From positions 27,964,001 through 28,028,000 of the forward strand of contig CM097885.1 of assembly GCA_044892525.1 (NCBI GenBank): a stretch of DNA of 64,000 nucleotides, written 5' to 3'. Positions 1 through 64,000 of this stretch are shown in pieces. Every line of letters begins with the position of its first letter. The first letter of the stretch is position 1. The position numbers and the translations under genes were made by a program. The DNA comes from Schmidtea polychroa. Lineage: Eukaryota. Under the pieces are notes generated by a model. The model worked only from the letters and a program-made list of their open reading frames with translations. It was not told the DNA's origin and made no database searches.

Positions 1-451
1 ATATTAATTTTAAATTAATTTTTATTTTAATGATGTTTTCCTTATTTTCTTTTTCCCAAATTTTTATTTTAATAACTAATTTATTTATTTTGATGACTTT
101 TATTGCTCTATGTGGCTTTTATGATGGTTATCGCCATTCCTATGAAATGTTCTGGGATTTTCTAGAATTTTTCAATGTTTTATCATCTTTCTAAGCTATT
201 CGAGTCTGTTTTTTGTAATTTTGTGTTTCTTTGCTATTTTTTGAGTTAGTTTCTTGCACTACTTCTTGCATTGATATCATTTTATTTAATTTCTTTGTTT
301 ATATTTTTGTTGTTTTTCCTCTTAATTAATATTGTTTATTTGGTGTATTTTTTTATATTTAACTGAACTTATTGCTATTTGCGTGCTAAATATCTACGTA
401 CCTTAGTCAAAAATCAGAGTTTTGGGTCTAGAAATCAGTTCTAGTCCAACA
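1..451 (-). mobile_element. 5' end of an LTR-like element in minus orientation (continues out of the window); same family as 31880-37439
   Basis: 1-451 is a diverged direct copy of ~36990-37439. Both end at ...GAAATCAGTTCTAG(T/C)CCAACA, which reads TGTTGG on the minus strand like the other LTRs in the window. Confidence 0.6.
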
Positions 452-1474
452 CTATCATCCTAGTCTCTATACGGCTAATGCAATTTCTCTCTAAGCGAGC
501 CCAAACCCAAAAATTAGTATAAATAAAAATAATATGCAATCACACTTTATTGTTAAATCAGATTTTTTATAACTTTTATTTTTTCGAGTTTTAAGTAAAT
601 TTTTGGAATGTGAGGCAATCCGTGACATAAAAATCCTTTATATTTTATATAACATGTTCCTGTTAGGGGTTACATTGCTGGTAAAAATATTTAGTCTTAA
701 TATGGAATTCGAGTAGCATTATCACCATGATCATTCCCCCGTTTGACCTATACCTAAGCCGTTTTTCAAATTCAAATTTAATAGTTAATTGATACTTCTT
801 TAATTTCGCATTCTTCGGCATTCCGTTTTCAATATAACCATTTTTTGATTGTTTCCAAGATTATTATTTTTTAAGATAAACTAATTTACCAAGCCCAAGA
901 TCTCAATAAGAATTAAATTACCTTTTATTTATAATTTTTATAACTATGATTTATTTTTCAACATCACCTTTCAAAAAATGTAAATATAAATAACTAATTA
1001 TAATTACTTATCTCTCTCCTGAGGTCTACTTACTTATTAACTATAAATACGTATAATCCTATAATCTCATAAATTACAATGTTCAAAGCACCAAGCGTGC
1101 CTCTCCTTTAATTTCTAGATGCAACGGATCACATAGCAGCATCACATATGGAAACAACTCAACTTCAACTATCTGTAAATATCTTAACAATCAACATACC
1201 CGTCTAGCAATCAGAATCAAATGGCCGGATATCCACGTTTAAAATCAAAATTTCTTACCAATATACCTAATCTGCCCTACCGAATGGGTCTCTTCTTCAG
1301 ATACCACACAACCGGATGTCTATATCTGGAGTCTTTCGTTTTATTTTATTTCCTGATTGTTTGTATTGTATAAGCATGTGTATTTGTAGGGATATGTTGT
1401 GCCCGTTTAGTTGCATTTGACTTAATAAGGCATAAGTATCTGATACTTCTGTATATTATACTTTTTAACATTTC

Positions 1475-1640
1475 ATACTACTCCTTCATACTACTCCTTA
1501 CCCTTCACAGTACTACTTACCTTTCATATTACTACTACATTTTACTCCTACTACTTCTTACCCCTCCTATCACTCCTTACCCCTCCTACTACTCCTTACC
1601 TTTCGTAATACTCCTTACCCATCCCATTACTCCATACTAC
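1475..1640. repeat. CT-rich degenerate minisatellite (TACTACTCCTTACCC-like); mirror at ~29751-29916
   Basis: Repeated tactactccttacc(c) units visible directly. Confidence 0.8.
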
Positions 1641-2205
1641 TTGTTGTGGATTTTCCTTTCATCCACGCACTTTGTTACTTCATGTTTCTAGTAAGTAAGA
1701 AATACGGTACATCGCCTGTTTTAGTGTGCCCTAAAACTATTTTATACAGTAAATACACGGGATAGACGAAGCTACACAATATTTAGTGCAACTTTAACAC
1801 AATTAACCTGTCTGTTTCTTCATTTTCATTATATTTTTTCATACATTTAACATCTTACATTAAAATACTTTCTATCAAAACGGGGGCACCTCGCGACATC
1901 CCTGATTATCTATGTCCCATTTAAAAATAAGCAGTAATTTTATAAATTTAAATATTTTAAATATTTATATAAAATGTAAATATAAATAAATAATTATAAT
2001 TACTTATCTTTCTCTCCTGTTTCAATATTAAATATTTAGAAAAGTAGAAAATAATAATAATAATCCTGAATATTAATTGTTTATTTTGAGTAACAAATGA
2101 AATATATCAAATCTAATATATAAATAAATGTTTCAATTGGTTACTCATCCGTGGACCGTCCGTCAACTCATCTCATTGGTTGGCAAAAATTCCATATAGA
2201 AATAT

Positions 2206-3003
2206 TTAATTCAAATATTTTGACATATATTTCAGAGGATTAACAACAAGTTTGATATTTTCTAATGAAATGTTATATTGCTCCATATTATCGGGAATAT
2301 CCTTTATTGGGAACCATTTTATCACTTGAATCTCATTGTCCACTAATGGCTGTAAAAATGTGTCTTTTCTGAAATTGCGAATCACATAGTATCTACTGAG
2401 TAAACTGTATTGAACATGATCAAAATATAAATCTTCATCTACAACATTAGAAAGGTCTATTCCAACTTCTTCGTAGATTTCTCGGATTACTGTGTCCAAT
2501 AAATGCGTATCGGTTTCTTCTACTTTCCCACCGGGGAAAATATAATAGTCATTATAGTGACATTTCGTAAGCAAAACGTTTTCCATATTTTCGTCAACAA
2601 TAATTGCTTTAGCTCGAGGTATAAATCTGCGATTATAATTCCATTTGTTATATTCATTGACAATGTCAATGTTGAGTGGGAGAATTTCCTGTAAATAGTA
2701 TCGAATGCCAATGACAAATCTCTTAAAATGTTGCGATGATTGTTTTTCTTTCAATTTGTTTGAATCGACATAATACCAATACATCTTCTCTAATCTCCAG
2801 AAAATCGCTGACATGCTGGTTTTACAAGACTTGACATCGGATAGAAATCTAACGAATAAATCCTCAATTATTTCATCCGAGATTTCGATGGGTTTCAGAT
2901 CGAATTTCAGAATTGAATTCGTTCTTAGAAATGAAGTCCCTGAATATCTGACCATTAGAAATTGTTTTATAAATCTTCTGATGAACTTACGCTTAAATAT
3001 CAA
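2206..3003 (-). CDS. DCP2: Dcp2-like mRNA-decapping Nudix hydrolase (Box A + Nudix), copy 1; first ATG at 2955
   Basis: IEISDEIIEDLFVRFL...IFWRLEKMYWYYVD resembles Dcp2 Box A (LDDLxxRF...FQIExAHWFYxD). FPGGKVEETDTHLLDTVIREIYEEVGIDL is a Nudix box, and NEIQVIKWFPI matches the Dcp2 xEIxxIxWF segment. The ORF track starts at TTG; the ATG gives 249 aa. Confidence 0.85.
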   Translation of the reverse strand: MIFKRKFIRRFIKQFLMVRYSGTSFLRTNSILKFDLKPIEISDEIIEDLFVRFLSDVKSCKTSMSAIFWRLEKMYWYYVDSNKLKEKQSSQHFKRFVIGIRYYLQEILPLNIDIVNEYNKWNYNRRFIPRAKAIIVDENMENVLLTKCHYNDYYIFPGGKVEETDTHLLDTVIREIYEEVGIDLSNVVDEDLYFDHVQYSLLSRYYVIRNFRKDTFLQPLVDNEIQVIKWFPIKDIPDNMEQYNISLENIKLVVNPLKYMSKYLN

Positions 3004-3203
3004 ATTTTCTGACTGATTATGTAATAATTATTTCCTGATATTTTATTTACTGAATACTTTTCCTTATTTTTTGCATTATTATCTTTATTTTTAGAATTGA
3101 AAAAGTTTTTTATTGGAAATTGTGAGGAGAAAAAATTTCCCTATAAAATAGTTCTCAAATTAATCAAAGTGCCAAAAAAGATCGATGAAAAAATTTGAAT
3201 AAA

Positions 3204-3395
3204 CCCTTTGCGCTCCGTAAAAACAAGTTACCCACCAGATCTACAATTGTTTTAATGATTTTTTGTTTATTTGATTTTCTTGAACTAAATTGCGTTTTTT
3301 AATAAAAGGTAAATATATACATACAACGAAATCTGAACCTTCCAATTACTAATTATTGGAGTGTCGAGTTAGACTCGACATAGAACCGCAAACGG
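3204..3395. mobile_element. piggyBac-like MITE (mirror copy 27996-28187)
   Basis: Imperfect TIRs CCCTTTGCGCTCC / GAACCGCAAACGG flanked by TAAA and TTAA; subterminal perfect palindrome TGTCGAGT-tag-ACTCGACA (3362-3380). Confidence 0.55.
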
Positions 3396-3867
3396 TTAAG
3401 AAAAAAGTATGCAGCCGTTGAATTTTGTTTAATTTATATAATTTTTATGCAACTTCATGGTAACTTATAATTACTGACCAAGGAAATCAATTTTGAAAAT
3501 CCTGAAATTATTCAGAAATTCATGAAATTGGTTTATCAAACGCCGAAATTTAGGAAAATAATTTTTTTTAATTTATTTTATTCAATAAAAATAAGTTTTT
3601 TTATTTATCTAATATGATGTAAATATTTTCAGTTACTTATTTGTCTGGCCTGATTCCTATGTTATTTTATTTTGTGTCATTGTTTATTATTTATCCCTAT
3701 GATATATTTGTACTGTTTGACACAATTGTAGCACATTTATTGACTAGTTGTAATGAAAAAATTCTTCTACTGGATTGTTACTTAATCTTACACTATTTCT
3801 TAATTGAATTTGCTATAATCAGAAAACTGTGAACAGTGCTCGATGGATACACACAGACACTTGTGGC

Positions 3868-4510
3868 CAGGCCTCGGAAGAGGGGTGGGGGGTCAGGAGG
3901 GTCTTTTGACATGGGCCTCTTAATTTAGCGTGCCCCCAAACAGCACTATTTTGATACTACACCAAACAATCAACGAGTTTATTTTGCACTTTTACGTATG
4001 GAATAAATAGTTTTCTTAACATAAAATCTAATTTAACTATAGAAGGCCTTATCTTTGGTGTAATTTTCACTTTCCTCAGATTTTCATTTTTTACTGCACT
4101 TGCACAAATAACTGCCGATATGATTTCAAAATCTTAGAGAAAAAATGATTACAGAATATTTGGCTTTGAGCTATTACATGAGTTCAAATTATTATATAAA
4201 AGTTTATTAGTAGCTAAAAGTTTAATTATAATTAAATTATAATGTTAAAAGTGTTGTTTGTGTTTTAATATTTTTAATAATTGAACTCTATAATTGGATT
4301 TTTTTTAAACTATATACATAAAATTGGGAAAACGGGTAATTTTTTTTGTTTAGCTTTGATTATTGATAATAAATAAAAATAAATAAACTATGGCGGTAAT
4401 TAAAACATGAAGAGGACCTATGGAAGTGGTGCTAGCAAAAGACAAAACAAAAATTTAGGGGCCACATACGATGTCAGACCTGGGCCTCCAAGTGTCTCTA
4501 ACAGGCTCTG
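3868..4510. mobile_element. Non-autonomous hAT-like MITE
   Basis: Perfect 8-bp TSD CTTGTGGC (3860-3867, 4511-4518); CAG...CTG termini with imperfect TIRs. A truncated mirror copy lies at ~27134-27514. Confidence 0.7.
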
Positions 4511-4906
4511 CTTGTGGCAAGCAATTCAAATCACTTGAATAATCAGACTCCATCATGAATTAAATACACTCACATAAATGTGAGTGGGACACATCAATCC
4601 TCAAATATCCCATTTAATTTATTTGTAAAAAATTTGTTTTACCTACATAAAATAAATTATTTGAATGACTTTTATTTTATTTTAATTTATCACTGATGTT
4701 AATCATTGTTCGCTGGATGATTATGATTGCCGGTTGGCAAAATTTATTTATAATTTTAATATACTTTGATATCATTAATAATATGAAAATATTTTCAATA
4801 AAATTAATAGATTTAATTATAATTTAATAATATTACTTACAAAACGATTAATATATTGTAAAAAGTTGGTTAGCAATTATTATCACAGTCAAAACTATTC
4901 ACAAAC

Positions 4907-5215
4907 ATGTATTTTATAACGACTGTAATATTGTTTGTTTTAATCGGAAATTTATTTTCATATTGTATAATGGTGAAACCTATCAATCTCGGGTCAAACA
5001 AATTCAAAGTAATGTTAGATTCAAATACCGAAATATACTTTACAAAAGATGAATTAATTTTCAAAACCGAAGAATGGAAGTGCGCTGCAGGGAAGCTAAC
5101 CCCTATACCAGAATATTCTAGTTACGTCCACTGTTGTTATTTCGGATCGGATCTCGAGATTGAGGATGCTGACGAATACATCATTGACAAAATTCTGAAG
5201 GACAAAGATTTATAA
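4907..5215 (+). CDS. Small putative secreted protein, unknown family (102 aa)
   Basis: ATG start, hydrophobic N-terminus MYFITTVILFVLIGNLFSYC resembling a signal peptide, Cys-containing core; open for 102 codons in very AT-rich DNA. Confidence 0.5.
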   Translation: MYFITTVILFVLIGNLFSYCIMVKPINLGSNKFKVMLDSNTEIYFTKDELIFKTEEWKCAAGKLTPIPEYSSYVHCCYFGSDLEIEDADEYIIDKILKDKDL

Positions 5216-5575
5216 GAATTTTCCATTGTCTAGTTATTTATAAGAAAAAAATTATCTAACTAGAAAATTTTTAATATTTTAGAAATACCTTTAACTGCTG
5301 ACTCTTTTAAATGAAAATCTGCTTTAGGAAAAATTAATTTTCTATTTTTTCCCCATTGTTGATCCGAGATTCAAGAATTTTTTAATAATTTTTATATCAC
5401 CAGCAATTTTTATCAGTTTGTTCTTCTCAAATTTTGTATAGTTTGCAATTTTTGCTGACAATATAAATTCTCTCAAACATTCTCTTCGTGGCGAAATGTA
5501 AAAGATAAAGTTGCACCCAAAAAACTGTTTATTTATTAAAAAAACTAATAATAATTATGAAAAATAATTTCAATA

Positions 5576-6420
5576 CAGTCGATTCCGCTTAATTGGGACA
5601 CATCGGGACTTGGGCATTTTGTCCTAATTGAGCGCCTGTCCCAATTAAGCGAATTTCACATTTTTTAAATTCATTGATTTGGTTTTGGCAACTAAGGCCA
5701 TTTACCAGTAATAAACACATAAAATTAAACAATGCATATTTTTTCCAATAATTTTATTTTATAAACTCTTGGAAACTGTAAATTACATATAGGTAATATA
5801 AATTATCATATAAATTACAAATAAACTTTTAAGAAAAAAAAATTTCCTAATTAAAATAGTAAATGGGTAGGTACATACAATTTAATTCAATGCAAAAATG
5901 AGTCAAGTGTAGCCTGTCTTTTGTTTTTGTAACATTTCACTTGTACAAAATCAGTACAGATATTCAGTGCGGATGTAGGGCTCCCTTCATTTCCTTCCTG
6001 CATAAAATAACGCTGAAACACGGCAATACATTTTTTTGCCTCCTGGTTAGTCACAGGTACAGGTGACTCATCATCATCATCATCTTCTTCGTTTAAATTT
6101 TCATATTTTGAATTAATACCTTCTACAATTGAATCTACTGTTTTCGGTTTCAATGATCGGTAAATTTGATCTAGTTGCTTTTTTGTCTTTGACTCGAATT
6201 TATCCAATAATTTATCCGCGCCAATCAGCTGTGAGACAACCCATCATATCAAATTTTTAGTACATATTTTAATATGTACTGTGATCTTAAATTTACTGTC
6301 TCAATTAAGCGGAATGTTGTCCAAATTAAACATATAAATTTGCTATTGATTTCTTAGTTTGGTTTCGGTTCTTCGAGATTTGTCCCAATAAAGCGGTGTC
6401 CCCATTAAGGGAATCGACTG
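5576..6420 (-). mobile_element. pogo/Tigger-type DNA transposon, internal-deletion derivative
   Basis: TIRs CAGTCGATTCCGCTTAATTGGGACAC / GTGTCCCCATTAAGGGAATCGACTG, TA duplication (5574-5575, 6421-6422), repeated subterminal (C)CAATTAAGCG motifs. Confidence 0.9.
5887..6134 (-). pseudogene. C-terminal fragment of Tigger/pogo (TIGD-like) transposase
   Basis: Acidic tract EEDDDDDES followed by VTNQEAKKCI and C-terminal KRQATLDSFLH, typical of the Tigger/CENP-B-family tail; catalytic domain absent. Confidence 0.7.
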
Positions 6421-6446
6421 TATTATTATCTCATGTTGGCCAAAAC

Positions 6447-9400
6447 CAGTGGCGTACTAAGGATTTCTGGGGCCATTGTGCAGATTTTGGGACGCACAAA
6501 ATATTTGTCGAACGAAGTGATCCGAGGAACCAAACCATAGGCAGGCTTGGGGGAAGGTGATTAGCAACTCTCTGAGTAAATTTGCGCATTTTAAAACAGA
6601 AATAGTAGCGTTTCGGGTTGGGTTGAAAGGATATTTTGTTACTTCTCGGTATTCTCTGTATATAGAATGGGCACATGCCAGGTACCATCATGATATAATG
6701 AACAATAATTGTTGTTATTGTCACTAATTTATTGAAACATAATTCTTAGAAAAAACTCAGATCATACGCTTATTTCACCATAATATAAAATTGAATCACA
6801 TGATAAAAAGAAAGAACAAATCAAACATATGTCCTAATTTAGTTGGACACGATTCAAGTTTAAGATTTGTCAAAGGCTAAAAATCCCAAAAGTTAAAATG
6901 GCCGTTTGCGCGCCTTCTCTTGAGCAAAAATATCGACCACTTTTGAAATGTCAAGCTTTCTTGCATGTTCGTTTTCTATCGATAACATCGCTAGGTCGGT
7001 TAATCGCCCTTCAGACATGGTACTTCTTAGATAGTTTTTTATGAGCTTTAATTTGGAAAATGATCGTTCGCAGTTTGCAACAGTCACAGGCAAAGTCAAC
7101 AGCAACATGTAAGCGGTGCAGACATCACTGAATGCAGATGATAAAGCATAATAATCCACAAGTAGCAGTTGGGCAATTTCGAATATGGTTGGTTTGGTGG
7201 CTAAATTGGAATGAAAGCTTGCGCGAAATGACAACAGTTGAGCTGGAAACGAAGGCGAAATATCGGTATCGTATTCTTTAGCTAATAATTCGGCCGCTGT
7301 ATACAGTTCATCGTCGGAGGCAATCAATAATGTAGAGGGTAACAGAGCGCTAAACGTTGTAGCCAGTGAACTGAGGCTAAGAAATCGCAGTTTGATTTGT
7401 CTGCATGCTTTATCCACCGTAGCCAAAAATACGTTCAATCTGAAACGTTTCTCAATTGACGCAAGTGGATCGTCGTGACATTGTTCATCATAAAGTCGTT
7501 TTGTATTTTTTAAACGCCGGTCTTCGAAGTGATCTTTAATTTTCCAAGCTGTGGCCATGCCAGCAGCAGTGTCGCGAATAGAATCGTACTCATTTCGCAT
7601 GCGCGCTAATTTTTCATGTGATGTCTTGATCAGATCATTAGCCTTAGTCAGGTCGCACTGCGGAGATTGAAGTAATTGTGAGGTGGCATGGGTTGCTTCC
7701 AAAATCTTATTCATCATTGCAAGAATAAAAACAAACTCAAAACATTCCATCTTCTTTTTGATCATGAGTGCATTTGCTACTTCATCATTCTTCTTGCTGG
7801 TCAGAATGATCCTTGTGAGGACTTTCAAAATATCACCAAAGCGAAATCGCATGACAACGAGACAGTTATATCTTGATGACCATCTGGTAGGACACAATCT
7901 TTTCAGTGTAAGTTTCGAACCCGATTCGCATTCTAGTGACAACATAGACCACCGATGTATACTGTGACCAAAGAAAACGTAGATCTGTTCGAGAACACCA
8001 AAGAAATTCTTGACTTCAATAACGTCAGAAACAGCATCATTCAAAACAAGGTTTAAATTGTGAGCCGCGCAATGAACATAAGCAGCTTTCGGCTGCTTCG
8101 CGACTATGCGCGCCTGAACTCCCGAATAAATACCACTCATAGTAGCCGCGCCGTCATAACCTTGACCGCGCAGTTTGGTGAGTTCCAAACCATTATCTGT
8201 AATACATTTATTTACAAGAGTGTCACACAGACCGCTAGCAGATGTATCATCGACCACCAAAAAACCCATAAATGACTCACAAATTTTCAACTTCACCGGT
8301 TTGCCTGCTTGGTCTGTTTCAATACAGACGTAACGAATAACTTGACTAAGTTGGTCGATTTTACTGATATCTTGGATAGTATCCACCATAATTGAGAAAA
8401 ATGGCGCAGCTTTTACGTCTTTAAGTATGTCCTCCTTCATGCATCGAGCTACCATGGTAATCACTTCATTCTGTATGGTGGGACTGAGATACTTCACAGT
8501 ACCTTGGGGCATTCTCAAAAATGTTTCAAGGATGGGATCATACCTTGCAAGTAGGTTGATAACAGACAAGAAATTACCACAGTTTTCATTCCCGTTAGTT
8601 CCGACATCTTTTTCCCGGTGGCCTCTGAATGCCAAATTCGCCCCAGCCAACATAAGCGTGACGTTTACTATTCTGTCAATAACTTGTCTCCAGTAGCTTG
8701 CTTCCTTCCTTATGCCATCTTCAATTTCCACTGTCAATGTTCTGTTCATGCGCCACTGTTCAAGAACCATGCAACATTGTATGTGGTCGAAGGATTTTTC
8801 ATGAATATCCAGCACATATGTCAGATGACCCCAGTCCCGGAATCCTCTTACCCATGACGCATCACGATTTTTCGAAAACAGCCAACATGCGTGGCAATAT
8901 ACGCAGTCACCACTAGGCGAATAAGCTAGAGTAGTGCGTTTCAGTTTTACGCCTGCTTTATTGATTTTATTGTAAAACGATTCGGAGAAGCATCGTCCTT
9001 TCTGGCCGAGATCTCGTGGAAACGGACCAAGAGGTTGACATGGACCAAAGGAAATTATCAGCCGTTTCTGTTCATTTGACAAATGCTCTCCGAAATTTGC
9101 TTTGTCAGTGAGATGTTTTAAAGCAGTTCGTGCCTCCACAAAAGTGTCAATATTGCTCTGAGTAAAAGCTGAAGTAATTGAAGGGCCATATTTCTTATCG
9201 TCGGCGCTGTTTCCTAAATCTGGTGTCAATATTTGATCATCCGCCGTAGATTCCACAGTGTCATTCTGCTCAGTGGCGACATCTATAGCCACCGCCATCT
9301 CTGAGTTGATCAAAGCTGAATTCGATTCAGTCACCATATCTGAAGTAGTCTTCGATATCGGTTTAATATCCACGGGCTTTAGAAATTCGTAAATTTTCGG

Positions 9401-9981
9401 CATTTTAGCGGCCTTCTGTTCTCGTTCCTCACGTGCTCGTCGCTTAGCAGCCCCACTTAAATATGACTTAGACATATTTAAGGGTGTGCAGCTAATGCAA
9501 TTATATAATATTCAACTAATTATACAATTATTGTAAATTGATATACAATAAGCAATATTATTTTTATCCTTTTTACCGCATAGTAAATATCAACAAAACT
9601 CTATGACCTCTGCCATGATGTCGTTATACCGCCATTTTGAATCGAGTTGGCAAGTAAATTGGATTTGACGTTTTATTAATAAACAAGTCCTCATCACATA
9701 AAAAAAAACCAACGTCAAGTAAAGCAAATAATTTAATAGATGAATGGGTGTGACATATGTGGTTTACAACTATATCCAATATAGATTCCTAATAATATTA
9801 AATGTATAAACCGTCCAAACTGTGGTTGCTGTCTTAATAAAAACAAAACAAACGCCAAAGCGATGCTTGGTTTGATGACAATCGGGGAATTTATAATGCT
9901 CGAACGTATAAAATTTTACTAATTTTTCGTCCTGGGCCCTTGTGCCATGCACAACCTGCACAACCTATTGCTACGCCATTG
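6447..9981 (-). mobile_element. Autonomous-looking hAT transposon (Tip100/ZMYM1-like)
   Basis: TIR CAGTGGCGTA / TACGCCATTG (1 mismatch), perfect 8-bp TSD GCCAAAAC (6439-6446, 9982-9989), single intact transposase ORF. Confidence 0.95.
6893..9475 (-). CDS. hAT transposase, 860 aa (TTF-type zinc finger, DUF4371-like region, hATC dimerisation domain)
   Basis: YCHACWLF...GFRDW...HEKSFDH zinc finger; LAFRGH; catalytic D (FSIMVDTIQD), D (GQGYDGAATMSG), CAAH, PTRW, E (VTVANCERSFSKLKLIKNYLRSTM). Confidence 0.95.
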   Translation of the reverse strand: MSKSYLSGAAKRRAREEREQKAAKMPKIYEFLKPVDIKPISKTTSDMVTESNSALINSEMAVAIDVATEQNDTVESTADDQILTPDLGNSADDKKYGPSITSAFTQSNIDTFVEARTALKHLTDKANFGEHLSNEQKRLIISFGPCQPLGPFPRDLGQKGRCFSESFYNKINKAGVKLKRTTLAYSPSGDCVYCHACWLFSKNRDASWVRGFRDWGHLTYVLDIHEKSFDHIQCCMVLEQWRMNRTLTVEIEDGIRKEASYWRQVIDRIVNVTLMLAGANLAFRGHREKDVGTNGNENCGNFLSVINLLARYDPILETFLRMPQGTVKYLSPTIQNEVITMVARCMKEDILKDVKAAPFFSIMVDTIQDISKIDQLSQVIRYVCIETDQAGKPVKLKICESFMGFLVVDDTSASGLCDTLVNKCITDNGLELTKLRGQGYDGAATMSGIYSGVQARIVAKQPKAAYVHCAAHNLNLVLNDAVSDVIEVKNFFGVLEQIYVFFGHSIHRWSMLSLECESGSKLTLKRLCPTRWSSRYNCLVVMRFRFGDILKVLTRIILTSKKNDEVANALMIKKKMECFEFVFILAMMNKILEATHATSQLLQSPQCDLTKANDLIKTSHEKLARMRNEYDSIRDTAAGMATAWKIKDHFEDRRLKNTKRLYDEQCHDDPLASIEKRFRLNVFLATVDKACRQIKLRFLSLSSLATTFSALLPSTLLIASDDELYTAAELLAKEYDTDISPSFPAQLLSFRASFHSNLATKPTIFEIAQLLLVDYYALSSAFSDVCTAYMLLLTLPVTVANCERSFSKLKLIKNYLRSTMSEGRLTDLAMLSIENEHARKLDISKVVDIFAQEKARKRPF

Positions 9982-10164
9982 GCCAAAACTATCTTTATCA
10001 TTAATATTATTAATATGTCAATGTCAATCCCATGCGTTACATCAGTAGGTAGATAGTAGCGCACGGGAACAATTACCCCCCCGGGGGGGGGGGTTTGTTC
10101 CCAAATTTTTATTACGCAATTGTTCCCAACGCATTTTTTTGCTTTCAGGGATTTTTGGTCCAAA

Positions 10165-10690
10165 TTTTTTTCATCAGACTATAGTGAGGGGGTCTCGATG
10201 GTCCTGGGATTTTCAATACAAAATTTTTTTTTTCAATACAAAAAGGCGGTCTCACTAAAAAAGCATGGAATTTTCAGACTATAGTGAGGGGGTCTCGATG
10301 GTCCTGGGATTTTCAATACAAAAAATTTTTTTCAATACAAAAACGATGGTCCTGGGATTTTCAATACAAATAAAATTTTTTCAATACAAAAATCCGACTA
10401 CCACTAAAAAAGCATGGAATTTTCACACTATAATGAGGGGGTCTCGATGGTCCTGGGATTTTCAATACAAAAAATTTTTTTCAATACAAAAACGATGGTC
10501 CTGGGATTTTCAATACAAATAAAATTTTTTCAATACAAAAACGATGGTCCTGGAATTTTCAATACAAATAAAATTTTTTCTATACAAAAATCCTACTATC
10601 AATAAAAAAGCCAAGGATTTTTCAGACTATAGTGAGGTGAGTCTCCTTGGTCCTGAGAAAAAGGTGGTCTACACTAAAAAACGTGGTAAA
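10165..10690. repeat. Subterminal higher-order repeat (~43-bp GATGGTCCTGGGATTTTCAATACAAA units); mirror ~25060-25720
   Basis: Multiple GATGGTCCTGGGATTTTCAATACAAA and CTATAGTGAGGGGGTCTC units, with different unit order in the two arms. Confidence 0.9.
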
Positions 10691-10694
10691 TTAT

Positions 10695-11170
10695 TCAATT
10701 AAAGTAAATAATGGTCCTAAAAATTAAATTACAGTAAATTATGGCTCAAATTTTTCAATTAAAGTAAATTATGGGTCTAAAATATTAAATTAAAGTAAAT
10801 AATGGTTCTAAAAAATTAAATTAAAGTAAATTTAGGTTCTAAAAATTAAATTAAAGTAAATAATGGTTCTAAAAAATTAAATTAAAGTAAATTAAGGTTC
10901 TAAATTTTAAATTAAAGTAAATAATGGTTCTAAAAAATTAAATTAAAGTAAATAATGGTCTAAAATTTCAATTAAGTAAATTATGGTCTAAAATTTTCAA
11001 TTAAAGTAAATTAAGGTCCAAATTTGAATTAAAGTTAATTAAGGTTCAAAATTTAAAATTAAAGTAAATTAAGGTTCTAAAAAATTAAATTAAAGTAAAT
11101 TAAAGTAATAATTTTTAAATTAAGTAATCAATGGTAAAAAATTTTAAATAAGTAAATTAAAGTAAGATTT
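10695..11170. repeat. AT-rich ~26-27-bp tandem repeat (AAATTAAAGTAAATAATGGTTCTAAA); mirror ~24600-25060
   Basis: Directly visible tandem units. Confidence 0.85.
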
Positions 11171-11414
11171 TAAAAATTTAATTACAAAAAGTTGAAGGTG
11201 TTTGAGAATTGAAATTTTTTAATGAAAATTTTAATGAAATATTTTTTAAGTAATTTTTAATGGAAATTTTTATGAATTATTTTTCAATGATAATTTTAGA
11301 TGGAAATTTTTATGAAATATTTTTCAATGATAATTTTAGATGGAAATTTTTAAGATAACTTTTAATGAAAATTTTTATGAAATATTTTTCAAAGTCAAAT
11401 TTTAATAATAATTC

Positions 11415-13140
11415 AACAACAAATCAACAACTTAGTACCAACAACCAGTAACTTACGAACATGTATTACCAACCAGATACCTACAACCAGTTACCTGTTA
11501 CCAAGTACATACAACAAAACAACCAACCAACTAGGTACCAAGTACTTACAATTAACTACCAAGTACATACAACCACCTACCAATTACCTAGCTACAACCT
11601 ACAACTAGATACCAAGTACTCACAACCAACAACAACCAACCAACTAGGTACTAGATACCAAGTACTCACAACCGACAACAACCAAGTACTAAGCATTATT
11701 AACCAACATCAACCAGGTACTAAGCATTAATTACCAACTACTAAGTACCTACAACCATCTACCCATTAACTAGCTACAACCAGTTACCTGCTACTAAGTA
11801 CCTACAACCAACTAACAACTAGATACCAAGTACATACAACCAGACACTAAGCATTATCAACCAAGTACTAACAACTAAATACTAAACACTAACAACCGAC
11901 AATAACCAGGTACTAAGCATCATCAACCAACTACTAAGTACCTACAACTAGTTACTAACAACCAGTTACCTGATACTAAGTACCTAAAACCATCTACCAA
12001 GTACTAACAACCAGTTACCAACTACTAAGCATTAATTACCTACAACTAGTTACTAACAACTAGATACCAAGTACATACAACCAGACACTAAGCATTATCA
12101 ACCAAGTACTAACAACTAGATACTAACAACCAGTTACCCATTAACTAGCTACCAACTACTAAGTACCTACAACTAGTTACTAACAACCAGTTACCTGATA
12201 CTAAGTACCTACAACCATCTACCAAGTACTAACAACCAGTTACCAACTACTAAGCATTAATTACCTACAACCAACCAACTAGGTACTAGATACCAAGTAC
12301 TTACAACCAACATCAACCAGGTACTAAGCATTATCAACCAACTAAATACTAACAACCAACCAACTAGGTACTAGATACCAAGTACTTACAACCAACATCA
12401 ACCAGGTACTAAGCATTATCAACCAAATACTAAGTACCTACAACCACCTATCAAGTACTAACAATCAAAAGCAACAACTAGATGCTAACAACCAAAAACA
12501 TGCAACCAACTAGCTACAACCAGCACTCAACTAGCTACCAACTACTAACTACCTACAACCACCTACCCATTAACTAGCTACAACCAGCTAACTAGGTACT
12601 AGATACCAAGTACTAACAACCAGTTACCTGCTACTAAGTACCTACAACCACCTACTAAGTACCAACAACCGACAACAACCAAGTACTAAGCATTAATTAC
12701 CACCTACCAAGTACTAACAACTAACTACCACCTACCAAGTACTAACAACCAACAACAACCAGCTAACAACTAACTACCACCTACCAAGTACCTACAACCA
12801 ACTACCAAGTACCAAGTACTAACAACTAGGTACCAGATACCAAGTACTAACAACCACCAACAACCAGATACCTACAACTAGTTACTAACAACCAGTTACC
12901 TGCTACTAAGTACCTACAACCAACTAGCTACCACCTACCAAGTACCAACAACCACCTACCAAGTACTAAGCATTATCAACCAACTACTAAGTACCTACAA
13001 CCAACTAGCTACCACCTACCAAGTACATACAACCAACATCAACCAGGTACTAAGTATTATCAACCAAGTACCAACAACCAAGTAACTTACCTAGTACTAA
13101 GCACTGTCAACTAGATACCAAACACTTACAACCAGATGAC
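11415..13140. repeat. Complex C/A-rich satellite (CAAC/TAAC/AGTAC/TACC words); G/T-rich mirror ~22815-24430
   Basis: Strongly strand-biased mosaic of short words with 50-130-bp higher-order duplications that differ between arms. Confidence 0.9.
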
Positions 13141-13517
13141 CACATGAAATTATTGGTTAAATATGAAAATAAGGGTTATAATTAGTTGTTTAGTAAATTA
13201 TGGTGTAAAATTAAGTAATAAAGGATAAATAGGCAAATTAAGGATAAGTAAATTAAAGTTAAAAATTTTAAATAAGTAAATTAAGGTTCAAAATTTTAAA
13301 TTAAAGCTAAATGAATAAATTAAAGTAATAATTTTTAAATAAGTAATGTAATAAGTAAATTAAACTAAGATTTTTAAATTTATTAACAAAAAATAGAAGG
13401 TGTTTGAGAATTGAAATTTTTTAATGAAAATTTTTATGAAATAATTTTTAGGATAATTTTTAATGAAAATTTTTATGAAATATTTTTTAAGTTAATTTTT
13501 AATGGAAATTTTAATGG

Positions 13518-13525
13518 AATAATAA

Positions 13526-13580
<55 letters not shown>

Positions 13581-13581
13581 T
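13518..13581. repeat. (AAT)n microsatellite; mirror (ATT)n ~22505-22551
   Basis: Directly visible. Confidence 0.9.
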
Positions 13582-13990
13582 CAACAGTTACCAACAATCG
13601 GTTACTAAATATTTTTAACTAGGTGCTAACAAATACTTACAACATGATACCACGTACTAACTAACTCTCAAACAACCAGATACTTACAACTAACTACTAA
13701 ATATTCTTCACTGTATTTTATGAAATGCTTTTTAAATTAATTTTTTATCTATCTACAAAAATATATTTAATTACAATCATTAGAAAAACCTTTTCAAATT
13801 TAACAAAAATGTTGATTTTCATCAAAAAACCACAACTCATCACCACGTGAAATTCAAAATAATTTAAATTACAATGAAAGACTAATGAATTCTAATTTAC
13901 AAAACATTCTTCTTTTAAATGATAACTACTGACTTATTATTGCAATGTAAAAATTGCATTCAATAAATACTTATTGTTGATCAGTTTTAT

Positions 13991-14104
13991 TATATATACT
14001 CTGAGTTTATCCGACAGGATGTTTTGACCCCCTAATGGTACAGGTCGTAAGGGTACTGGTCGCAAGGGTACTAGTCGTAAAGGTACTAGTCGTAGGGGTA
14101 TTGG
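13991..14104 (-). promoter_or_regulatory. Conserved module: 15-bp tandem sites + GTCGGATAAACTCAGAG + TATA box (other copies ~16921-17030, 19155-19262, 21985-22099, 31400-31500, 39067-39162)
   Basis: GGTACAGGTCGTAAG GGTACTGGTCGCAAG GGTACTAGTCGTAAA GGTACTAGTCGTAGG, then (minus strand) GTCGGATAAACTCAGAGTATATATAA. Regulatory function is inferred only. Confidence 0.45.
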
Positions 14105-15804
14105 TAACACTCAACCACAACCTACCCATTAACTAGCTACTAAGTACTAACAACCAGTTACCTGATACCAACTACTAACAACCACCATCAAAACCCATCG
14201 AGAAATTAACAAATATCAACCTACAACTATATAACAACAATCAATAAACAACACTGCACCAACTACCATATACAAGATACCAACAACTTAGTACCAACAA
14301 TCAACTAACCACACATAAAAATAATAGCAATTAAATACAAAATACTCTTCATCGCATACACTATTTTCTTATCAAAATCTAAAAAGTCAACCAACTACTT
14401 ACAACCAACAACTATGTACTAACAAATTGATCTTTAAAAGCAAATACTCATCACTTGAAAAATTAGATGGAAAATTAATTGAACTCAAGGCATCAATAAC
14501 TTGATAAAAATTGATTAAATTATTGTAAAAAATTTAAATTATTCGAAATAAATATCATAAAAATTTAATTAATGGACAAGAAAAAATTCTAATCATCCAA
14601 TAAATAAAAAAAAATGCTGATCATTCAAGTTGAATCAACTAAGATAATAAATTAATAAGATAAGATCTAGTAGATAATTGATTTAGATTGAATAAATTAT
14701 TTGAAATAAAATTAATTTTAAGTATTTTTTTAAAAGTAATACATGTACTCAAATCTATTTACTAATTCCTCAATATATTCAAAAAATCAGTATGAATTCA
14801 TTAAAATTATCAAAGTCAGCAATCTACAATAAAAATAATTATCATTAAATTCCAAAAGAGACTAGATAACTAATGATAACATCTAACAAACCAGTAAATT
14901 CATTTAAATAATTGGTATATTCAAGCGAATTCTCTAATAAAATCATCTAAAAAGAATCATTTTCCCTGAAATATATCAATATTTAAAGATTGGTATCTTA
15001 TCGATAAGTACTTGTTAAAGATCATATATTCACCTCGAACTAACAAGATTCCTTAAAATCCCTCAAATGACTATATTTCTACCCTTAATTCGTATTATTA
15101 CAAATATTTCACTAAAATCATCTAAAAAGCATCAAATTTCCCTGAAATAACTATATCTTTAAAGATTAGTATTTTATCGATAAATATCCTTAAAAGGTTA
15201 TATATTTACCTCAGACTAATAAGATTGCTTTAATTCCTATTATCACGAATATTTCCTTATAAAACATGTAAAATCATTAACCCTAAAGAATTTATAAAAT
15301 CTAATGACAAAACCGGTTATAATAAAATTTTTGTTAATCACTGTAAATTTTTGTAAATCACTGTACTCGAAATTTAAAATAAATATAACTGACTAGGTCC
15401 CATTGAAAGATTAAATTTATCCATTCAATAAAATATATTTCTTCAAATGATCATTTTACCGATATTCAACCGATTTAATTACTAATTAAAATCAAGATTT
15501 CTTCCAATAAAGATCAATTTTATTTAGTTGTCGATGTTTTAAATCAATATTTCTCAACTTTTGTCGTTGTCCGTCTAAATAAAGATAAAAATAATTTAAA
15601 GCTGATATCAATCCCAATTATCTGTAAAGTTTTCATCGTCAAAACCAAGTAAATCGATCATTATCCCTACTTAATAAAACATTGTTCTAAAATAATTTAC
15701 TATGCATTAATCACAACCTAATAAAACGATATAATTATTATTGATTCATAACTGACTAATGTATTGCAATTTCCTTAAAAAACATTGATATTTTACCAAC
15801 ATCA

Positions 15805-16120
15805 CCCTTAAAAAATCATATATTCCCATCGAAACCCTTCCCTCATTAAAAGCAACCGACTATATCTCCCTCACAATAATATATTCCCATCTTAACCCAT
15901 CTCACATTAAATCTAACCGACTATATCCCCTTAAAAGATCATATTTTCCCCATCTTAACCGACCTCTCATTAAATCTAACCAACAATATCCCATCTTAAC
16001 CGATCTCTCATTAAATCTAACCGACTATATCCCTTTAAAAATCGTATATTCCCATCTTAACCCATCCCTCATTAAATTTAATAACCGACAATATCCCATC
16101 TTATCCGATCTCTCAGCAAA
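15805..16120. repeat. ~40-60-bp degenerate tandem repeat (TATTCCCATCTTAACC...CTCATTAAATCTAACCGAC); mirror ~20160-20425
   Basis: Directly visible repeated units. Confidence 0.75.
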
Positions 16121-16654
16121 TATTTCTACCCTTTTAAACATCTAACCGAATATATCCTTCAATTCTACCCACTTGAATCCTCCTTTAATTCAATTCAGTC
16201 TTAAAATCTTTAAAGAACTTCAAAAATATGACTTAATTGTTATAGACACCAAATATTCTTCCATTGAAATAATTTAGTAGCTATGTAGTAAGAGTTCACT
16301 AAAAGATCAAAAATCAATATTTTCTACAAATATTTACCATCAAATACTGGAGATGATATATATTGATTGATCATAATTCTTCATCGATTCAACCAATCAT
16401 TTTCAAGTAAGTTAACTGGTTTCTTAGCTTATGTTTTTTAAAGTTCATCAATGAGTAAATATTCTTAGAAAAATATTGAAAACATTATTTAGTCAAATAC
16501 ATTACAAAGTTATCATCAAAAATCACTTAATTATTAACCTAATTGTCAATGAAATTAATTTTTATTTAAAAACTATTCAATAAAATACAACTAATTATCA
16601 AGAAATTAATTAAATTTATCATAGAACTAACTTTAAATATTCATTCAATAAACA

Positions 16655-16835
16655 TGAAATTCACAAAAAACGATAAAAATTCACAAGAATGATAGAAATT
16701 CACAAAAAACGATAAAAATTCACAAGAATGATAGAAATTCACAAGAATGATAAAAATCCACAAGAATAATAGAAATTCACAAGAATGATAGAAATTCATA
16801 AAAATGATAGAAATTCACAAAAAAGATAGAAATTT
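16655..16835. repeat. ~19-20-bp tandem repeat (GAAATTCACAAGAATGATA); mirror ~19350-19567
   Basis: Directly visible; copy number differs between arms. Confidence 0.85.
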
Positions 16836-17694
16836 ACTTGAATAAAACCATCAACTCTAAAAATTATCAATGAATGCCTTATACAAATTTGCCTAAATAA
16901 TCATTCAAATAAAAACATTAAATACCTTTACGACTAATACCCTTGCGACATGTTGAATGTGAGTAGTACCCTTGTGAGCAATACCCATAGGGGGACAGAA
17001 TATTTTGTCGGATAAACTCAGAGTATATATTAATTAACTCATTTTTCATTGAATTAGTCAAATTATCATAAATTGCGATAAAAAATCTAAAGTGGTAAGC
17101 AATGTAAAGAGAAATATTCTTTAAACTTTGATAAAATTAACAATGAAGGTGGTAAGAATCTTCATTAAAGTGAGGAAATTACTCGATGATAAATTCAAAT
17201 GGGTGAAAATAATTGGTAGAATAATTCATTAATGGATCATTGAATGGGCATGGATAACATGAAGGTTGATAAGAATGGAAGTATATTAATTTATTTAAAA
17301 TTATTTCATAAAATTCATAAATTTAATAAAAAAAAAACTTTTAAGACAAATATTTGTGGGGAATAATTAATCAAAATCGGGGGGATATTAGTGATTAATT
17401 AATGGAAAATAGAGAATCGGGGAATATAAGTGAATAATTAATGGAAATTCTAGGGAATACAAATGATTAAATAGTGGAAATCGGGGGAATATAAGTTATA
17501 ATAATTAGTGGGGTATTGAGAATCGGTGGAATATAAGTGAGAAGGATATGTAATTTAAACTAGTTTATTACATAACAAGCCGTGACTAGTTTATTACATA
17601 ACAAGCTGTGAATGGTTTTTGAATAAGAAATATGGAATAGGTCTTATTTTTTTAAAATTTTTGACTAAAATAAATTCTAAAATAATAACTAATT

Positions 17695-18545
17695 AATACT
17701 AAAATGTTTTAATTTACATTATGTATTTCAAAAACAATTATCATAAAAGAAAATAATATATATATATTACCCTTTTCATTCAAAATAAGTTGAATATTCA
17801 AATATATATCTTAGAAAATACAAATTTTATAAGTAAAGCTTTTTTAAATAAATTTAAATAAGAAATTAATTTATTACCAGTTATATACTTTAAAACTTTT
17901 TTATGGAATAAGACAAAAATTTTGTTGTATAAGTCCTTTAATATTGTAATAATTATTTATTAATAAATTTATTATTCTACACTAAATATTTCAAAAACAA
18001 TTATCATATTATTAATTATATTACTCCTTTCAATAAAAATAAGATAAATATTCAAATAAATGACTTATAAAATACAATTAAAATTAAATTCTTTACACTA
18101 AATTTAAAAATATAAATTTTATAAGAAAATGTGAATAAGAAATTGATTTATTAACAGTTATAGACTTCTTGAACTTAATGATGGAATTAGGTAATAGAAA
18201 GTAATTTTTCTTTTTAAAAAGTCCTTTAATATTGTATTCTATTCATTATTAAATTTACTATTTTACACTAAAATATTTTAATTTAGAAAAAAAAATCATC
18301 ATAATATTGAATATAATACTTCAATCAAAATAAGTTAATACTCAAATATATGTCTTAAAAAATACAATCAAAATTAAATATTTCACTAAATTTTAAGTAA
18401 AGTTTTTTAAATTCTCAAATAAATGTTAACACGATATTAATTTATTAATCATTATATACTTTTTAAACTTATTATTGGAATAAAACAATAGAATGATATT
18501 GAAAATATATACAATTTAAAAATACAATAAAAATTAAATTCAATA
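17695..18545. repeat. Central spacer of the palindrome: about three diverged ~285-bp direct repeats
   Basis: Recurrent blocks AAAATAAGnTnAATAnTCAAATA..AAAATACAA and AAGTCCTTTAATATTGTA at ~285-bp spacing. Confidence 0.7.
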
Positions 18546-21500
18546 CTAGGTAAAATGTTGGTAAAATCCCGTTCACAGCTTGTTATGCAATAAACTAGTC
18601 ATGGCTTGTTATGTAATAAACTAGTTTAAATTACATATCCTTCTCACTTATATTCCACCGATTCTCAATACCCCACTAATTATTATAACTTATATTCCCC
18701 CGATTTCCACTATTTAATCATTTGTATTCCCTAGAATTTCCATTAATTATTCACTTATATTCCCCGATTCTCTATTTTCCATTAATTAATCACTAATATC
18801 CCCCCGATTTTGATTAATTATTCCCCACAAATATTTGTCTTAAAAGTTTTTTTTTTATTAAATTTATGAATTTTATGAAATAATTTTAAATAAATTAATA
18901 TACTTCCATTCTTATCAACCTTCATGTTATCCATGCCCATTCAATGATCCATTAATGAATTATTCTACCAATTATTTTCACCCATTTGAATTTATCATCG
19001 AGTAATTTCCTCACTTTAATGAAGATTCTTACCACCTTCATTGTTAATTTTATCAAAGTTTAAAGAATATTTCTCTTTACATTGCTTACCACTTTAGATT
19101 TTTTATCGAAATTTATGATAATTTGACTAATTCAATGAAAAATGAGTTAATTAATATATACTCTGAGTTTATCCGACAAAATATTCTGTCCCCCTATGGG
19201 TATTGCTCACAAGGGTACTACTCACATTCAACATGTCGCAAGGGTATTAGTCGTAAAGGTATTTAATGTTTTTATTTGAATGATTATTTAGGCAAATTTG
19301 TATAAGGCATTCATTGATAATTTTTAGAGTTGATGGTTTTATTCAAGTAAATTTCTATCTTTTTGTGAATTTCTATCATTTTTATGAATTTCTATCATTA
19401 TTGTGAATTTCTATTATTCTTGTGGATTTTTATCATTCTTGTGAATTTCTATCATTCTTGTGAATTTTTATCGTTTTTTGTGAATTTTTATCAATTTTGT
19501 GAATTTCTATTATTTTTGTGAATTTCTATTATTTTTGTGAATTTTTATCGTTTTTTGTGAATTTCATGTTTATTGAATGAATATTTAAAGTTAGTTCTAT
19601 GATAAATTTAATTAATTTCTTGATAATTAGTTGTATTTTATTGAATAGTTTTTAAATAAAAATTAATTTCATTGACAATTAGGTTAATAATTAAGTGATT
19701 TTTGATGATAACTTTGTAATATATTTGAATAAATAATTTTTCAATAATTTTCTAAGAATATTTACACATTGATGATCTTTAAAAAAACGTAAGCTAAGAA
19801 ACCAACTTTATCAATGACTTTAAATTTACTTGATAATTATTGTAGGATATACAGAAATTTAGTTTGCTGTTATTGCTTGAAAATGATTGGTTGAATAGCT
19901 GAAGAATTATGATCAATCAATATATATCATCTCCAGTATTTGATGGTAAATATTTGTAGAAAATTTAGTGAATTTTGATCTTTTAATGGGCTCTTATTAT
20001 TTGTCTGGTTCTATAACAATTAATTAAAAGTCATATTTTTGAAGTTCTCTGAGGATTTTAAGAGGATTGATATATATTAAAGGGCTCAAGTTGGTGAAAT
20101 GTTTAGGGAAAATAAGGGATATAATCGGATAGATGTTTAAAAGGGTAGAAATATTTGCTGAGAGATCGGATAAGATGAGATATTGTCGGTTAAATTTAAT
20201 GAGGGATGGGTTAAGATGGGAATATATCATTGTAAGGGGGATATAGTCGATTGATTTTAATGAGAGATCAGATAAGGTGGGAATATATCATTGTAAGGGA
20301 GATATAGTCGATTGAATTTAATGAGGGATGGGTTAAGATGGGAATATATGATTGTAAGGGGGATATAGTCGATTGCTTTTAATGAGGGAAGGGTTTCGAT
20401 GGGAATATATGATTTTTTTAAGGGTGATGTTGGTAAAATATCAATGTTTTTTAAGGAAATTGCAATACATTAGTCAGTTATGAATCAATAATAATTATAT
20501 CGTTTTATTAGGTTGTGATTAATCCATTGTATATTAATTTAGATTTATGGATTATTAAGTAGGGATAATGATCGATTTACTTGGTTTTGACAATGAAAAC
20601 TTTACAGATAATTGGGATTGATATCAACTTTAAATTATTTTTATCTTTATTTTGACGGAGAATGACAAAAGTTTAGAAATATGGACTTAAAACATCGACT
20701 AAATAAAATTGATCTTTATTGAAAGAAATATATCGATTGATTTTAATTAGTAATTAAATCGATTGAATATCGGTAAAATGATCATTTGAAGAAATATATT
20801 TTATTGAATGGATAAATTTAATCTTTTAATGGGACCTAGTCAGTTATATTTATTTTAAATTTCGAGTACAGTGATTAACAAAAATTTAATTATAACCGGT
20901 TTTATCATTAGATTTTATCAATTATTTAGGGTTAATGACCAAATTATTTTACATGTTTTATAATATTCGTGATAATAGGAATTAAAGTCATTTAAAGGGG
21001 ATTTTAAGCAATCTTATTAGTCTGAGGTAAATATATAACCTTTTAAGGATATTTATCGATAAAATACTAATCTTTAAAGATAGTTATTTCAGGGAAATTT
21101 GATGCTTTTTAGATGATTTTAGTGAAATATTTGTAATAATACGAATTAAGGGTTGAAATATAGTCATTTAAGGGATTTTAAGGAATCTTATTAGTTTGAG
21201 GAGAATATATGATCTTTAACAAGTATTTATCATTAAAATACCAATCTTTAAATATTGATATATTTAGGGGGAAAATGATGCTTTTTAGATGATTTTATTG
21301 GAGAATTCACTTGGATATACCAATTATTGTTATTTGAATGAATTTACTGGTTTGTTAGATGTTATCATTAGTTATCTAGTCTCTTTTGGAATTTAATGAT
21401 AATTATTTTTATTGTAGATTGCTGACTTTGATAATGATCAGCATTTTTTTTTATTTATTGGATGATTAGAATTTTTTCTTGTCCATTAATTAAATTTTTA

Positions 21501-22503
21501 TGATATTTATTTTGAATAATTTAAATTTTTACAATTATTTAATCAATTTTTACCAAGTTATTGATGCCTTGAGTTCAAATAATTTTTCATCCAATTTTTC
21601 AAGTGAAGAGTATTTGCTTTTAAAGATCAATTTGTTAGTACATAGTTGTTGGTTCTAGGTAGTTGGTTGTTAGTACTTGGTACTTGGTAGTTGGTATCTG
21701 ATTGACTTTTTAGATTTTGATAAGAAAATAGTGTATGCGATGAAGAATATTTTGTATTTAATTGCTATTATTTTTATGTGTTGTTAGATGATTGTTGGTA
21801 CTAAGTTGTTGGTATCTTGTATTTGGTAGTTGGTACAGTGTTGTTTACTGATTGTTATATAGTTGTAGGTTGATATTTGTTAATTTCTCGATGGGTTTTG
21901 ATGGTGGTTGTTAGTAGTTGTTGTTTGAAACCTAGTGGTTAGTACTTAGTAGCTAGTTAATGGGTAGGTTGTGGTTAAGTGTTACCAATACCCCTACGAC
22001 TAGTACCTTTACGACCAGTACCCTTACGACTAATACCCTTACGACCTGTACCCTTAGGGGGTCAAAACATCCTGTCGGATAAACTCAGAGTATATATAAT
22101 AAAACTGATCAACAATAAGTATTTATTGAATGCGATTTTTACTTTGCAATAATAAGTCAGTAGTTATCATTTAAAAGAAGAATGTTTTGTAAATTAGAAT
22201 TCATTAGTCTTTCATTGTAATTATTTTGAATTTCACGTGGTGATGAGTTGTGGTTTTTTGATGAAAATCATCATTTTTGTTAAATTTGAAAAGGTTTTTC
22301 TAATGATTGTAATTAAATATATTTTTGAAGATAGATAAAAAATTAATTTAAAAAGCATTTCATAAAATACAGTGAAGAATATTTAGTAGCTAGTTGTAAG
22401 TATCTGGTTGTTTGAGAGTTGGTTAGTACGTGGTATCATGTTGTAAGTATTTGTTAGCACCTAGTTAAAAAATAATCAGTAACCGATTGTTGGTAACTGT
22501 TGA

Positions 22504-22552
<49 letters not shown>

Positions 22553-25500
22553 CATTTAAATTTCCATTTAAATTTACATTATAAATTACATTTCTCAAAA
22601 AAGTTGGTGGTTATTCAATCTTTTGATAATAAATTTAAAAATTATTACTTTAATTTACTTATTTAATTTAAAATTTGAACCTTAATTTACTTTTTTTAAA
22701 AATTATTACTTTAATTTACCTAATTATTCTTTATTTCTTAATTTTACACCATAATTTACTTAACAACTAATTATAACCCTTATTTTCATATTTAACCAAT
22801 AATTTCATGTGGTCATCTGCTTGTAAGTGTTTGGTATCTAGTTGACAGTGCTTATTACTAGGTAAGTTACTTGGTTGTTAGTACTTGGTATCTAGTACCT
22901 GGTTGATGTTGGTTGTATGTACTTGGTATCTAGTTGTTAGTAACTAGTTGTAGGTAATTAATGCTTAGTAGTTGGTAACTGGTTGTTAGTACTTGGTAGT
23001 TGGTAGCTAGTTGGTTGTATGTACTTGGTATCTAGTTGTTAGTAACTAGTTGTAGGTACTTAGTAGTTGGTTGATGATGCTTAGTACCTGGTTATTGTCG
23101 GTTGTTAGTGTTTAGTATTTAGTTGTTAGTACTTGGTTGATAATGCTTAGTGTCTGGTTGTATGTACTTGGTATCTAGTTGTTAGTAACTAGTTGTAGGT
23201 ACTTAGTAGTTGGTTGATGATGCTTAGTACCTGGTTATTGTCGGTTGTTAGTGTTTAGTATTTAGTTGTTAGTACTTGGTTGATAATGCTTAGTGTCTGG
23301 TTGTATGTACTTAGTATCATGTTGTTAGTAACTAGTTGTAGGTAATTAATGCTTAGTAGTTGGTAACTGGTTGTTAGTACTTGGTAGGTGGTAGCTAGTT
23401 GGTTGTAGGTACTTAGTAGTTGGTAGCTAGTTGAGTGCTGGTTGTAGCTAGTTAATGGGTAACTGGTTGTTAGTATCTAGTTGTAGGTACTTAGTAGTTG
23501 GTTGATGATGCTTAGTACCTGGTTATTGTCGGTTGTTAGTGTTTAGTATTTAGTTGTTAGTACTTGGTTGATAATGCTTAGTGTCTGGTTGTATGTACTT
23601 GGTATCTAGTTGTTAGTAACTAGTTGTAGGTAATTAATGCTTAGTAGTTGGTAACTGGTTGTTAGTAACTAGTTGTAGGTTGATAAGGCTTAGTACCTGG
23701 TTGTTGACGGTTGTTAGTACTTGGTATCAGGTAACTGGTTGTTAGTATCTAGTTGTAGGTTGTAGGTACTTAGTAGTTGGTAATTAATGCTTAGTACCTG
23801 GTTGTTAGTATTTAGTTGTTAGTATTTAGTTGTTTGAGACCTAGTTGTTAGTATCTAGTTGTAGGTATCTGGTAACTAGTTGGTTGTTGGTACTTAGTAG
23901 GTGGTATCTGATACCTGTTTGGTTGCTTGTTTTTGGTTGTTAGTACTTGTTAGGTGGTTGTAGGTACTTAGTATCAGGTAACTAGTTGTTAGTAACTAGT
24001 TGTAGGCACTTGGTATCTGGTAATTTGTTGTAGGTACTTCGTTGTTTTTTGTTGTTAGTACATGGTTGTTGGTTGTAGGTACTTGGTATCAGGTAACTGG
24101 TTGTTAGTAACTAATTGTAAGTACTTGGTAGCAGGTATCTGGTTGTTAGTAACTAGTTGTAAGTACTTGGTAGTTGGTAGTAAGTACTTGGTTGATGTTT
24201 GTTGTAAGTACTTGGTATCTAGTACCTAGTTGGTTGTTTTTGGTTGTTAGTACTTAGTAGTTGGTTGTAGGTACTTGGTAGGTGGTAGTTAGTTGTTAGT
24301 ACTTGGTACCTAGTTGGTTGCATGTTTTTGGTTGTTGGTACTTGGTATCAGGTAACTGGTTGTAGGTATCTGGTTGGTAATACATGTTCGTAAGTTACTG
24401 GTTGTTGGTACTAAGTTGTTGATTTGTTGTTGAATTATTATTAAAATTTGTCTTTGAAAAATATTTCTTAAAAATTTCCATTAAAAATTATCATTGAAAA
24501 ATATTTCATAAAAATTTCCATTAAAAATTACCATTGAAAATTTTCATTAAAAAATTTCAATTCTCAAACACCTTCAACTTTTTGTAATTAAATTTTAAAA
24601 TCTTACTTTAATTTACTTATTACATTACTTTAATTTACTTATTTAAAAATTATTACTTTAATTTACTTATTTAAAAATTATTACTTATTTAAACTTTTTT
24701 ACCATTGATTACTTAATTTTAAAATTTGTACCATTATTTACTTTAATTTAATATTTTAGAACCTAAATTTACTTTAATTTAAAAATTTGGACCATAATTT
24801 ACTGTAATTTTAATTTTTAGAACCATAATTTACTGTAATTTAATTTTTAGGACCATTATTTTCTTTAATTTAAAAATTTGGACCATTATTTACTTTAATT
24901 GAAAAATTTGGACTATAATTTACTTTAATTTAATTTTTTAGAACCATTATTTACTGTAATTTAATTTTTAGAACCTTAATTTACTTTAATTTAATTTTTT
25001 TAGAACCATTATTTACTTTAATTGAAAAATTTGAGCCATAATTTACTTTAATTGAATAATTTACCACGTTTTTTAGTGTAGACCACCTTTTTCTCAGGAC
25101 CAAGGAGACTCACCTCACTATAGTCTGAAAAATCCTTGGCTTTTTTAGTGTAGACCACCTATTTGTATTGAAAATATCCTGAGACCTTAAATTACCATGC
25201 TTTTTAGTGTAGACCAGCTTTTTGTATTGAAAATATCCCGAGACCTTAAATTACCACGTTTTTTAGTGTAGAACACCTATTTCTCAGGACCAAGGAGACT
25301 CACCTCACTATAGCGTGATAAATCCTTGGCTTTTTTATTGATAGTAGGATTTTTGTATAGAAAAAAATTTTTTGTATTGAAAATCCCAGGACCATCGAGA
25401 CCCCCTCACTATAGTCTGAAAATTCCATGCTTTTTTAGTGAGACCGCCTTTTTGTATTGAAAAATTTTTATTTGTATTGAAAATCCCAGGACCATCGTTT

Positions 25501-25832
25501 TTGTATTGAAAAAATTTTATTTGTATTGAAAATCCCAGGATCATCGAGACCCCCTCACTATAGTCTGAAAATTCCATGCTTTTTTAGTGGTAGTCGGATT
25601 TTTGTATAGAAAAATTTTTTTTGTATTGAAAATCCCAGGACCATCGTTTTTGTATAGAAAAAATTTTTTTGTATTGAAAATCCCAGGACCATCGAGACCC
25701 CCTCACTATAGTGTGAAAAATTGCGTAATCAAAAGTTGCAGCAAAAAAATTACGGCAACAAAAAAATTACGGCAGCAGAACCCCCCCCCCCCCCCCGAGG
25801 TCATTGCTGCCGTAGGCTACTATCTACCTACT

Positions 25833-26021
25833 TACATCGTATATTACAGTATCCTTAGTGAATTGTTCTTGCAAACCTTTAAATCTATTTTCTGACATAA
25901 GTCTAAGTAATTCTAATTTTTCTGTGTTCCAAGATATACTAACCTCATACATATTATATTGGAACATCAAATTTATGCGGGAAAAGGTATCGAAATTGAG
26001 GTCAATATCAGGAAGTGCCAT
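25833..26021 (-). pseudogene. 5' part of an unknown ORF interrupted by the Maverick-like element and the hAT (continues at 9990-10037 and 6426-6446)
   Basis: Removing both insertions (keeping one TSD copy each) gives an uninterrupted frame MALPDIDLNF...KDTVIYDVTHGIDIDILIILMIKIVLANMR*. Confidence 0.5.
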
Positions 26022-27133
26022 TAGATTGCGGACTATAAAAAGGAACTAAACTGGAATGAAGGGAGTTGAAAAGTAAAGAAAGAAGTTGAGAGAAAATAAG
26101 ATAAGACAGAATTTGTAAAGAGAAGAAAACTGAAATTGTAATGAAAGGAAGAAAATAAAGCTAAAACGAAACCCAACGACAATTACGAAATTACCGGAGA
26201 AGCGATTTAAGAAGTTAAAGTTATTGGATAAATTCGAGTCAAAGACAAAAAAGCAACTAGATCAAATTTACCGATCATTGAAACCGAAAACAGTAGTTGA
26301 ACGGTTGTGAGTTCTTAGTTGTATTGAAACGTGCTATTCCTAGTGAAGGGTTGTAATAAGCAATCAATTTGTCATTATAGCAGATTTTTATTTGAGTCGC
26401 TGTAAATTGGAAATCAATTGTGTTAATCAATAAAGTTTATATTGTCTGGAACTTTTTATTGTTATTAAAGAAGGTACGCTTTGAAGTCAGATCAATAATT
26501 GACAATATTTAATTTCACCGAAAACCCCAACAATATTGAATTTATATAAGTGGCAGAACTTCAAGCTTGAGTCAAATAACTAGTCTCATTATGGGTTTGT
26601 AGAGCATTCATTTGAAGAATGAAGGACAATTGCACTAATCCAATCATTGTGATCAGACGGCGGAAAACTGATCCATGAACAAACTTCATTGATTTTAATC
26701 TCATCAAAAGACTCATAACCGTAAATTTAATTAAATATTTCTATCAAATTCTTTGCAGGAATTTTATAAATAATACCACCCCCTGTTGATTTTGACGTAA
26801 TGGTTTGATTCAATTTTGCCTTCAATACGACCTAGTTCAAAATTCAAGGTTGATTTATGGTAAATTATTCAACAGCTTGACAATCTTCGTCAATAAATTC
26901 CTCGGATGCCATCTGAAAAAAAAATTTAATTAATAGTCTTTCAGAGTTTCCATGGTTGATTTTCAAAATACCATTGATCATGTTATCATGATAATGACCC
27001 TCGAAAATCCACATTGTTTTTTCTTACTTGATTAGATAACGGGCTCTTCGTACAATTTACTAATTGCATTTGTTAGAAAGCGTATGAAAATCCAAATTTG
27101 TTGCATACTTTTTCTTTACACTTTTAACTTTAA

Positions 27134-30100
27134 ACTTTTAACATTTTAATTTAATTATAATTAAACTTTTAGCTACTAATAAACTTTTATATAATAATTT
27201 GAACCCATGTAATAGCCCAAAGCCTAATATTCTGTAATCATTTTTTCTCTAAGATTTTGAAATCATATCGGCAGTTATATGTGCAAGTGCAGCAAAAAAT
27301 GAAAATCTGAGGAAAGGTGAAAATTACACCAAAAATAAGGCCTTCTATAGTTAAATTAGATTTTATGTTAAAACTTTTTTGCCATAGGTAAAAGTGCAAA
27401 ATAACTCGTTGATCGTTTGGTGTAGTATCAAAATAGTGCTGTTTGGGGGCACGCTAAATTAAGAGGCCCATGTCAAAAGACCCTCCTGACCCCCCACCCC
27501 TCTTCCGAGGCCTGGCCACAAGTGTCTGTGTGTATCCATCGAGCACTGTTGACAGTTTTTCTGATTATCGCAAATTCAATTAAGAAATAGTGTAAGATAA
27601 AGTAACAATCCAGTAGAAGAATTTTTTCATTACAACTAGTCAATAAATGTGCTATATTTGTGTCAAACAGTACAAATATCATTATATATCATTGGGATAA
27701 ATAATAAACAATGACACAAAATAAAATAACATAGGAATCAGGCCAGACAAATAAGTAACTGAAAATATTTACATCATATTAGATAAATAAAAAAACTTAT
27801 TTTTATTGAATAAAATAAATTAAAAAAAATTATTTTCCTAAATTTCGGCGTTTGATAAACCAATTTCATGAATTTCTGAATAATTTCAGGATTTTCAAAA
27901 TTGATTTCCTTGGTCAGTAATTATAAGTTACCATGAAGTTGCATAAAAATTATATAAATTAAACAAAATTCAACGGCTGCATACTTTTTTCTTAACCGTT
28001 TGCGGTTCTATGTCGAGTCTAACTCGACACTCCAATAATTAGTAATTGGAAGGTTCAGATTTCGTTGTATGTATATATTTACCTTTTATTAAAAAACGCA
28101 ATTTAGTTCAAGAAAATCAAATAAACAAAAAATCATTAAAACAATTGTAGATCTGGTGGGTAACTTGTTTTTACGGAGCGCAAAGGGTTTATTCAAATTT
28201 TTTCATCGATCTTTTTTGGCACTTTGATTAATTTGAGAACTATTTTATAGGGAAATTTTTTCTCCTCACAATTTCCAATAAAAAACTTTTTCAATTCTAA
28301 AAATAAAGATAATAATGCAAAAAATAAGGAAAAGTATTCAGTAAATAAAATATCAGGAAATAATTATTACATAATCAGTCAGAAAATTTGATATTTAAGC
28401 GTAAGTTCATCAGAAGATTTATAAAACAATTTCTAATGGTCAGATATTCAGGGACTTCATTTCTAAGAACGAATTCAATTCTGAAATTCGATCTGAAACC
28501 CATCGAAATCTCGGATGAAATAATTGAGGATTTATTCGTTAGATTTCTATCCGATGTCAAGTCTTGTAAAACCAGCATGTCAGCGATTTTCTGGAGATTA
28601 GAGAAGATGTATTGGTATTATGTCGATTCAAACAAATTGAAAGAAAAACAATCATCGCAACATTTTAAGAGATTTGTCATTGGCATTCGATACTATTTAC
28701 AGGAAATTCTCCCACTCAACATTGACATTGTCAATGAATATAACAAATGGAATTATAATCGCAGATTTATACCTCGAGCTAAAGCAATTATTGTTGACGA
28801 AAATATGGAAAACGTTTTGCTTACGAAATGTCACTATAATGACTATTATATTTTCCCCGGTGGGAAAGTAGAAGAAACCGATACGCATTTATTGGACACA
28901 GTAATCCGAGAAATCTACGAAGAAGTTGGAATAGACCTTTCTAATGTTGTAGATGAAGATTTATATTTTGATCATGTTCAATACAGTTTACTCAGTAGAT
29001 ACTATGTGATTCGCAATTTCAGAAAAGACACATTTTTACAGCCATTAATGGACAATGAGATTCAAGTGATAAAATGGTTCCCAATAAAGGATATTCCCGA
29101 TAATATGGAGCAATATAACATTTCATTAGAAAATATCAAACTTGTTGTTAATCCTCTGAAATATATGTCAAAATATTTGAATTAAATATTTCTATATGGA
29201 ATTTATGCCAACCAATGAGATGAGTTGACGGACGGTCCACGGATGAGTAACCAATTGAAACATTTATTTATATATTAGATTTGATATATTTCATTTGTTA
29301 CTCAAAATAAACAATTAATATTCAGGATTATTATTATTATTTTCTACTTTTCTAAATATTTAATATTGAAACAGGAGAGAAAGATAAGTAATTATAATTA
29401 GTTATTTATATTAACATTTTATATAAATATTTAAAATATTTAAATTTATAAAATTACTGCTTATTTTTAAATGGGACATAGATAATCAGGGATGTCGCGA
29501 GGTGCCCCCGTTTTGATAGAAATTATTTTAATGTAAGATGTTAAATGTGTGAAAAAATATAATGAAAATGAAGAAACAGACAGCTTAATTGTGTTAAAGT
29601 TGCACTAAATATTGTGTAGCTTCGTCTATCCCGTGTATTTACTGTATAAAATAGTTTTAGGGCACACTAAAACAGGCGATGTACCGTATTTCTTACTTAC
29701 TAGAAACATGAAGTAACAAAGTGCGTGGATGAAAGGAAAATCCACAACAAGTAGTATGGAGTAATGGGATGGGTAAGGAGTATTACGAAAGGTAAGGAGT
29801 AGTAGGAGGGGTAAGGAGTGATAGGAGGGGTAAGAAGTAGTAGGAGTAAAATGTAGTAGTAATATGAAAGGTAAGTAGTACTGTGAAGGGTAAGGAGTAG
29901 TATGAAGGAGTAGTATGAAATGTTAAAAAGTATAATATACAGAAGTATCAGATACTTATGCCTTATTAAGTCAAATGCAACTAAACGGGCACAACATATC
30001 CCTACAAATACACATGCTTATACAATACAAACAATCAGGAAATAAAATAAAACGAAAGACTCCAGATATAGACATCCGGTTGTGTGGTATCTGAAGAAGA

Positions 30101-30939
30101 GACCCATTCGGTAGGGCAGATTAGGTATATTGGTAAGAAATTTTGATTTTAAACGTGGATATCCGGCCATTTGATTCTGATTGCTGGACGGGTATGTTGA
30201 TTGTTAAGATATTTACAGATAGTTGAAGTTGAGTTGTTTCCATATGTGATGCTGCTATGTGATCCGTTGCATCTAGAAATTAAAGGAGAGGCACGCTTGG
30301 TGCTTTGAACATTGTAATTTATGAGATTATAGGATTATACGTATTTATAGTTAATAAGTAAGTAGACCTCAGGAGAGAGATAAGTAATTATAATTAGTTA
30401 TTTATATTTACATTTTTTGAAAGGTGATGTTGAAAAATAAATCATAGTTATAAAAATTATAAATAAAAGGTAATTTAATTCTTATTGAGATCTTGGGCTT
30501 GGTAAATTAGTTTATCTTAAAAAATAATAATCTTGGAAACAATCAAAAAATGGTTATATTGAAAACGGAATGCCGAAGAATGCGAAATTAAAGAATATCA
30601 ATTAACTATTAAATTTGAATTTGAAAAACGGCTTAGGTATAGGTCAAACGGGGGAATGATCATGGAGATAATGCTACTCGAATTCCATATTAAGACTAAA
30701 TATTTTTACCAGCAATGTAACCCCTAACAGGAACATGTTATATAAAATATAAAGGATTTTTATGTCACGGATTGCCTCACATTCCAAAAATTTACTTAAA
30801 ACTCGAAAAAATAAAAGTTATAAAAAATCTGATTTAACAATAAAGTGTGATTGCATATTATTTTTATTTATACTAATTTTTGGGTTTGGACTCGCTCAGA
30901 AAGAAATTGCATTAGCCGTATAAAGGCTAGGAAGATAGT
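27134..30939. repeat. Right arm of outer inverted repeat (partner ~452-4252)
   Basis: Reverse complement of the left arm; the inner breakpoint lies inside the hAT MITE. Confidence 0.95.
28388..29185 (+). CDS. DCP2: Dcp2-like mRNA-decapping Nudix hydrolase, copy 2; first ATG at 28436
   Basis: Identical protein to copy 1 except PLVDNE to PLMDNE. Confidence 0.85.
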   Translation: MIFKRKFIRRFIKQFLMVRYSGTSFLRTNSILKFDLKPIEISDEIIEDLFVRFLSDVKSCKTSMSAIFWRLEKMYWYYVDSNKLKEKQSSQHFKRFVIGIRYYLQEILPLNIDIVNEYNKWNYNRRFIPRAKAIIVDENMENVLLTKCHYNDYYIFPGGKVEETDTHLLDTVIREIYEEVGIDLSNVVDEDLYFDHVQYSLLSRYYVIRNFRKDTFLQPLMDNEIQVIKWFPIKDIPDNMEQYNISLENIKLVVNPLKYMSKYLN

Positions 30940-31044
30940 TATAATAATAATAATACGTAGATAATAATAACAATTACTAAATATATATATATATATATAT
31001 AAACATTACAAGCTTGGTGATACCCAGTGCAAATCCCAATGGGA

Positions 31045-31074
31045 GACTAGTTTCGAGCTTTTGGTTCTCATCAG
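31045..31074 (-). ncRNA. Minimal type I hammerhead ribozyme relic (Penelope-like)
   Basis: Minus strand CTGATGA-GAAC-CAAAA-GCTC-GAAACTAGTC: complete catalytic core, short palindromic stem III (ACTAGT) and GUC cleavage triplet. Stem II has one mismatch and stem I is degenerate. Confidence 0.55.
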
Positions 31075-32291
31075 TACTATGCAGGAGACGCGAAGATTTG
31101 TTATGTAATAAAAATAATGAGTTGTAGATTAAATACTTTATCAAAATAAATGTTTATAGTATTATTAAAATATTTTAATTCGTTAGTAACTCATATAATA
31201 GAAATAATTTTATTAAATAATTTCCTAACTTTAATGAAGATTCTTACCACCTGAGAATAATATTGTTAATTTTTCCTCTGTGTTATTAAAATTATCTTTC
31301 GACTTTACGCTTCTTACCATTTTAGAATAAGATTTTTTATCAAAATTTGTGATAATTTGACTGATTCAATTTGATGGAGTTGTTGTTAATTCGTTTTATT
31401 ATATATACTCTGAGTTTATCCGAGAAGATATTTTCTACCTCTATGGGTACTGTTCACAATTGGTACGGCTCGTAAGGGTACTAGTCGTTAAGGTACAGGT
31501 GTGTTTTAATTATTTTATTTAGGCAAATTTTTGGTTATTATTTAGCATTAAATTCATTGGTAATTTTTTAGAGTTGATGTTAGCGGGATTTTACTAACAT
31601 TATTACTAACATTTTTTGTGAATTTAGTGTTAATTCTAAGACTTAAATTTAATTAATTTCTTGATAATTTGCTATATTTTATTGACTTGTTTTTAAATTT
31701 AATTTTAAATAAACATTATTTTTAATGACAGTTAGGTTAATAATTAGAGTTTTTACAATAATCAAGTGATTATTATTTAATTTTTATGATGACTTTGTAA
31801 TGATATTGAATTTGACAAAATAATTTTTTCATATATTTTCTAAGAATACTGATGAACTTTTAAATATTGAAAATCTAAATGGTGGGTTACAGGTAATCTA
31901 AAGTGTCTACCTACTCGTGCTGTTTCCAGCGTAACTCAGAATACAATTGACAGCTGACCACTTGATACCCGTTGAGCAATCAACGTTGGTACTGTATCAA
32001 GGGTTTGAGTACTAGCAAAAGGTGAGCATGCTTAGCATACTATAATTGTCTAGTACCCACTGGGGTTCACGGACTGCCGATAGAAGGCTTATTTCCGATT
32101 TCTTTAGGTCCCCGTTACGACAATTATCATTATTGAAAAATCAGAATATCCGAACGCTAACGCAACAACAACAATTTTATTCGGATTGCACAATTTGTGT
32201 CGGAGTTCATGATGTCTTGATCAACTCCTTCGGGGTAATCACTAGCACTTTCGGTTGAAATGGTATTTGGGCCAGGCTGGCTTGTCTTATT

Positions 32292-32519
32292 TTAGCCCGT
32301 GCAGCCTTGCCTGGCCGAATCTTCTTCCTGGAGGGAATCCTTCGGCTTGTGGAGTAATTCGCTCATAGGTTGAATCTTGGAGATTACCTCTTGATCGATG
32401 GCCTGTTGGTGTACCTTGGTCTCCAGCTGCTTCACCCTCAGACGGAGAGCCCGCAACTCGACCTGGTCCTGAGCGCTCTGCAATTGTAGTTGTGAGATCA
32501 GCTTCATACGTTTCTTCAT
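32292..32519 (-). CDS. Coiled-coil-like ORF fragment in GC-rich island within the LTR-like element
   Basis: Heptad-like ELRALRLRVKQLETKV; GC-rich relative to flanks; probably frameshifted upstream. Confidence 0.35.
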   Translation of the reverse strand: MKKRMKLISQLQLQSAQDQVELRALRLRVKQLETKVHQQAIDQEVISKIQPMSELLHKPKDSLQEEDSARQGCTG

Positions 32520-33113
32520 CTCTGCTGGCGGGAACCAAGTGCTTTCGAAATTTCGGCAATGAGCCTTGATTCGCGTCAGCTTGGCCCGGTATTCCTCCGT
32601 CTGTCGTTGCGCTCATTCTCTGTCCTCCCGCATATCTTCCAGGAGTTTTAACACTAAAACAAATACAAAATAAATATCTTTTCGCACTTTCGTCAAGTGT
32701 CCACGCCTTATTGCTAACACCATCGCTATATAAGCTACAATTTCGACGTCGCAACCTCGTTTTAGTGCGCACCTAAACCCCAGATTTAGTCCTATGAGTT
32801 TTACTAAAACATTATGAGGTTGGTAGTAATAGGCAAAATCTAAAGGGATATCAGTTTACACGTATAAAATAAAGAAATCCAAACAATCAGCTTAATTTTA
32901 ATAAACAAAATATAAAAGAATAACAATTTACGCATAGATTAGAAGGAAATCAATACAGAATTACATGATCGCAACACTTTACACATCGATGATAGCAAAG
33001 TCAAGACATGCCAATTAATATTATATTGAGTAACATATCATTATCATTAACTGTATCGGGAAAGTGAATCCACTCGAAATCGCATCACAAGTCGCTGATA
33101 TTTGGCCCGGCGA

Positions 33114-33539
33114 TTACCTTGGTTGTGTTGGGTGGGTTTTCCGGTGACGTCCTCGCTTTCGTGGCTGATCTGGACCTCGCGGAGGACTTCTTGGGCGTTC
33201 CAGACCGCGGGGAATGACGGCTGTTCGTTTAGGGTAGCATTGAGATCGTGCGTAGCCGTCGACGTCCTCGAGCTCACCGGCCAGGGTTGCATTTTCGAGC
33301 TGCTGCAACCGGTCCACTGCTTCCTTTACATCTTCGAAGGCGTCAATCAGAGCCAGGGAGGTGTTATTGATTGAGGGTTCCGTTTTTGGGACCACCGGAA
33401 CCACATTCTGGCACGTACAATCGTGGATCTTATACCAGACCCACCGGGACCTCAGTCTGGTGATTTCTTCATCTTGACTTAGTCGAGTGGATTCGTCTGC
33501 CTCCTCTTGGGTTATGTTGAGTCTTGATGTAGATGCCAA
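33114..33539 (-). CDS. Unknown 141-aa ORF (coiled-coil plus basic/Pro-rich C-terminus) within the LTR-like element
   Basis: GC-rich open frame starting at TTG, TATA-like TATATAAAA ~40 bp upstream, basic tail PRKRGRHRK resembling an NLS. Confidence 0.4.
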   Translation of the reverse strand: MASTSRLNITQEEADESTRLSQDEEITRLRSRWVWYKIHDCTCQNVVPVVPKTEPSINNTSLALIDAFEDVKEAVDRLQQLENATLAGELEDVDGYARSQCYPKRTAVIPRGLERPRSPPRGPDQPRKRGRHRKTHPTQPR

Positions 33540-35262
33540 GGTTTATAAGTGCCAGTTACGAAATTAAAGTTCGTATATTTATATAGAGAATTAATAAATT
33601 TAGGTTTGATGAATTAATAGTTGGTACAGTAAAAATGGATAATTAAAATTTTATAAATTAAACTTCCAATGCCTATTGTTTAAATTATTCAAAAGTTTAA
33701 TTTATTAGTTTACTATACATGCAATATATTTCAAAAATTTTATGTCAATATTTTTAACAAGATTTGTGCTACTAGAACCCACTATGGGAAGCGTGTATTG
33801 TTAATTGTCTGAATTTATATTCAGCTCTTCGCAATCCCTGACCATAGTGGTTGTAAGTAGCTTCATCATCAACGGGGATTTACTAGGTAAGTTAATTTTT
33901 ACCATTTTTTATTGGTCTAATTTCAGAGATGGCTCTCCAAACATCCCGATTTAGTGATGAATTTTTAGTTGGATAACCTATTCGAGGTATTATTGTCTTT
34001 AGCGTGGTGGTCTATCATATGACTTCACACCCACGTGGGAGATATTCATTTTGAAGTTCCATTCGTCTCAAATTTGGGAATTTAGATAGCGAGTCTGATC
34101 TAAAAGGAAATTCGGATATAATTATTTTTCATGCCTATGCCCACCTCTGCCGGTAAGGCCTATCGTTTGGTGCACTAAGAATTACAGTTAATGATCTTTG
34201 ATAATTTGTCTTTTATATAATTAAATGCTACTTTTTTTTGGAAATGTTCGAAGTAATTATTACATGGATTTTTATTCGTATATAATTAAATGCTAATTTT
34301 GTTAGTTAATGTTTGAAGTAATTATTACTGGATTTTTATTAATTATATGATTTGGATTACTGATTTGCTAAACCAATTTGTAATGATGGTAATTTCTAAT
34401 TTCTCGCTGGTGGCATGTAAGAGCCTATGTTTTGGTTCGGGTGGTTAGGACTAGAAGAAGGTCCTTTACCCTTTACCACCTGCGAGGATAGATTTGCAGG
34501 AGTGTCGTAGGTGCTATGCTATGATCGTGGCTCCCTTAGTCATGGTCGACGGTGATTGGCTCGTTTACGAGGGAGCATGTATCGTTGGAGTTTTTGTCGA
34601 AGCAAGTTCGCTGGAGTACCCTTTAGCTTATCGAGTTGTTACTATTAATAGATGAAGTTTTATTGGTCAAATTTCGCCATCAAACAAAAATCAATAATTC
34701 GGATTTGAAAACAAATTTTATAAATAGTAACGTGTCAAAATCGATAAATTTCGGCTTAATAGTTAAAATACCAATTTTAAGTTAGATCTGATTAATGTAT
34801 AGAGGGAATCATAGGACCCCTTTTTTGTATTTACTTAACCAGACAATGCTGGTATTAAACAAAGAGTACTCTTAGATGGTATGGATTTAAAATTCAATAT
34901 TGATTAACTCACTAATACAGACATTAGTACCTAGGAATATAAAACATGCATTTCAGACTTAAAATTAATATTTATTAATTAAATAGTATAGGCATCAACA
35001 TATAACTTTAGAAAACAATTTTAGGTATTACTGGTAATAATAATGAAATGAATGAGGTTAATATTATTAATGTGAAATTTGGGGAAATGATAACGACCAG
35101 GATGATGATACCAATAGCTTTATTAGGTTGGATTTAACAAATGTAATAATAGCAATAATAGTGATGACGAAGCTGGCGGTATTATTAAGGTGAAATTTGT
35201 AGAAATAATAGTAATAATGGTATTACAGAGGGTAATGTCCTCATGATAAAATTTGTAAAGGC

Positions 35263-35349
<87 letters not shown>
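35263..35349. repeat. (AAT)29 microsatellite within degenerate ~60-bp repeats (~35030-35760)
   Basis: Directly visible. Confidence 0.9.
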
Positions 35350-35350
<1 letters not shown>

Positions 35351-38300
35351 TTAAAAGGATGATATTATGAAAGTAACATTTGTAGAAGTCGTAATGGTAA
35401 CAATAATGATGTCATGTTATTAACGTAAAATTTGTCCTGAATTTAGAGATGATGATGAAATTTATAAAAGAAATAATGATAATAGTAATGATCTTATGTT
35501 ATAAGGGTAATTTTTGTCATGATTTTAAAGATGATAATACTATTGGGGTAGAATTTGTTGATATAATAATGGTCGTGATATTAAGAATGCTAATATTTAT
35601 TAATATAATTTTGTAAAAATAATAATGGTAATAATAGTGATCCTAAAGATATTAATATTATTGGGGTAAGGTTTGTCGATATACTAATGGTAATGATATA
35701 ATATTTTTTAATGTAACTTTGTAAAATAATAATGATAATAATAATGATCCTAAAGATGATAGCATCATTAGGGCAATATGAGTTACGTTATTATCGAAAA
35801 AAAATGAGAATAAAATCTTTAAAACAATTTTCGAAATTTCGAAATTATTTTATAATTAATCCAATAGACCTGCAATGCCATAATTCAACTTATCTTCATG
35901 AATTTATATGGGATTCGTGCAACAGTACTTCGCATTTAGTAACATCAGGCATCTGAAAATAGGTATCTATACCATATATTGGGTTTGTTGAATTTGGCCT
36001 AGATTCGGGCTTTTAACTGCTATACGTTTGATTAACGATAATTATAACTGATATCAATTAAAATACATTGAACATTTTAGTTACTTCGTGCAATTAGTCG
36101 GCTGTCAGAGTACTTTTGTATGATTGAGTCTGGGATGTTTCCCGTTTAGATTTTCCTAATGATGTGTTTCCTATAGAATAGTTGAGTGTTCATTTTATGT
36201 ATGTAATTTACTGAAAGGTCGAATTAATTAAAATTTACCTACTTTCCCGATTCAACTGAATACGGTACGATAGGCCCTATTGTGTTATTTACCCGCGATT
36301 AGTATCCCAAAAATTGTTTCATCCGCATAGTCCCTATGACTATACCAAATACCAAGATGGATTTACCCGCCCTACTCATGGTTAAACACCAATAGTTCGT
36401 GGCGACCTCTGGCTAAAACTATAATTTTTGTGCATGTAGGGTCGTAGACCCGTCCTTTGTGAATGCGAATGATTTTAAGTTGGGAAAAAGGCTGGTCAAC
36501 GTCACGAGCTATATACGTCTACGCAGACGTTGATCACTCTTGTTCAGCATAGTGAATATAAAATAAACAACAAAAACAAAAATTAAATAAAGGGTGGAAT
36601 TTAATTCTAATGCATTTAATAAGAACACGGGTGATCATATAATAAAAATAATCAAATAAAACTATCATTATAATAATAACAATCAATGGTTCTTACTATT
36701 GGTTGTGGTTCCCAGATCTTCAACAAAAAATTTTGGCATAAAGATTATTTTGTAACTAAAATGAGTCGGTATATATACCTATTTTTGTGTGTGCAAGTAC
36801 ATGTGTATGTATTGATGCATTAAAACAAACTCGAATTCTTTTTATTCTAGAATTTTCTATTTTCTATTTTTGATATTTTTAATGACAATTTTTGCGCCAT
36901 AATTTTTATTTTTATTTTTAAATTTTTATTTTCTAATTATTTCTTGCTAATTTTACCTCCATGATGGATTTGCAACGGTTCCAAAACATTCCATATTACT
37001 TTTAATTTAATTTTTATTTTAAGGATGTTTTTCCTAATTTCTTTTTAAGAATTTTTATTTTTATAACTAATTTATTTCATTTGATTACTTTTATTGTTTT
37101 ATATGGCTTTCATGATGGTTATCGCCATTCTTATGAAATGTTCTGGGATTTTCTAGAATTTTTTCGATGTTTTACCATCTTTCTAAGCTATTCGAGTCTG
37201 GTTTTTGTAATTTAGTGTTTCTTTGCTGTTTTTGATTTAGTTTATTGCACTACTTCTTGCATCTGTATCATTTTATTTAATTTCTGTGTTTATTTTTTTG
37301 TTATTTTTCCTTTTAAATAATATTGTTTATTTGGTGTATTTTTCTATTTAACTGGACTTATTGCTATTTGCGTGCTATGTACCTACGCACCTTAGTCACA
37401 ATTAGAGTTTTGGGTCTAGAAATCAGTTCTAGCCCAACATAAAGTTGAAACCATCTAATTTTATCATGATGATATATTTGAAATCTACTTGAAAATTATT
37501 GTAAAATATACTGAAATTTGTGATTTAGTTTGAAAGATATATCATGTTATAATTGATTTAATTGGCTGAATCGATGAAGAATTAGGATCAATCAATATAT
37601 TTCATCTCTAGTTACGTATTTGATGGTAAATGTGGTGAAATATTTATAGAAATATTGATTTTAGTGAATTTTGATCTTTTAGTGGGTCTTACCACATGAA
37701 TTTAAATACTAAATTATTTCAATGGAAGAATGTTTGAAGTCTGTAACAATTAAATAAAATTCATATTTTGAAGAATTTCCTATGGATTTAAAGAGAATTG
37801 ATATATTAAAGTAGTGATATATTAAAGTCGGTTGGATTTAGTGAGGGTTTGGATAAGATGGTAATATATGATTTTTAAGGGGATGTTTAAAATGGTAGAA
37901 ATATTTGGTGAGGAATCGGTTAAGTTGGACATGTTTTGAAATCTCTATTTAAATCGACAATATTCTTATTGGTAAAATATCAAATTTTCAAGGGAAATAG
38001 TCAGTATTTAGCTATGAATTAATAATAATTCCAGTGAAATTATATCGTTTTAGAGGTTTATTAGGTCGTGATGAATGTTATTGCACAGTAATTTAGATTT
38101 AGAACAAGTTTTTATTAATTATCCACTGTTTTATTTAGGGTTAATGATCTATTTACTTGGTTTTGACAATGAAATATTCGAAATCTTTAGAATTAATTGG
38201 GATTGATATCAATGGTTATTGCTTAAAATTATTTTATTTAAGAAGTTATTTTATTCATTGTGGGGATATCAGTGACAAAACTTGAGAAATATTGACTTAA

Positions 38301-40300
38301 CAGTTGGAAATCGACAAACGCTAAAGAAAATTGATCTTTATTGAAGGAATTTTATGATTTTAATTAGATTTCTAGAAATTAAATCGGTTGAATATTAAGG
38401 ATAAAATCTACTGAAGGAATATTGTTATCGGATGGATAAATCTTTCAATGATATTTTGCTAAATTACATTTGTTAAATATTATTTTAAATGACTAAAGAA
38501 GAGAAAATTAACCAATATTCATAAATTGATCACACAAAATATCCATGTTTTGGTAAAAGTTACTCAAACATCTTAACCTATATAACCATGTATTTCTCAC
38601 AAAGATATATTACGCCCAATGATCGTCTCATTAAATTAGAAAATAATTGTTATTTTATAATATATATTTCTAACTAATCATATTTCTATTATGACTTCTT
38701 TTTGACTCAAACAAAGATAGAAATTTACTCCAAATGATAAAGACTTTCTACCAAAATTATCAATGAATATATGTTGTTATTAATAACCATACATTTCTCA
38801 CGAAGTTATATTAACTATTGTAATTAACATTAGATGAATAAATTACCTATGAAATACTAAATATTCATATCTTACCTTTTGCTAAATATTATTTTAAATG
38901 ACTAAAGATGACAAAGTTAACCAATAAATTAGTCACTCGAAATAAGAATTCGGTAAGTTACATTCAAAATATTCAAATTATTCACTAATTTCTGATATCT
39001 ATGATCATCCATTTCTCACTAAATTACCTAAGAATTTTTAACTAATATACATATGCCTTAATTAATATACCCTTGCGACATGTTGAATGTTACCAGTACT
39101 CTTACGACAAATACACATAGGGGGACAGAATATTCTGTCGGATAAATTCAGACTATATATAAAAACTTACAATATGCTATGGTCTTTATTGATTAATTTG
39201 TTGTATATTGCATTGATACATCAAAATGTCAGATAATATTTATAAATTAACTAAAAAATACACAAAAATACTATATTACCTAAGAATTCAGTTATGTTTC
39301 TAGTTAAATAATTGAAATAATTGATATATGTATCAACTATATAAAAATTGTTATGAATCCAAGAATATTTTAATTAAATGGTACAGCCAAAAACCAGGGA
39401 TTTCTAACTAAATTGGTAAATTTATCTGAAAATATTTTACTTAAGAAATCGCTATATATTTAAAATAACCTTTCACTAAATTGCCTAAAAATTTGCTATA
39501 TGGTATTGTTAAATAAAATAATCTTAATAATAAAATTAAAAATAATAATATTATGTCAAGGCATGAAAAAATAATATAATTGTATGACTAATAAATTTGC
39601 AATACAAGTGCATAATTAACAAAGACTTTGCAATAAATGGGCATGATTAACAAAGACACTAGAAATATTATCTTTGCATTTTGTCGAAGATGATTATGGC
39701 AGTAATATCAGAGGAGAATCAATGGACAGAAGCATCATTATGATTTATAATAATTGTAAATATAATTGTATATATAATTGTATATAATATATAATGTTAT
39801 ATAATTGTAAATTTCCATATATATATAAGTAACACTATTTAAAAGATTAATACAAATATTAAAACAAAATGAATTAATAATGAATATGTTTTAATCAAAA
39901 AGTATTACAATAAAACAATAAATTTATAAAAACAAATTAAAACATTTATTTACGAAACAATAATTACCAATACTACTGCGACACATAATGTCAACTTTAA
40001 AATATTGGTTAGGGTTTCTTCGGCTTTTCCAACATCTTCATCGTTCTTGCGAAGATCTTTTTCCATTTTGATGAACTCATGGGTATATTTCATTCTGAAT
40101 AATCTAAAATAATATTATAAATACCAAACCATTCCATTCATCATATCATCACCATTTGGTAGTTGCGTTCGTGCCCAATATATTTAATTACCAAGATTTC
40201 ATATTATTCAATGTTTGAAAATTTTCTACATTATAGTACCGTCATTATGTATGGTAATAATTCATTTGACTTTGATATTGTATTGATTTGTATTGAGAAC

Positions 40301-40746
40301 TTACATGTATATAGTATGATATTCATTAATCTGTGTTGAACAGGCTTGACAATTGTGAACATTCTTCTCGTGACACTTAGAACAAACAATTACGTGACCA
40401 CACGGTAAATACAAAACCAAAACTTGATTTTCTTTACAAATTGAACAAGTTAGATACCTTTTCTTAACATCGTTCAGTTTTTCCGTTAGCTTATTTTCAA
40501 TCAAATCGGCTTTTGCTATCCATTCATAAATCAATCTACTATATCCCGGTTTCAACCTTAAATACATGCAACTCCAAAAGTATTCATTCAGTGAATCGTT
40601 GTTTACCACTGTTTTTTCTAAATACATTAAATAACTAGATAACTTCAAAATGCATTTATCATAATTAAATAAATCAATCAAATATTGAATAGAGGAATGT
40701 TTGAAAATTTTTTAAATATTTATGATTTCCTTATCAGTGTAAGTAT
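40301..40746 (-). pseudogene. IAP/MDM2-type C3HC4 RING-finger gene, 3' part (5' part at 57413-57525)
   Basis: CSICKENQVLVLYLPCGHVIVCSKCHEKNVHNCQAC...HTIYM* is a C-terminal RING-HC. The frame continues across the LTR element insertion, with one in-frame TAA upstream of the RING ORF. Confidence 0.75.
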
Positions 40747-42290
40747 TGTTGGGCTGAAACCCAGAACTGAGAGTTTGTTTTAATCGATCGAAAAAAACCT
40801 AACACAAAAACCGCAAAGTTGGAAAATTTATGACCAAGGTTTAATTTAAAATAAATGAAATAAATTACATCACACATTAAGAACCAATAAACCCCGTATA
40901 ATAGAATAAGAGATAAATAAATTTAACAAAAAATTCAACACTTAAAAATTTAAATAGAAAAATAATAAAATATAAAATAGAATTAGTTGAAAATTATTTA
41001 AACAATATAAAAATTAAATCGTCAAAAATACTAAAATTAGTTAGCATTATATAAATTGTAAAGTTTATAGAATTAAATGGTTATTTAACTTATTAAATTT
41101 AAAGAATAAAAATGTTTAAATTAATAAAAATTAATATAACTCAAATTATTTAAATTATAAAATTTATAAAATTAAAATTAATAAAAATTAAATAAGAAAT
41201 TAATTAAATTTATTGAATTAAAACAAATAAACAATTGCACACACTCATGCAGGTATGCAAGACTAATTAAAAATTTCTCGCACTCTGATTGGATAGAGTG
41301 GCAGCAAATGCATGAAAAATCAGTATAAATACTGATCACAAATTCATTTAGGACTACTTTTTCTCTAACATCAAAATTTAGTTGTAGCCAGTGAAGCTCT
41401 CAGTTTTCGATTTTATGCCCACGTGGATTTGGTAATTTATTTTTTATTGTTGTAGTAATTTTACGAGATGATTAAATTTAATATGCAATAAAATTTTTAG
41501 TTAAATTTTCTTTTGTTATTTTCTTTTAATTGTTTAATTTCATTTAGTTGCAGATATTAAATAATAATTTTTATTGTGTTCAATTTTTATACTAACTGAT
41601 TACGAACGTTAGTACCGCTGAATTGAGATTCAGCATATCATGGTTTGAGGTACCTTCGGGATGCTCAGACTGGTGGGTATGCTGGTTTTTCAATCGCGCA
41701 GCTGGATTGGGCCGGAATGTGGGGGCTTCCTCACGGGTCCTATCGCTGGAAGTACTGTGGTCAAATGTAGGTTAGGACTGAGAATACAGGCAGATCCCTG
41801 CTCAAATTTTTTGAAGTATAACGTAAATATTATGGGAAGCGTGGATTAACTTGAAAATAAGGGCCAATCCCTGCTCAAATTTTTCAAAGGATAATTTAGA
41901 TATTGTAGGAAGTGTAGAACAATAATTATTAGCTGGAAAATAAGGGCGGATCCCTGCACAAAATTTTATAAGAGAACAATTAGAAATACCCGTAATTAAG
42001 GACCAACAACGATTCAAAAATAGCATACACAGTGAATAATGACGTAAGACCTTCTATCGGCAGTCTAGAACCCGAAAAGAAAATACAATGGGGAGTAGTT
42101 TTAGTAATAGAGCTCACCTGCTCATTGTTTTTTTCGCCTTTGTGTACAGTACCAACATGGTCGTCACCATGGGTACACAAATGGTTTAAATTTTAATAGT
42201 CATGGAGGTGCTTAGGAAAGAGTCGAACGATTATGATTACCCCTAACGCATTTTAAAATGTAAAAATGATACACCCCTAAGTAACCAACA
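40747..42290 (+). repeat. 5' LTR
   Basis: TGTTGGGCTG...GTAACCAACA; direct repeat of 55869-57412; TATA-like GTATAAATA at ~41323. Confidence 0.95.
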
Positions 42291-42297
42291 TGATTTT

Positions 42298-42315
42298 TGG
42301 GGGCTCAGCCGGGAT
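42298..42315 (+). promoter_or_regulatory. Primer-binding site complementary to the tRNA-Pro 3' end
   Basis: TGGGGGCTCAGCCGGGAT versus canonical PBS-Pro TGGGGGCTCGTCCGGGAT, 7 bp after the LTR. Confidence 0.8.
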
Positions 42316-43429
42316 TAGTTCTGATTAAAATTTCTGTTGACTAATGTGAAATTCTCCAGGATTTATATATATCAAATTTCGTTTGTCGGAAAACCACGAA
42401 CGAATAATAATCGCTCTTAATCGAAAATTTTGTGAATTCTAAAACAAAATACCAGAAAACTACGGAAAAAAGGAATAATAGCAAATTGCAAAAAAAAATT
42501 TTAAAGGAATTAAAAATTATATTAGAAATAAAATTAATTATTAGAAACATAAAATCGGAAATTTGAAATAAAAATATATGTGGAATTAAAATTAATTATA
42601 TTAAAATAGGAATAAAGTAGAAACATTAAAAATAGAAATGTAAAATAGAAATTAAGTTGGTAATAAAAGTAATTACGTTAAAGTGAACAATTAAGGAGAA
42701 TCACAAAAAGCAATATACCGGTATATCAAAACAAAATCAAAAACCAAAATCAGCTTCCAAAATAGCTATTAAGTCACAAATAGGAAGGATAAGTAGAACT
42801 TATAAAACCCATGGCTAAGTAATAACATAATCAAAGTCCGTTAAATAATATAAAGGAAACTTAAAAATGTTGGAAGTACCAACCACCCGAAACAAGGACA
42901 ATTATGAGACAATGCATTAAGAAACGAAATCTTAAATCAAACTTCATCGGTACAAGGCAGGCTAGGTAGGAAACAACAGAGTAAATAATAAATAATAGAA
43001 CATAATAAATTTATAATTTGAATTAAAAGGTAAATAACAGAATATTGAATACATAACAAAAGTACCAACAATTAAAAAGACCAATCAATTTAAAATATAT
43101 GTGAAAATAAATATAATGAAAATCAATGCACATGAGAAAAATACATATATATTTATATACTCACAAGGGTGAAATAAATTCAAACAGGATAAGAAATCAA
43201 CAATTCGATTATCTGATAACTTGAGAAATTTGGTAAATAGGAACATGTTTTAAGACCAATAGATCGGATATTATTATATTCCAGCATGAATTTTGAATTT
43301 ATATTTCATTCAGTAAGAAATTCAGTGAAGCATTGTGGATTCATATTTGATTGGTCAATCCACGGTTTTACAAGCATTCACCCATTGACATTCTTCTTCT
43401 TGGGGTTTGCAGAAAAATGAGCTAAATCT

Positions 43430-44070
43430 AGAAAAGTTTCTACATAATCAAAAAAATTAGCAACGCATAAACTTACCGGTGTGCAAAAAATTAATGTTCA
43501 GAGTGTTGAGAAATGAGTTCTGAGTATTGACTGTATTTATTGTGTGTGTAATAACCGGCAATTCCGGTGTGCGAATTTGTGTGACATGACATGTCACAAC
43601 TTGTCACAGCGAGTCCAGTTTGTGGTTGACTGCGATGTGTGCCAGTCTGAGTTTTCTCGTGAGATCAATGAACAAACACACAGACAATTGGCACAGATGT
43701 ACTCGCTTTCCATAATTCTCTCTTACTGTACGTATGCATGTGCGGGTTGTGTGTATGCGTGGCATAGCCTCGGTCGATTCTCGTTTCGAGATGAGTTTGT
43801 TGTCTCACTTTGTGAAATGCCGCTATCAATATTTCATTTTGATTGAGAGACACTCGAGAGCGGCGCTGGTGGCATTAGGCCACAATTTATCTGCCAATCA
43901 AGTAGGCGGTCCGTTTGATGTGTCGATACCTATATGTCGGAGGAGACAATGGTCGATTATAATCAGCAACAAATACAGACAATCGTAGTTTGATATTTCT
44001 ACACACATACGTGTACACATACACACTAGAACGTACACCCGTTTCCACATGTTAAAAGTCTCTATAATAC
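43430..44070 (-). pseudogene. Degenerate C2H2-zinc-finger-like gene relic inside the LTR element
   Basis: Broken Cys/His-rich motifs (YDCLY...LLRHIGIDTSNGP; QQTHLETR; CGNG) and a short GT-AG intron at ~43428-43476. A paralogous inverted segment lies at ~45140-45400. Confidence 0.35.
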
Positions 44071-44420
44071 ATGTTGGTGTGTTCATCTATCGATGACTCA
44101 CCATTTATGAGAATGTTTATTTCATTTTTTCATTCTCAATTCAATAATATTTATGGTTTTAGAAGTAAGTTTTTTAAATTTAAGTATATTTTAAGGCTTG
44201 AATTTTGATTTCATATAATTATGAGATCATTATTCAAGCTCTTAAATATTACTTGTAATCAGCATTTATAATATATTTATAATATATTGATAATTAAATT
44301 TCAGGTGCTTTTTTAGGTATTTTATGATATGTTATGAATTTGGAATTATTTCAATAAAATGTAAGTTATATATATTTTTAACTAAAAAGAAATAAAATAA
44401 TCACCAAAAACATTTATTTT

Positions 44421-44892
44421 TTAAGAAATAATGGTTCCAATCGATTTTTTGGAGATTCCCAGTAATCTTCCAAAATCTTTATAATTTTCTCCATTTTCAT
44501 ATGCATTGATGAGACGGATTTTGTCATTTTCTGAAATTCTTTGAAAATATTATTTTTTTTTAGTTATTAAAATTTACGATTTTCGAATTTTTTTCTTCAA
44601 TTCCAAAGATGTCGATGGAACTTGTTGAATATCTTCACACAAAGGCGTTTGACTAGAAATATCTGATATGCTGTAAAATATTTTAATTATTTGTAATTAA
44701 ATGAAAAAATTCTTACATTGTCAATTCTTCACCTTCGCAAAATGGAAATGTCTCCAAAGAAATATCTGAAAATCTAAAGAAATATTAACTTCAAAAATAT
44801 TTTATAAATAGATCTTACGATGTTTTGTCGTCCATTTCTCAAAAACTCAAAGTTGAGTTGTCAGATTCAAAATCCAAATTTTTTTCAGCCAT
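44421..44892 (-). pseudogene. Four-exon small gene ending in a Tc1/paired-like HTH, antisense within the LTR element
   Basis: GT-AG introns 44774-44818, 44671-44716 and 44539-44577 join in frame to MAEKNLDFESDNSTLSF*EMDDKTSFSDISLETFPFCEGEEL...ISENDKIRLINAYENGENYKDFGRLLGISKKSIGTIIS*. Confidence 0.55.
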
Positions 44893-47800
44893 GAATTTTA
44901 ATAATTTTAAATTAATGATATGTTAACAGTATGTTAATGACTCTCTACTTTCGGAACGAAAAAAGCTATATTAAATTTGCGTGTATTTTATATTATGTGT
45001 GCTGTGTTTGTATGTAAAATTATTTTTCTGTCACTTTCTCAATTCCTATAATAAAACTTTCTACATTCGGAACATTAAATTTTTGCACACAGGTAAGTTT
45101 GTGTGTTGCTATAATATAATTTTATCGATTTTTTTTTAGATTATAGAAACTCTTATATTGTGGAAACGGGTGTATTCAGAGATCTCTCACATTCACTGAA
45201 GGACTATTGAAATGTCTGTCAAGTGCAGGCAGGATGATTGGCATAGTCGAGACAATTATAGAACTGTCGGCTAGGGTTACACCAAAGCGCATTTGATTAT
45301 GTTCTGTCCCGGTTGGAGTGTATAAGTGTGTGCTCAAAAGTTGGTGTGCGCATTGTTGGTGTGAGATTTGGATGCAATTTGTATACATGTATGAATTGTC
45401 TACGTTCCTGAAAATCAGCCAATCAGAAACGGGATGTGTAACAATTATTTATTTCTCGATTTTAGATTTCATTTTTTGTAGATTTGGATTTTTGCTGTAG
45501 CGTTCAGATGAAATTGAAATTTTATGAGATTTACAAAACGAAAATGGAATTTGTTTTATTTGATGCTAACATGTCGATCAATTGGAATAAAGATTCGAAT
45601 ATTTACTTTTGAAAATGATGCTGGAAATTTGATTAGTTCTTCGATTCATTGTAATTCCTCTCGGTTCGTTTCGTTGTTTTTGTCGATGTCGAGTAAAACT
45701 TTGAGCGACTATCAAATCTTACATAAAAGACCATCAATGAATATCCATTTGAATTTTTCCCCAAATCAAATCCATCAATGCGTTAATAGTCAGTTTATTT
45801 TTCTGATATTCTGGATTTAGGTGTAGTTAGTGAAGGTATGTAATCTCGGTAATGTACTCATTACCCAAAAGCACATTTAATTATCATAACTGAGACATTC
45901 ATTTAGCTTTACCAAATAGGCTTTGTTTTGGATTTAGTTAATTTTAAGATTTTTTGTAAAAATAATGAATAAAGAAGTAAGATATTTATTTGTTTGTTCT
46001 GATATACATTGAATTTTTCATGGTTTATCTAAATTATCAAGAATTTAGGGAAGAATCTTTAATATGATTGTTTATGTAATCGAGTGATGGTCGAGTGCCG
46101 GTTGGTGTGTCGGCTTCGGTTGCGCCGTGGGTTTGTTCCGGTAGATCGGTTCTTTATTTTCAAGAGAGCGACTTTTCCGTACAGTATAGTTGGAATGGTT
46201 ATATATACTTTTCATTGATTTTATGAACTTTACTAATTAAATCAAGTATGTTTTATAAGTATTTTAAAATTCAGTTTTTAAGAAAATTATGTATGGCTTT
46301 CTAATTTTGATTTAATTGATTAAAATAAAACAGAAAATTGTCAAATTTGCATGCATGAAAATGATTATTAATTATGTTACTATGGCATTTTGTACTTGTA
46401 TATAAATTTATATGCACTTAAATAATTATTGTTAGTCAGTAATGGGATAATCAATGTATTGCTTTTGTGGGCACAAATAGAGATATTTTTCGTTGATTAA
46501 ATTGCATGGGAATGATGAATTAGTAGTCTGTTTTGAGTTTTGTTGTGGAATGATTGTTCTGACTCGTGATAATATTTATGTTATAAAACTATGAAATGTG
46601 AATTTTTGAACAAATATTGCCAAATTGGTGAATGAATGTAGTGATGGTCTTCGTAGTATGGAAACCTCTTGGAAGGTACACTGATAGATGAAGATGTAAT
46701 AGTATGAATGATTATATGCATACGATATATAAGAATGTATGGATTAGGGGGTTTATGAAAAAGCAAGCTACATATGATTCTGATATTGAGTTGTCGATAC
46801 ATACAGTGTATGATAAGGAATGTTTAAACCAATTATGCTCTACATGTAATACTTTCTACACATACCAAAACAAGGATAGAGTACCCAAGGATGTTAAAAG
46901 GCGTCGGTAAAAGGAAAAGATTAAACCCTAAAGACGATTGAATAAACATTCAAATGTAAAATACGATAAAACTCGACAATAACAAAGCACCAAACGATAA
47001 ATAAAGCAAATGATAACCATGCCTTAGCTTCTGCAAATGCGAATCTGAGACGAACGACATTAAGGATAAAAGAGATGAGTTTACCAGACGAAACAGAGCG
47101 AATCAACATATTTTACTGAAAGTAAAAGAAAGTGAAGACATGGAAATGACATCGAAAAATCACGAATAGAAATAATAACTATATCTCATCAACACCTAGA
47201 ATGAACAAAAGCGTTAAGTAAAAGAACAAACACAAGAACTAAACTTGTCTGTAGGATAGATGAAGGGATAAAACTTGCTGGTAACTCGAAAAATAAATCT
47301 GAACCAAAGACAATCGAGAATAACTGTTAAAAAATAAAATCACAGTATAAAAATGGAGCAAAAATAAATCGAAATAAAATCTCCGTGACAAAGGCACGGG
47401 AGCTAAGTTAAAAGGCAGTGAAAAACTTTGCAAAATAGGCGAACATCACAGACACCAAGAGTACGTAGAAAATGAATTCTAAAACTTATGTAAACGACTC
47501 GGGAGAATAACAAAGTATATAGAGAAATCAATGAAAGTAAATATACAAGATACGAGAATAGCATGATGGATATCAACGAAAATGATCCAGCGAAAGAAAC
47601 CAGGAAGCTCAAGGTTAGCCAAAGTAATATGAATATAAGAGACGGTTATACGCACGATGCTCATATTAATGACCGGAACGAACTATGAAAAATTATCCAA
47701 CGTCAACAATAGAGAATGGGACACAATTAGAACCAGACGGGTGAAATATACAGTAAATAAAAGAGTACAGAACACTAAACTAAGAACAGTGAAAAGAGAT

Positions 47801-50538
47801 CTAGAAAGTATCACGAATTACGAACCCACATACATAGAAAGGGTTATGACTATATATAGTGTGAACAATGAATATATAAAGATATATGATTATATAAAAA
47901 TATATGTATATATATCAGCGCGGTATAATTAGTATATAACTTCGGGAAGTAAAATGAAATAAAATTCAGATAAAAGATTATGAATCAATATAGGTGAATT
48001 AATAGAATGAAACGGATCACAATGGAAATCAATCCCAATACCACCACAGGAGAAATATGGAAGCAGAAAAGCGTCATATTATCGTAAATAGCATTAGCTA
48101 TACAGAAGTAAGGAATCTCATGGAGGAACAATCTAATCGAAAATTTGAACAATGAATTTGTTCGTGAGAGAATAATCAAGGCCAGAGAGGAAAAATTGAA
48201 CTAAAGTGAAAAGAAATAGAACAACTCTAATGATAAAGTTAAATGCAAGAAATGAACTAATAAGAATAGCTGGGGAAATCAAGGAGAGAAAGATATGATA
48301 AAAATGCAACGGATAATATCAGACGTTAAAAGGAAACGGGAAAAGGAAAATGCAGGGAGCTGAAGATGAAATACAAATAGCTGTAACAATTACAGCATTA
48401 TATTCATGGAAAATAGTCATAAAATGAAGCATTCAATATACCGAGATGGAGGTGGAATGAGTAGAAGAACACTTGTACCGTGGTTTCTGTTGCGTAAAGG
48501 AGAAAAACAACGAACTATTAGCATGGTCATAACATTGAAAAGAGACGGTAATGGCAGAACTGAGTGCCAAAAAGAGGACTAATTGTATATAAATAATTGC
48601 ATATATCGGTGTATACACCCCAACCAAAATGGTATATAATAAAAGTAGAGGACCGATCACCATAAACAAAGATAAAATAATGCGAAAAATCAAAAATATT
48701 AAAATCTACGCCTATTTAAGAGTAAGGAAAATCAATCAGAAAAAATGGACGTTTGGCAAATATTGTAGAGAGGACACGAGAACAAAATACTGAGAACCGA
48801 GAGAACACAAGATAATAAATAAATTAAATAATGAATGTCGGGGACGACATTTGGCGAAGACGCGGAGGAAAAATGAGATCAAACTAAGATAACAACAAAC
48901 GGGAGATCAAGATGAAAGTCAAAATGGACATGAGCAATAATAGGAACAATCGGGAAAAAGTATACAAAAACATGATTGACAGAAAATGAAGAGCACACAT
49001 ATAACAAAATAGAATATGAACAAATAAACACAATAAAAAATGACAAGGAAAACACAGAACGAAATGAACAAACATGAAACAACAAATAACAAATTCACAG
49101 AAGGAAAGCAAGGCCAAAGACATTTGAACGAAAAGGCAAAACAGCGAGAAACGACAAATATAAAATGAAACATGATACAGTGAAACAGAACAAAAAAAAA
49201 ATTGAAAGCTTAACATCACGACACGGTCAATTAAAATAACAATAGATGCTAACAAAAATGAGATCAATTAGAAATATCGAACAAAAGTTTAATTAGGGAA
49301 AACGAACATACTGCCAACTTTTACTATGGAGCAAAATGTTACAATAATGAAAAACGAACGGACTGTCTACTTTTATTACGAACTATAAAGTTACAATTGT
49401 GGGAATTTCAATGATAAATTTGAATAAATTCAGAAATGATGGAAGCAATAATATCAACCACTCCAGGAACAGTTAGGGAGAAATGCGTACAGATGTAGAT
49501 ATCCAGATATAGGTGGATATATGTATATGAATATATGTTTATGGATAAGGGTATATGTATAAGTATATGAGTGTATATGTAGACATAGATAAACAATTAA
49601 ATGAGATAATGAAAATAAATGACCAATCAAAGTTACGCGCCAAAAGTAAAATAACAAATAGACGCGGAAATAAGTTAAAAACATAAAATATAGGGAGTGG
49701 AACAAAGAGGCCCATAAACAGAAAAACAACAAACAAATTTCGAAAACGTAAAATATACGAAATGAGAAACATTATGACGGGGAAATCAGTGAGGTAACAT
49801 AAAAAATCAAAGATAAGGAAAATATACTAATACGGAAGCGTGATAAATTACAAAATTGAGCAGGGATGGTTAATAAATAAACCATTGACGAATAGAAGGG
49901 TAACGAATAAAATGGATAAACAAATATTAACGAGTGATGCGAGAGGGATCTGCCTGAGGAAATAGTGAGCATATTAACGAGAAACAAGTCAACTAAAGCG
50001 GTAAGAGTAAAAGCGATAGCAATAAGACGTTAACTAGACAAGAGACGTGGACATATTTAGAATAATGAAGAAGGACCAAGAGTAATCGAGATAAGTAGAT
50101 TAAGAGCACGACGTAAAAATGAGAATAAAGTCCTACGAAAATTGAGAGCAAATGAATAAGGAAAAAATTTTTCTGTTAGGATTTAGGAAACCCACAACCT
50201 ATGAGCTACGCTCAGCGTAGTACGGATAAGGCCAGGAAAGTACCAACTGTCCTGACGAAAGATGTGGAACAGGGCCCATCGCATATACTGGAACATCTCT
50301 GCGTGTGATTGATCACCACACGATCGGAGATCGACCAGTGCGAGTGTTTCGCATCCGGAGTCAGGAGAGTGGGGAAAACCTGGAAGAGTAGTAAAAAGAA
50401 GCATGTAGGAGAAATAAAAAGAAGACCAAGTAAATGGGAAAAGAGAGAGCGAAGTAAAGAGAAACGATTAGAGCTTAAAGACTAAATTGATAGATAACCG
50501 GTAGGCAGATTGATAGGGACAAGGACAGTCAAAGGAAA

Positions 50539-50725
50539 GCGAATAATAGATGCGAATAATAGATGCGAATAATAGATGCGAATACTAGATGCGAATACTA
50601 GATGCGAATAATATATGCGAATAATATATGCGAATAATAGATACGAATATTAGATACGAATAATAGATGCGAATAATAGATGCGAATAATAGATGCGAAT
50701 AATAGATGCGAATAATAGATGCGAA
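50539..50725. repeat. 13-bp tandem repeat GCGAATAATAGAT (~14 copies)
   Basis: Directly visible. Confidence 0.95.
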
Positions 50726-50890
50726 TCCGGAGTCAGGGGAGTGAGGAAAACCCGTAAGAGCAGTAAAAAACAGGCATGCAGGGGGATAAACGTTTAGAAA
50801 GTGCACAGTAACTAAAGTAAAGACAACAAAAATAGTGAGCCTAGGACAAACGGAGAAATGGAGAATAAAACATGCATGTTAGGGATTATT

Positions 50891-51704
50891 AAGATCGAGT
50901 TGTCGAATAGTCCAACCGATCAGAAGGAAGAAGATTGAGCTGTTGAATAGTGCCAGCCAGTCGTAAGATCGAGTTGTCGAATAGTCCAACCGGTCAGAAG
51001 GAAGAAGATTGAGCTGTTGAATAGTGCCAGCCAGTCGAAAGATCGAGTTGTCGAATAGTCCAACCGATCAGAAGGAAGAAGATTGAGCTGTTGAATAGTG
51101 CCAGCCAGTCGTAAGATCGAGTTGTCGAATAGTCCAACCGATCAGAAGGAAGAAGATTGAGCTGTTGAATAGTGCCAGCCAGTCGTAAGATCGAGTTGTC
51201 GAATAGTCCAACCGATCAGAAGGAAGAAGATTGAGCTGTTGAATAGTGCCAGCCAGTCGTAAGATCGAGTTGTCGAATAGTCCAACCGATCAGAAGGAAG
51301 AAGATTGAGCTGTTGAATAGTGCCAGCCAGTCGTAAGATCGAGTTGTCGAATAGTCCAACCGATCAGAAGGAAGAAGATTGAGCTGTTGAATAGTGCCAG
51401 CCAGTCGTAAGATCGAGTTGTCGAATAGTCCAACCGATCAGAAGGAAAAAGATTGAGCTGTTGAATAGTGCCAGCCAGTCGTAAGATCGAGTTGTCGAAT
51501 AGTCCAACCGATCAGAAGGAAGAAGATTGAGCTGTTGAATAGTGCCAGCCAGTCGTAAGATCGAGTTGTCGAATAGTCCAACCGATCAGAAGGAAGAAGA
51601 TTGAGCTGTTGAATAGTGCCAGCCAGTCGTAAGATCGAGTTGTCGAATAGTCCAACCGGTCAGAAGGAAGAAGATTGAGCTGTTGAATAGTGCCAGCCAG
51701 TCAT
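50891..51704. repeat. 74-bp tandem repeat (~11 near-identical copies), a dimer of related 40- and 34-bp subunits
   Basis: AAGATCGAGTTGTCGAATAGTCCAACCGATCAGAAGGAAG + AAGATTGAGCTGTTGAATAGTGCCAGCCAGTCGT. Confidence 0.95.
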
Positions 51705-54700
51705 AAAGGCCTAGAAAAGCGAGAGATAGCAGTTAAGCTACAATGAGATAACACATCGAAGCTAAAGTTACAGTAAGATAGAATATTAAAGCTAGCTAGA
51801 AACGAATTGGAATTACATATGGGAATTTGAATTTAGAGAGGAAATAAACGAGCTCGTAGAAAAGATAATAAGATTATAGTGGAAAAGGAAGGGAAAAAAG
51901 GAAAATGAATTAAGGAGATAATGAAAATAAAGAATAAGTGTGAATAGATGATGAGTAAAAGAGGAAAATAATTAACTAATTAAAGGGGATCCCAGGTAAG
52001 TAGACAAGGTGCTACAGAATTTTTTTTTGGTTTAAACCGGATAAACGAATCTTGTTTTTGGTTCCAGAGTAGAACCGAGTAAAGAGTAATAGGTGACTTA
52101 GATATAAAAGGATAAGTAAAATGGCGAAATTGCGCAAAAGTATACTAGGAAAATGAGGAGGGGTAATTAGCAGCAACGGACAACGACCAATTGATATTAT
52201 AATTGATAATTATAGATAATTGATACGACCCTATAGATAATTGATACGACCACATAGATAATTCAACATCGACGAAAATATAGGATTATGGTTATTCACA
52301 ACCGACGAAATAGGAATTGTACATCAGTCGGAAGTTTCAAAAGTAGAAGCGGACCAGATAATGATTTTTGAAGTTTCAAAAGTAGAAACGTGGAAATTAA
52401 GAATTTCTAATAAGTCTCGAAAGCGGAGACCAATGGGATAAGAATTTTGTTTCAGTTGATTGTTTTGAATGCAGAAACGAACGAGTTATAAATTTGTAAG
52501 GTAAAGAGTGGAAAGTTAAGGAATGATAAGATTGGTAAATTTCGATATATTAGTAGAAATGAATTGATATTAGATAATCGGGTAAGAAAGAATGAATGAG
52601 AATATAAGGAGAATAATGGAAATTCTAGTTAAGAATGAGTTATAGAAATGACAAGGAATGAGTCAAGTACAGATGAGAGGCAATACAAGTACAACTGTGA
52701 ATATAGTTTCAAACTTAAGAAGAGAAACCGCTAAGTAAAACAATGAACTAAGTCAAGAAAAACGGCAACGATAACAATAATAGTTAATGAAAGGAGGAAA
52801 TATAAAGGGTAACCGCTATAGTAAACTCGAGAAATGATTAAAACTGAAACAACCGAGAACAGAACAAGTACCATAGTAATGAAGAAAAACTAAGAGGTAA
52901 TACAAGTTAATAGATCGAGAGATAGTCATTCAAAGCCAAGAAAACCATAGAAACGAGGAAAAGGAACACGAATTAAAATAAATAAGGATTGAGAAAATTA
53001 AGTAGACCATGAGAATAAAGGTGTAAACTAAGGGAACGAGGGAACAAATATTAAGAGATGCCCAAGGAAACTAAAACAAAAATATTGCAATTATGTTATA
53101 TAATATATAAATTATAATTTATAAAGATAATAATCAAGATAACAGCCAAGTATCAACAATCAACCAGAATTCAACACCAAATCATTAAGTCAATCGATAA
53201 TAGAACCAAGTATGTCAAACGAAGAAGAAATGAAAGCTGCAAAGAAAGGAAAACGAACAATCAAATTCAAGCAAACGTAAGAAAGTGAAAAGGAGAAATC
53301 AAAGCGGCATCTCAAAAACGGAAAGTTGACCCTCAAAATAGAGTGGCAAAAGGAATTGTAAAACAGTCAGTCGAAAAGTTTAAAACGCCAGTGGAACTTC
53401 ATGAAAGAGGAAATAATGTAAAAGCAGAACTAGTAAAAGACACTGAAACCTAACTAAAGAAAGAAACCAACGATGGAGAGATAATATGAATATATGAGCG
53501 AACAAGCTAGATGAGATGCAAAATCAGACAACCATCCGTCGAAACTATGCAGTAACATAATCAAGTATCAATCTGAAATAGAAAGAAAGCAACCTCCAAT
53601 AATAAATGTATTACAATATTTGGAAGCAGATCACAAATTGAAAACAACCCAACTAAACAACAACAAGGATGAAACACCTTACAGATCACAAAGGCACGAG
53701 AAGCAGAAGAAAGATGGAGTAGACGAAAAGAACTTCAGGCAAAAAGTGAAGAAGAGTATTGGAGGAGGAGAAAGGAAGAACTGTTGAGAGTTGATATCAC
53801 TGACAGCCAGAGGGAAAAGATAGAAGAAATGTGTGAAAGACAACAAAGAACAGTAATACAAATCAATATGATGAAAGTGGTACCGATCAACAAACGGGAA
53901 TTACAAAGAACTCTGGACTCAAGAGTGGAAAGTGAAACAATCGAAAGAATAGAAAATGTAACATTGGACCATCAAAATATCAGAATCATTGAGAACAATC
54001 GGAGAAATTATAAAAATACGGAAAATTAGGCTGATATTACAGCAATCCAAGAGAATCGCATGAGAGCAGTCAACAGAAGATATTGCCACAAATCGAAGAC
54101 CAACGAAGTCTACGAGAATCGAAATGGTGAAAATAATGAAAACATCGTGACAGAAGAACGGTAAAAAATGAAAATGAGATTGAACCAAATATCGAAAATA
54201 AAGTAAAACAGTATTGTAACCAAGGCCAGCTGCGAGGACACAATGAGCGTAATTGTTCTTTGAAAATGACGGGTTGGAATTGTCAGAGAATGAGGCATTG
54301 CGAGAAGAAATGTCGTCGTAAAAAAAAAAAAAAAAAAAAAGTGTAAAAACGAATGTAAAAGAACAGGACACGTAATTAACAACGGTCCGAATGTGAAATC
54401 CAGAGAAAATCAATCACGGAGAAGTACCGAAGAACCAACCAAGCAAATACGCACTGAGAAAAGAATTCAACAGTCGGAGAGAAAAAATTGTCAACCTCTG
54501 ATGTCAATAAAATAATAGTCGACAACCGTACGTAGAAGGGAAGAAACATGTAAAACTCAACGTATCCGAAGAATTGAGAAGACAATGTATAGAACAAGGT
54601 AACATAATAAAAGAATTTGTGATGAAAGAAAAAAGACAGGATGAATTGATAATGATATGGGGACAAGTTGCCGAAAACAAAACAAAGAAACTGAAGTACA

Positions 54701-55868
54701 AAAAACAACGATACTCAGACTAAACGAAGAAGCAAAGTCAGCCGAATTAAGAATCAACGAATTAATGAATAAGCAAGATAAATGCAGAGAAATGGCAGTA
54801 GACACAAAAATGATGACGGCAAAGTAAAGAAAACTGAGGGTATAAAGAGTAAAATAGAAATTAAAGGAGAAGTGTAGATGAAAATAGTAAATAGGAAGTG
54901 TACATATGTAAAAAATTGATTTATAATGTAGCAAAGGATCGATGTATAAGTAATTAAAATAAAAATGGATCAAGTAATCAGTTGGGAAAATACAAAATTT
55001 GAACCCCCACAGTGGTAAAGGAGAACAGAGGCCCAAATGAGAAGAAAGAATATAAATCCAGAAGAAAGATAAAAGTGCAAACCCGGAAAGAATGAGTTAA
55101 ACGAATATCTAAAAATAATACCTAATTTGGAAACCCTAAGCGAAGAACGGTAAAAGATCCTGATAAATGAGACGAAAGTCACAGACCCAGTGACATTAGC
55201 AACTTAATCAAATCAAGCGAACTTAGACCAAAATCGAAAATAATTCGAGTTACCCATTAAAGAAAGAAAATCCCTTAATAAGAGCAATACCGTAAACAAA
55301 ACCACCAAAGAAAACCAAAAGAAGAATCAATGTGTCAAATCACCTAGTTAAACAAAAGTTCCGAAGACCCTTGAGCAAGGTCTGTCATATACCATCAAAT
55401 GATCCAGAAAATCAGAATCCCAGCCTAAAAATTCAAAGAAAATCCGGGAAAACAGTCAAACCCCGATAGGAAGAATCCTATGATCTTCGGTAAGTATTAC
55501 GAGCTAATTATGAAAATCAACAACAGGAGTCAAACATGCCTACAAAACCGTGCCGAAAGATTGAAGACCGAACCCAGAAACGAGAAGAAACAACCGACTG
55601 AAGAATTGATCCAGAAATAAAACTGTTGCATGTGACTTGACTTGAGTTTGGACATGGTATAAGTATGTATGTGTATTATGACCAGTCACTGTACGTGGCA
55701 ACTGCTTGAATTTTAGCTTAGACCTTTTTTCTGATAATTCAATTTTAACATGTCTTAAACTGTTATAGTATGTTTATGGGTTAATGGAAATGTAATAGAC
55801 TATGATCTGCGAAATTCATATGTCTAACAGAATTGCGGGACGCAATTTTAACGGGTCCCGGAGTGATT

Positions 55869-57412
55869 TGTTGGGCTGAAACCCAGAACTGAGAGTTTGT
55901 TTTAATCGATCGAAAAATACCTAACACAAAAAACGCAAAGTTGGAAAATTTATGACCAAGGTTTAATTTAAAATAAATGAAATAAATTACATCACACATT
56001 AAGAACCAATAAACCCCGTATAATAGAATAAGAGATAAATAAATTTAACAAAAAATTCAACACTTAAAAATTTAAATAGAAAAATAATAAAATATAAAAT
56101 AGAATTAGTTGAAAATTATTTAAACAATATAAAAATTAAATCGTCAAAAATACTAAAATTAGTTAGCATTATATAAATTGTAAAGTTTATAGAATTAAAT
56201 GGTTATTTAACTTATTAAATTTAAAGAATAAAAATGTTTAAATTAATAAAAATTAATATAACTCAAATTATTTAAATTATAAAATTTATAAAATTAAAAT
56301 TAATAAAAATTAAATAAGAAATTAATTAAATTTATTGAATTAAAACAAATAAACAATTGCACACACTCATGCAGGTATGCAAGACTAATTAAAAATTTCT
56401 CGCACTCTGATTGGATAGAGTGGCAGCAAATGCATGAAAAATCAGTATAAATACTGATCACAAATTCATTTAGGACTACTTTTTCTCTAACATCAAAATT
56501 TAGTTGTAGCCAGTGAAGCTCTCAGTTTTCGATTTTATGCCCACGTGGATTTGGTAATTTATTTTTTATTGTTGTAGTAATTTTACGAGATGATTAAATT
56601 TAATATGCAATAAAATTTTTAGTTAAATTTTCTTTTGTTATTTTCTTTTAATTGTTTAATTTCATTTAGTTGCAGATATTAAATAATAATTTTTATTGTG
56701 TTCAATTTTTATACTAACTGATTACGAACGTTAGTACCGCTGAATTGAGATTCAGCATATCATGGTTTGAGGTACCTTCGGGATGCTCAGACTGGTGGGT
56801 ATGCTGGTTTTTCAATCGCGCAGCTGGATTGGGCCGGAATGTGGGGGCTTCCTCACGGGTCCTATCGCTGGAAGTACTGTGGTCAAATGTAGGTTAGGAC
56901 TGAGAATACAGGCAGATCCCTGCTCAAATTTTTTGAAGTATAACGTAAATATTATGGGAAGCGTGGATTAACTTGAAAATAAGGGCCAATCCCTGCTCAA
57001 ATTTTTCAAAGGATAATTTAGATATTGTAGGAAGTGTAGAACAATAATTATTAGCTGGAAAATAAGGGCGGATCCCTGCACAAAATTTTATAAGAGAACA
57101 ATTAGAAATACCCGTAATTAAGGACCAACAACGATTCAAAAATAGCATACACAGTGAATAATGACGTAAGACCTTCTATCGGCAGTCTAGAACCCGAAAA
57201 GAAAATACAATGGGGAGTAGTTTTAGTAATAGAGCTCACCTGCTCATTGTTTTTTTCGCCTTTGTGTACAGTACCAACATGGTCGTCACCATGGGTACAC
57301 AAATGGTTTAAATTTTAATAGTCATGGAGGTGCTTAGGAAAGAGTCGAACGATTATGATTACCCCTAACGCATTTTAAAATGTAAAAATGATACACCCCT
57401 AAGTAACCAACA
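55869..57412 (+). repeat. 3' LTR
   Basis: Copy of 40747-42290 (offset 15122); two substitutions seen near the 5' end; preceded by hairpin AATTGCG-gga-CGCAATT (55831-55847). Confidence 0.95.
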
Positions 57413-57525
57413 GTATCATGATTATTTATAAAATCTTCAACTGTGTTGTTAATAAATTCCAATGAACGCTTATCTTCGGAATAGGTTGGACTTAATTTTT
57501 TCTTATTTCTAGTAGGACTTCCTTG
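57413..57525 (-). pseudogene. Upstream coding part of the split RING-finger gene
   Basis: QGSPTRNKKKLSPTYSEDKRSLEFINNTVEDFINNHD joins in frame across the GTAT TSD to TYTDKEIINI; possible 43-nt GT-AG intron at 57526-57568. Confidence 0.55.
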
Positions 57526-58114
57526 CTATAAATGACATATATAAAAAATATTGACTTGCCAAGCATACTAATTAATACATGAATTGAAAATCGACCACCT
57601 GAATTTTTGGTTCAACTATCCATGGCAGTTTTGTTTTCGATTTTTATCACAGATCACTAACCATTCAGTTTCATTACGTTACATAACGATACCGCTTTAC
57701 AATCTCCTCTAGTTTCATTTGATGTCTATGGCATCAGTAGTTTTTTCTTTATATTCAGTACATTTGGTTGTCTATTTCTAATCTGTCTCAAAATTATTAT
57801 ACAGTATAATATATACAAGTTTATACGGACTTGCGAATTAATCTCATTCACCATAATCCTTCGCTAATCTTCATTAATTTATTGGGTTGTTATTTACCGA
57901 TATCACATTGCTATCCACAAAAAAATGTTTTTTCATTGAATGATCAGAAACTTTTTGGCCACCGGGAGTTGTCGAATAACACAGCTCATGTGTAACCTGT
58001 TCCCAATTACTAAAATGCAGTAAGATGCATCTGAAGATTAGATCAATTTTTTTGCCAATATAGTTTTTTTTAATTTCTAAATTTAATAATTATTAAACAA
58101 TCATTGGTCTAGCC

Positions 58115-59860
58115 CAGGGATGGCGAACCTTTTTTTGACTGCGTGCCAATAAATATTATTTTTATAAAATGAAAATACATGCGTGCCAATACAAATTATT
58201 TTTATTAAATGAAAATACATGCTTTTAAAAATTATATATAGATTCATTTCTATAATATGCTGACATGTTTTTTAATGGGATTTTTGTTGCTGAATATTTC
58301 TCGATAATGCATCAATATCCGGATCATAGTTTGACAATTTTAATGAAATACAAGCCTCCCCACATTCATCGGTAAGTCTGTTTCGTACATCAGATTTTAT
58401 ATTATTCATAATCGAAAATAGACTTTCACAGCTATACGTTGATGAAAATATTGTTAGAATAGCTAAAGACAATTTCTTCATCGCATTAAATGTTTCTGGG
58501 AGCGAACACCATGTCTTCAACAACATATTATTCATGTTTTCGTATTCTTCTTCATTTAATCTTTTTTTTTCATTATTTTCTATTTCTTGCCTTAACTCTA
58601 TAAATTTCAGCTTCCAAATAGAACTTGATTGAAACTCTGCCAACTGCATTTCTAAATTCTCCAACTGTAACCAGTCTAATTGATCAATTTTAGCAGTTTC
58701 CATATCAAACTTGTCTGGATATTTAATAAAGTTAATTAATGGTTGAAATTTTTTGAAATCTTGAAATATATTAGCAACATTGTCTTGTATGTCACTTATA
58801 ACTTGGCTATAAAAATTTATATTAATTTCATAAACTCCATGAATAGAAAATTTTTGAAGGTGATCTTTCAACAAAGGAAAATACTTAAAATTATTGTTGT
58901 CAATATCGCGTTTAAATATTACTAATTTGGACTCAAAACCTTCAATAATATTGAACATTACATCAATTGATTTTCCGGGACCTTGCAATTTAATATTTAA
59001 TTCATTTAAATGGTTGGAAATATCCGTTAAAAACATTAATTTGGTGATCCAGTTATTATCAAAAAGTTCAGGAAATTCGGTTTTTTTATCATTAAGAAAC
59101 ATGATAATTTCATCAAAACATTCTACAAAACGTTGTAACACAAATCCTCTACTAAGCCAGCGTACGTGATTATACATTAACAATCCATGATAATTTGAAC
59201 CTACCTCTTGTAGAAGCAACTGAAATTGCCGCTTATTCAAAGCTCGAGCTGCTATAAAATTTATTATTTTGGAAACAATACTTAAAATATCATCAAATGC
59301 TGCCAATCCAGACTTCGCACATAGAACTTCTTGATGAATTATACAATGAAAATTAATAATTGGATGCCCAACGTGTTCTTGAAAAAGAGATACAAAACCA
59401 GCTTGCCGTCCTATCATTGAGGGAGCTCCATCAGTTGTAATTGACACTATTGTTGATGTATCTATCTCAGCTATTTGAAACGTTTTTATAACTGCATCAC
59501 TAATATCTTTCCCAGTTTTTTTTGCTGATAAGGAAACTAGTGAAAGCAATTCCTCAACTATTTTTTCTCCTTTAGCATAACGAGCAATTATGGACAAGCG
59601 AGCTGAAGATGTTACGTCGGTACTTTCATCAAGACATATAGAAAATAGCTCTGCTGAACGTATATCATTTATTTTTTTAATATTAATATTTTTATGCATT
59701 TCTAATATTTGAATTGAGTTCACAATTTTTTCAATATCAAAAATGCATTTGGATTAGTCAGTACATTACATATGTATGAAAATGAAAAATATTATACGTG
59801 CCAGCGAAAATTTATCTGCGTGCCACTTTGGGCACGCGTGCCATAGGTTCGCCATCCCTG
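58115..59860 (-). mobile_element. Buster/SPIN-type hAT transposon, internally deleted (1746 bp)
   Basis: Perfect TIR CAGGGATGGCGAACCT / AGGTTCGCCATCCCTG; perfect 8-bp TSD GTCTAGCC with central TA (58107-58114, 59861-59868); subterminal GCGTGCCA repeats. Confidence 0.95.
58272..59723 (-). CDS. N-terminally truncated hAT transposase (GTF2IRD2/FAM200/Buster-like)
   Basis: FSICLDESTDV, ITTDGAPSMIG, FHCIIHQEVLC, HVRWLSRG, FSSTYSCESLFS, C-terminal QQQKSH; no BED zinc finger or N-terminal region. Confidence 0.85.
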   Translation of the reverse strand: MNSIQILEMHKNINIKKINDIRSAELFSICLDESTDVTSSARLSIIARYAKGEKIVEELLSLVSLSAKKTGKDISDAVIKTFQIAEIDTSTIVSITTDGAPSMIGRQAGFVSLFQEHVGHPIINFHCIIHQEVLCAKSGLAAFDDILSIVSKIINFIAARALNKRQFQLLLQEVGSNYHGLLMYNHVRWLSRGFVLQRFVECFDEIIMFLNDKKTEFPELFDNNWITKLMFLTDISNHLNELNIKLQGPGKSIDVMFNIIEGFESKLVIFKRDIDNNNFKYFPLLKDHLQKFSIHGVYEININFYSQVISDIQDNVANIFQDFKKFQPLINFIKYPDKFDMETAKIDQLDWLQLENLEMQLAEFQSSSIWKLKFIELRQEIENNEKKRLNEEEYENMNNMLLKTWCSLPETFNAMKKLSLAILTIFSSTYSCESLFSIMNNIKSDVRNRLTDECGEACISLKLSNYDPDIDALSRNIQQQKSH

Positions 59861-60019
59861 GTCTAGCCAATAGATTCCGCTGTCATCCTTAGTCTCCCAA
59901 ACTTAGCCCCCAAAATTTTGCTGAAATATCCAAGCCGTTGAATGAAGCTTCAGAGAGAAATGAAAAAGATATTAAATAGAATGACATGTGTATGAAAAAT
60001 TTCCGAAAATGTAAACTTG

Positions 60020-62024
60020 TGTTGGGATGAAGCCGAGAATTAAAAGTTTGTTTTAATGGATCGAAAATACCTAACATCAAAACCGCACAAAGTTAATTAA
60101 AATTTATGATCAAGGTTTAATATAAAAAGAATAAAATAAATTATATAACACATTAAGAATCAATAAAACCAGTATAATAAAATAAAGAGATAAATAAATT
60201 TAAAAAAAATTGAAACTAAAATATCCAGTAAACTGATAAAATGATAAAAAAAGTAAAATAAAAGTAGTAAAATTATGTAAATTATAAAATTTATAAAACT
60301 AAATTGTTTAATGAAAACTAAAATAAAACCAACAAAAATTATTTAAATTAAAAAATTTATAAAACCAAATTGTTTAAATCAATGAAACTAAAATAAAACT
60401 GACAAAACTTATTTAAATTATAAAATTTATAAAACTAATTTGTTTAAATCAGTGGAAGCTAGAGTAAAACTAAAATTATTTAAATTATAAAACTTATAGA
60501 ACTAAATTGTAAAAATTAATAAAAATTAAAAATTTTTTGATTTATTAAACTAATTAAATTAAAAATAAATAATTACACACTCGTGCATGCATGCAAAAGT
60601 AATTAAAAATTTATCGCATTCTAATTGGATACACTGGCAGAGAATGCGTAGGAGTACAGTCAAATTGATATAAATACCGATGGAGAATTCATTTAAAGAA
60701 GGTCAACTTCAAATAGCCACTTAACTTCACAGAACAAATTCATTTAGGCAGCTCTCAGTTTTCAGTTTTATGACAGTTTGATAAGTTGAATTGGATTTTA
60801 GTAATTTTGTGTAAATTGTAATTTTATGTATGGCATAAATTAATGTAATGTTTTATTGAGTTAATAACATTTTAAATTTAATTTTGTTGAGTTATCTTTT
60901 TGTGTTTTGTTAATTTCTTTATTGTCTATTTCATTTATGAATTTTCGGTAATATTTATAATTTACTTAATTGTTACTTAATTTGATTTTATGAATATTTT
61001 TCATGATTTTTATGCTTTGATGCCCCGAGATTGAGTAAAATATTTGTGAACTGATGGCACTCGTGCTGTTGGGCAGCAGATGTTTCGCCAGTTCGGCACA
61101 TCGTTTTATAGGATATAGTTGGAGGCAGAATCGATGGGAACTAAGAGTCATTTTGGACAGTTTGGAGCAATGTTTTGAATAGAAATAGCATAGGATGGGT
61201 TCGTTTTTGTAGAACATAGGTTGGAATTGGAAATACAGACAGATCCCTACTCAACATTTTTGAAGGATAAGTTGAATTTTCACAAGGACTGCAGAAAATA
61301 TGGAATGACATTTATTAACTGGGAAATAAATTATCTAAAAATATTACAGAAACCACATAATGACTTATAAACGGAAAAATTAAGGACGGATCCCTGTGTG
61401 AAATTTTGGAAGATAAAATTAGGAAACATCTAGTAACGAGGACCACAATTAAATGAAAACATGACAATACTCTAACAATAGAATAGATAAAGAATAATGA
61501 CGTAAGACCTTCTACCGGCCGTCCAGGACCCGAAAAGAAAATACAATGAAAAGTAGTTTTAGCAATAGAGCTCACTTGCTCTTAGTTTTTCAACCATTTT
61601 GTACAGCAGAGCTCCGCAACCGGTGTGCCACGAGGTGATGCTAGGTGTGCCGCGGCGCAATGCCTACCCGAGAAAAAATATAGGGTTTAGGACGGACACG
61701 TGCGTTATGCTTATATCTATCTCGTTTACAAATAATTGCGTTGTTGACATAATAAATTTATCAAATAAAAAAAAATACATTTTCTGTTTGTGCATTTCTT
61801 ATCACGTAAATTTTTAAAAATTTTTGTTTGTGGTGTGCCGCGAAATTTTTTTAAGTCTTTAGGTGTGCTGCGGGTGAGAAAAGGTTGCGGAGCTCTGATG
61901 TACAGCATCAACATGGTCGTCGCCATGGGTACACAGATGGCAAAAAGATAATAGTCATGAAGGCGTTTAGGAAGGAGTCGATTCAACATTTATAAATAAA
62001 ATTACACACCCTAAAGGACCAACA
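60020..62024 (+). mobile_element. Solo LTR, diverged relative of the 1544-bp LTR family
   Basis: TGTTGGGATG...GGACCAACA; clear homology to 40747-42290; TSD CTTG/ATTG (3 of 4 match); removal restores the pol reading frame. Confidence 0.85.
61607..61897. mobile_element. hAT (Charlie/Buster-like) MITE inside the solo LTR
   Basis: Perfect TIR CAGAGCTCCGCAACC / GGTTGCGGAGCTCTG; TSD TTGTACAG/ATGTACAG; absent from the homologous LTR position (~42143). Confidence 0.9.
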
Positions 62025-64000
62025 ATTGCATTTTCGAGTGTACCAATATTGGCGTTTCCAAATAAGGTCGATTACTTTATTTTGGATACTGAGGCGTATT
62101 TTATTGAAATTGATGCTGTTGTAAGTCAAGTTCAAAATTTTTAAATGCTCACGAGAAAGGATACTGTTTGACTAGAAATGAACTATTAGCAATATACGAG
62201 TACTTCTTATATTTTCGCATTATTTAAATGGAAAAAGTTTGATATACGTACGGATCAAAAGGTTTTTAAAGTTCTTAAAATCAACTTCGAAATCAATAGG
62301 TCAAGAATTTAAGACATGGTTGAGTGAGTTGTTAGGTTGGTTTTGATTTTAAATGTAGGAAGGGTGAAAATCATAACAACATTGTTAAGTTATTGTTCAC
62401 AATGTCAACCTATATTTATAGGATCATTTGTTACATTCTAGCAAATCATCAATTGAGAATCTCTGCTTTGGATGCTAAATCACGTGTCTTCCTATTACAA
62501 ATTAACCTTATTATTACCAGGTTGATATATAGCATATACTGTCGGAATTGAACTCTGCCTCTAAACGGGACCAACTGTTCATCGATTGTTAAATTTTCAA
62601 ATTATTATTAGATTTTTTTGCAAAGAATTTATAAATGATAGAATACATTGCTATCATTTGGAAACATCAATGTATTTGTGTATAATATCTAGTAATTAAA
62701 ACAAAATGTGATTCAAAGTCACAACCTAGTGTTAATAGGGTTAAGCAGAAACCACTTAAAATCATGTCCACTATATTGTACAAAGACTAAATTTTGGTTT
62801 CAATTAAATGAAAACTCTTATTGAAACTGGGTCGGAAAATAACATGTAAATATACCCTTAAGTCAAGTTAAAATAAATCATAAAAACACCAATTAAACCC
62901 ATTAATTCTGGTCGGTAGCGGTAACATCAGATATGAATAAAATTGTGTGGCAGAGTGGAGTAAACCAATAACACTCAGATACTCGCACAAACCCCTTATT
63001 GATCATCGAATTTGGGAATGCGTCGGCCATTGAATGCATTATCAAAAATACTGTTCTGTAAAATAAAATTCCTCAATTAAGTGAATTACTTAATAATATA
63101 ATTCGATGGTTTTGGTAAGGTGATCCAACTTACCAAATAAATTCAAAGTTTACTTCTATTAACTTAAAAATTGAAATAAAAATTTCTAACTCGCAGAATC
63201 AAAATACAATTCATCGTCAAGGATTTTTTCCAAAAATGACAATTACATTGTACACGGATGATTTTGTCCTAGTTATAAAAACTCTTTAGTCAATGTTGAC
63301 CTAGAAATTCTAAACAGAAAGTTATTCAAATATAGCGATGCCATAGCTTCTCGTTCGAGAGTTTCTGCTGCTTTAAAACAGGATGGCAAACTTGTTTTAA
63401 CTTGCGATCGACTTTGGCATTATAAAATAAATGATTTACAGAAAGAACTTAAAAATGTTTTTATTAAATACATTTTTTTGACAAATTAAGAAATGGCATA
63501 ACTTTCAAATACTTTGAGTTCGCCAAAAATTGCTGGGTGATCGACTTGTTGGCCATCCCTACTTACAGAATTACTTTATATTTAATGGCCAATATAATCT
63601 CACACTCACACATTCATTCATAAGCAAAGTTTATTTCATATTTATGTTATAAAAATTAAAAAATATTTTTATACAGGATTTGTTTTTGTCTAAATTCTCA
63701 ATCCAGCTTTGAAAATGAGGTCTGTCATAGGTCCCAGTACATTTTTTGTTGGCCATTAATTGCAGCAAAAGAGCATAATGTTTAGGTCATTTGAAAGAGT
63801 CAAATTTCAATTGCATTGTAAATATTTTCAAGAATAAATATTTATATACGAGAATTTCCTAACAATTCAAGGGGAACACTCGTAAATTCTCCACGCTTGG
63901 TATACTATTTAATAAAAAAAGACGTTCCTTGAATCACTGAAGCCACTGGTGTCTATGCTTCAGAGACGATATATCCAAATTCACGCGCCTTCTTTTTTGT

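What the first reader, a model, noticed from the sequence alone, without database searches (positions are those of the whole stretch)
452..30939. Second giant palindrome carrying twin intact Dcp2-like decapping genes
Two ~3.8-kb arms each hold an intact, outward-transcribed Dcp2-like ORF (one amino-acid difference). Without the three nested insertions the spacer would be only ~2.7 kb. Arms are nearly identical around the gene but visibly diverged at the outer edge (~452-510) and inner edge (~3680-4250). This matches arm-to-arm gene conversion preserving a gene in repeat-rich chromatin, as in sex-chromosome palindromes. Alternatively these are gene-bearing TIRs of a larger mobile element whose left end is cut by the LTR at 1-451.
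Basis: partly seen in the sequence, partly recalled or inferred. Interest (0 to 1): 0.75.

Follow-up and report, generated by a model that had tools for sequence, protein, structure and literature searches.

The report
Twin Dcp2 genes in gene-converted palindrome
Two mirror-image copies of a short mRNA-decapping gene in what is probably a flatworm genome are kept almost identical by copying between them, a clear new case of a known process rather than a mobile element.

Summary
Confirmed: arms 451-4252 and 27134-30939 are 98.7% identical, each with an intact, outward-facing 249-aa Dcp2 gene. Divergence is uneven: 0.31% in a 3.2-kb core, 4.1% at the inner edge and 12% over the outer 50 bp. Removing three TSD-bounded insertions leaves a 2,696-bp spacer. 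Public runs put the ORF at about 2-3 times background contig depth. A diverged strain differs from the window by 1-3% across the core, more than the arms differ from each other. This is the concerted-evolution signature. The mobile-element alternative is not supported: low depth, no recognisable terminus, no intact transposase in arms or empty spacer, and the inner edge cuts through an older MITE. The host is probably a flatworm, so sex chromosomes are an analogy only. The gene is a true Dcp2 from a 17-cluster family that is short and tail-less; catalytic residues are kept but the cap-loop arginine is lost. Activity is untested. The scan has reported gene-converted palindromes on other DNA. 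Verdict: new member of a known kind; the divergent Dcp2 family is the more unusual part.

The parts
451..4252 (.). Left arm of the inverted duplication (visible part; probably continues left of the LTR, outside the window)
27134..30939 (.). Right arm of the inverted duplication
   Evidence: contigs of runs X1 and X2 bridge the spacer-arm junction at 27133/27134 with no difference (table 8)
501..3697 (.). Homogenised core, left copy (10 events in 3,197 bp; none in 2344-3697)
27694..30889 (.). Homogenised core, right copy
   Evidence: X1 and X2 contigs end at 30889, where the arms begin to differ
2206..2955 (-). Dcp2 gene, left copy, 249 aa, single ORF, Val205
   Evidence: Pfam DCP2 box A + NUDIX
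28436..29185 (+). Dcp2 gene, right copy, 249 aa, Met205 (derived; not seen in 4 of 4 runs' contigs)
451..500 (.). Diverged outer edge next to the LTR (6 substitutions in 50 bp); partner 30890-30939
3698..4252 (.). Diverged inner edge (23 events in 555 bp; 8 in the 170 bp outside the MITE); partner 27134-27693
3868..4510 (.). hAT-type MITE, 643 bp, 8-bp TSD CTTGTGGC; whole on the left, cut at 4252 in the right arm, so it predates the duplication
   Evidence: high contig depth
27114..27142 (.). Short 14-bp tandem duplication across the right inner junction (templated re-start, not a transposon end)
1..450 (.). 3' end of an LTR that hides the left outer boundary; expected 4-bp TSD at 451-454
5574..6422 (.). 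Spacer insertion 1: Tc1/Tigger-like TIR element at a TA, with a CENP-B-dimerisation-like fragment (weak, E 0.004)
6447..9981 (-). Spacer insertion 2: hAT transposon, 8-bp TSD, intact 860-aa transposase ORF 6893-9475
10044..25832 (.). Spacer insertion 3: 15.8-kb palindromic Maverick-type element with no ATG ORF of 150 aa or more, AGTAG ends, 6-bp TSD; probably absent in run X5
   Evidence: table 8
25839..27133 (.). Right part of the unduplicated spacer, with short stop-interrupted frames of no identified family

Best explanation
An ordinary chromosomal inverted duplication of a host Dcp2 gene, kept near-identical by repeated arm-to-arm gene conversion. The genes most likely encode an active mRNA-decapping enzyme at doubled dose (fold and catalytic residues shown, activity and expression not).
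For: Profile 12% / 0.31% / 4.1%, far from uniform. The non-coding core is also homogenised (9 events in 2,447 bp vs 8 in the 170 non-MITE bp of the inner edge, p = 4e-6), so selection on the protein does not explain it. Run X5 (another study) differs from the window at 28 sites in three core contigs covering 1,700 bp, where the window's own arms differ at 4 (p = 1e-5). X5 core contigs lie at 113 and 163 depth against 58 for its spacer contig and a median 49 for 4 unrelated contigs; X5 shows both arms' alleles at 27599 and right-arm alleles at 27655/27657. X5's gene contig runs unbranched into 816 letters of other sequence left of 28310, where window-type sequence is barely covered, suggesting that a structural variant is shared by all its copies. 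ORF contigs lie at 2.3-3.3x (X1), 2.2-2.7x (X2) and 3.3x (X5) background depth. Protein: Pfam DCP2 + NUDIX; pLDDT 90 model whose top structural hits are Dcp2; W60, D64, K144, E159, E162, E163, E208 match yeast cap and catalytic residues.
Against: Logan contigs collapse small bubbles, so sharing of single variants between X5's arms is inferred, not seen. Contig depth is only a rough copy measure: 2-3.3x leaves room for a third copy, and the background rests on 14, 12 and 4 contigs. X5's outer-arm contigs lie at only 18-58 depth, so that part may be single or rearranged there. X1 and X2 list only left-arm alleles at 27655/27657. Seventy per cent of the inner edge is a high-copy MITE that could diverge by exchange with other copies. 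No whole genome was held, so the left extension and other copies are unseen. No RNA holder is on record.
Confidence: 0.76

Rival explanations
1. A simple, very recent inverted duplication with no conversion. The edges differ because error-prone repair synthesis clustered mutations at the junctions, or because the MITE part exchanged with other MITE copies.
For: Templated repeat at the inner junction. Several inner-edge events are small indels, and 385 of 555 bp of the inner edge are MITE. At three MITE sites the left arm carries the common family allele and the right a rarer one.
Against: The 170 non-MITE bp are equally diverged (4.7%). Strain X5, 1-3% diverged from the window, also shows multi-copy depth and both alleles at 27599, so the duplication appears older than the strain split while the core is younger. 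The core is itself patchy: 7 events in 1801-2343, none in 2344-3697.
Confidence: 0.13
2. The arms are gene-bearing terminal inverted repeats of a large mobile element (for example a rearranged Maverick or foldback element) whose left end is hidden by the LTR.
For: The genome holds many palindromic Maverick-type elements (earlier notes; one lies in the spacer). The left end cannot be seen. Animal viruses encode Nudix decappers (poxvirus D9, search listing).
Against: Unique parts of the arm lie at about 2-3x background depth, while true repeats in the same stretch reach 55,000-150,000 summed depth in X1 against about 270. The right outer end runs into AT/AAT microsatellite with no AGT, CAG or CACTA-type terminus (terminus motifs recalled). 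There is no transposase or viral ORF in the arms or empty spacer. The protein has both Dcp2 domains and 16 cellular-type relatives.
Confidence: 0.05
3. An assembly artefact: two haplotypes of one locus, or a chimeric fold-back read, joined in inverted orientation.
For: Planarian-type genomes are described as hard to assemble and heterozygous (PMC11410931, passage). X1 and X2 spacer contigs lie below background (0.55-0.81x). No contig spans both arms.
Against: An allele pair would give about 1x background depth; the ORF gives 2.2-3.3x in three runs. The right inner junction is bridged without differences in X1 and X2, and X2 also holds a contig with the left-arm alleles and the 8-bp indel. A fold-back read would not give 4-12% diverged edges or different flanks.
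Confidence: 0.05

Closest known systems
Drosophila Hsp70Aa/Ab, Hsp70Ba/Bb and Amy-p/Amy-d palindromic gene pairs (PMC3924832; Hsp70 section read, amylase passages)
   Same: Small, mirror-image gene pairs (Hsp70 on the autosome 3R) whose paralogues within a lineage are more alike than orthologues between lineages; flanks escape conversion.
   Different: Here the tract covers 2.4 kb of non-coding flank as well as the ORF (amylase conversion is reported as confined to coding sequence); the spacer has grown from 2.7 to 22.9 kb by insertions; the gene is a decapping enzyme.
Primate Y/X palindromes (PMC3403216, passages)
   Same: Arm-to-arm identity above ortholog identity (there 0.02% vs 1.44%; here about 0.2% vs 1.6% over the same 1,700 bp), with an unduplicated spacer.
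   Different: Visible arms are 3.8 kb, not 73-344 kb on average. No sign of a sex chromosome; the host is probably a hermaphroditic flatworm.
Eukaryotic Dcp2 (S. cerevisiae 6Y3Z, S. pombe 5J3T/5N2V, K. lactis 6AM0; Pfam PF05026 + PF00293)
   Same: Two-domain fold (Foldseek E 3.5e-17, TM about 0.7), cap-reading Trp/Asp, Nudix glutamates, Lys135 and Glu198 equivalents.
   Different: No disordered C-terminal tail. The cap-loop arginine (Sc R196 / Sp R190) is Asp here and non-basic in 17 of 17 family rows, against basic in 36 of 50 other Dcp2 rows. No aromatic at Sp Y220 / Sc Y222. Nudix start FPGGK, shared with tapeworm and fluke Dcp2.
Viral Nudix decapping enzymes (poxvirus D9/D10 type; search listing and recall)
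   Same: Short Nudix proteins that remove mRNA caps.
   Different: This protein has the Dcp2 box A domain and no close relative among 31 viral loci.

Membership tests
Gene-converted genomic palindrome | Two long inverted arms around an unduplicated spacer | tested here: met
Gene-converted genomic palindrome | Identity in tracts, dropping at boundaries, beyond chance and beyond coding constraint | tested here: met
Gene-converted genomic palindrome | Arm-to-arm divergence lower than divergence between orthologous arms of two lineages | tested here: met
   4 vs 28 differences over 1,700 bp against run X5; rests on collapsed contigs
Gene-converted genomic palindrome | Both arms present and phased in the second lineage; polymorphisms shared between arms | tested here: inconclusive
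   Depth, both alleles at 27599 and an unbranched structural variant point that way; contigs drop small variants
Sex-chromosome ampliconic palindrome | Location on a sex-limited or non-recombining chromosome | not testable with these tools
   No genome held; a flatworm host makes a sex chromosome unlikely
TIR/foldback or Maverick-type mobile element | Defined termini with a target-site duplication | tested here: inconclusive
   The right end has no recognisable terminus; the left end is hidden by the LTR
TIR/foldback or Maverick-type mobile element | Many dispersed copies | tested here: not met
   About 2-3x background depth in 3 runs
TIR/foldback or Maverick-type mobile element | Own transposase, integrase or polymerase, or the ends of an autonomous partner | tested here: not met
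Dcp2 | Box A regulatory domain followed by a Nudix domain, Dcp2 fold | tested here: met
Dcp2 | Cap-reading W43/D47 and three Mg-binding Nudix glutamates (PMC6900585, passages) | tested here: met
   W60, D64, E159, E162, E163; also K144, E208
Dcp2 | Basic cap-loop pair R190/K191 and first-base aromatic Y220 (conserved, not universal) | tested here: not met
   D206/N207; no aromatic in 228-240. 14 of 50 other Dcp2 rows also lack a basic residue at 206, so this marks a variant, not exclusion
Dcp2 | m7GDP release from capped RNA; Dcp1 binding | not testable with these tools
   needs an assay

The most novel reading that the evidence does not exclude
A flatworm lineage has a 'core-only' Dcp2 that lost the autoinhibitory tail, the cap-occluding tyrosine and the cap-loop arginine. 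It would therefore be constitutively active, or retuned to another cap such as the trimethyl cap of trans-spliced mRNAs. In this species the gene is held at double dose in a palindrome whose conversion is strong enough to copy a roughly 0.8-kb structural variant from arm to arm, and which keeps working in an animal without sex chromosomes despite 20 kb of insertions in the spacer.
Probability: 0.12. Interest if true: 0.6.

Novelty: new member of a known kind. Interest (0 to 1): 0.3.

Why it matters
The palindrome adds a clean, small, datable example of arm-to-arm conversion in a probable hermaphrodite, with insertions that mark where conversion stops and a strain-specific 15.8-kb spacer insertion that would let one test how spacer length affects conversion. 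The short Dcp2 family lacks three elements that regulate or position the cap in yeast Dcp2, so it is a natural mutant for decapping enzymology. Neither point overturns current understanding.

Tried and rejected
Whole-genome copy count and left extension: no genome held. Expression: no RNA holder listed. Run X7 (RNA is a guess) has two contigs at depth 5 over 28446-29152 and none over some flanking bins; this is one run of unsure kind and is not counted as evidence. Spacer as a Maverick or host gene cassette: the 81-aa ORF 4970-5212 had no homologue among proteins of 44-142 residues, no Atlas hit and no Pfam hit below E 0.09. Four other spacer frames had none below E 0.059. Three read-through frames of 26278-26913 were translated but not searched. 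Orthology to tapeworm/fluke Dcp2: unresolved. In two quick trees the family is one side of a starred branch, but its link to those proteins is unstarred and involves long branches; no one-clade test was run. Selection on the ORF as the cause of identity: rejected, since non-coding core is as uniform. Literature: searches for planarian + dcp2 + decapping (11 papers), flatworm + dcp2 + paralog (4) and planarian + palindrom + gene conversion + paralog (1) listed nothing on this locus or family; in PMC3868585 the only Dcp2 mention is a reference. Subscription papers and supplements (none were opened) could name the gene. Earlier scan notes near this window or by sequence: none. No complex prediction was run.
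Full report
Observation. A self-comparison of the window gives one inverted match between 451-4252 and 27134-30939, at 98.74% over 3,812 columns. Each arm holds a 249-codon ORF pointing away from the centre, 2206-2955 (-) and 28436-29185 (+), which differ only at residue 205. A global alignment lists 39 arm-to-arm events: 6 in the outer 50 bp (12%, CI 4.5-24), 10 in the 3,197-bp core (0.31%, CI 0.15-0.57) and 23 in the inner 555 bp (4.1%, CI 2.6-6.2). A 1,354-bp stretch (2344-3697) has none; 0 of 200,000 uniform shuffles gave a gap that long.

Anatomy. Three spacer insertions have clean target-site duplications: a Tc1/Tigger-like element at 5574-6422, a hAT element at 6447-9981 with an intact 860-aa transposase, and a 15.8-kb palindromic element at 10044-25832 with AGTAG ends and a 6-bp duplication. 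The last has the end type of Mavericks/Polintons (motif recalled; earlier notes describe the same family in this genome). Without them the spacer is 2,696 bp. A 643-bp hAT-type MITE at 3868-4510 is whole on the left, with both copies of its 8-bp duplication, but is cut at 4252 in the right arm. It was there before the duplication, and the inner boundary is a break through it. That junction carries a 14-bp tandem repeat, as a template switch or end-joining event would leave (inference). Bases 1-450 are the 3' end of an LTR, 89% identical to the end of a 5.56-kb solo LTR at 31880-37439. Since the match between the arms stops exactly at the LTR end, the LTR most likely inserted into the left arm, which should continue outside the window (inference; no genome was held). 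The right outer end runs into AT-rich microsatellite with no recognisable transposon terminus.

Is it real, and how many copies? Four of the 15 listed runs were laid on 25840-31300. All are contigs, so depth is a rough guide only. ORF contigs lie at 614 and 894 (X1), 109 and 133 (X2) and 163 (X5). Median depths of unrelated contigs in the joints table are 270 (n=14), 50 (n=12) and 49 (n=4), so the ORF is at 2.2-3.3 times background. Spacer contigs lie at 0.55-1.2 times background. True repeats in the same stretch reach summed depths of 55,000-150,000 in X1. In X1 and X2 a contig bridges the right inner junction with no difference from the window; X2 also has a 530-letter contig carrying left-arm alleles and the 8-bp indel; and both runs' outer contigs stop at 30889, where the arms begin to differ. 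So there are two, perhaps three, real copies: neither a falsely doubled allele nor a transposon family.

Concerted evolution. Run X5 comes from another study and differs from the window by 15 of 595 and 3 of 291 letters in two spacer contigs. In three core contigs (306, 1,002 and 392 bp) it differs at 5, 11 and 12 sites, where the window's two arms differ at 0, 2 and 2 (28 vs 4 over 1,700 bp, Fisher p = 1e-5). Two further short core contigs, left out of that test, show 4 of 174 and 5 of 205 against 1 and 0. At the listed X5 core variants (27847, 27871, 27879, 28372, 28400, 28453, 28537, 28637) both window arms agree and X5 differs at full depth. X5 appears to hold both arms: depth is 113 and 163 against 58 for its spacer, both alleles occur at 27599, and right-arm alleles occur at 27655 and 27657. 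Its gene contig is 1,821 letters, of which 1,005 fit 28310-29311; the other 816 run on unbranched left of 28310, while window-type sequence just left of there is barely covered. A variant of that size should not be collapsed, so all X5 copies seem to share it. The edges (4% or more) thus look older than the strain split (1-3%), and the core (0.3%) younger. That is the test used for primate Y palindromes (PMC3403216, passages) and Drosophila Hsp70 pairs (PMC3924832, section read). Caveats: small bubbles are collapsed in these contigs, and X5's outer-arm contigs lie at only 18-58 depth. Selection on the protein is not the cause, because the non-coding core is as uniform (9 events in 2,447 bp vs 8 in the 170 non-MITE bp of the inner edge, p = 4e-6). 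X1 and X2 spacer contigs stop 33-35 letters left of 25840, inside the Maverick end, while X5's runs on for 281 letters, so X5 probably lacks that insertion and the arms were close together until recently (inference).

The gene. Pfam finds DCP2 box A (E 2.9e-7) and NUDIX (E 1e-13). The best solved relatives are yeast and human Dcp2, and the model (pLDDT 90.2) matches Dcp2 structures first (E 3.5e-17). Against S. cerevisiae Dcp2, W60/D64 equal W50/D54, K144 equals K135, E159/E162/E163 equal E149/E152/E153 and E208 equals E198. A review names the Trp/Asp pair and the Nudix glutamates as the cap-reading and metal-binding residues, R190/K191 as the cap loop and Y220 as the first-base stack (PMC6900585, passages). 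Here the loop arginine is D206, non-basic in 17 of 17 family rows but basic in 36 of 50 other Dcp2 rows. No aromatic lies at the Y220 position, and there is no C-terminal tail. In fission yeast the tail autoinhibits and Y220G relieves this (10.1101/266718, passages), so a constitutively active enzyme is conceivable but untested. Residue 205 aligns with yeast V195 and is Val in 14 of 17 family rows, so the right arm's Met is derived; all four runs show only the Val base. Three ORF variants are shared by X5 and X7; two are silent and one is Leu68Met.

Family and host. A single-sequence search found 5 relatives (one at 90%, four at 45-50%). A profile search found 17 clusters, 16 of them 231-276 aa, on contigs of 0.9-6 kb where given. 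Three have lost a catalytic glutamate, which suggests paralogues. The family forms one side of a starred branch, with the window protein and P0001 on a long stem. The best named outside hits are tapeworm and fluke Dcp2, which share the FPGGK start of the Nudix box, and the nearest Atlas cluster is 98% eukaryotic with Platyhelminthes commonest. With 30% G+C and large LTR elements, a free-living planarian is the likely host (inference). Planarian sexual strains are hermaphrodites (PMC13309565, passages), so the sex-chromosome comparison holds for mechanism only. Whether this is the main Dcp2 of the animal or an extra paralogue is unresolved. No close relative was found in viral or metagenome contigs.

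Verdict. The structure is real and best read as a gene-converted palindrome (0.76), ahead of a young duplication with error-rich edges (0.13), a mobile element (0.05) and an artefact (0.05). It works like, and meets the testable criteria of, the Hsp70/amylase and Y-palindrome class; phased proof in a second strain is lacking. My literature searches listed nothing on this locus or on the short Dcp2 family; supplements and subscription papers were not seen. The scan has recorded the same kind of structure in other genomes. New member of a known kind; interest 0.3.

Noticed in passing
window 10044-25832: 15.8-kb palindromic Maverick-type element without long ORFs, with a 6-bp TSD; probably absent in run X5, whose spacer contig runs 281 letters past 25840 while X1/X2 stop after 33-35.
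   Followed up: partly
window 26218-26296 and 6135-6213: A 79-bp piece in the right spacer is an inverted 98.7% copy of part of the Tigger-like element in the left spacer; both carry the minority family allele at 26249. It may be a locally templated insertion.
   Followed up: partly
window 28310 (run X5, contig 21): 816 letters of different sequence upstream of the gene, apparently in all X5 copies.
   Followed up: partly
window 4970-5215 (+), 5345-5554 (-), 26278-26913 (-): An 81-aa ORF and several protein-like but stop-interrupted frames in the empty spacer, with no homologue or family found; possibly a decayed gene split by the three insertions.
   Followed up: partly
window 31880-37439: 5.56-kb solo LTR with 4-bp TSD, inserted in fragments of the same Maverick-type family (31218-31864, 37561-38450); holds frames of 106-161 aa without a Pfam match where tested.
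   Followed up: partly
window 40747-57412: 16.7-kb LTR element with 1,545-bp LTRs 99.9% identical, 4-bp TSD, strong A-over-T skew, an 11 x 74-bp tandem array (50890-51706) and no ATG ORF of 150 aa or more: young but non-coding.
   Followed up: no
window 40304-40711 (-): Frame ending in a C3HC4 RING finger (Pfam E 1.8e-9), directly beside the LTR at 40747.
   Followed up: no
window 58272-59699 (-): 475-aa hAT transposase-like ORF.
   Followed up: no
window 975-1021 and 1971-2019 (and mirror copies): 49-bp direct repeats (94%) bracket a 1-kb segment with a 19-bp tandem array inside each arm, downstream of the gene.
   Followed up: no
P0182, P0183, P0184: Members of the short Dcp2 family that have lost a Nudix glutamate: possible inactive paralogues.
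   Followed up: no

What the first reader, a model, noticed from the sequence alone, without database searches (positions are those of the whole stretch)
10044..25832. 15.8-kb gene-free, nearly fully palindromic Polinton/Maverick-like element
Seen: a perfect 6-bp TSD (TACATC), AG...CT termini starting with short AGT/AGG repeats, ~7.5-kb inverted arms around a ~1-kb spacer, and no credible ORF. Known: a 6-bp TSD plus AG-starting TIRs with terminal micro-repeats is the Polinton/Maverick signature (retroviral-like integrase, protein-primed polB slide-back initiation); Maverick TIRs are normally only hundreds of bp and elements are ~15-20 kb. Inference: this is a snap-back or defective-interfering-like Maverick that integrated as a unit with helper proteins. 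It may keep full genome length with satellite stuffer because of capsid packaging or replication constraints.
Basis: partly seen in the sequence, partly recalled or inferred. Interest (0 to 1): 0.9.

Follow-up and report, generated by a model that had tools for sequence, protein, structure and literature searches.

The report
Gene-free palindromic Polinton parasite family
This 15.8-kb mirror-image stretch of DNA has no genes and is one copy of a large family of jumping elements that share their ends with a gene-carrying, virus-like Polinton transposon in the same genome, and it very likely borrows that transposon's enzymes to copy and insert itself.

Summary
The element is real. It has a perfect 6-bp target duplication, AGTAGG termini, a 943-bp loop and no gene remnant. 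The arms fill 94% of it but are only 77% identical overall, so "near-perfect palindrome" is overstated for this copy.

It belongs to a family of roughly 800-1,200 gene-free copies (extrapolated). 20 of 25 end-paired elements carry perfect 6-bp duplications. Its outer 1.4 kb match the TIRs of a young gene-bearing Polinton (polB, integrase, ATPase, capsid-like genes) at up to 97-99%. Another study's runs probably show the empty site.

Within a copy the arms usually evolve together (38 of 38 listed mirror pairs share one variant). This copy is an exception, a recombinant of several subfamilies. Three polB-bearing elements with mirror-image polB and target duplications show that the family throws off fold-back genomes. 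12 of 15 gene-free copies are 14.8-17.5 kb, like the gene-bearing ones.

Verdict: a helper-dependent fold-back Polinton derivative (0.9). Copy-back replication (0.6) and a packaging limit (0.35) are inferred. Named non-autonomous Polintons exist; I found no paper on this architecture. The scan noted similar elements before, in this genome and two windows elsewhere.

The parts
10038..10043 (.). left 6-bp target-site duplication (TACATC)
10044..25832 (.). whole gene-free element, 15,789 bp
10044..10060 (+). terminal motif shared with gene-bearing Polintons of this genome; inferred replication origin and integrase end
10044..11410 (+). left TIR proper (C/G run, 49/149-bp and 30/61-bp sub-repeats), homologous to the TIR of the gene-bearing Polinton at G000:C1:10478630-10495204
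11411..13140 (+). 7/14/21/28-bp-period satellite block; absent from the two gene-bearing copies compared
13189..13521 (+). internal second copy (80%) of TIR segment 10972-11319
13992..17030 (.). 3.0-kb inner segment bounded by imperfect ~100-bp inverted modules (13992-14085 and 16923-17030, 74% alike) and mirrored in the right arm; the 18-mer marker lies at 13998, 17007, 19160 and 22074
16820..17620 (+). innermost left arm, 99% complementary to 18564-19364
17621..18563 (.). 943-bp AT-rich loop with a decayed internal direct duplication (67-71%)
18564..19343 (-). innermost right arm, same haplotype as the left arm
19344..25832 (-). outer right arm from other subfamilies; the switch falls in the 19-bp satellite; 20844-22600 is 97-100% like the copy at G000:C3:52371457-52387056
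24430..25832 (-). right TIR proper; tiles 25044-25643 are 97-99% identical to the TIR of the gene-bearing Polinton at G000:C1:10478630-10495204
25833..25838 (.). right 6-bp target-site duplication (TACATC)

Best explanation
The element is one recent insertion of an abundant, gene-free, fold-back-shaped, non-autonomous family that parasitises a resident Polinton/Maverick.

SHOWN: (1) it carries the partner's ~1.4-kb TIR at both ends; (2) family members sit in diverse 6-bp target duplications; (3) the partner family has the core genes and is very young; (4) the two arms of a copy usually share private variants; (5) this copy is a mosaic of subfamilies.

INFERRED from established Polinton and adenovirus biology: the helper's protein-primed polB copies the excised linear element from the terminal repeat by strand displacement, and the helper's retrovirus-like integrase inserts it, making the 6-bp duplication. 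The displaced strand can fold into a ~7.5-kb stem with a 1-kb loop and so regains a double-stranded origin at once. Template switching onto the nascent or displaced strand (copy-back) creates new palindromes and resets the two arms to one sequence. Switching between co-replicating molecules gives mosaics like this one.

WEAKLY INFERRED: satellite filler holds the length near the helper's ~16-17 kb because of packaging or replication.

Odds: helper-mobilised Polinton derivative 0.9; replicative copy-back as the main source of arm identity 0.6; capsid-packaging size limit 0.35.
For: TIR identity with a gene-bearing copy is 84-89% over 1.4-1.5 kb and 97-99% in tiles 25044-25643. That copy has an A32-type ATPase, an rve integrase region, an adenovirus pX-like protein, a DJR-capsid-like ORF and a 1,374-aa polB. 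All 40 scored copies of its polB are 99-100% identical.

20 of 25 end-paired elements have a perfect 6-bp duplication and 2 more have one mismatch; there are 23 different hexamers. All 40 scored loci for the centre show an adjacent mirror of at least part of the inner arm (counted from the table).

Arm concordance: the first 22 nt are identical at both ends in 20 of 25 elements although 18 end types occur (permutation mean 2.2; 0 of 100,000 reach 20). 38 of 38 listed inner mirror pairs share one variant (permutation mean 17.6, maximum 28). Arm-to-arm substitutions are 0.2% in copy B and 2.1% in copy A, while A and B match each other at only 84-86%.

All 3 tested inverted polB pairs lie in elements with matching termini and 6-bp duplications (15,994, 15,493 and 12,591 bp); 2 of the 3 have a directly palindromic centre. 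One of them carries a 69-80% match to the gene-free interior. A 10.9-kb gene-free copy turns back at a different point, with arms 100% identical over 1,113 bp.

In runs X5 and X6 a single-copy-depth contig matches from 25832 rightward and has about 272 more letters that are not the element end. In runs X1 and X2 the contig starts inside the terminus.
Against: No extrachromosomal, protein-capped or packaged form was observed; every mechanistic step is inferred from sequence. This copy's own arms differ by 10.6%, and 5 of 25 elements have discordant ends, so arm resetting is not obligatory. 24 of the 100 listed inner-marker hits had no listed partner, and 88 hits were not shown, so discordant pairs may be hidden. 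The interior matches no Polinton gene, so its origin is unexplained. 3 of 15 gene-free copies are 10.4-11.4 kb and one polB-bearing copy is 13.4 kb, which weakens a strict size limit; many same-length copies are close kin and not independent. In the gene-bearing copy scanned, integrase homology is split over two frames. The empty-site contig's extra letters were not displayed, and the occupied-site contigs reach only 26-28 letters into the element, under the tool's 31-letter bridging standard.
Confidence: 0.8

Rival explanations
1. It is a non-autonomous Polinton derivative, but arm identity comes from gene conversion between the arms after insertion in the chromosome, as in other long chromosomal palindromes, and not from copy-back replication. 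The length simply reflects the founder element.
For: Arm-to-arm conversion would also give within-copy concordance and would keep the target duplication. The arms are long and close together. The window copy seems young and is not homogenised except next to the loop.
Against: Conversion does not create new palindromes. New turn-points occur in polB-bearing elements and in the 10.9-kb copy. Very young copies already have near-identical arms that differ from other subfamilies by about 15%.
Confidence: 0.25
2. It is a classical foldback transposon (FB, Galileo or Mutator type) moved by an ordinary cut-and-paste transposase, which picked up Polinton ends by recombination or resembles them by chance.
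For: Long modular arms built of tandem sub-repeats around a small loop are the classical foldback layout (recalled, not tested). An open hAT transposase frame lies about 530 bp to the left.
Against: The duplication is 6 bp in 20 of 25 elements; foldback families of the P, Mutator and hAT types make 7-11 bp (recalled). The outer 1.4 kb is the Polinton TIR itself, at up to 97-99%. The hAT gene lies outside the target duplication.
Confidence: 0.05
3. It is a dead Polinton whose interior was replaced in place by satellite expansion and inversion, or an assembly artefact from fold-back long reads.
For: The interior is satellite-rich. Palindromes are a known long-read artefact (recalled).
Against: The same interior recurs at many loci at 97-100% with different flanks. 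The arms differ and match different distant copies. Short-read contigs support the junction and a probable empty allele.
Confidence: 0.02

Closest known systems
Polinton/Maverick elements (Barreat and Katzourakis 2021, PMC8097293; passages and section 7 read)
   Same: 6-bp duplication, AG-starting repeated end motif, length inside the reported 12.7-24.6 kb (mean 16.9 kb), a TIR proper of about 1.4 kb at the top of the reported 46-1,447 bp, and ends shared with a gene-bearing partner.
   Different: No genes at all. The inverted arms cover 94% of the length. The end motif is AGTAGG rather than (AGT)2 or (AG)3. Copy number is far above the median of 8 and maximum of 287 reported for vertebrates. 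Defective copies in that paper are eroded fossils, not a mobile gene-free family.
Catalogued non-autonomous Polintons (names Polinton-1N1_DR and Polinton-N1A_NV, seen in passages of PMC9341505 and PMC11296320)
   Same: The N in the names points to a non-autonomous Polinton category that is already recognised (reading of the naming convention recalled).
   Different: Their structure could not be read: the Repbase entries are not available and Kapitonov and Jurka 2006 is not held. Polinton-N1A_NV is described as having a capsid gene. Whether any is a full-length gene-free palindrome is unknown.
Snap-back and copy-back defective genomes (AAV snapback genomes, PMC8235507, abstract read; RNA-virus copy-back genomes, search listing only)
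   Same: One terminus is used at both ends, the stem is long and self-complementary around a loop, and helper dependence is inferred. The polB-bearing mirror elements resemble half-genome snapbacks.
   Different: It integrates and is inherited in many copies, it keeps the parent's length instead of shrinking, and its interior is not parental coding DNA. Interference is untested.
Foldback transposons (Drosophila FB, Galileo, plant FARE) and MITEs (recalled, no call)
   Same: Long modular inverted arms made of tandem sub-repeats, no coding capacity, trans-mobilisation.
   Different: 6-bp duplication and Polinton ends; 10-17 kb rather than hundreds of bases to a few kb; the partner is a self-replicating virus-like element.

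Membership tests
Polinton/Maverick (autonomous) | Encodes protein-primed polB and a retrovirus-like integrase (definition in PMC5499653 abstract) | tested here: not met
   No ORF of 100 aa or more from ATG and no tblastn remnant
Polinton/Maverick (autonomous) | 6-bp target-site duplication | tested here: met
   TACATC here; perfect in 20 of 25 end-paired elements
Polinton/Maverick (autonomous) | End motif (AGT)2 or (AG)3 | tested here: inconclusive
   AGTAGG matches 5 of 6 letters of (AGT)2; the gene-bearing partner has the same end
Polinton/Maverick (autonomous) | Length about 13-25 kb with TIRs up to about 1.4 kb | tested here: inconclusive
   15.8 kb fits and the TIR proper is about 1.4 kb, but the inverted arms run 7.3-7.6 kb
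Non-autonomous Polinton derivative | Shares terminal cis sequences with a gene-bearing Polinton in the same genome | tested here: met
   84-89% over 1.4-1.5 kb, 97-99% in the right-end tiles
Non-autonomous Polinton derivative | Partner carries polB, integrase, ATPase and capsid genes and is recent | tested here: met
   The capsid call rests on Atlas look-alike clusters with PF21738 on 22-30% of members; Pfam gave no direct hit.
Non-autonomous Polinton derivative | Dispersed independent insertions and empty sites | tested here: met
   23 different target hexamers in 25 elements; probable empty allele in 2 of 4 runs
Non-autonomous Polinton derivative | Mobilisation shown to need the partner's proteins | not testable with these tools
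   Inferred only
Copy-back / snap-back defective genome | Same parental terminus at both ends with long complementary arms | tested here: met
   this copy's arms come from different subfamilies
Copy-back / snap-back defective genome | Body derived from the parental genome | tested here: inconclusive
   Only the TIR and one internal TIR duplicate match two gene-bearing copies; part of the interior matches a polB-bearing mirror element at 69-80%
Copy-back / snap-back defective genome | Replicates and is packaged with helper, and interferes with it | not testable with these tools
   No data
Classical foldback transposon (FB/Galileo/MULE type) | Long modular arms of tandem sub-repeats | tested here: met
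Classical foldback transposon (FB/Galileo/MULE type) | 7-11-bp duplication and a P- or Mutator-type transposase partner (recalled) | tested here: not met
   The duplication is 6 bp and the same-ended partner found is a Polinton; P and Mutator transposases were not searched genome-wide

The most novel reading that the evidence does not exclude
Animal Polintons have their own heritable defective-interfering satellites: gene-free, fold-back genomes of full unit length that are made and reset by copy-back during protein-primed replication, padded with satellite DNA to fit the helper's capsid, packaged, and re-integrated. Here they rival the gene-bearing copies in number. Their length would then be a genomic record that these elements form virions, and their mirror structure could feed double-stranded RNA or piRNA against the shared TIRs of the helper.
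Probability: 0.3. Interest if true: 0.85.

Novelty: new variant of a known kind. Interest (0 to 1): 0.65.

Why it matters
Polinton replication and virion formation in animals are still largely inferred. A young family that keeps only the ends, folds back on itself and stays at about genome length is a natural experiment. It maps the cis sequence needed for copying and insertion to at most the outer 1.4 kb. It records template switching and recombination among co-replicating molecules. It also gives a test of whether capsid size limits these genomes, a constraint that Barreat and Katzourakis suggested for intact elements. By extrapolation the family is about 12-19 Mb (1.5-2.5%) of this genome, made of long inverted repeats, and gene-based Polinton screens would miss it.

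Tried and rejected
Hidden genes: six-frame ORFs, a shuffle null and tblastn with 129 Polinton-locus ORFs found nothing. Structured RNA or tRNA: no Rfam hit to E = 1 and no tRNA.

Idea that the element is nested in a larger mobile palindrome (3.8-kb inverted repeat 451-4252 / 27134-30939): rejected. That repeat has only local copies of its Dcp2-like gene region.

Idea that the 10.9-kb class arises by recombination between two same-direction copies of the ~100-bp module: not supported. The one copy examined turns back at window-equivalent 14754 and 16921 instead.

Idea that the gene-less relative with a 7SL head noted earlier by the scan is this family: the 2.1 kb fetched there shares only a 93-bp module and AAT repeats with this element, and no matching terminus was listed nearby. 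Its palindromic shape was not tested.

Expression: no RNA holder listed; this is no evidence either way.

The left end of the neighbouring hAT element was not found with a 13-nt probe.

Literature: ten searches combining Polinton/Maverick with non-autonomous, palindromic, foldback, snap-back, copy-back, defective, planarian terms and Repbase-style names found no description of full-length gene-free palindromic Polintons. Kapitonov and Jurka 2006 and Krupovic and Koonin 2015 are not held, Repbase is not searchable, and no supplements were read, so prior description there cannot be excluded.

Full report
OBSERVATION. The hexamer TACATC flanks 10044-25832 on both sides, and both ends read AGTAGGTAGATAGTAGC inward. 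The inverted arms are 10044-17620 and 18564-25832 around a 943-bp loop, so they make up 94% of 15,789 bp. They are not near-perfect: 76.6% identity in a global alignment with 10.6% substitutions at aligned sites, and only the innermost 800 bp is 99%. The arms are full of tandem arrays with periods from 7 to 176 bp. No ATG ORF reaches 100 aa. The longest stop-to-stop frame (118 aa) is at the shuffle median (112). tblastn with 129 ORFs from 24 Polinton loci finds only translated TIR frames. Rfam and ARAGORN find nothing.

A FAMILY, NOT A ONE-OFF. In the 781-Mb genome the exact 16-mer terminus occurs 708 + 703 times with 0 control hits, and a relaxed form 2,234 + 2,239 times. Of 25 end-paired elements whose flanks I read (the window copy included; chosen from the listed places, not at random), 20 have a perfect 6-bp duplication, 2 have one mismatch and 3 have none; 23 different hexamers occur. 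The centre of the element has 2,549 first-look candidates; all 40 scored loci show an adjacent mirror of at least part of the inner arm (counted from the table). An internal 18-mer, present four times here, occurs 6,410 times. In the first 9.24 Mb of C1, 13 of 24 terminus pairs contain it, and in 9 of the 10 without large insertions the outer markers sit 3.1-4.4 kb from each end. Scaling gives roughly 800-1,200 copies, about 12-19 Mb. This is an extrapolation from one region. Lack of genes was checked directly only in the window copy, in copies A and B (ORF scan) and, by DNA similarity alone, in part of one 10.9-kb copy.

THE PARTNER. PF03175 polB and PF21738 capsid matches are abundant in this genome. 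Two polB hits fall inside same-ended pairs (C1:10478630-10495204 and C1:20965893-20985096). The first carries a TBP-like ORF, an A32-type ATPase, a pX-like ORF, an rve integrase region split over two frames, two ORFs with no Pfam hit, a DJR-capsid-like ORF and a 1,374-aa polB with an endonuclease VII-like stretch. The capsid call comes from Atlas look-alikes, not from a direct Pfam hit. Its ~1.4-kb TIRs match the outer 1.4 kb of the window element at 76-77% on the left and 84-89% on the right, reaching 97-99% in tiles 25044-25643. Apart from one internal TIR duplicate, nothing further in matches. All 40 scored copies of a 1.3-kb polB segment are 99-100% identical, among 2,144 candidates, so the partner family is young. 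Other Polinton families with about 66% polB identity also exist here.

THIS COPY IS A MOSAIC. The left arm differs by 0.57% from copy A (C1, right end at 76011143). The innermost right arm equals the left arm. From the 19-bp satellite at about 19344 outward the right arm switches: 20844-22600 is 97-100% like copy B (C3:52371457-52387056), and the right TIR is like the gene-bearing copy. The two termini differ from nt 18, yet the target duplication is perfect. The simplest reading is that the mosaic formed before insertion; a long conversion tract after insertion is not excluded.

ARMS EVOLVE TOGETHER. Arm-to-arm substitutions are 0.2% in copy B and 2.1% in the inner 6 kb of copy A, while A and B match each other at 84-86%. 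The first 22 nt are the same at both ends in 20 of 25 elements although 18 end types occur (permutation mean 2.2; 0 of 100,000 reach 20). For an inner 26-mer, 38 of 38 listed mirror pairs share the same variant (permutation mean 17.6, maximum 28). 24 of the 100 listed hits had no listed partner and 88 hits were not shown.

NEW PALINDROMES KEEP FORMING. Five inverted polB pairs, all in the same outward-pointing layout, stood out. I tested three. All have matching termini of a related type, 6-bp duplications and lengths of 15,994, 15,493 and 12,591 bp. Two have a palindromic centre (99.4% and 100%); the third has a repeat-filled loop. One carries a 69-80% match to the gene-free interior next to its polB, which links the two kinds of element. 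A 10.9-kb gene-free copy turns back at a different point, with arms 100% identical over the 1,113 bp fetched.

RECENT MOBILITY. Laid on 25725-27100, runs X1 and X2 (one study) give a single-copy-depth contig that starts 26-28 letters inside the terminus and runs into the flank with no differences. Runs X5 and X6 (another study) give a contig that matches from 25832 rightward and has about 272 further letters that are not the element end. The last base of the element equals the base before the left duplication, so an empty allele would begin to match exactly there. The extra letters were not shown, and X1/X2 may be the source of the assembly, so this is probable, not proven.

LENGTH. Of 15 marker-bearing copies without large insertions, 12 are 14.8-17.5 kb and 3 are 10.4-11.4 kb; three more of 27-34 kb were left out as probably holding nested insertions. 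Same-ended polB-bearing copies are 16.6, 17.1 and 13.4 kb, and 15.7 kb once a 3.5-kb insertion with hAT homology is removed. Intact vertebrate Mavericks average 16.9 +/- 1.7 kb, which the authors read as a constrained genome size (PMC8097293, passages). The match is suggestive, since the arms are built of unstable arrays, but the copies are related and short ones exist.

MECHANISM. Shown: shared cis ends, dispersed 6-bp-duplication insertions, a young gene-bearing partner, concerted arms, mosaics and repeated new turn-points. Inferred from the accepted Polinton model (jumping-back protein priming at repeated end motifs, as summarised in PMC8097293; strand displacement and panhandle formation recalled from adenovirus biology): helper polB replicates the linear element, the displaced strand folds into a long stem, copy-back switches create and reset palindromes, and helper integrase inserts the product. 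The main rival for arm identity is chromosomal conversion (0.25). A classical foldback of another superfamily (0.05) and an artefact or in-place decay (0.02) are unlikely.

COMPARISON AND NOVELTY. By definition Polintons encode polB and integrase (PMC5499653, abstract), so this is not an autonomous Polinton. It works like a non-autonomous derivative and looks like both a foldback transposon and a snap-back defective genome (AAV example, PMC8235507, abstract). Names of non-autonomous Polintons appear in print (PMC9341505 and PMC11296320, passages), but I could not read their structures. The anole survey reports no non-autonomous copies (PMC3014272, passages). The giant-transposon review passages I saw mention none of this shape (PMC6431247). 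A preprint on flatworm genomes reports Maverick expansion without such detail (10.64898/2025.12.11.693146, passages). Polintons are piRNA targets in a planarian (PMC8532177, passages). Ten searches found no account of full-length gene-free palindromic Polintons, but the founding paper and Repbase were not readable. The host looks like a flatworm, which is a lead from an Atlas cluster and an earlier scan note. The scan noted similar architectures before: one in this genome and two in windows of other genomes. These are unchecked notes, not independent support.

VERDICT. The feature is real and is a new variant of a known kind. Interest 0.65.

Noticed in passing
window 451-4252 and 27134-30939: A 3.8-kb, 98.7% inverted duplication with an intronless 273-aa Dcp2/Nudix ORF in each arm encloses the element and a hAT gene. 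Two more partial copies lie within 60 kb and none elsewhere, so it is a local gene cluster.
   Followed up: partly
window 6893-9511 (-): An open 872-aa hAT (DUF4371 + dimerisation domain) transposase frame; a TIR-like end lies near 9982, about 60 bp from the element; the other end was not found.
   Followed up: partly
L051:1985-2461 (-): The gene-bearing partner has a 158-aa TBP-like ORF head-to-head with the packaging ATPase (PF00352, E 3e-16). The scan noted this earlier.
   Followed up: no
window 16937-17029; L069:1367-1459: A 93-bp module is shared (94%) with a different repeat at C1:~134.9 kb and with a decayed copy at window 39056-39144. It may be a nested transposon end or a shared cis signal.
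   Followed up: partly
window 31218-31579 and 37561-39144: Decayed (67-69%) fragments of the gene-free interior, which suggest that the lineage is much older than its current burst.
   Followed up: no
window 25771-25862, runs X1, X2, X5, X6: Summed contig depth at the terminus relative to unique flank is about 750-1,600 in one study and 40-60 in the other, while a flank repeat gives 280-420 in all four. The tool warns this is no copy number; it is only a hint of a strain-specific burst.
   Followed up: no
G000:C1:2663675-13055467 (several pairs): A recurring 13.0-13.5-kb class with a variant terminus; one holds polB and has 1.6-kb TIRs and a 6-bp duplication.
   Followed up: partly
G000:C1:126063863-126064166 (L060): The centre of a polB-bearing mirror element contains inward copies of the TIR and terminus, like two shortened elements joined head to head.
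   Followed up: no
G000:C1:165719675 (+) and 165733002 (-): An inverted pair of capsid genes 13 kb apart in another Polinton family; possibly a left-half mirror element.
   Followed up: no
window 40746-42290 and 55868-57412; 50890-51706; 58272-59753 (-): A 1,545-bp 99.9% direct repeat pair 15 kb apart (LTR-like) enclosing a 74-bp x 11 array, and a second hAT-type frame of 493 aa further right.
   Followed up: no
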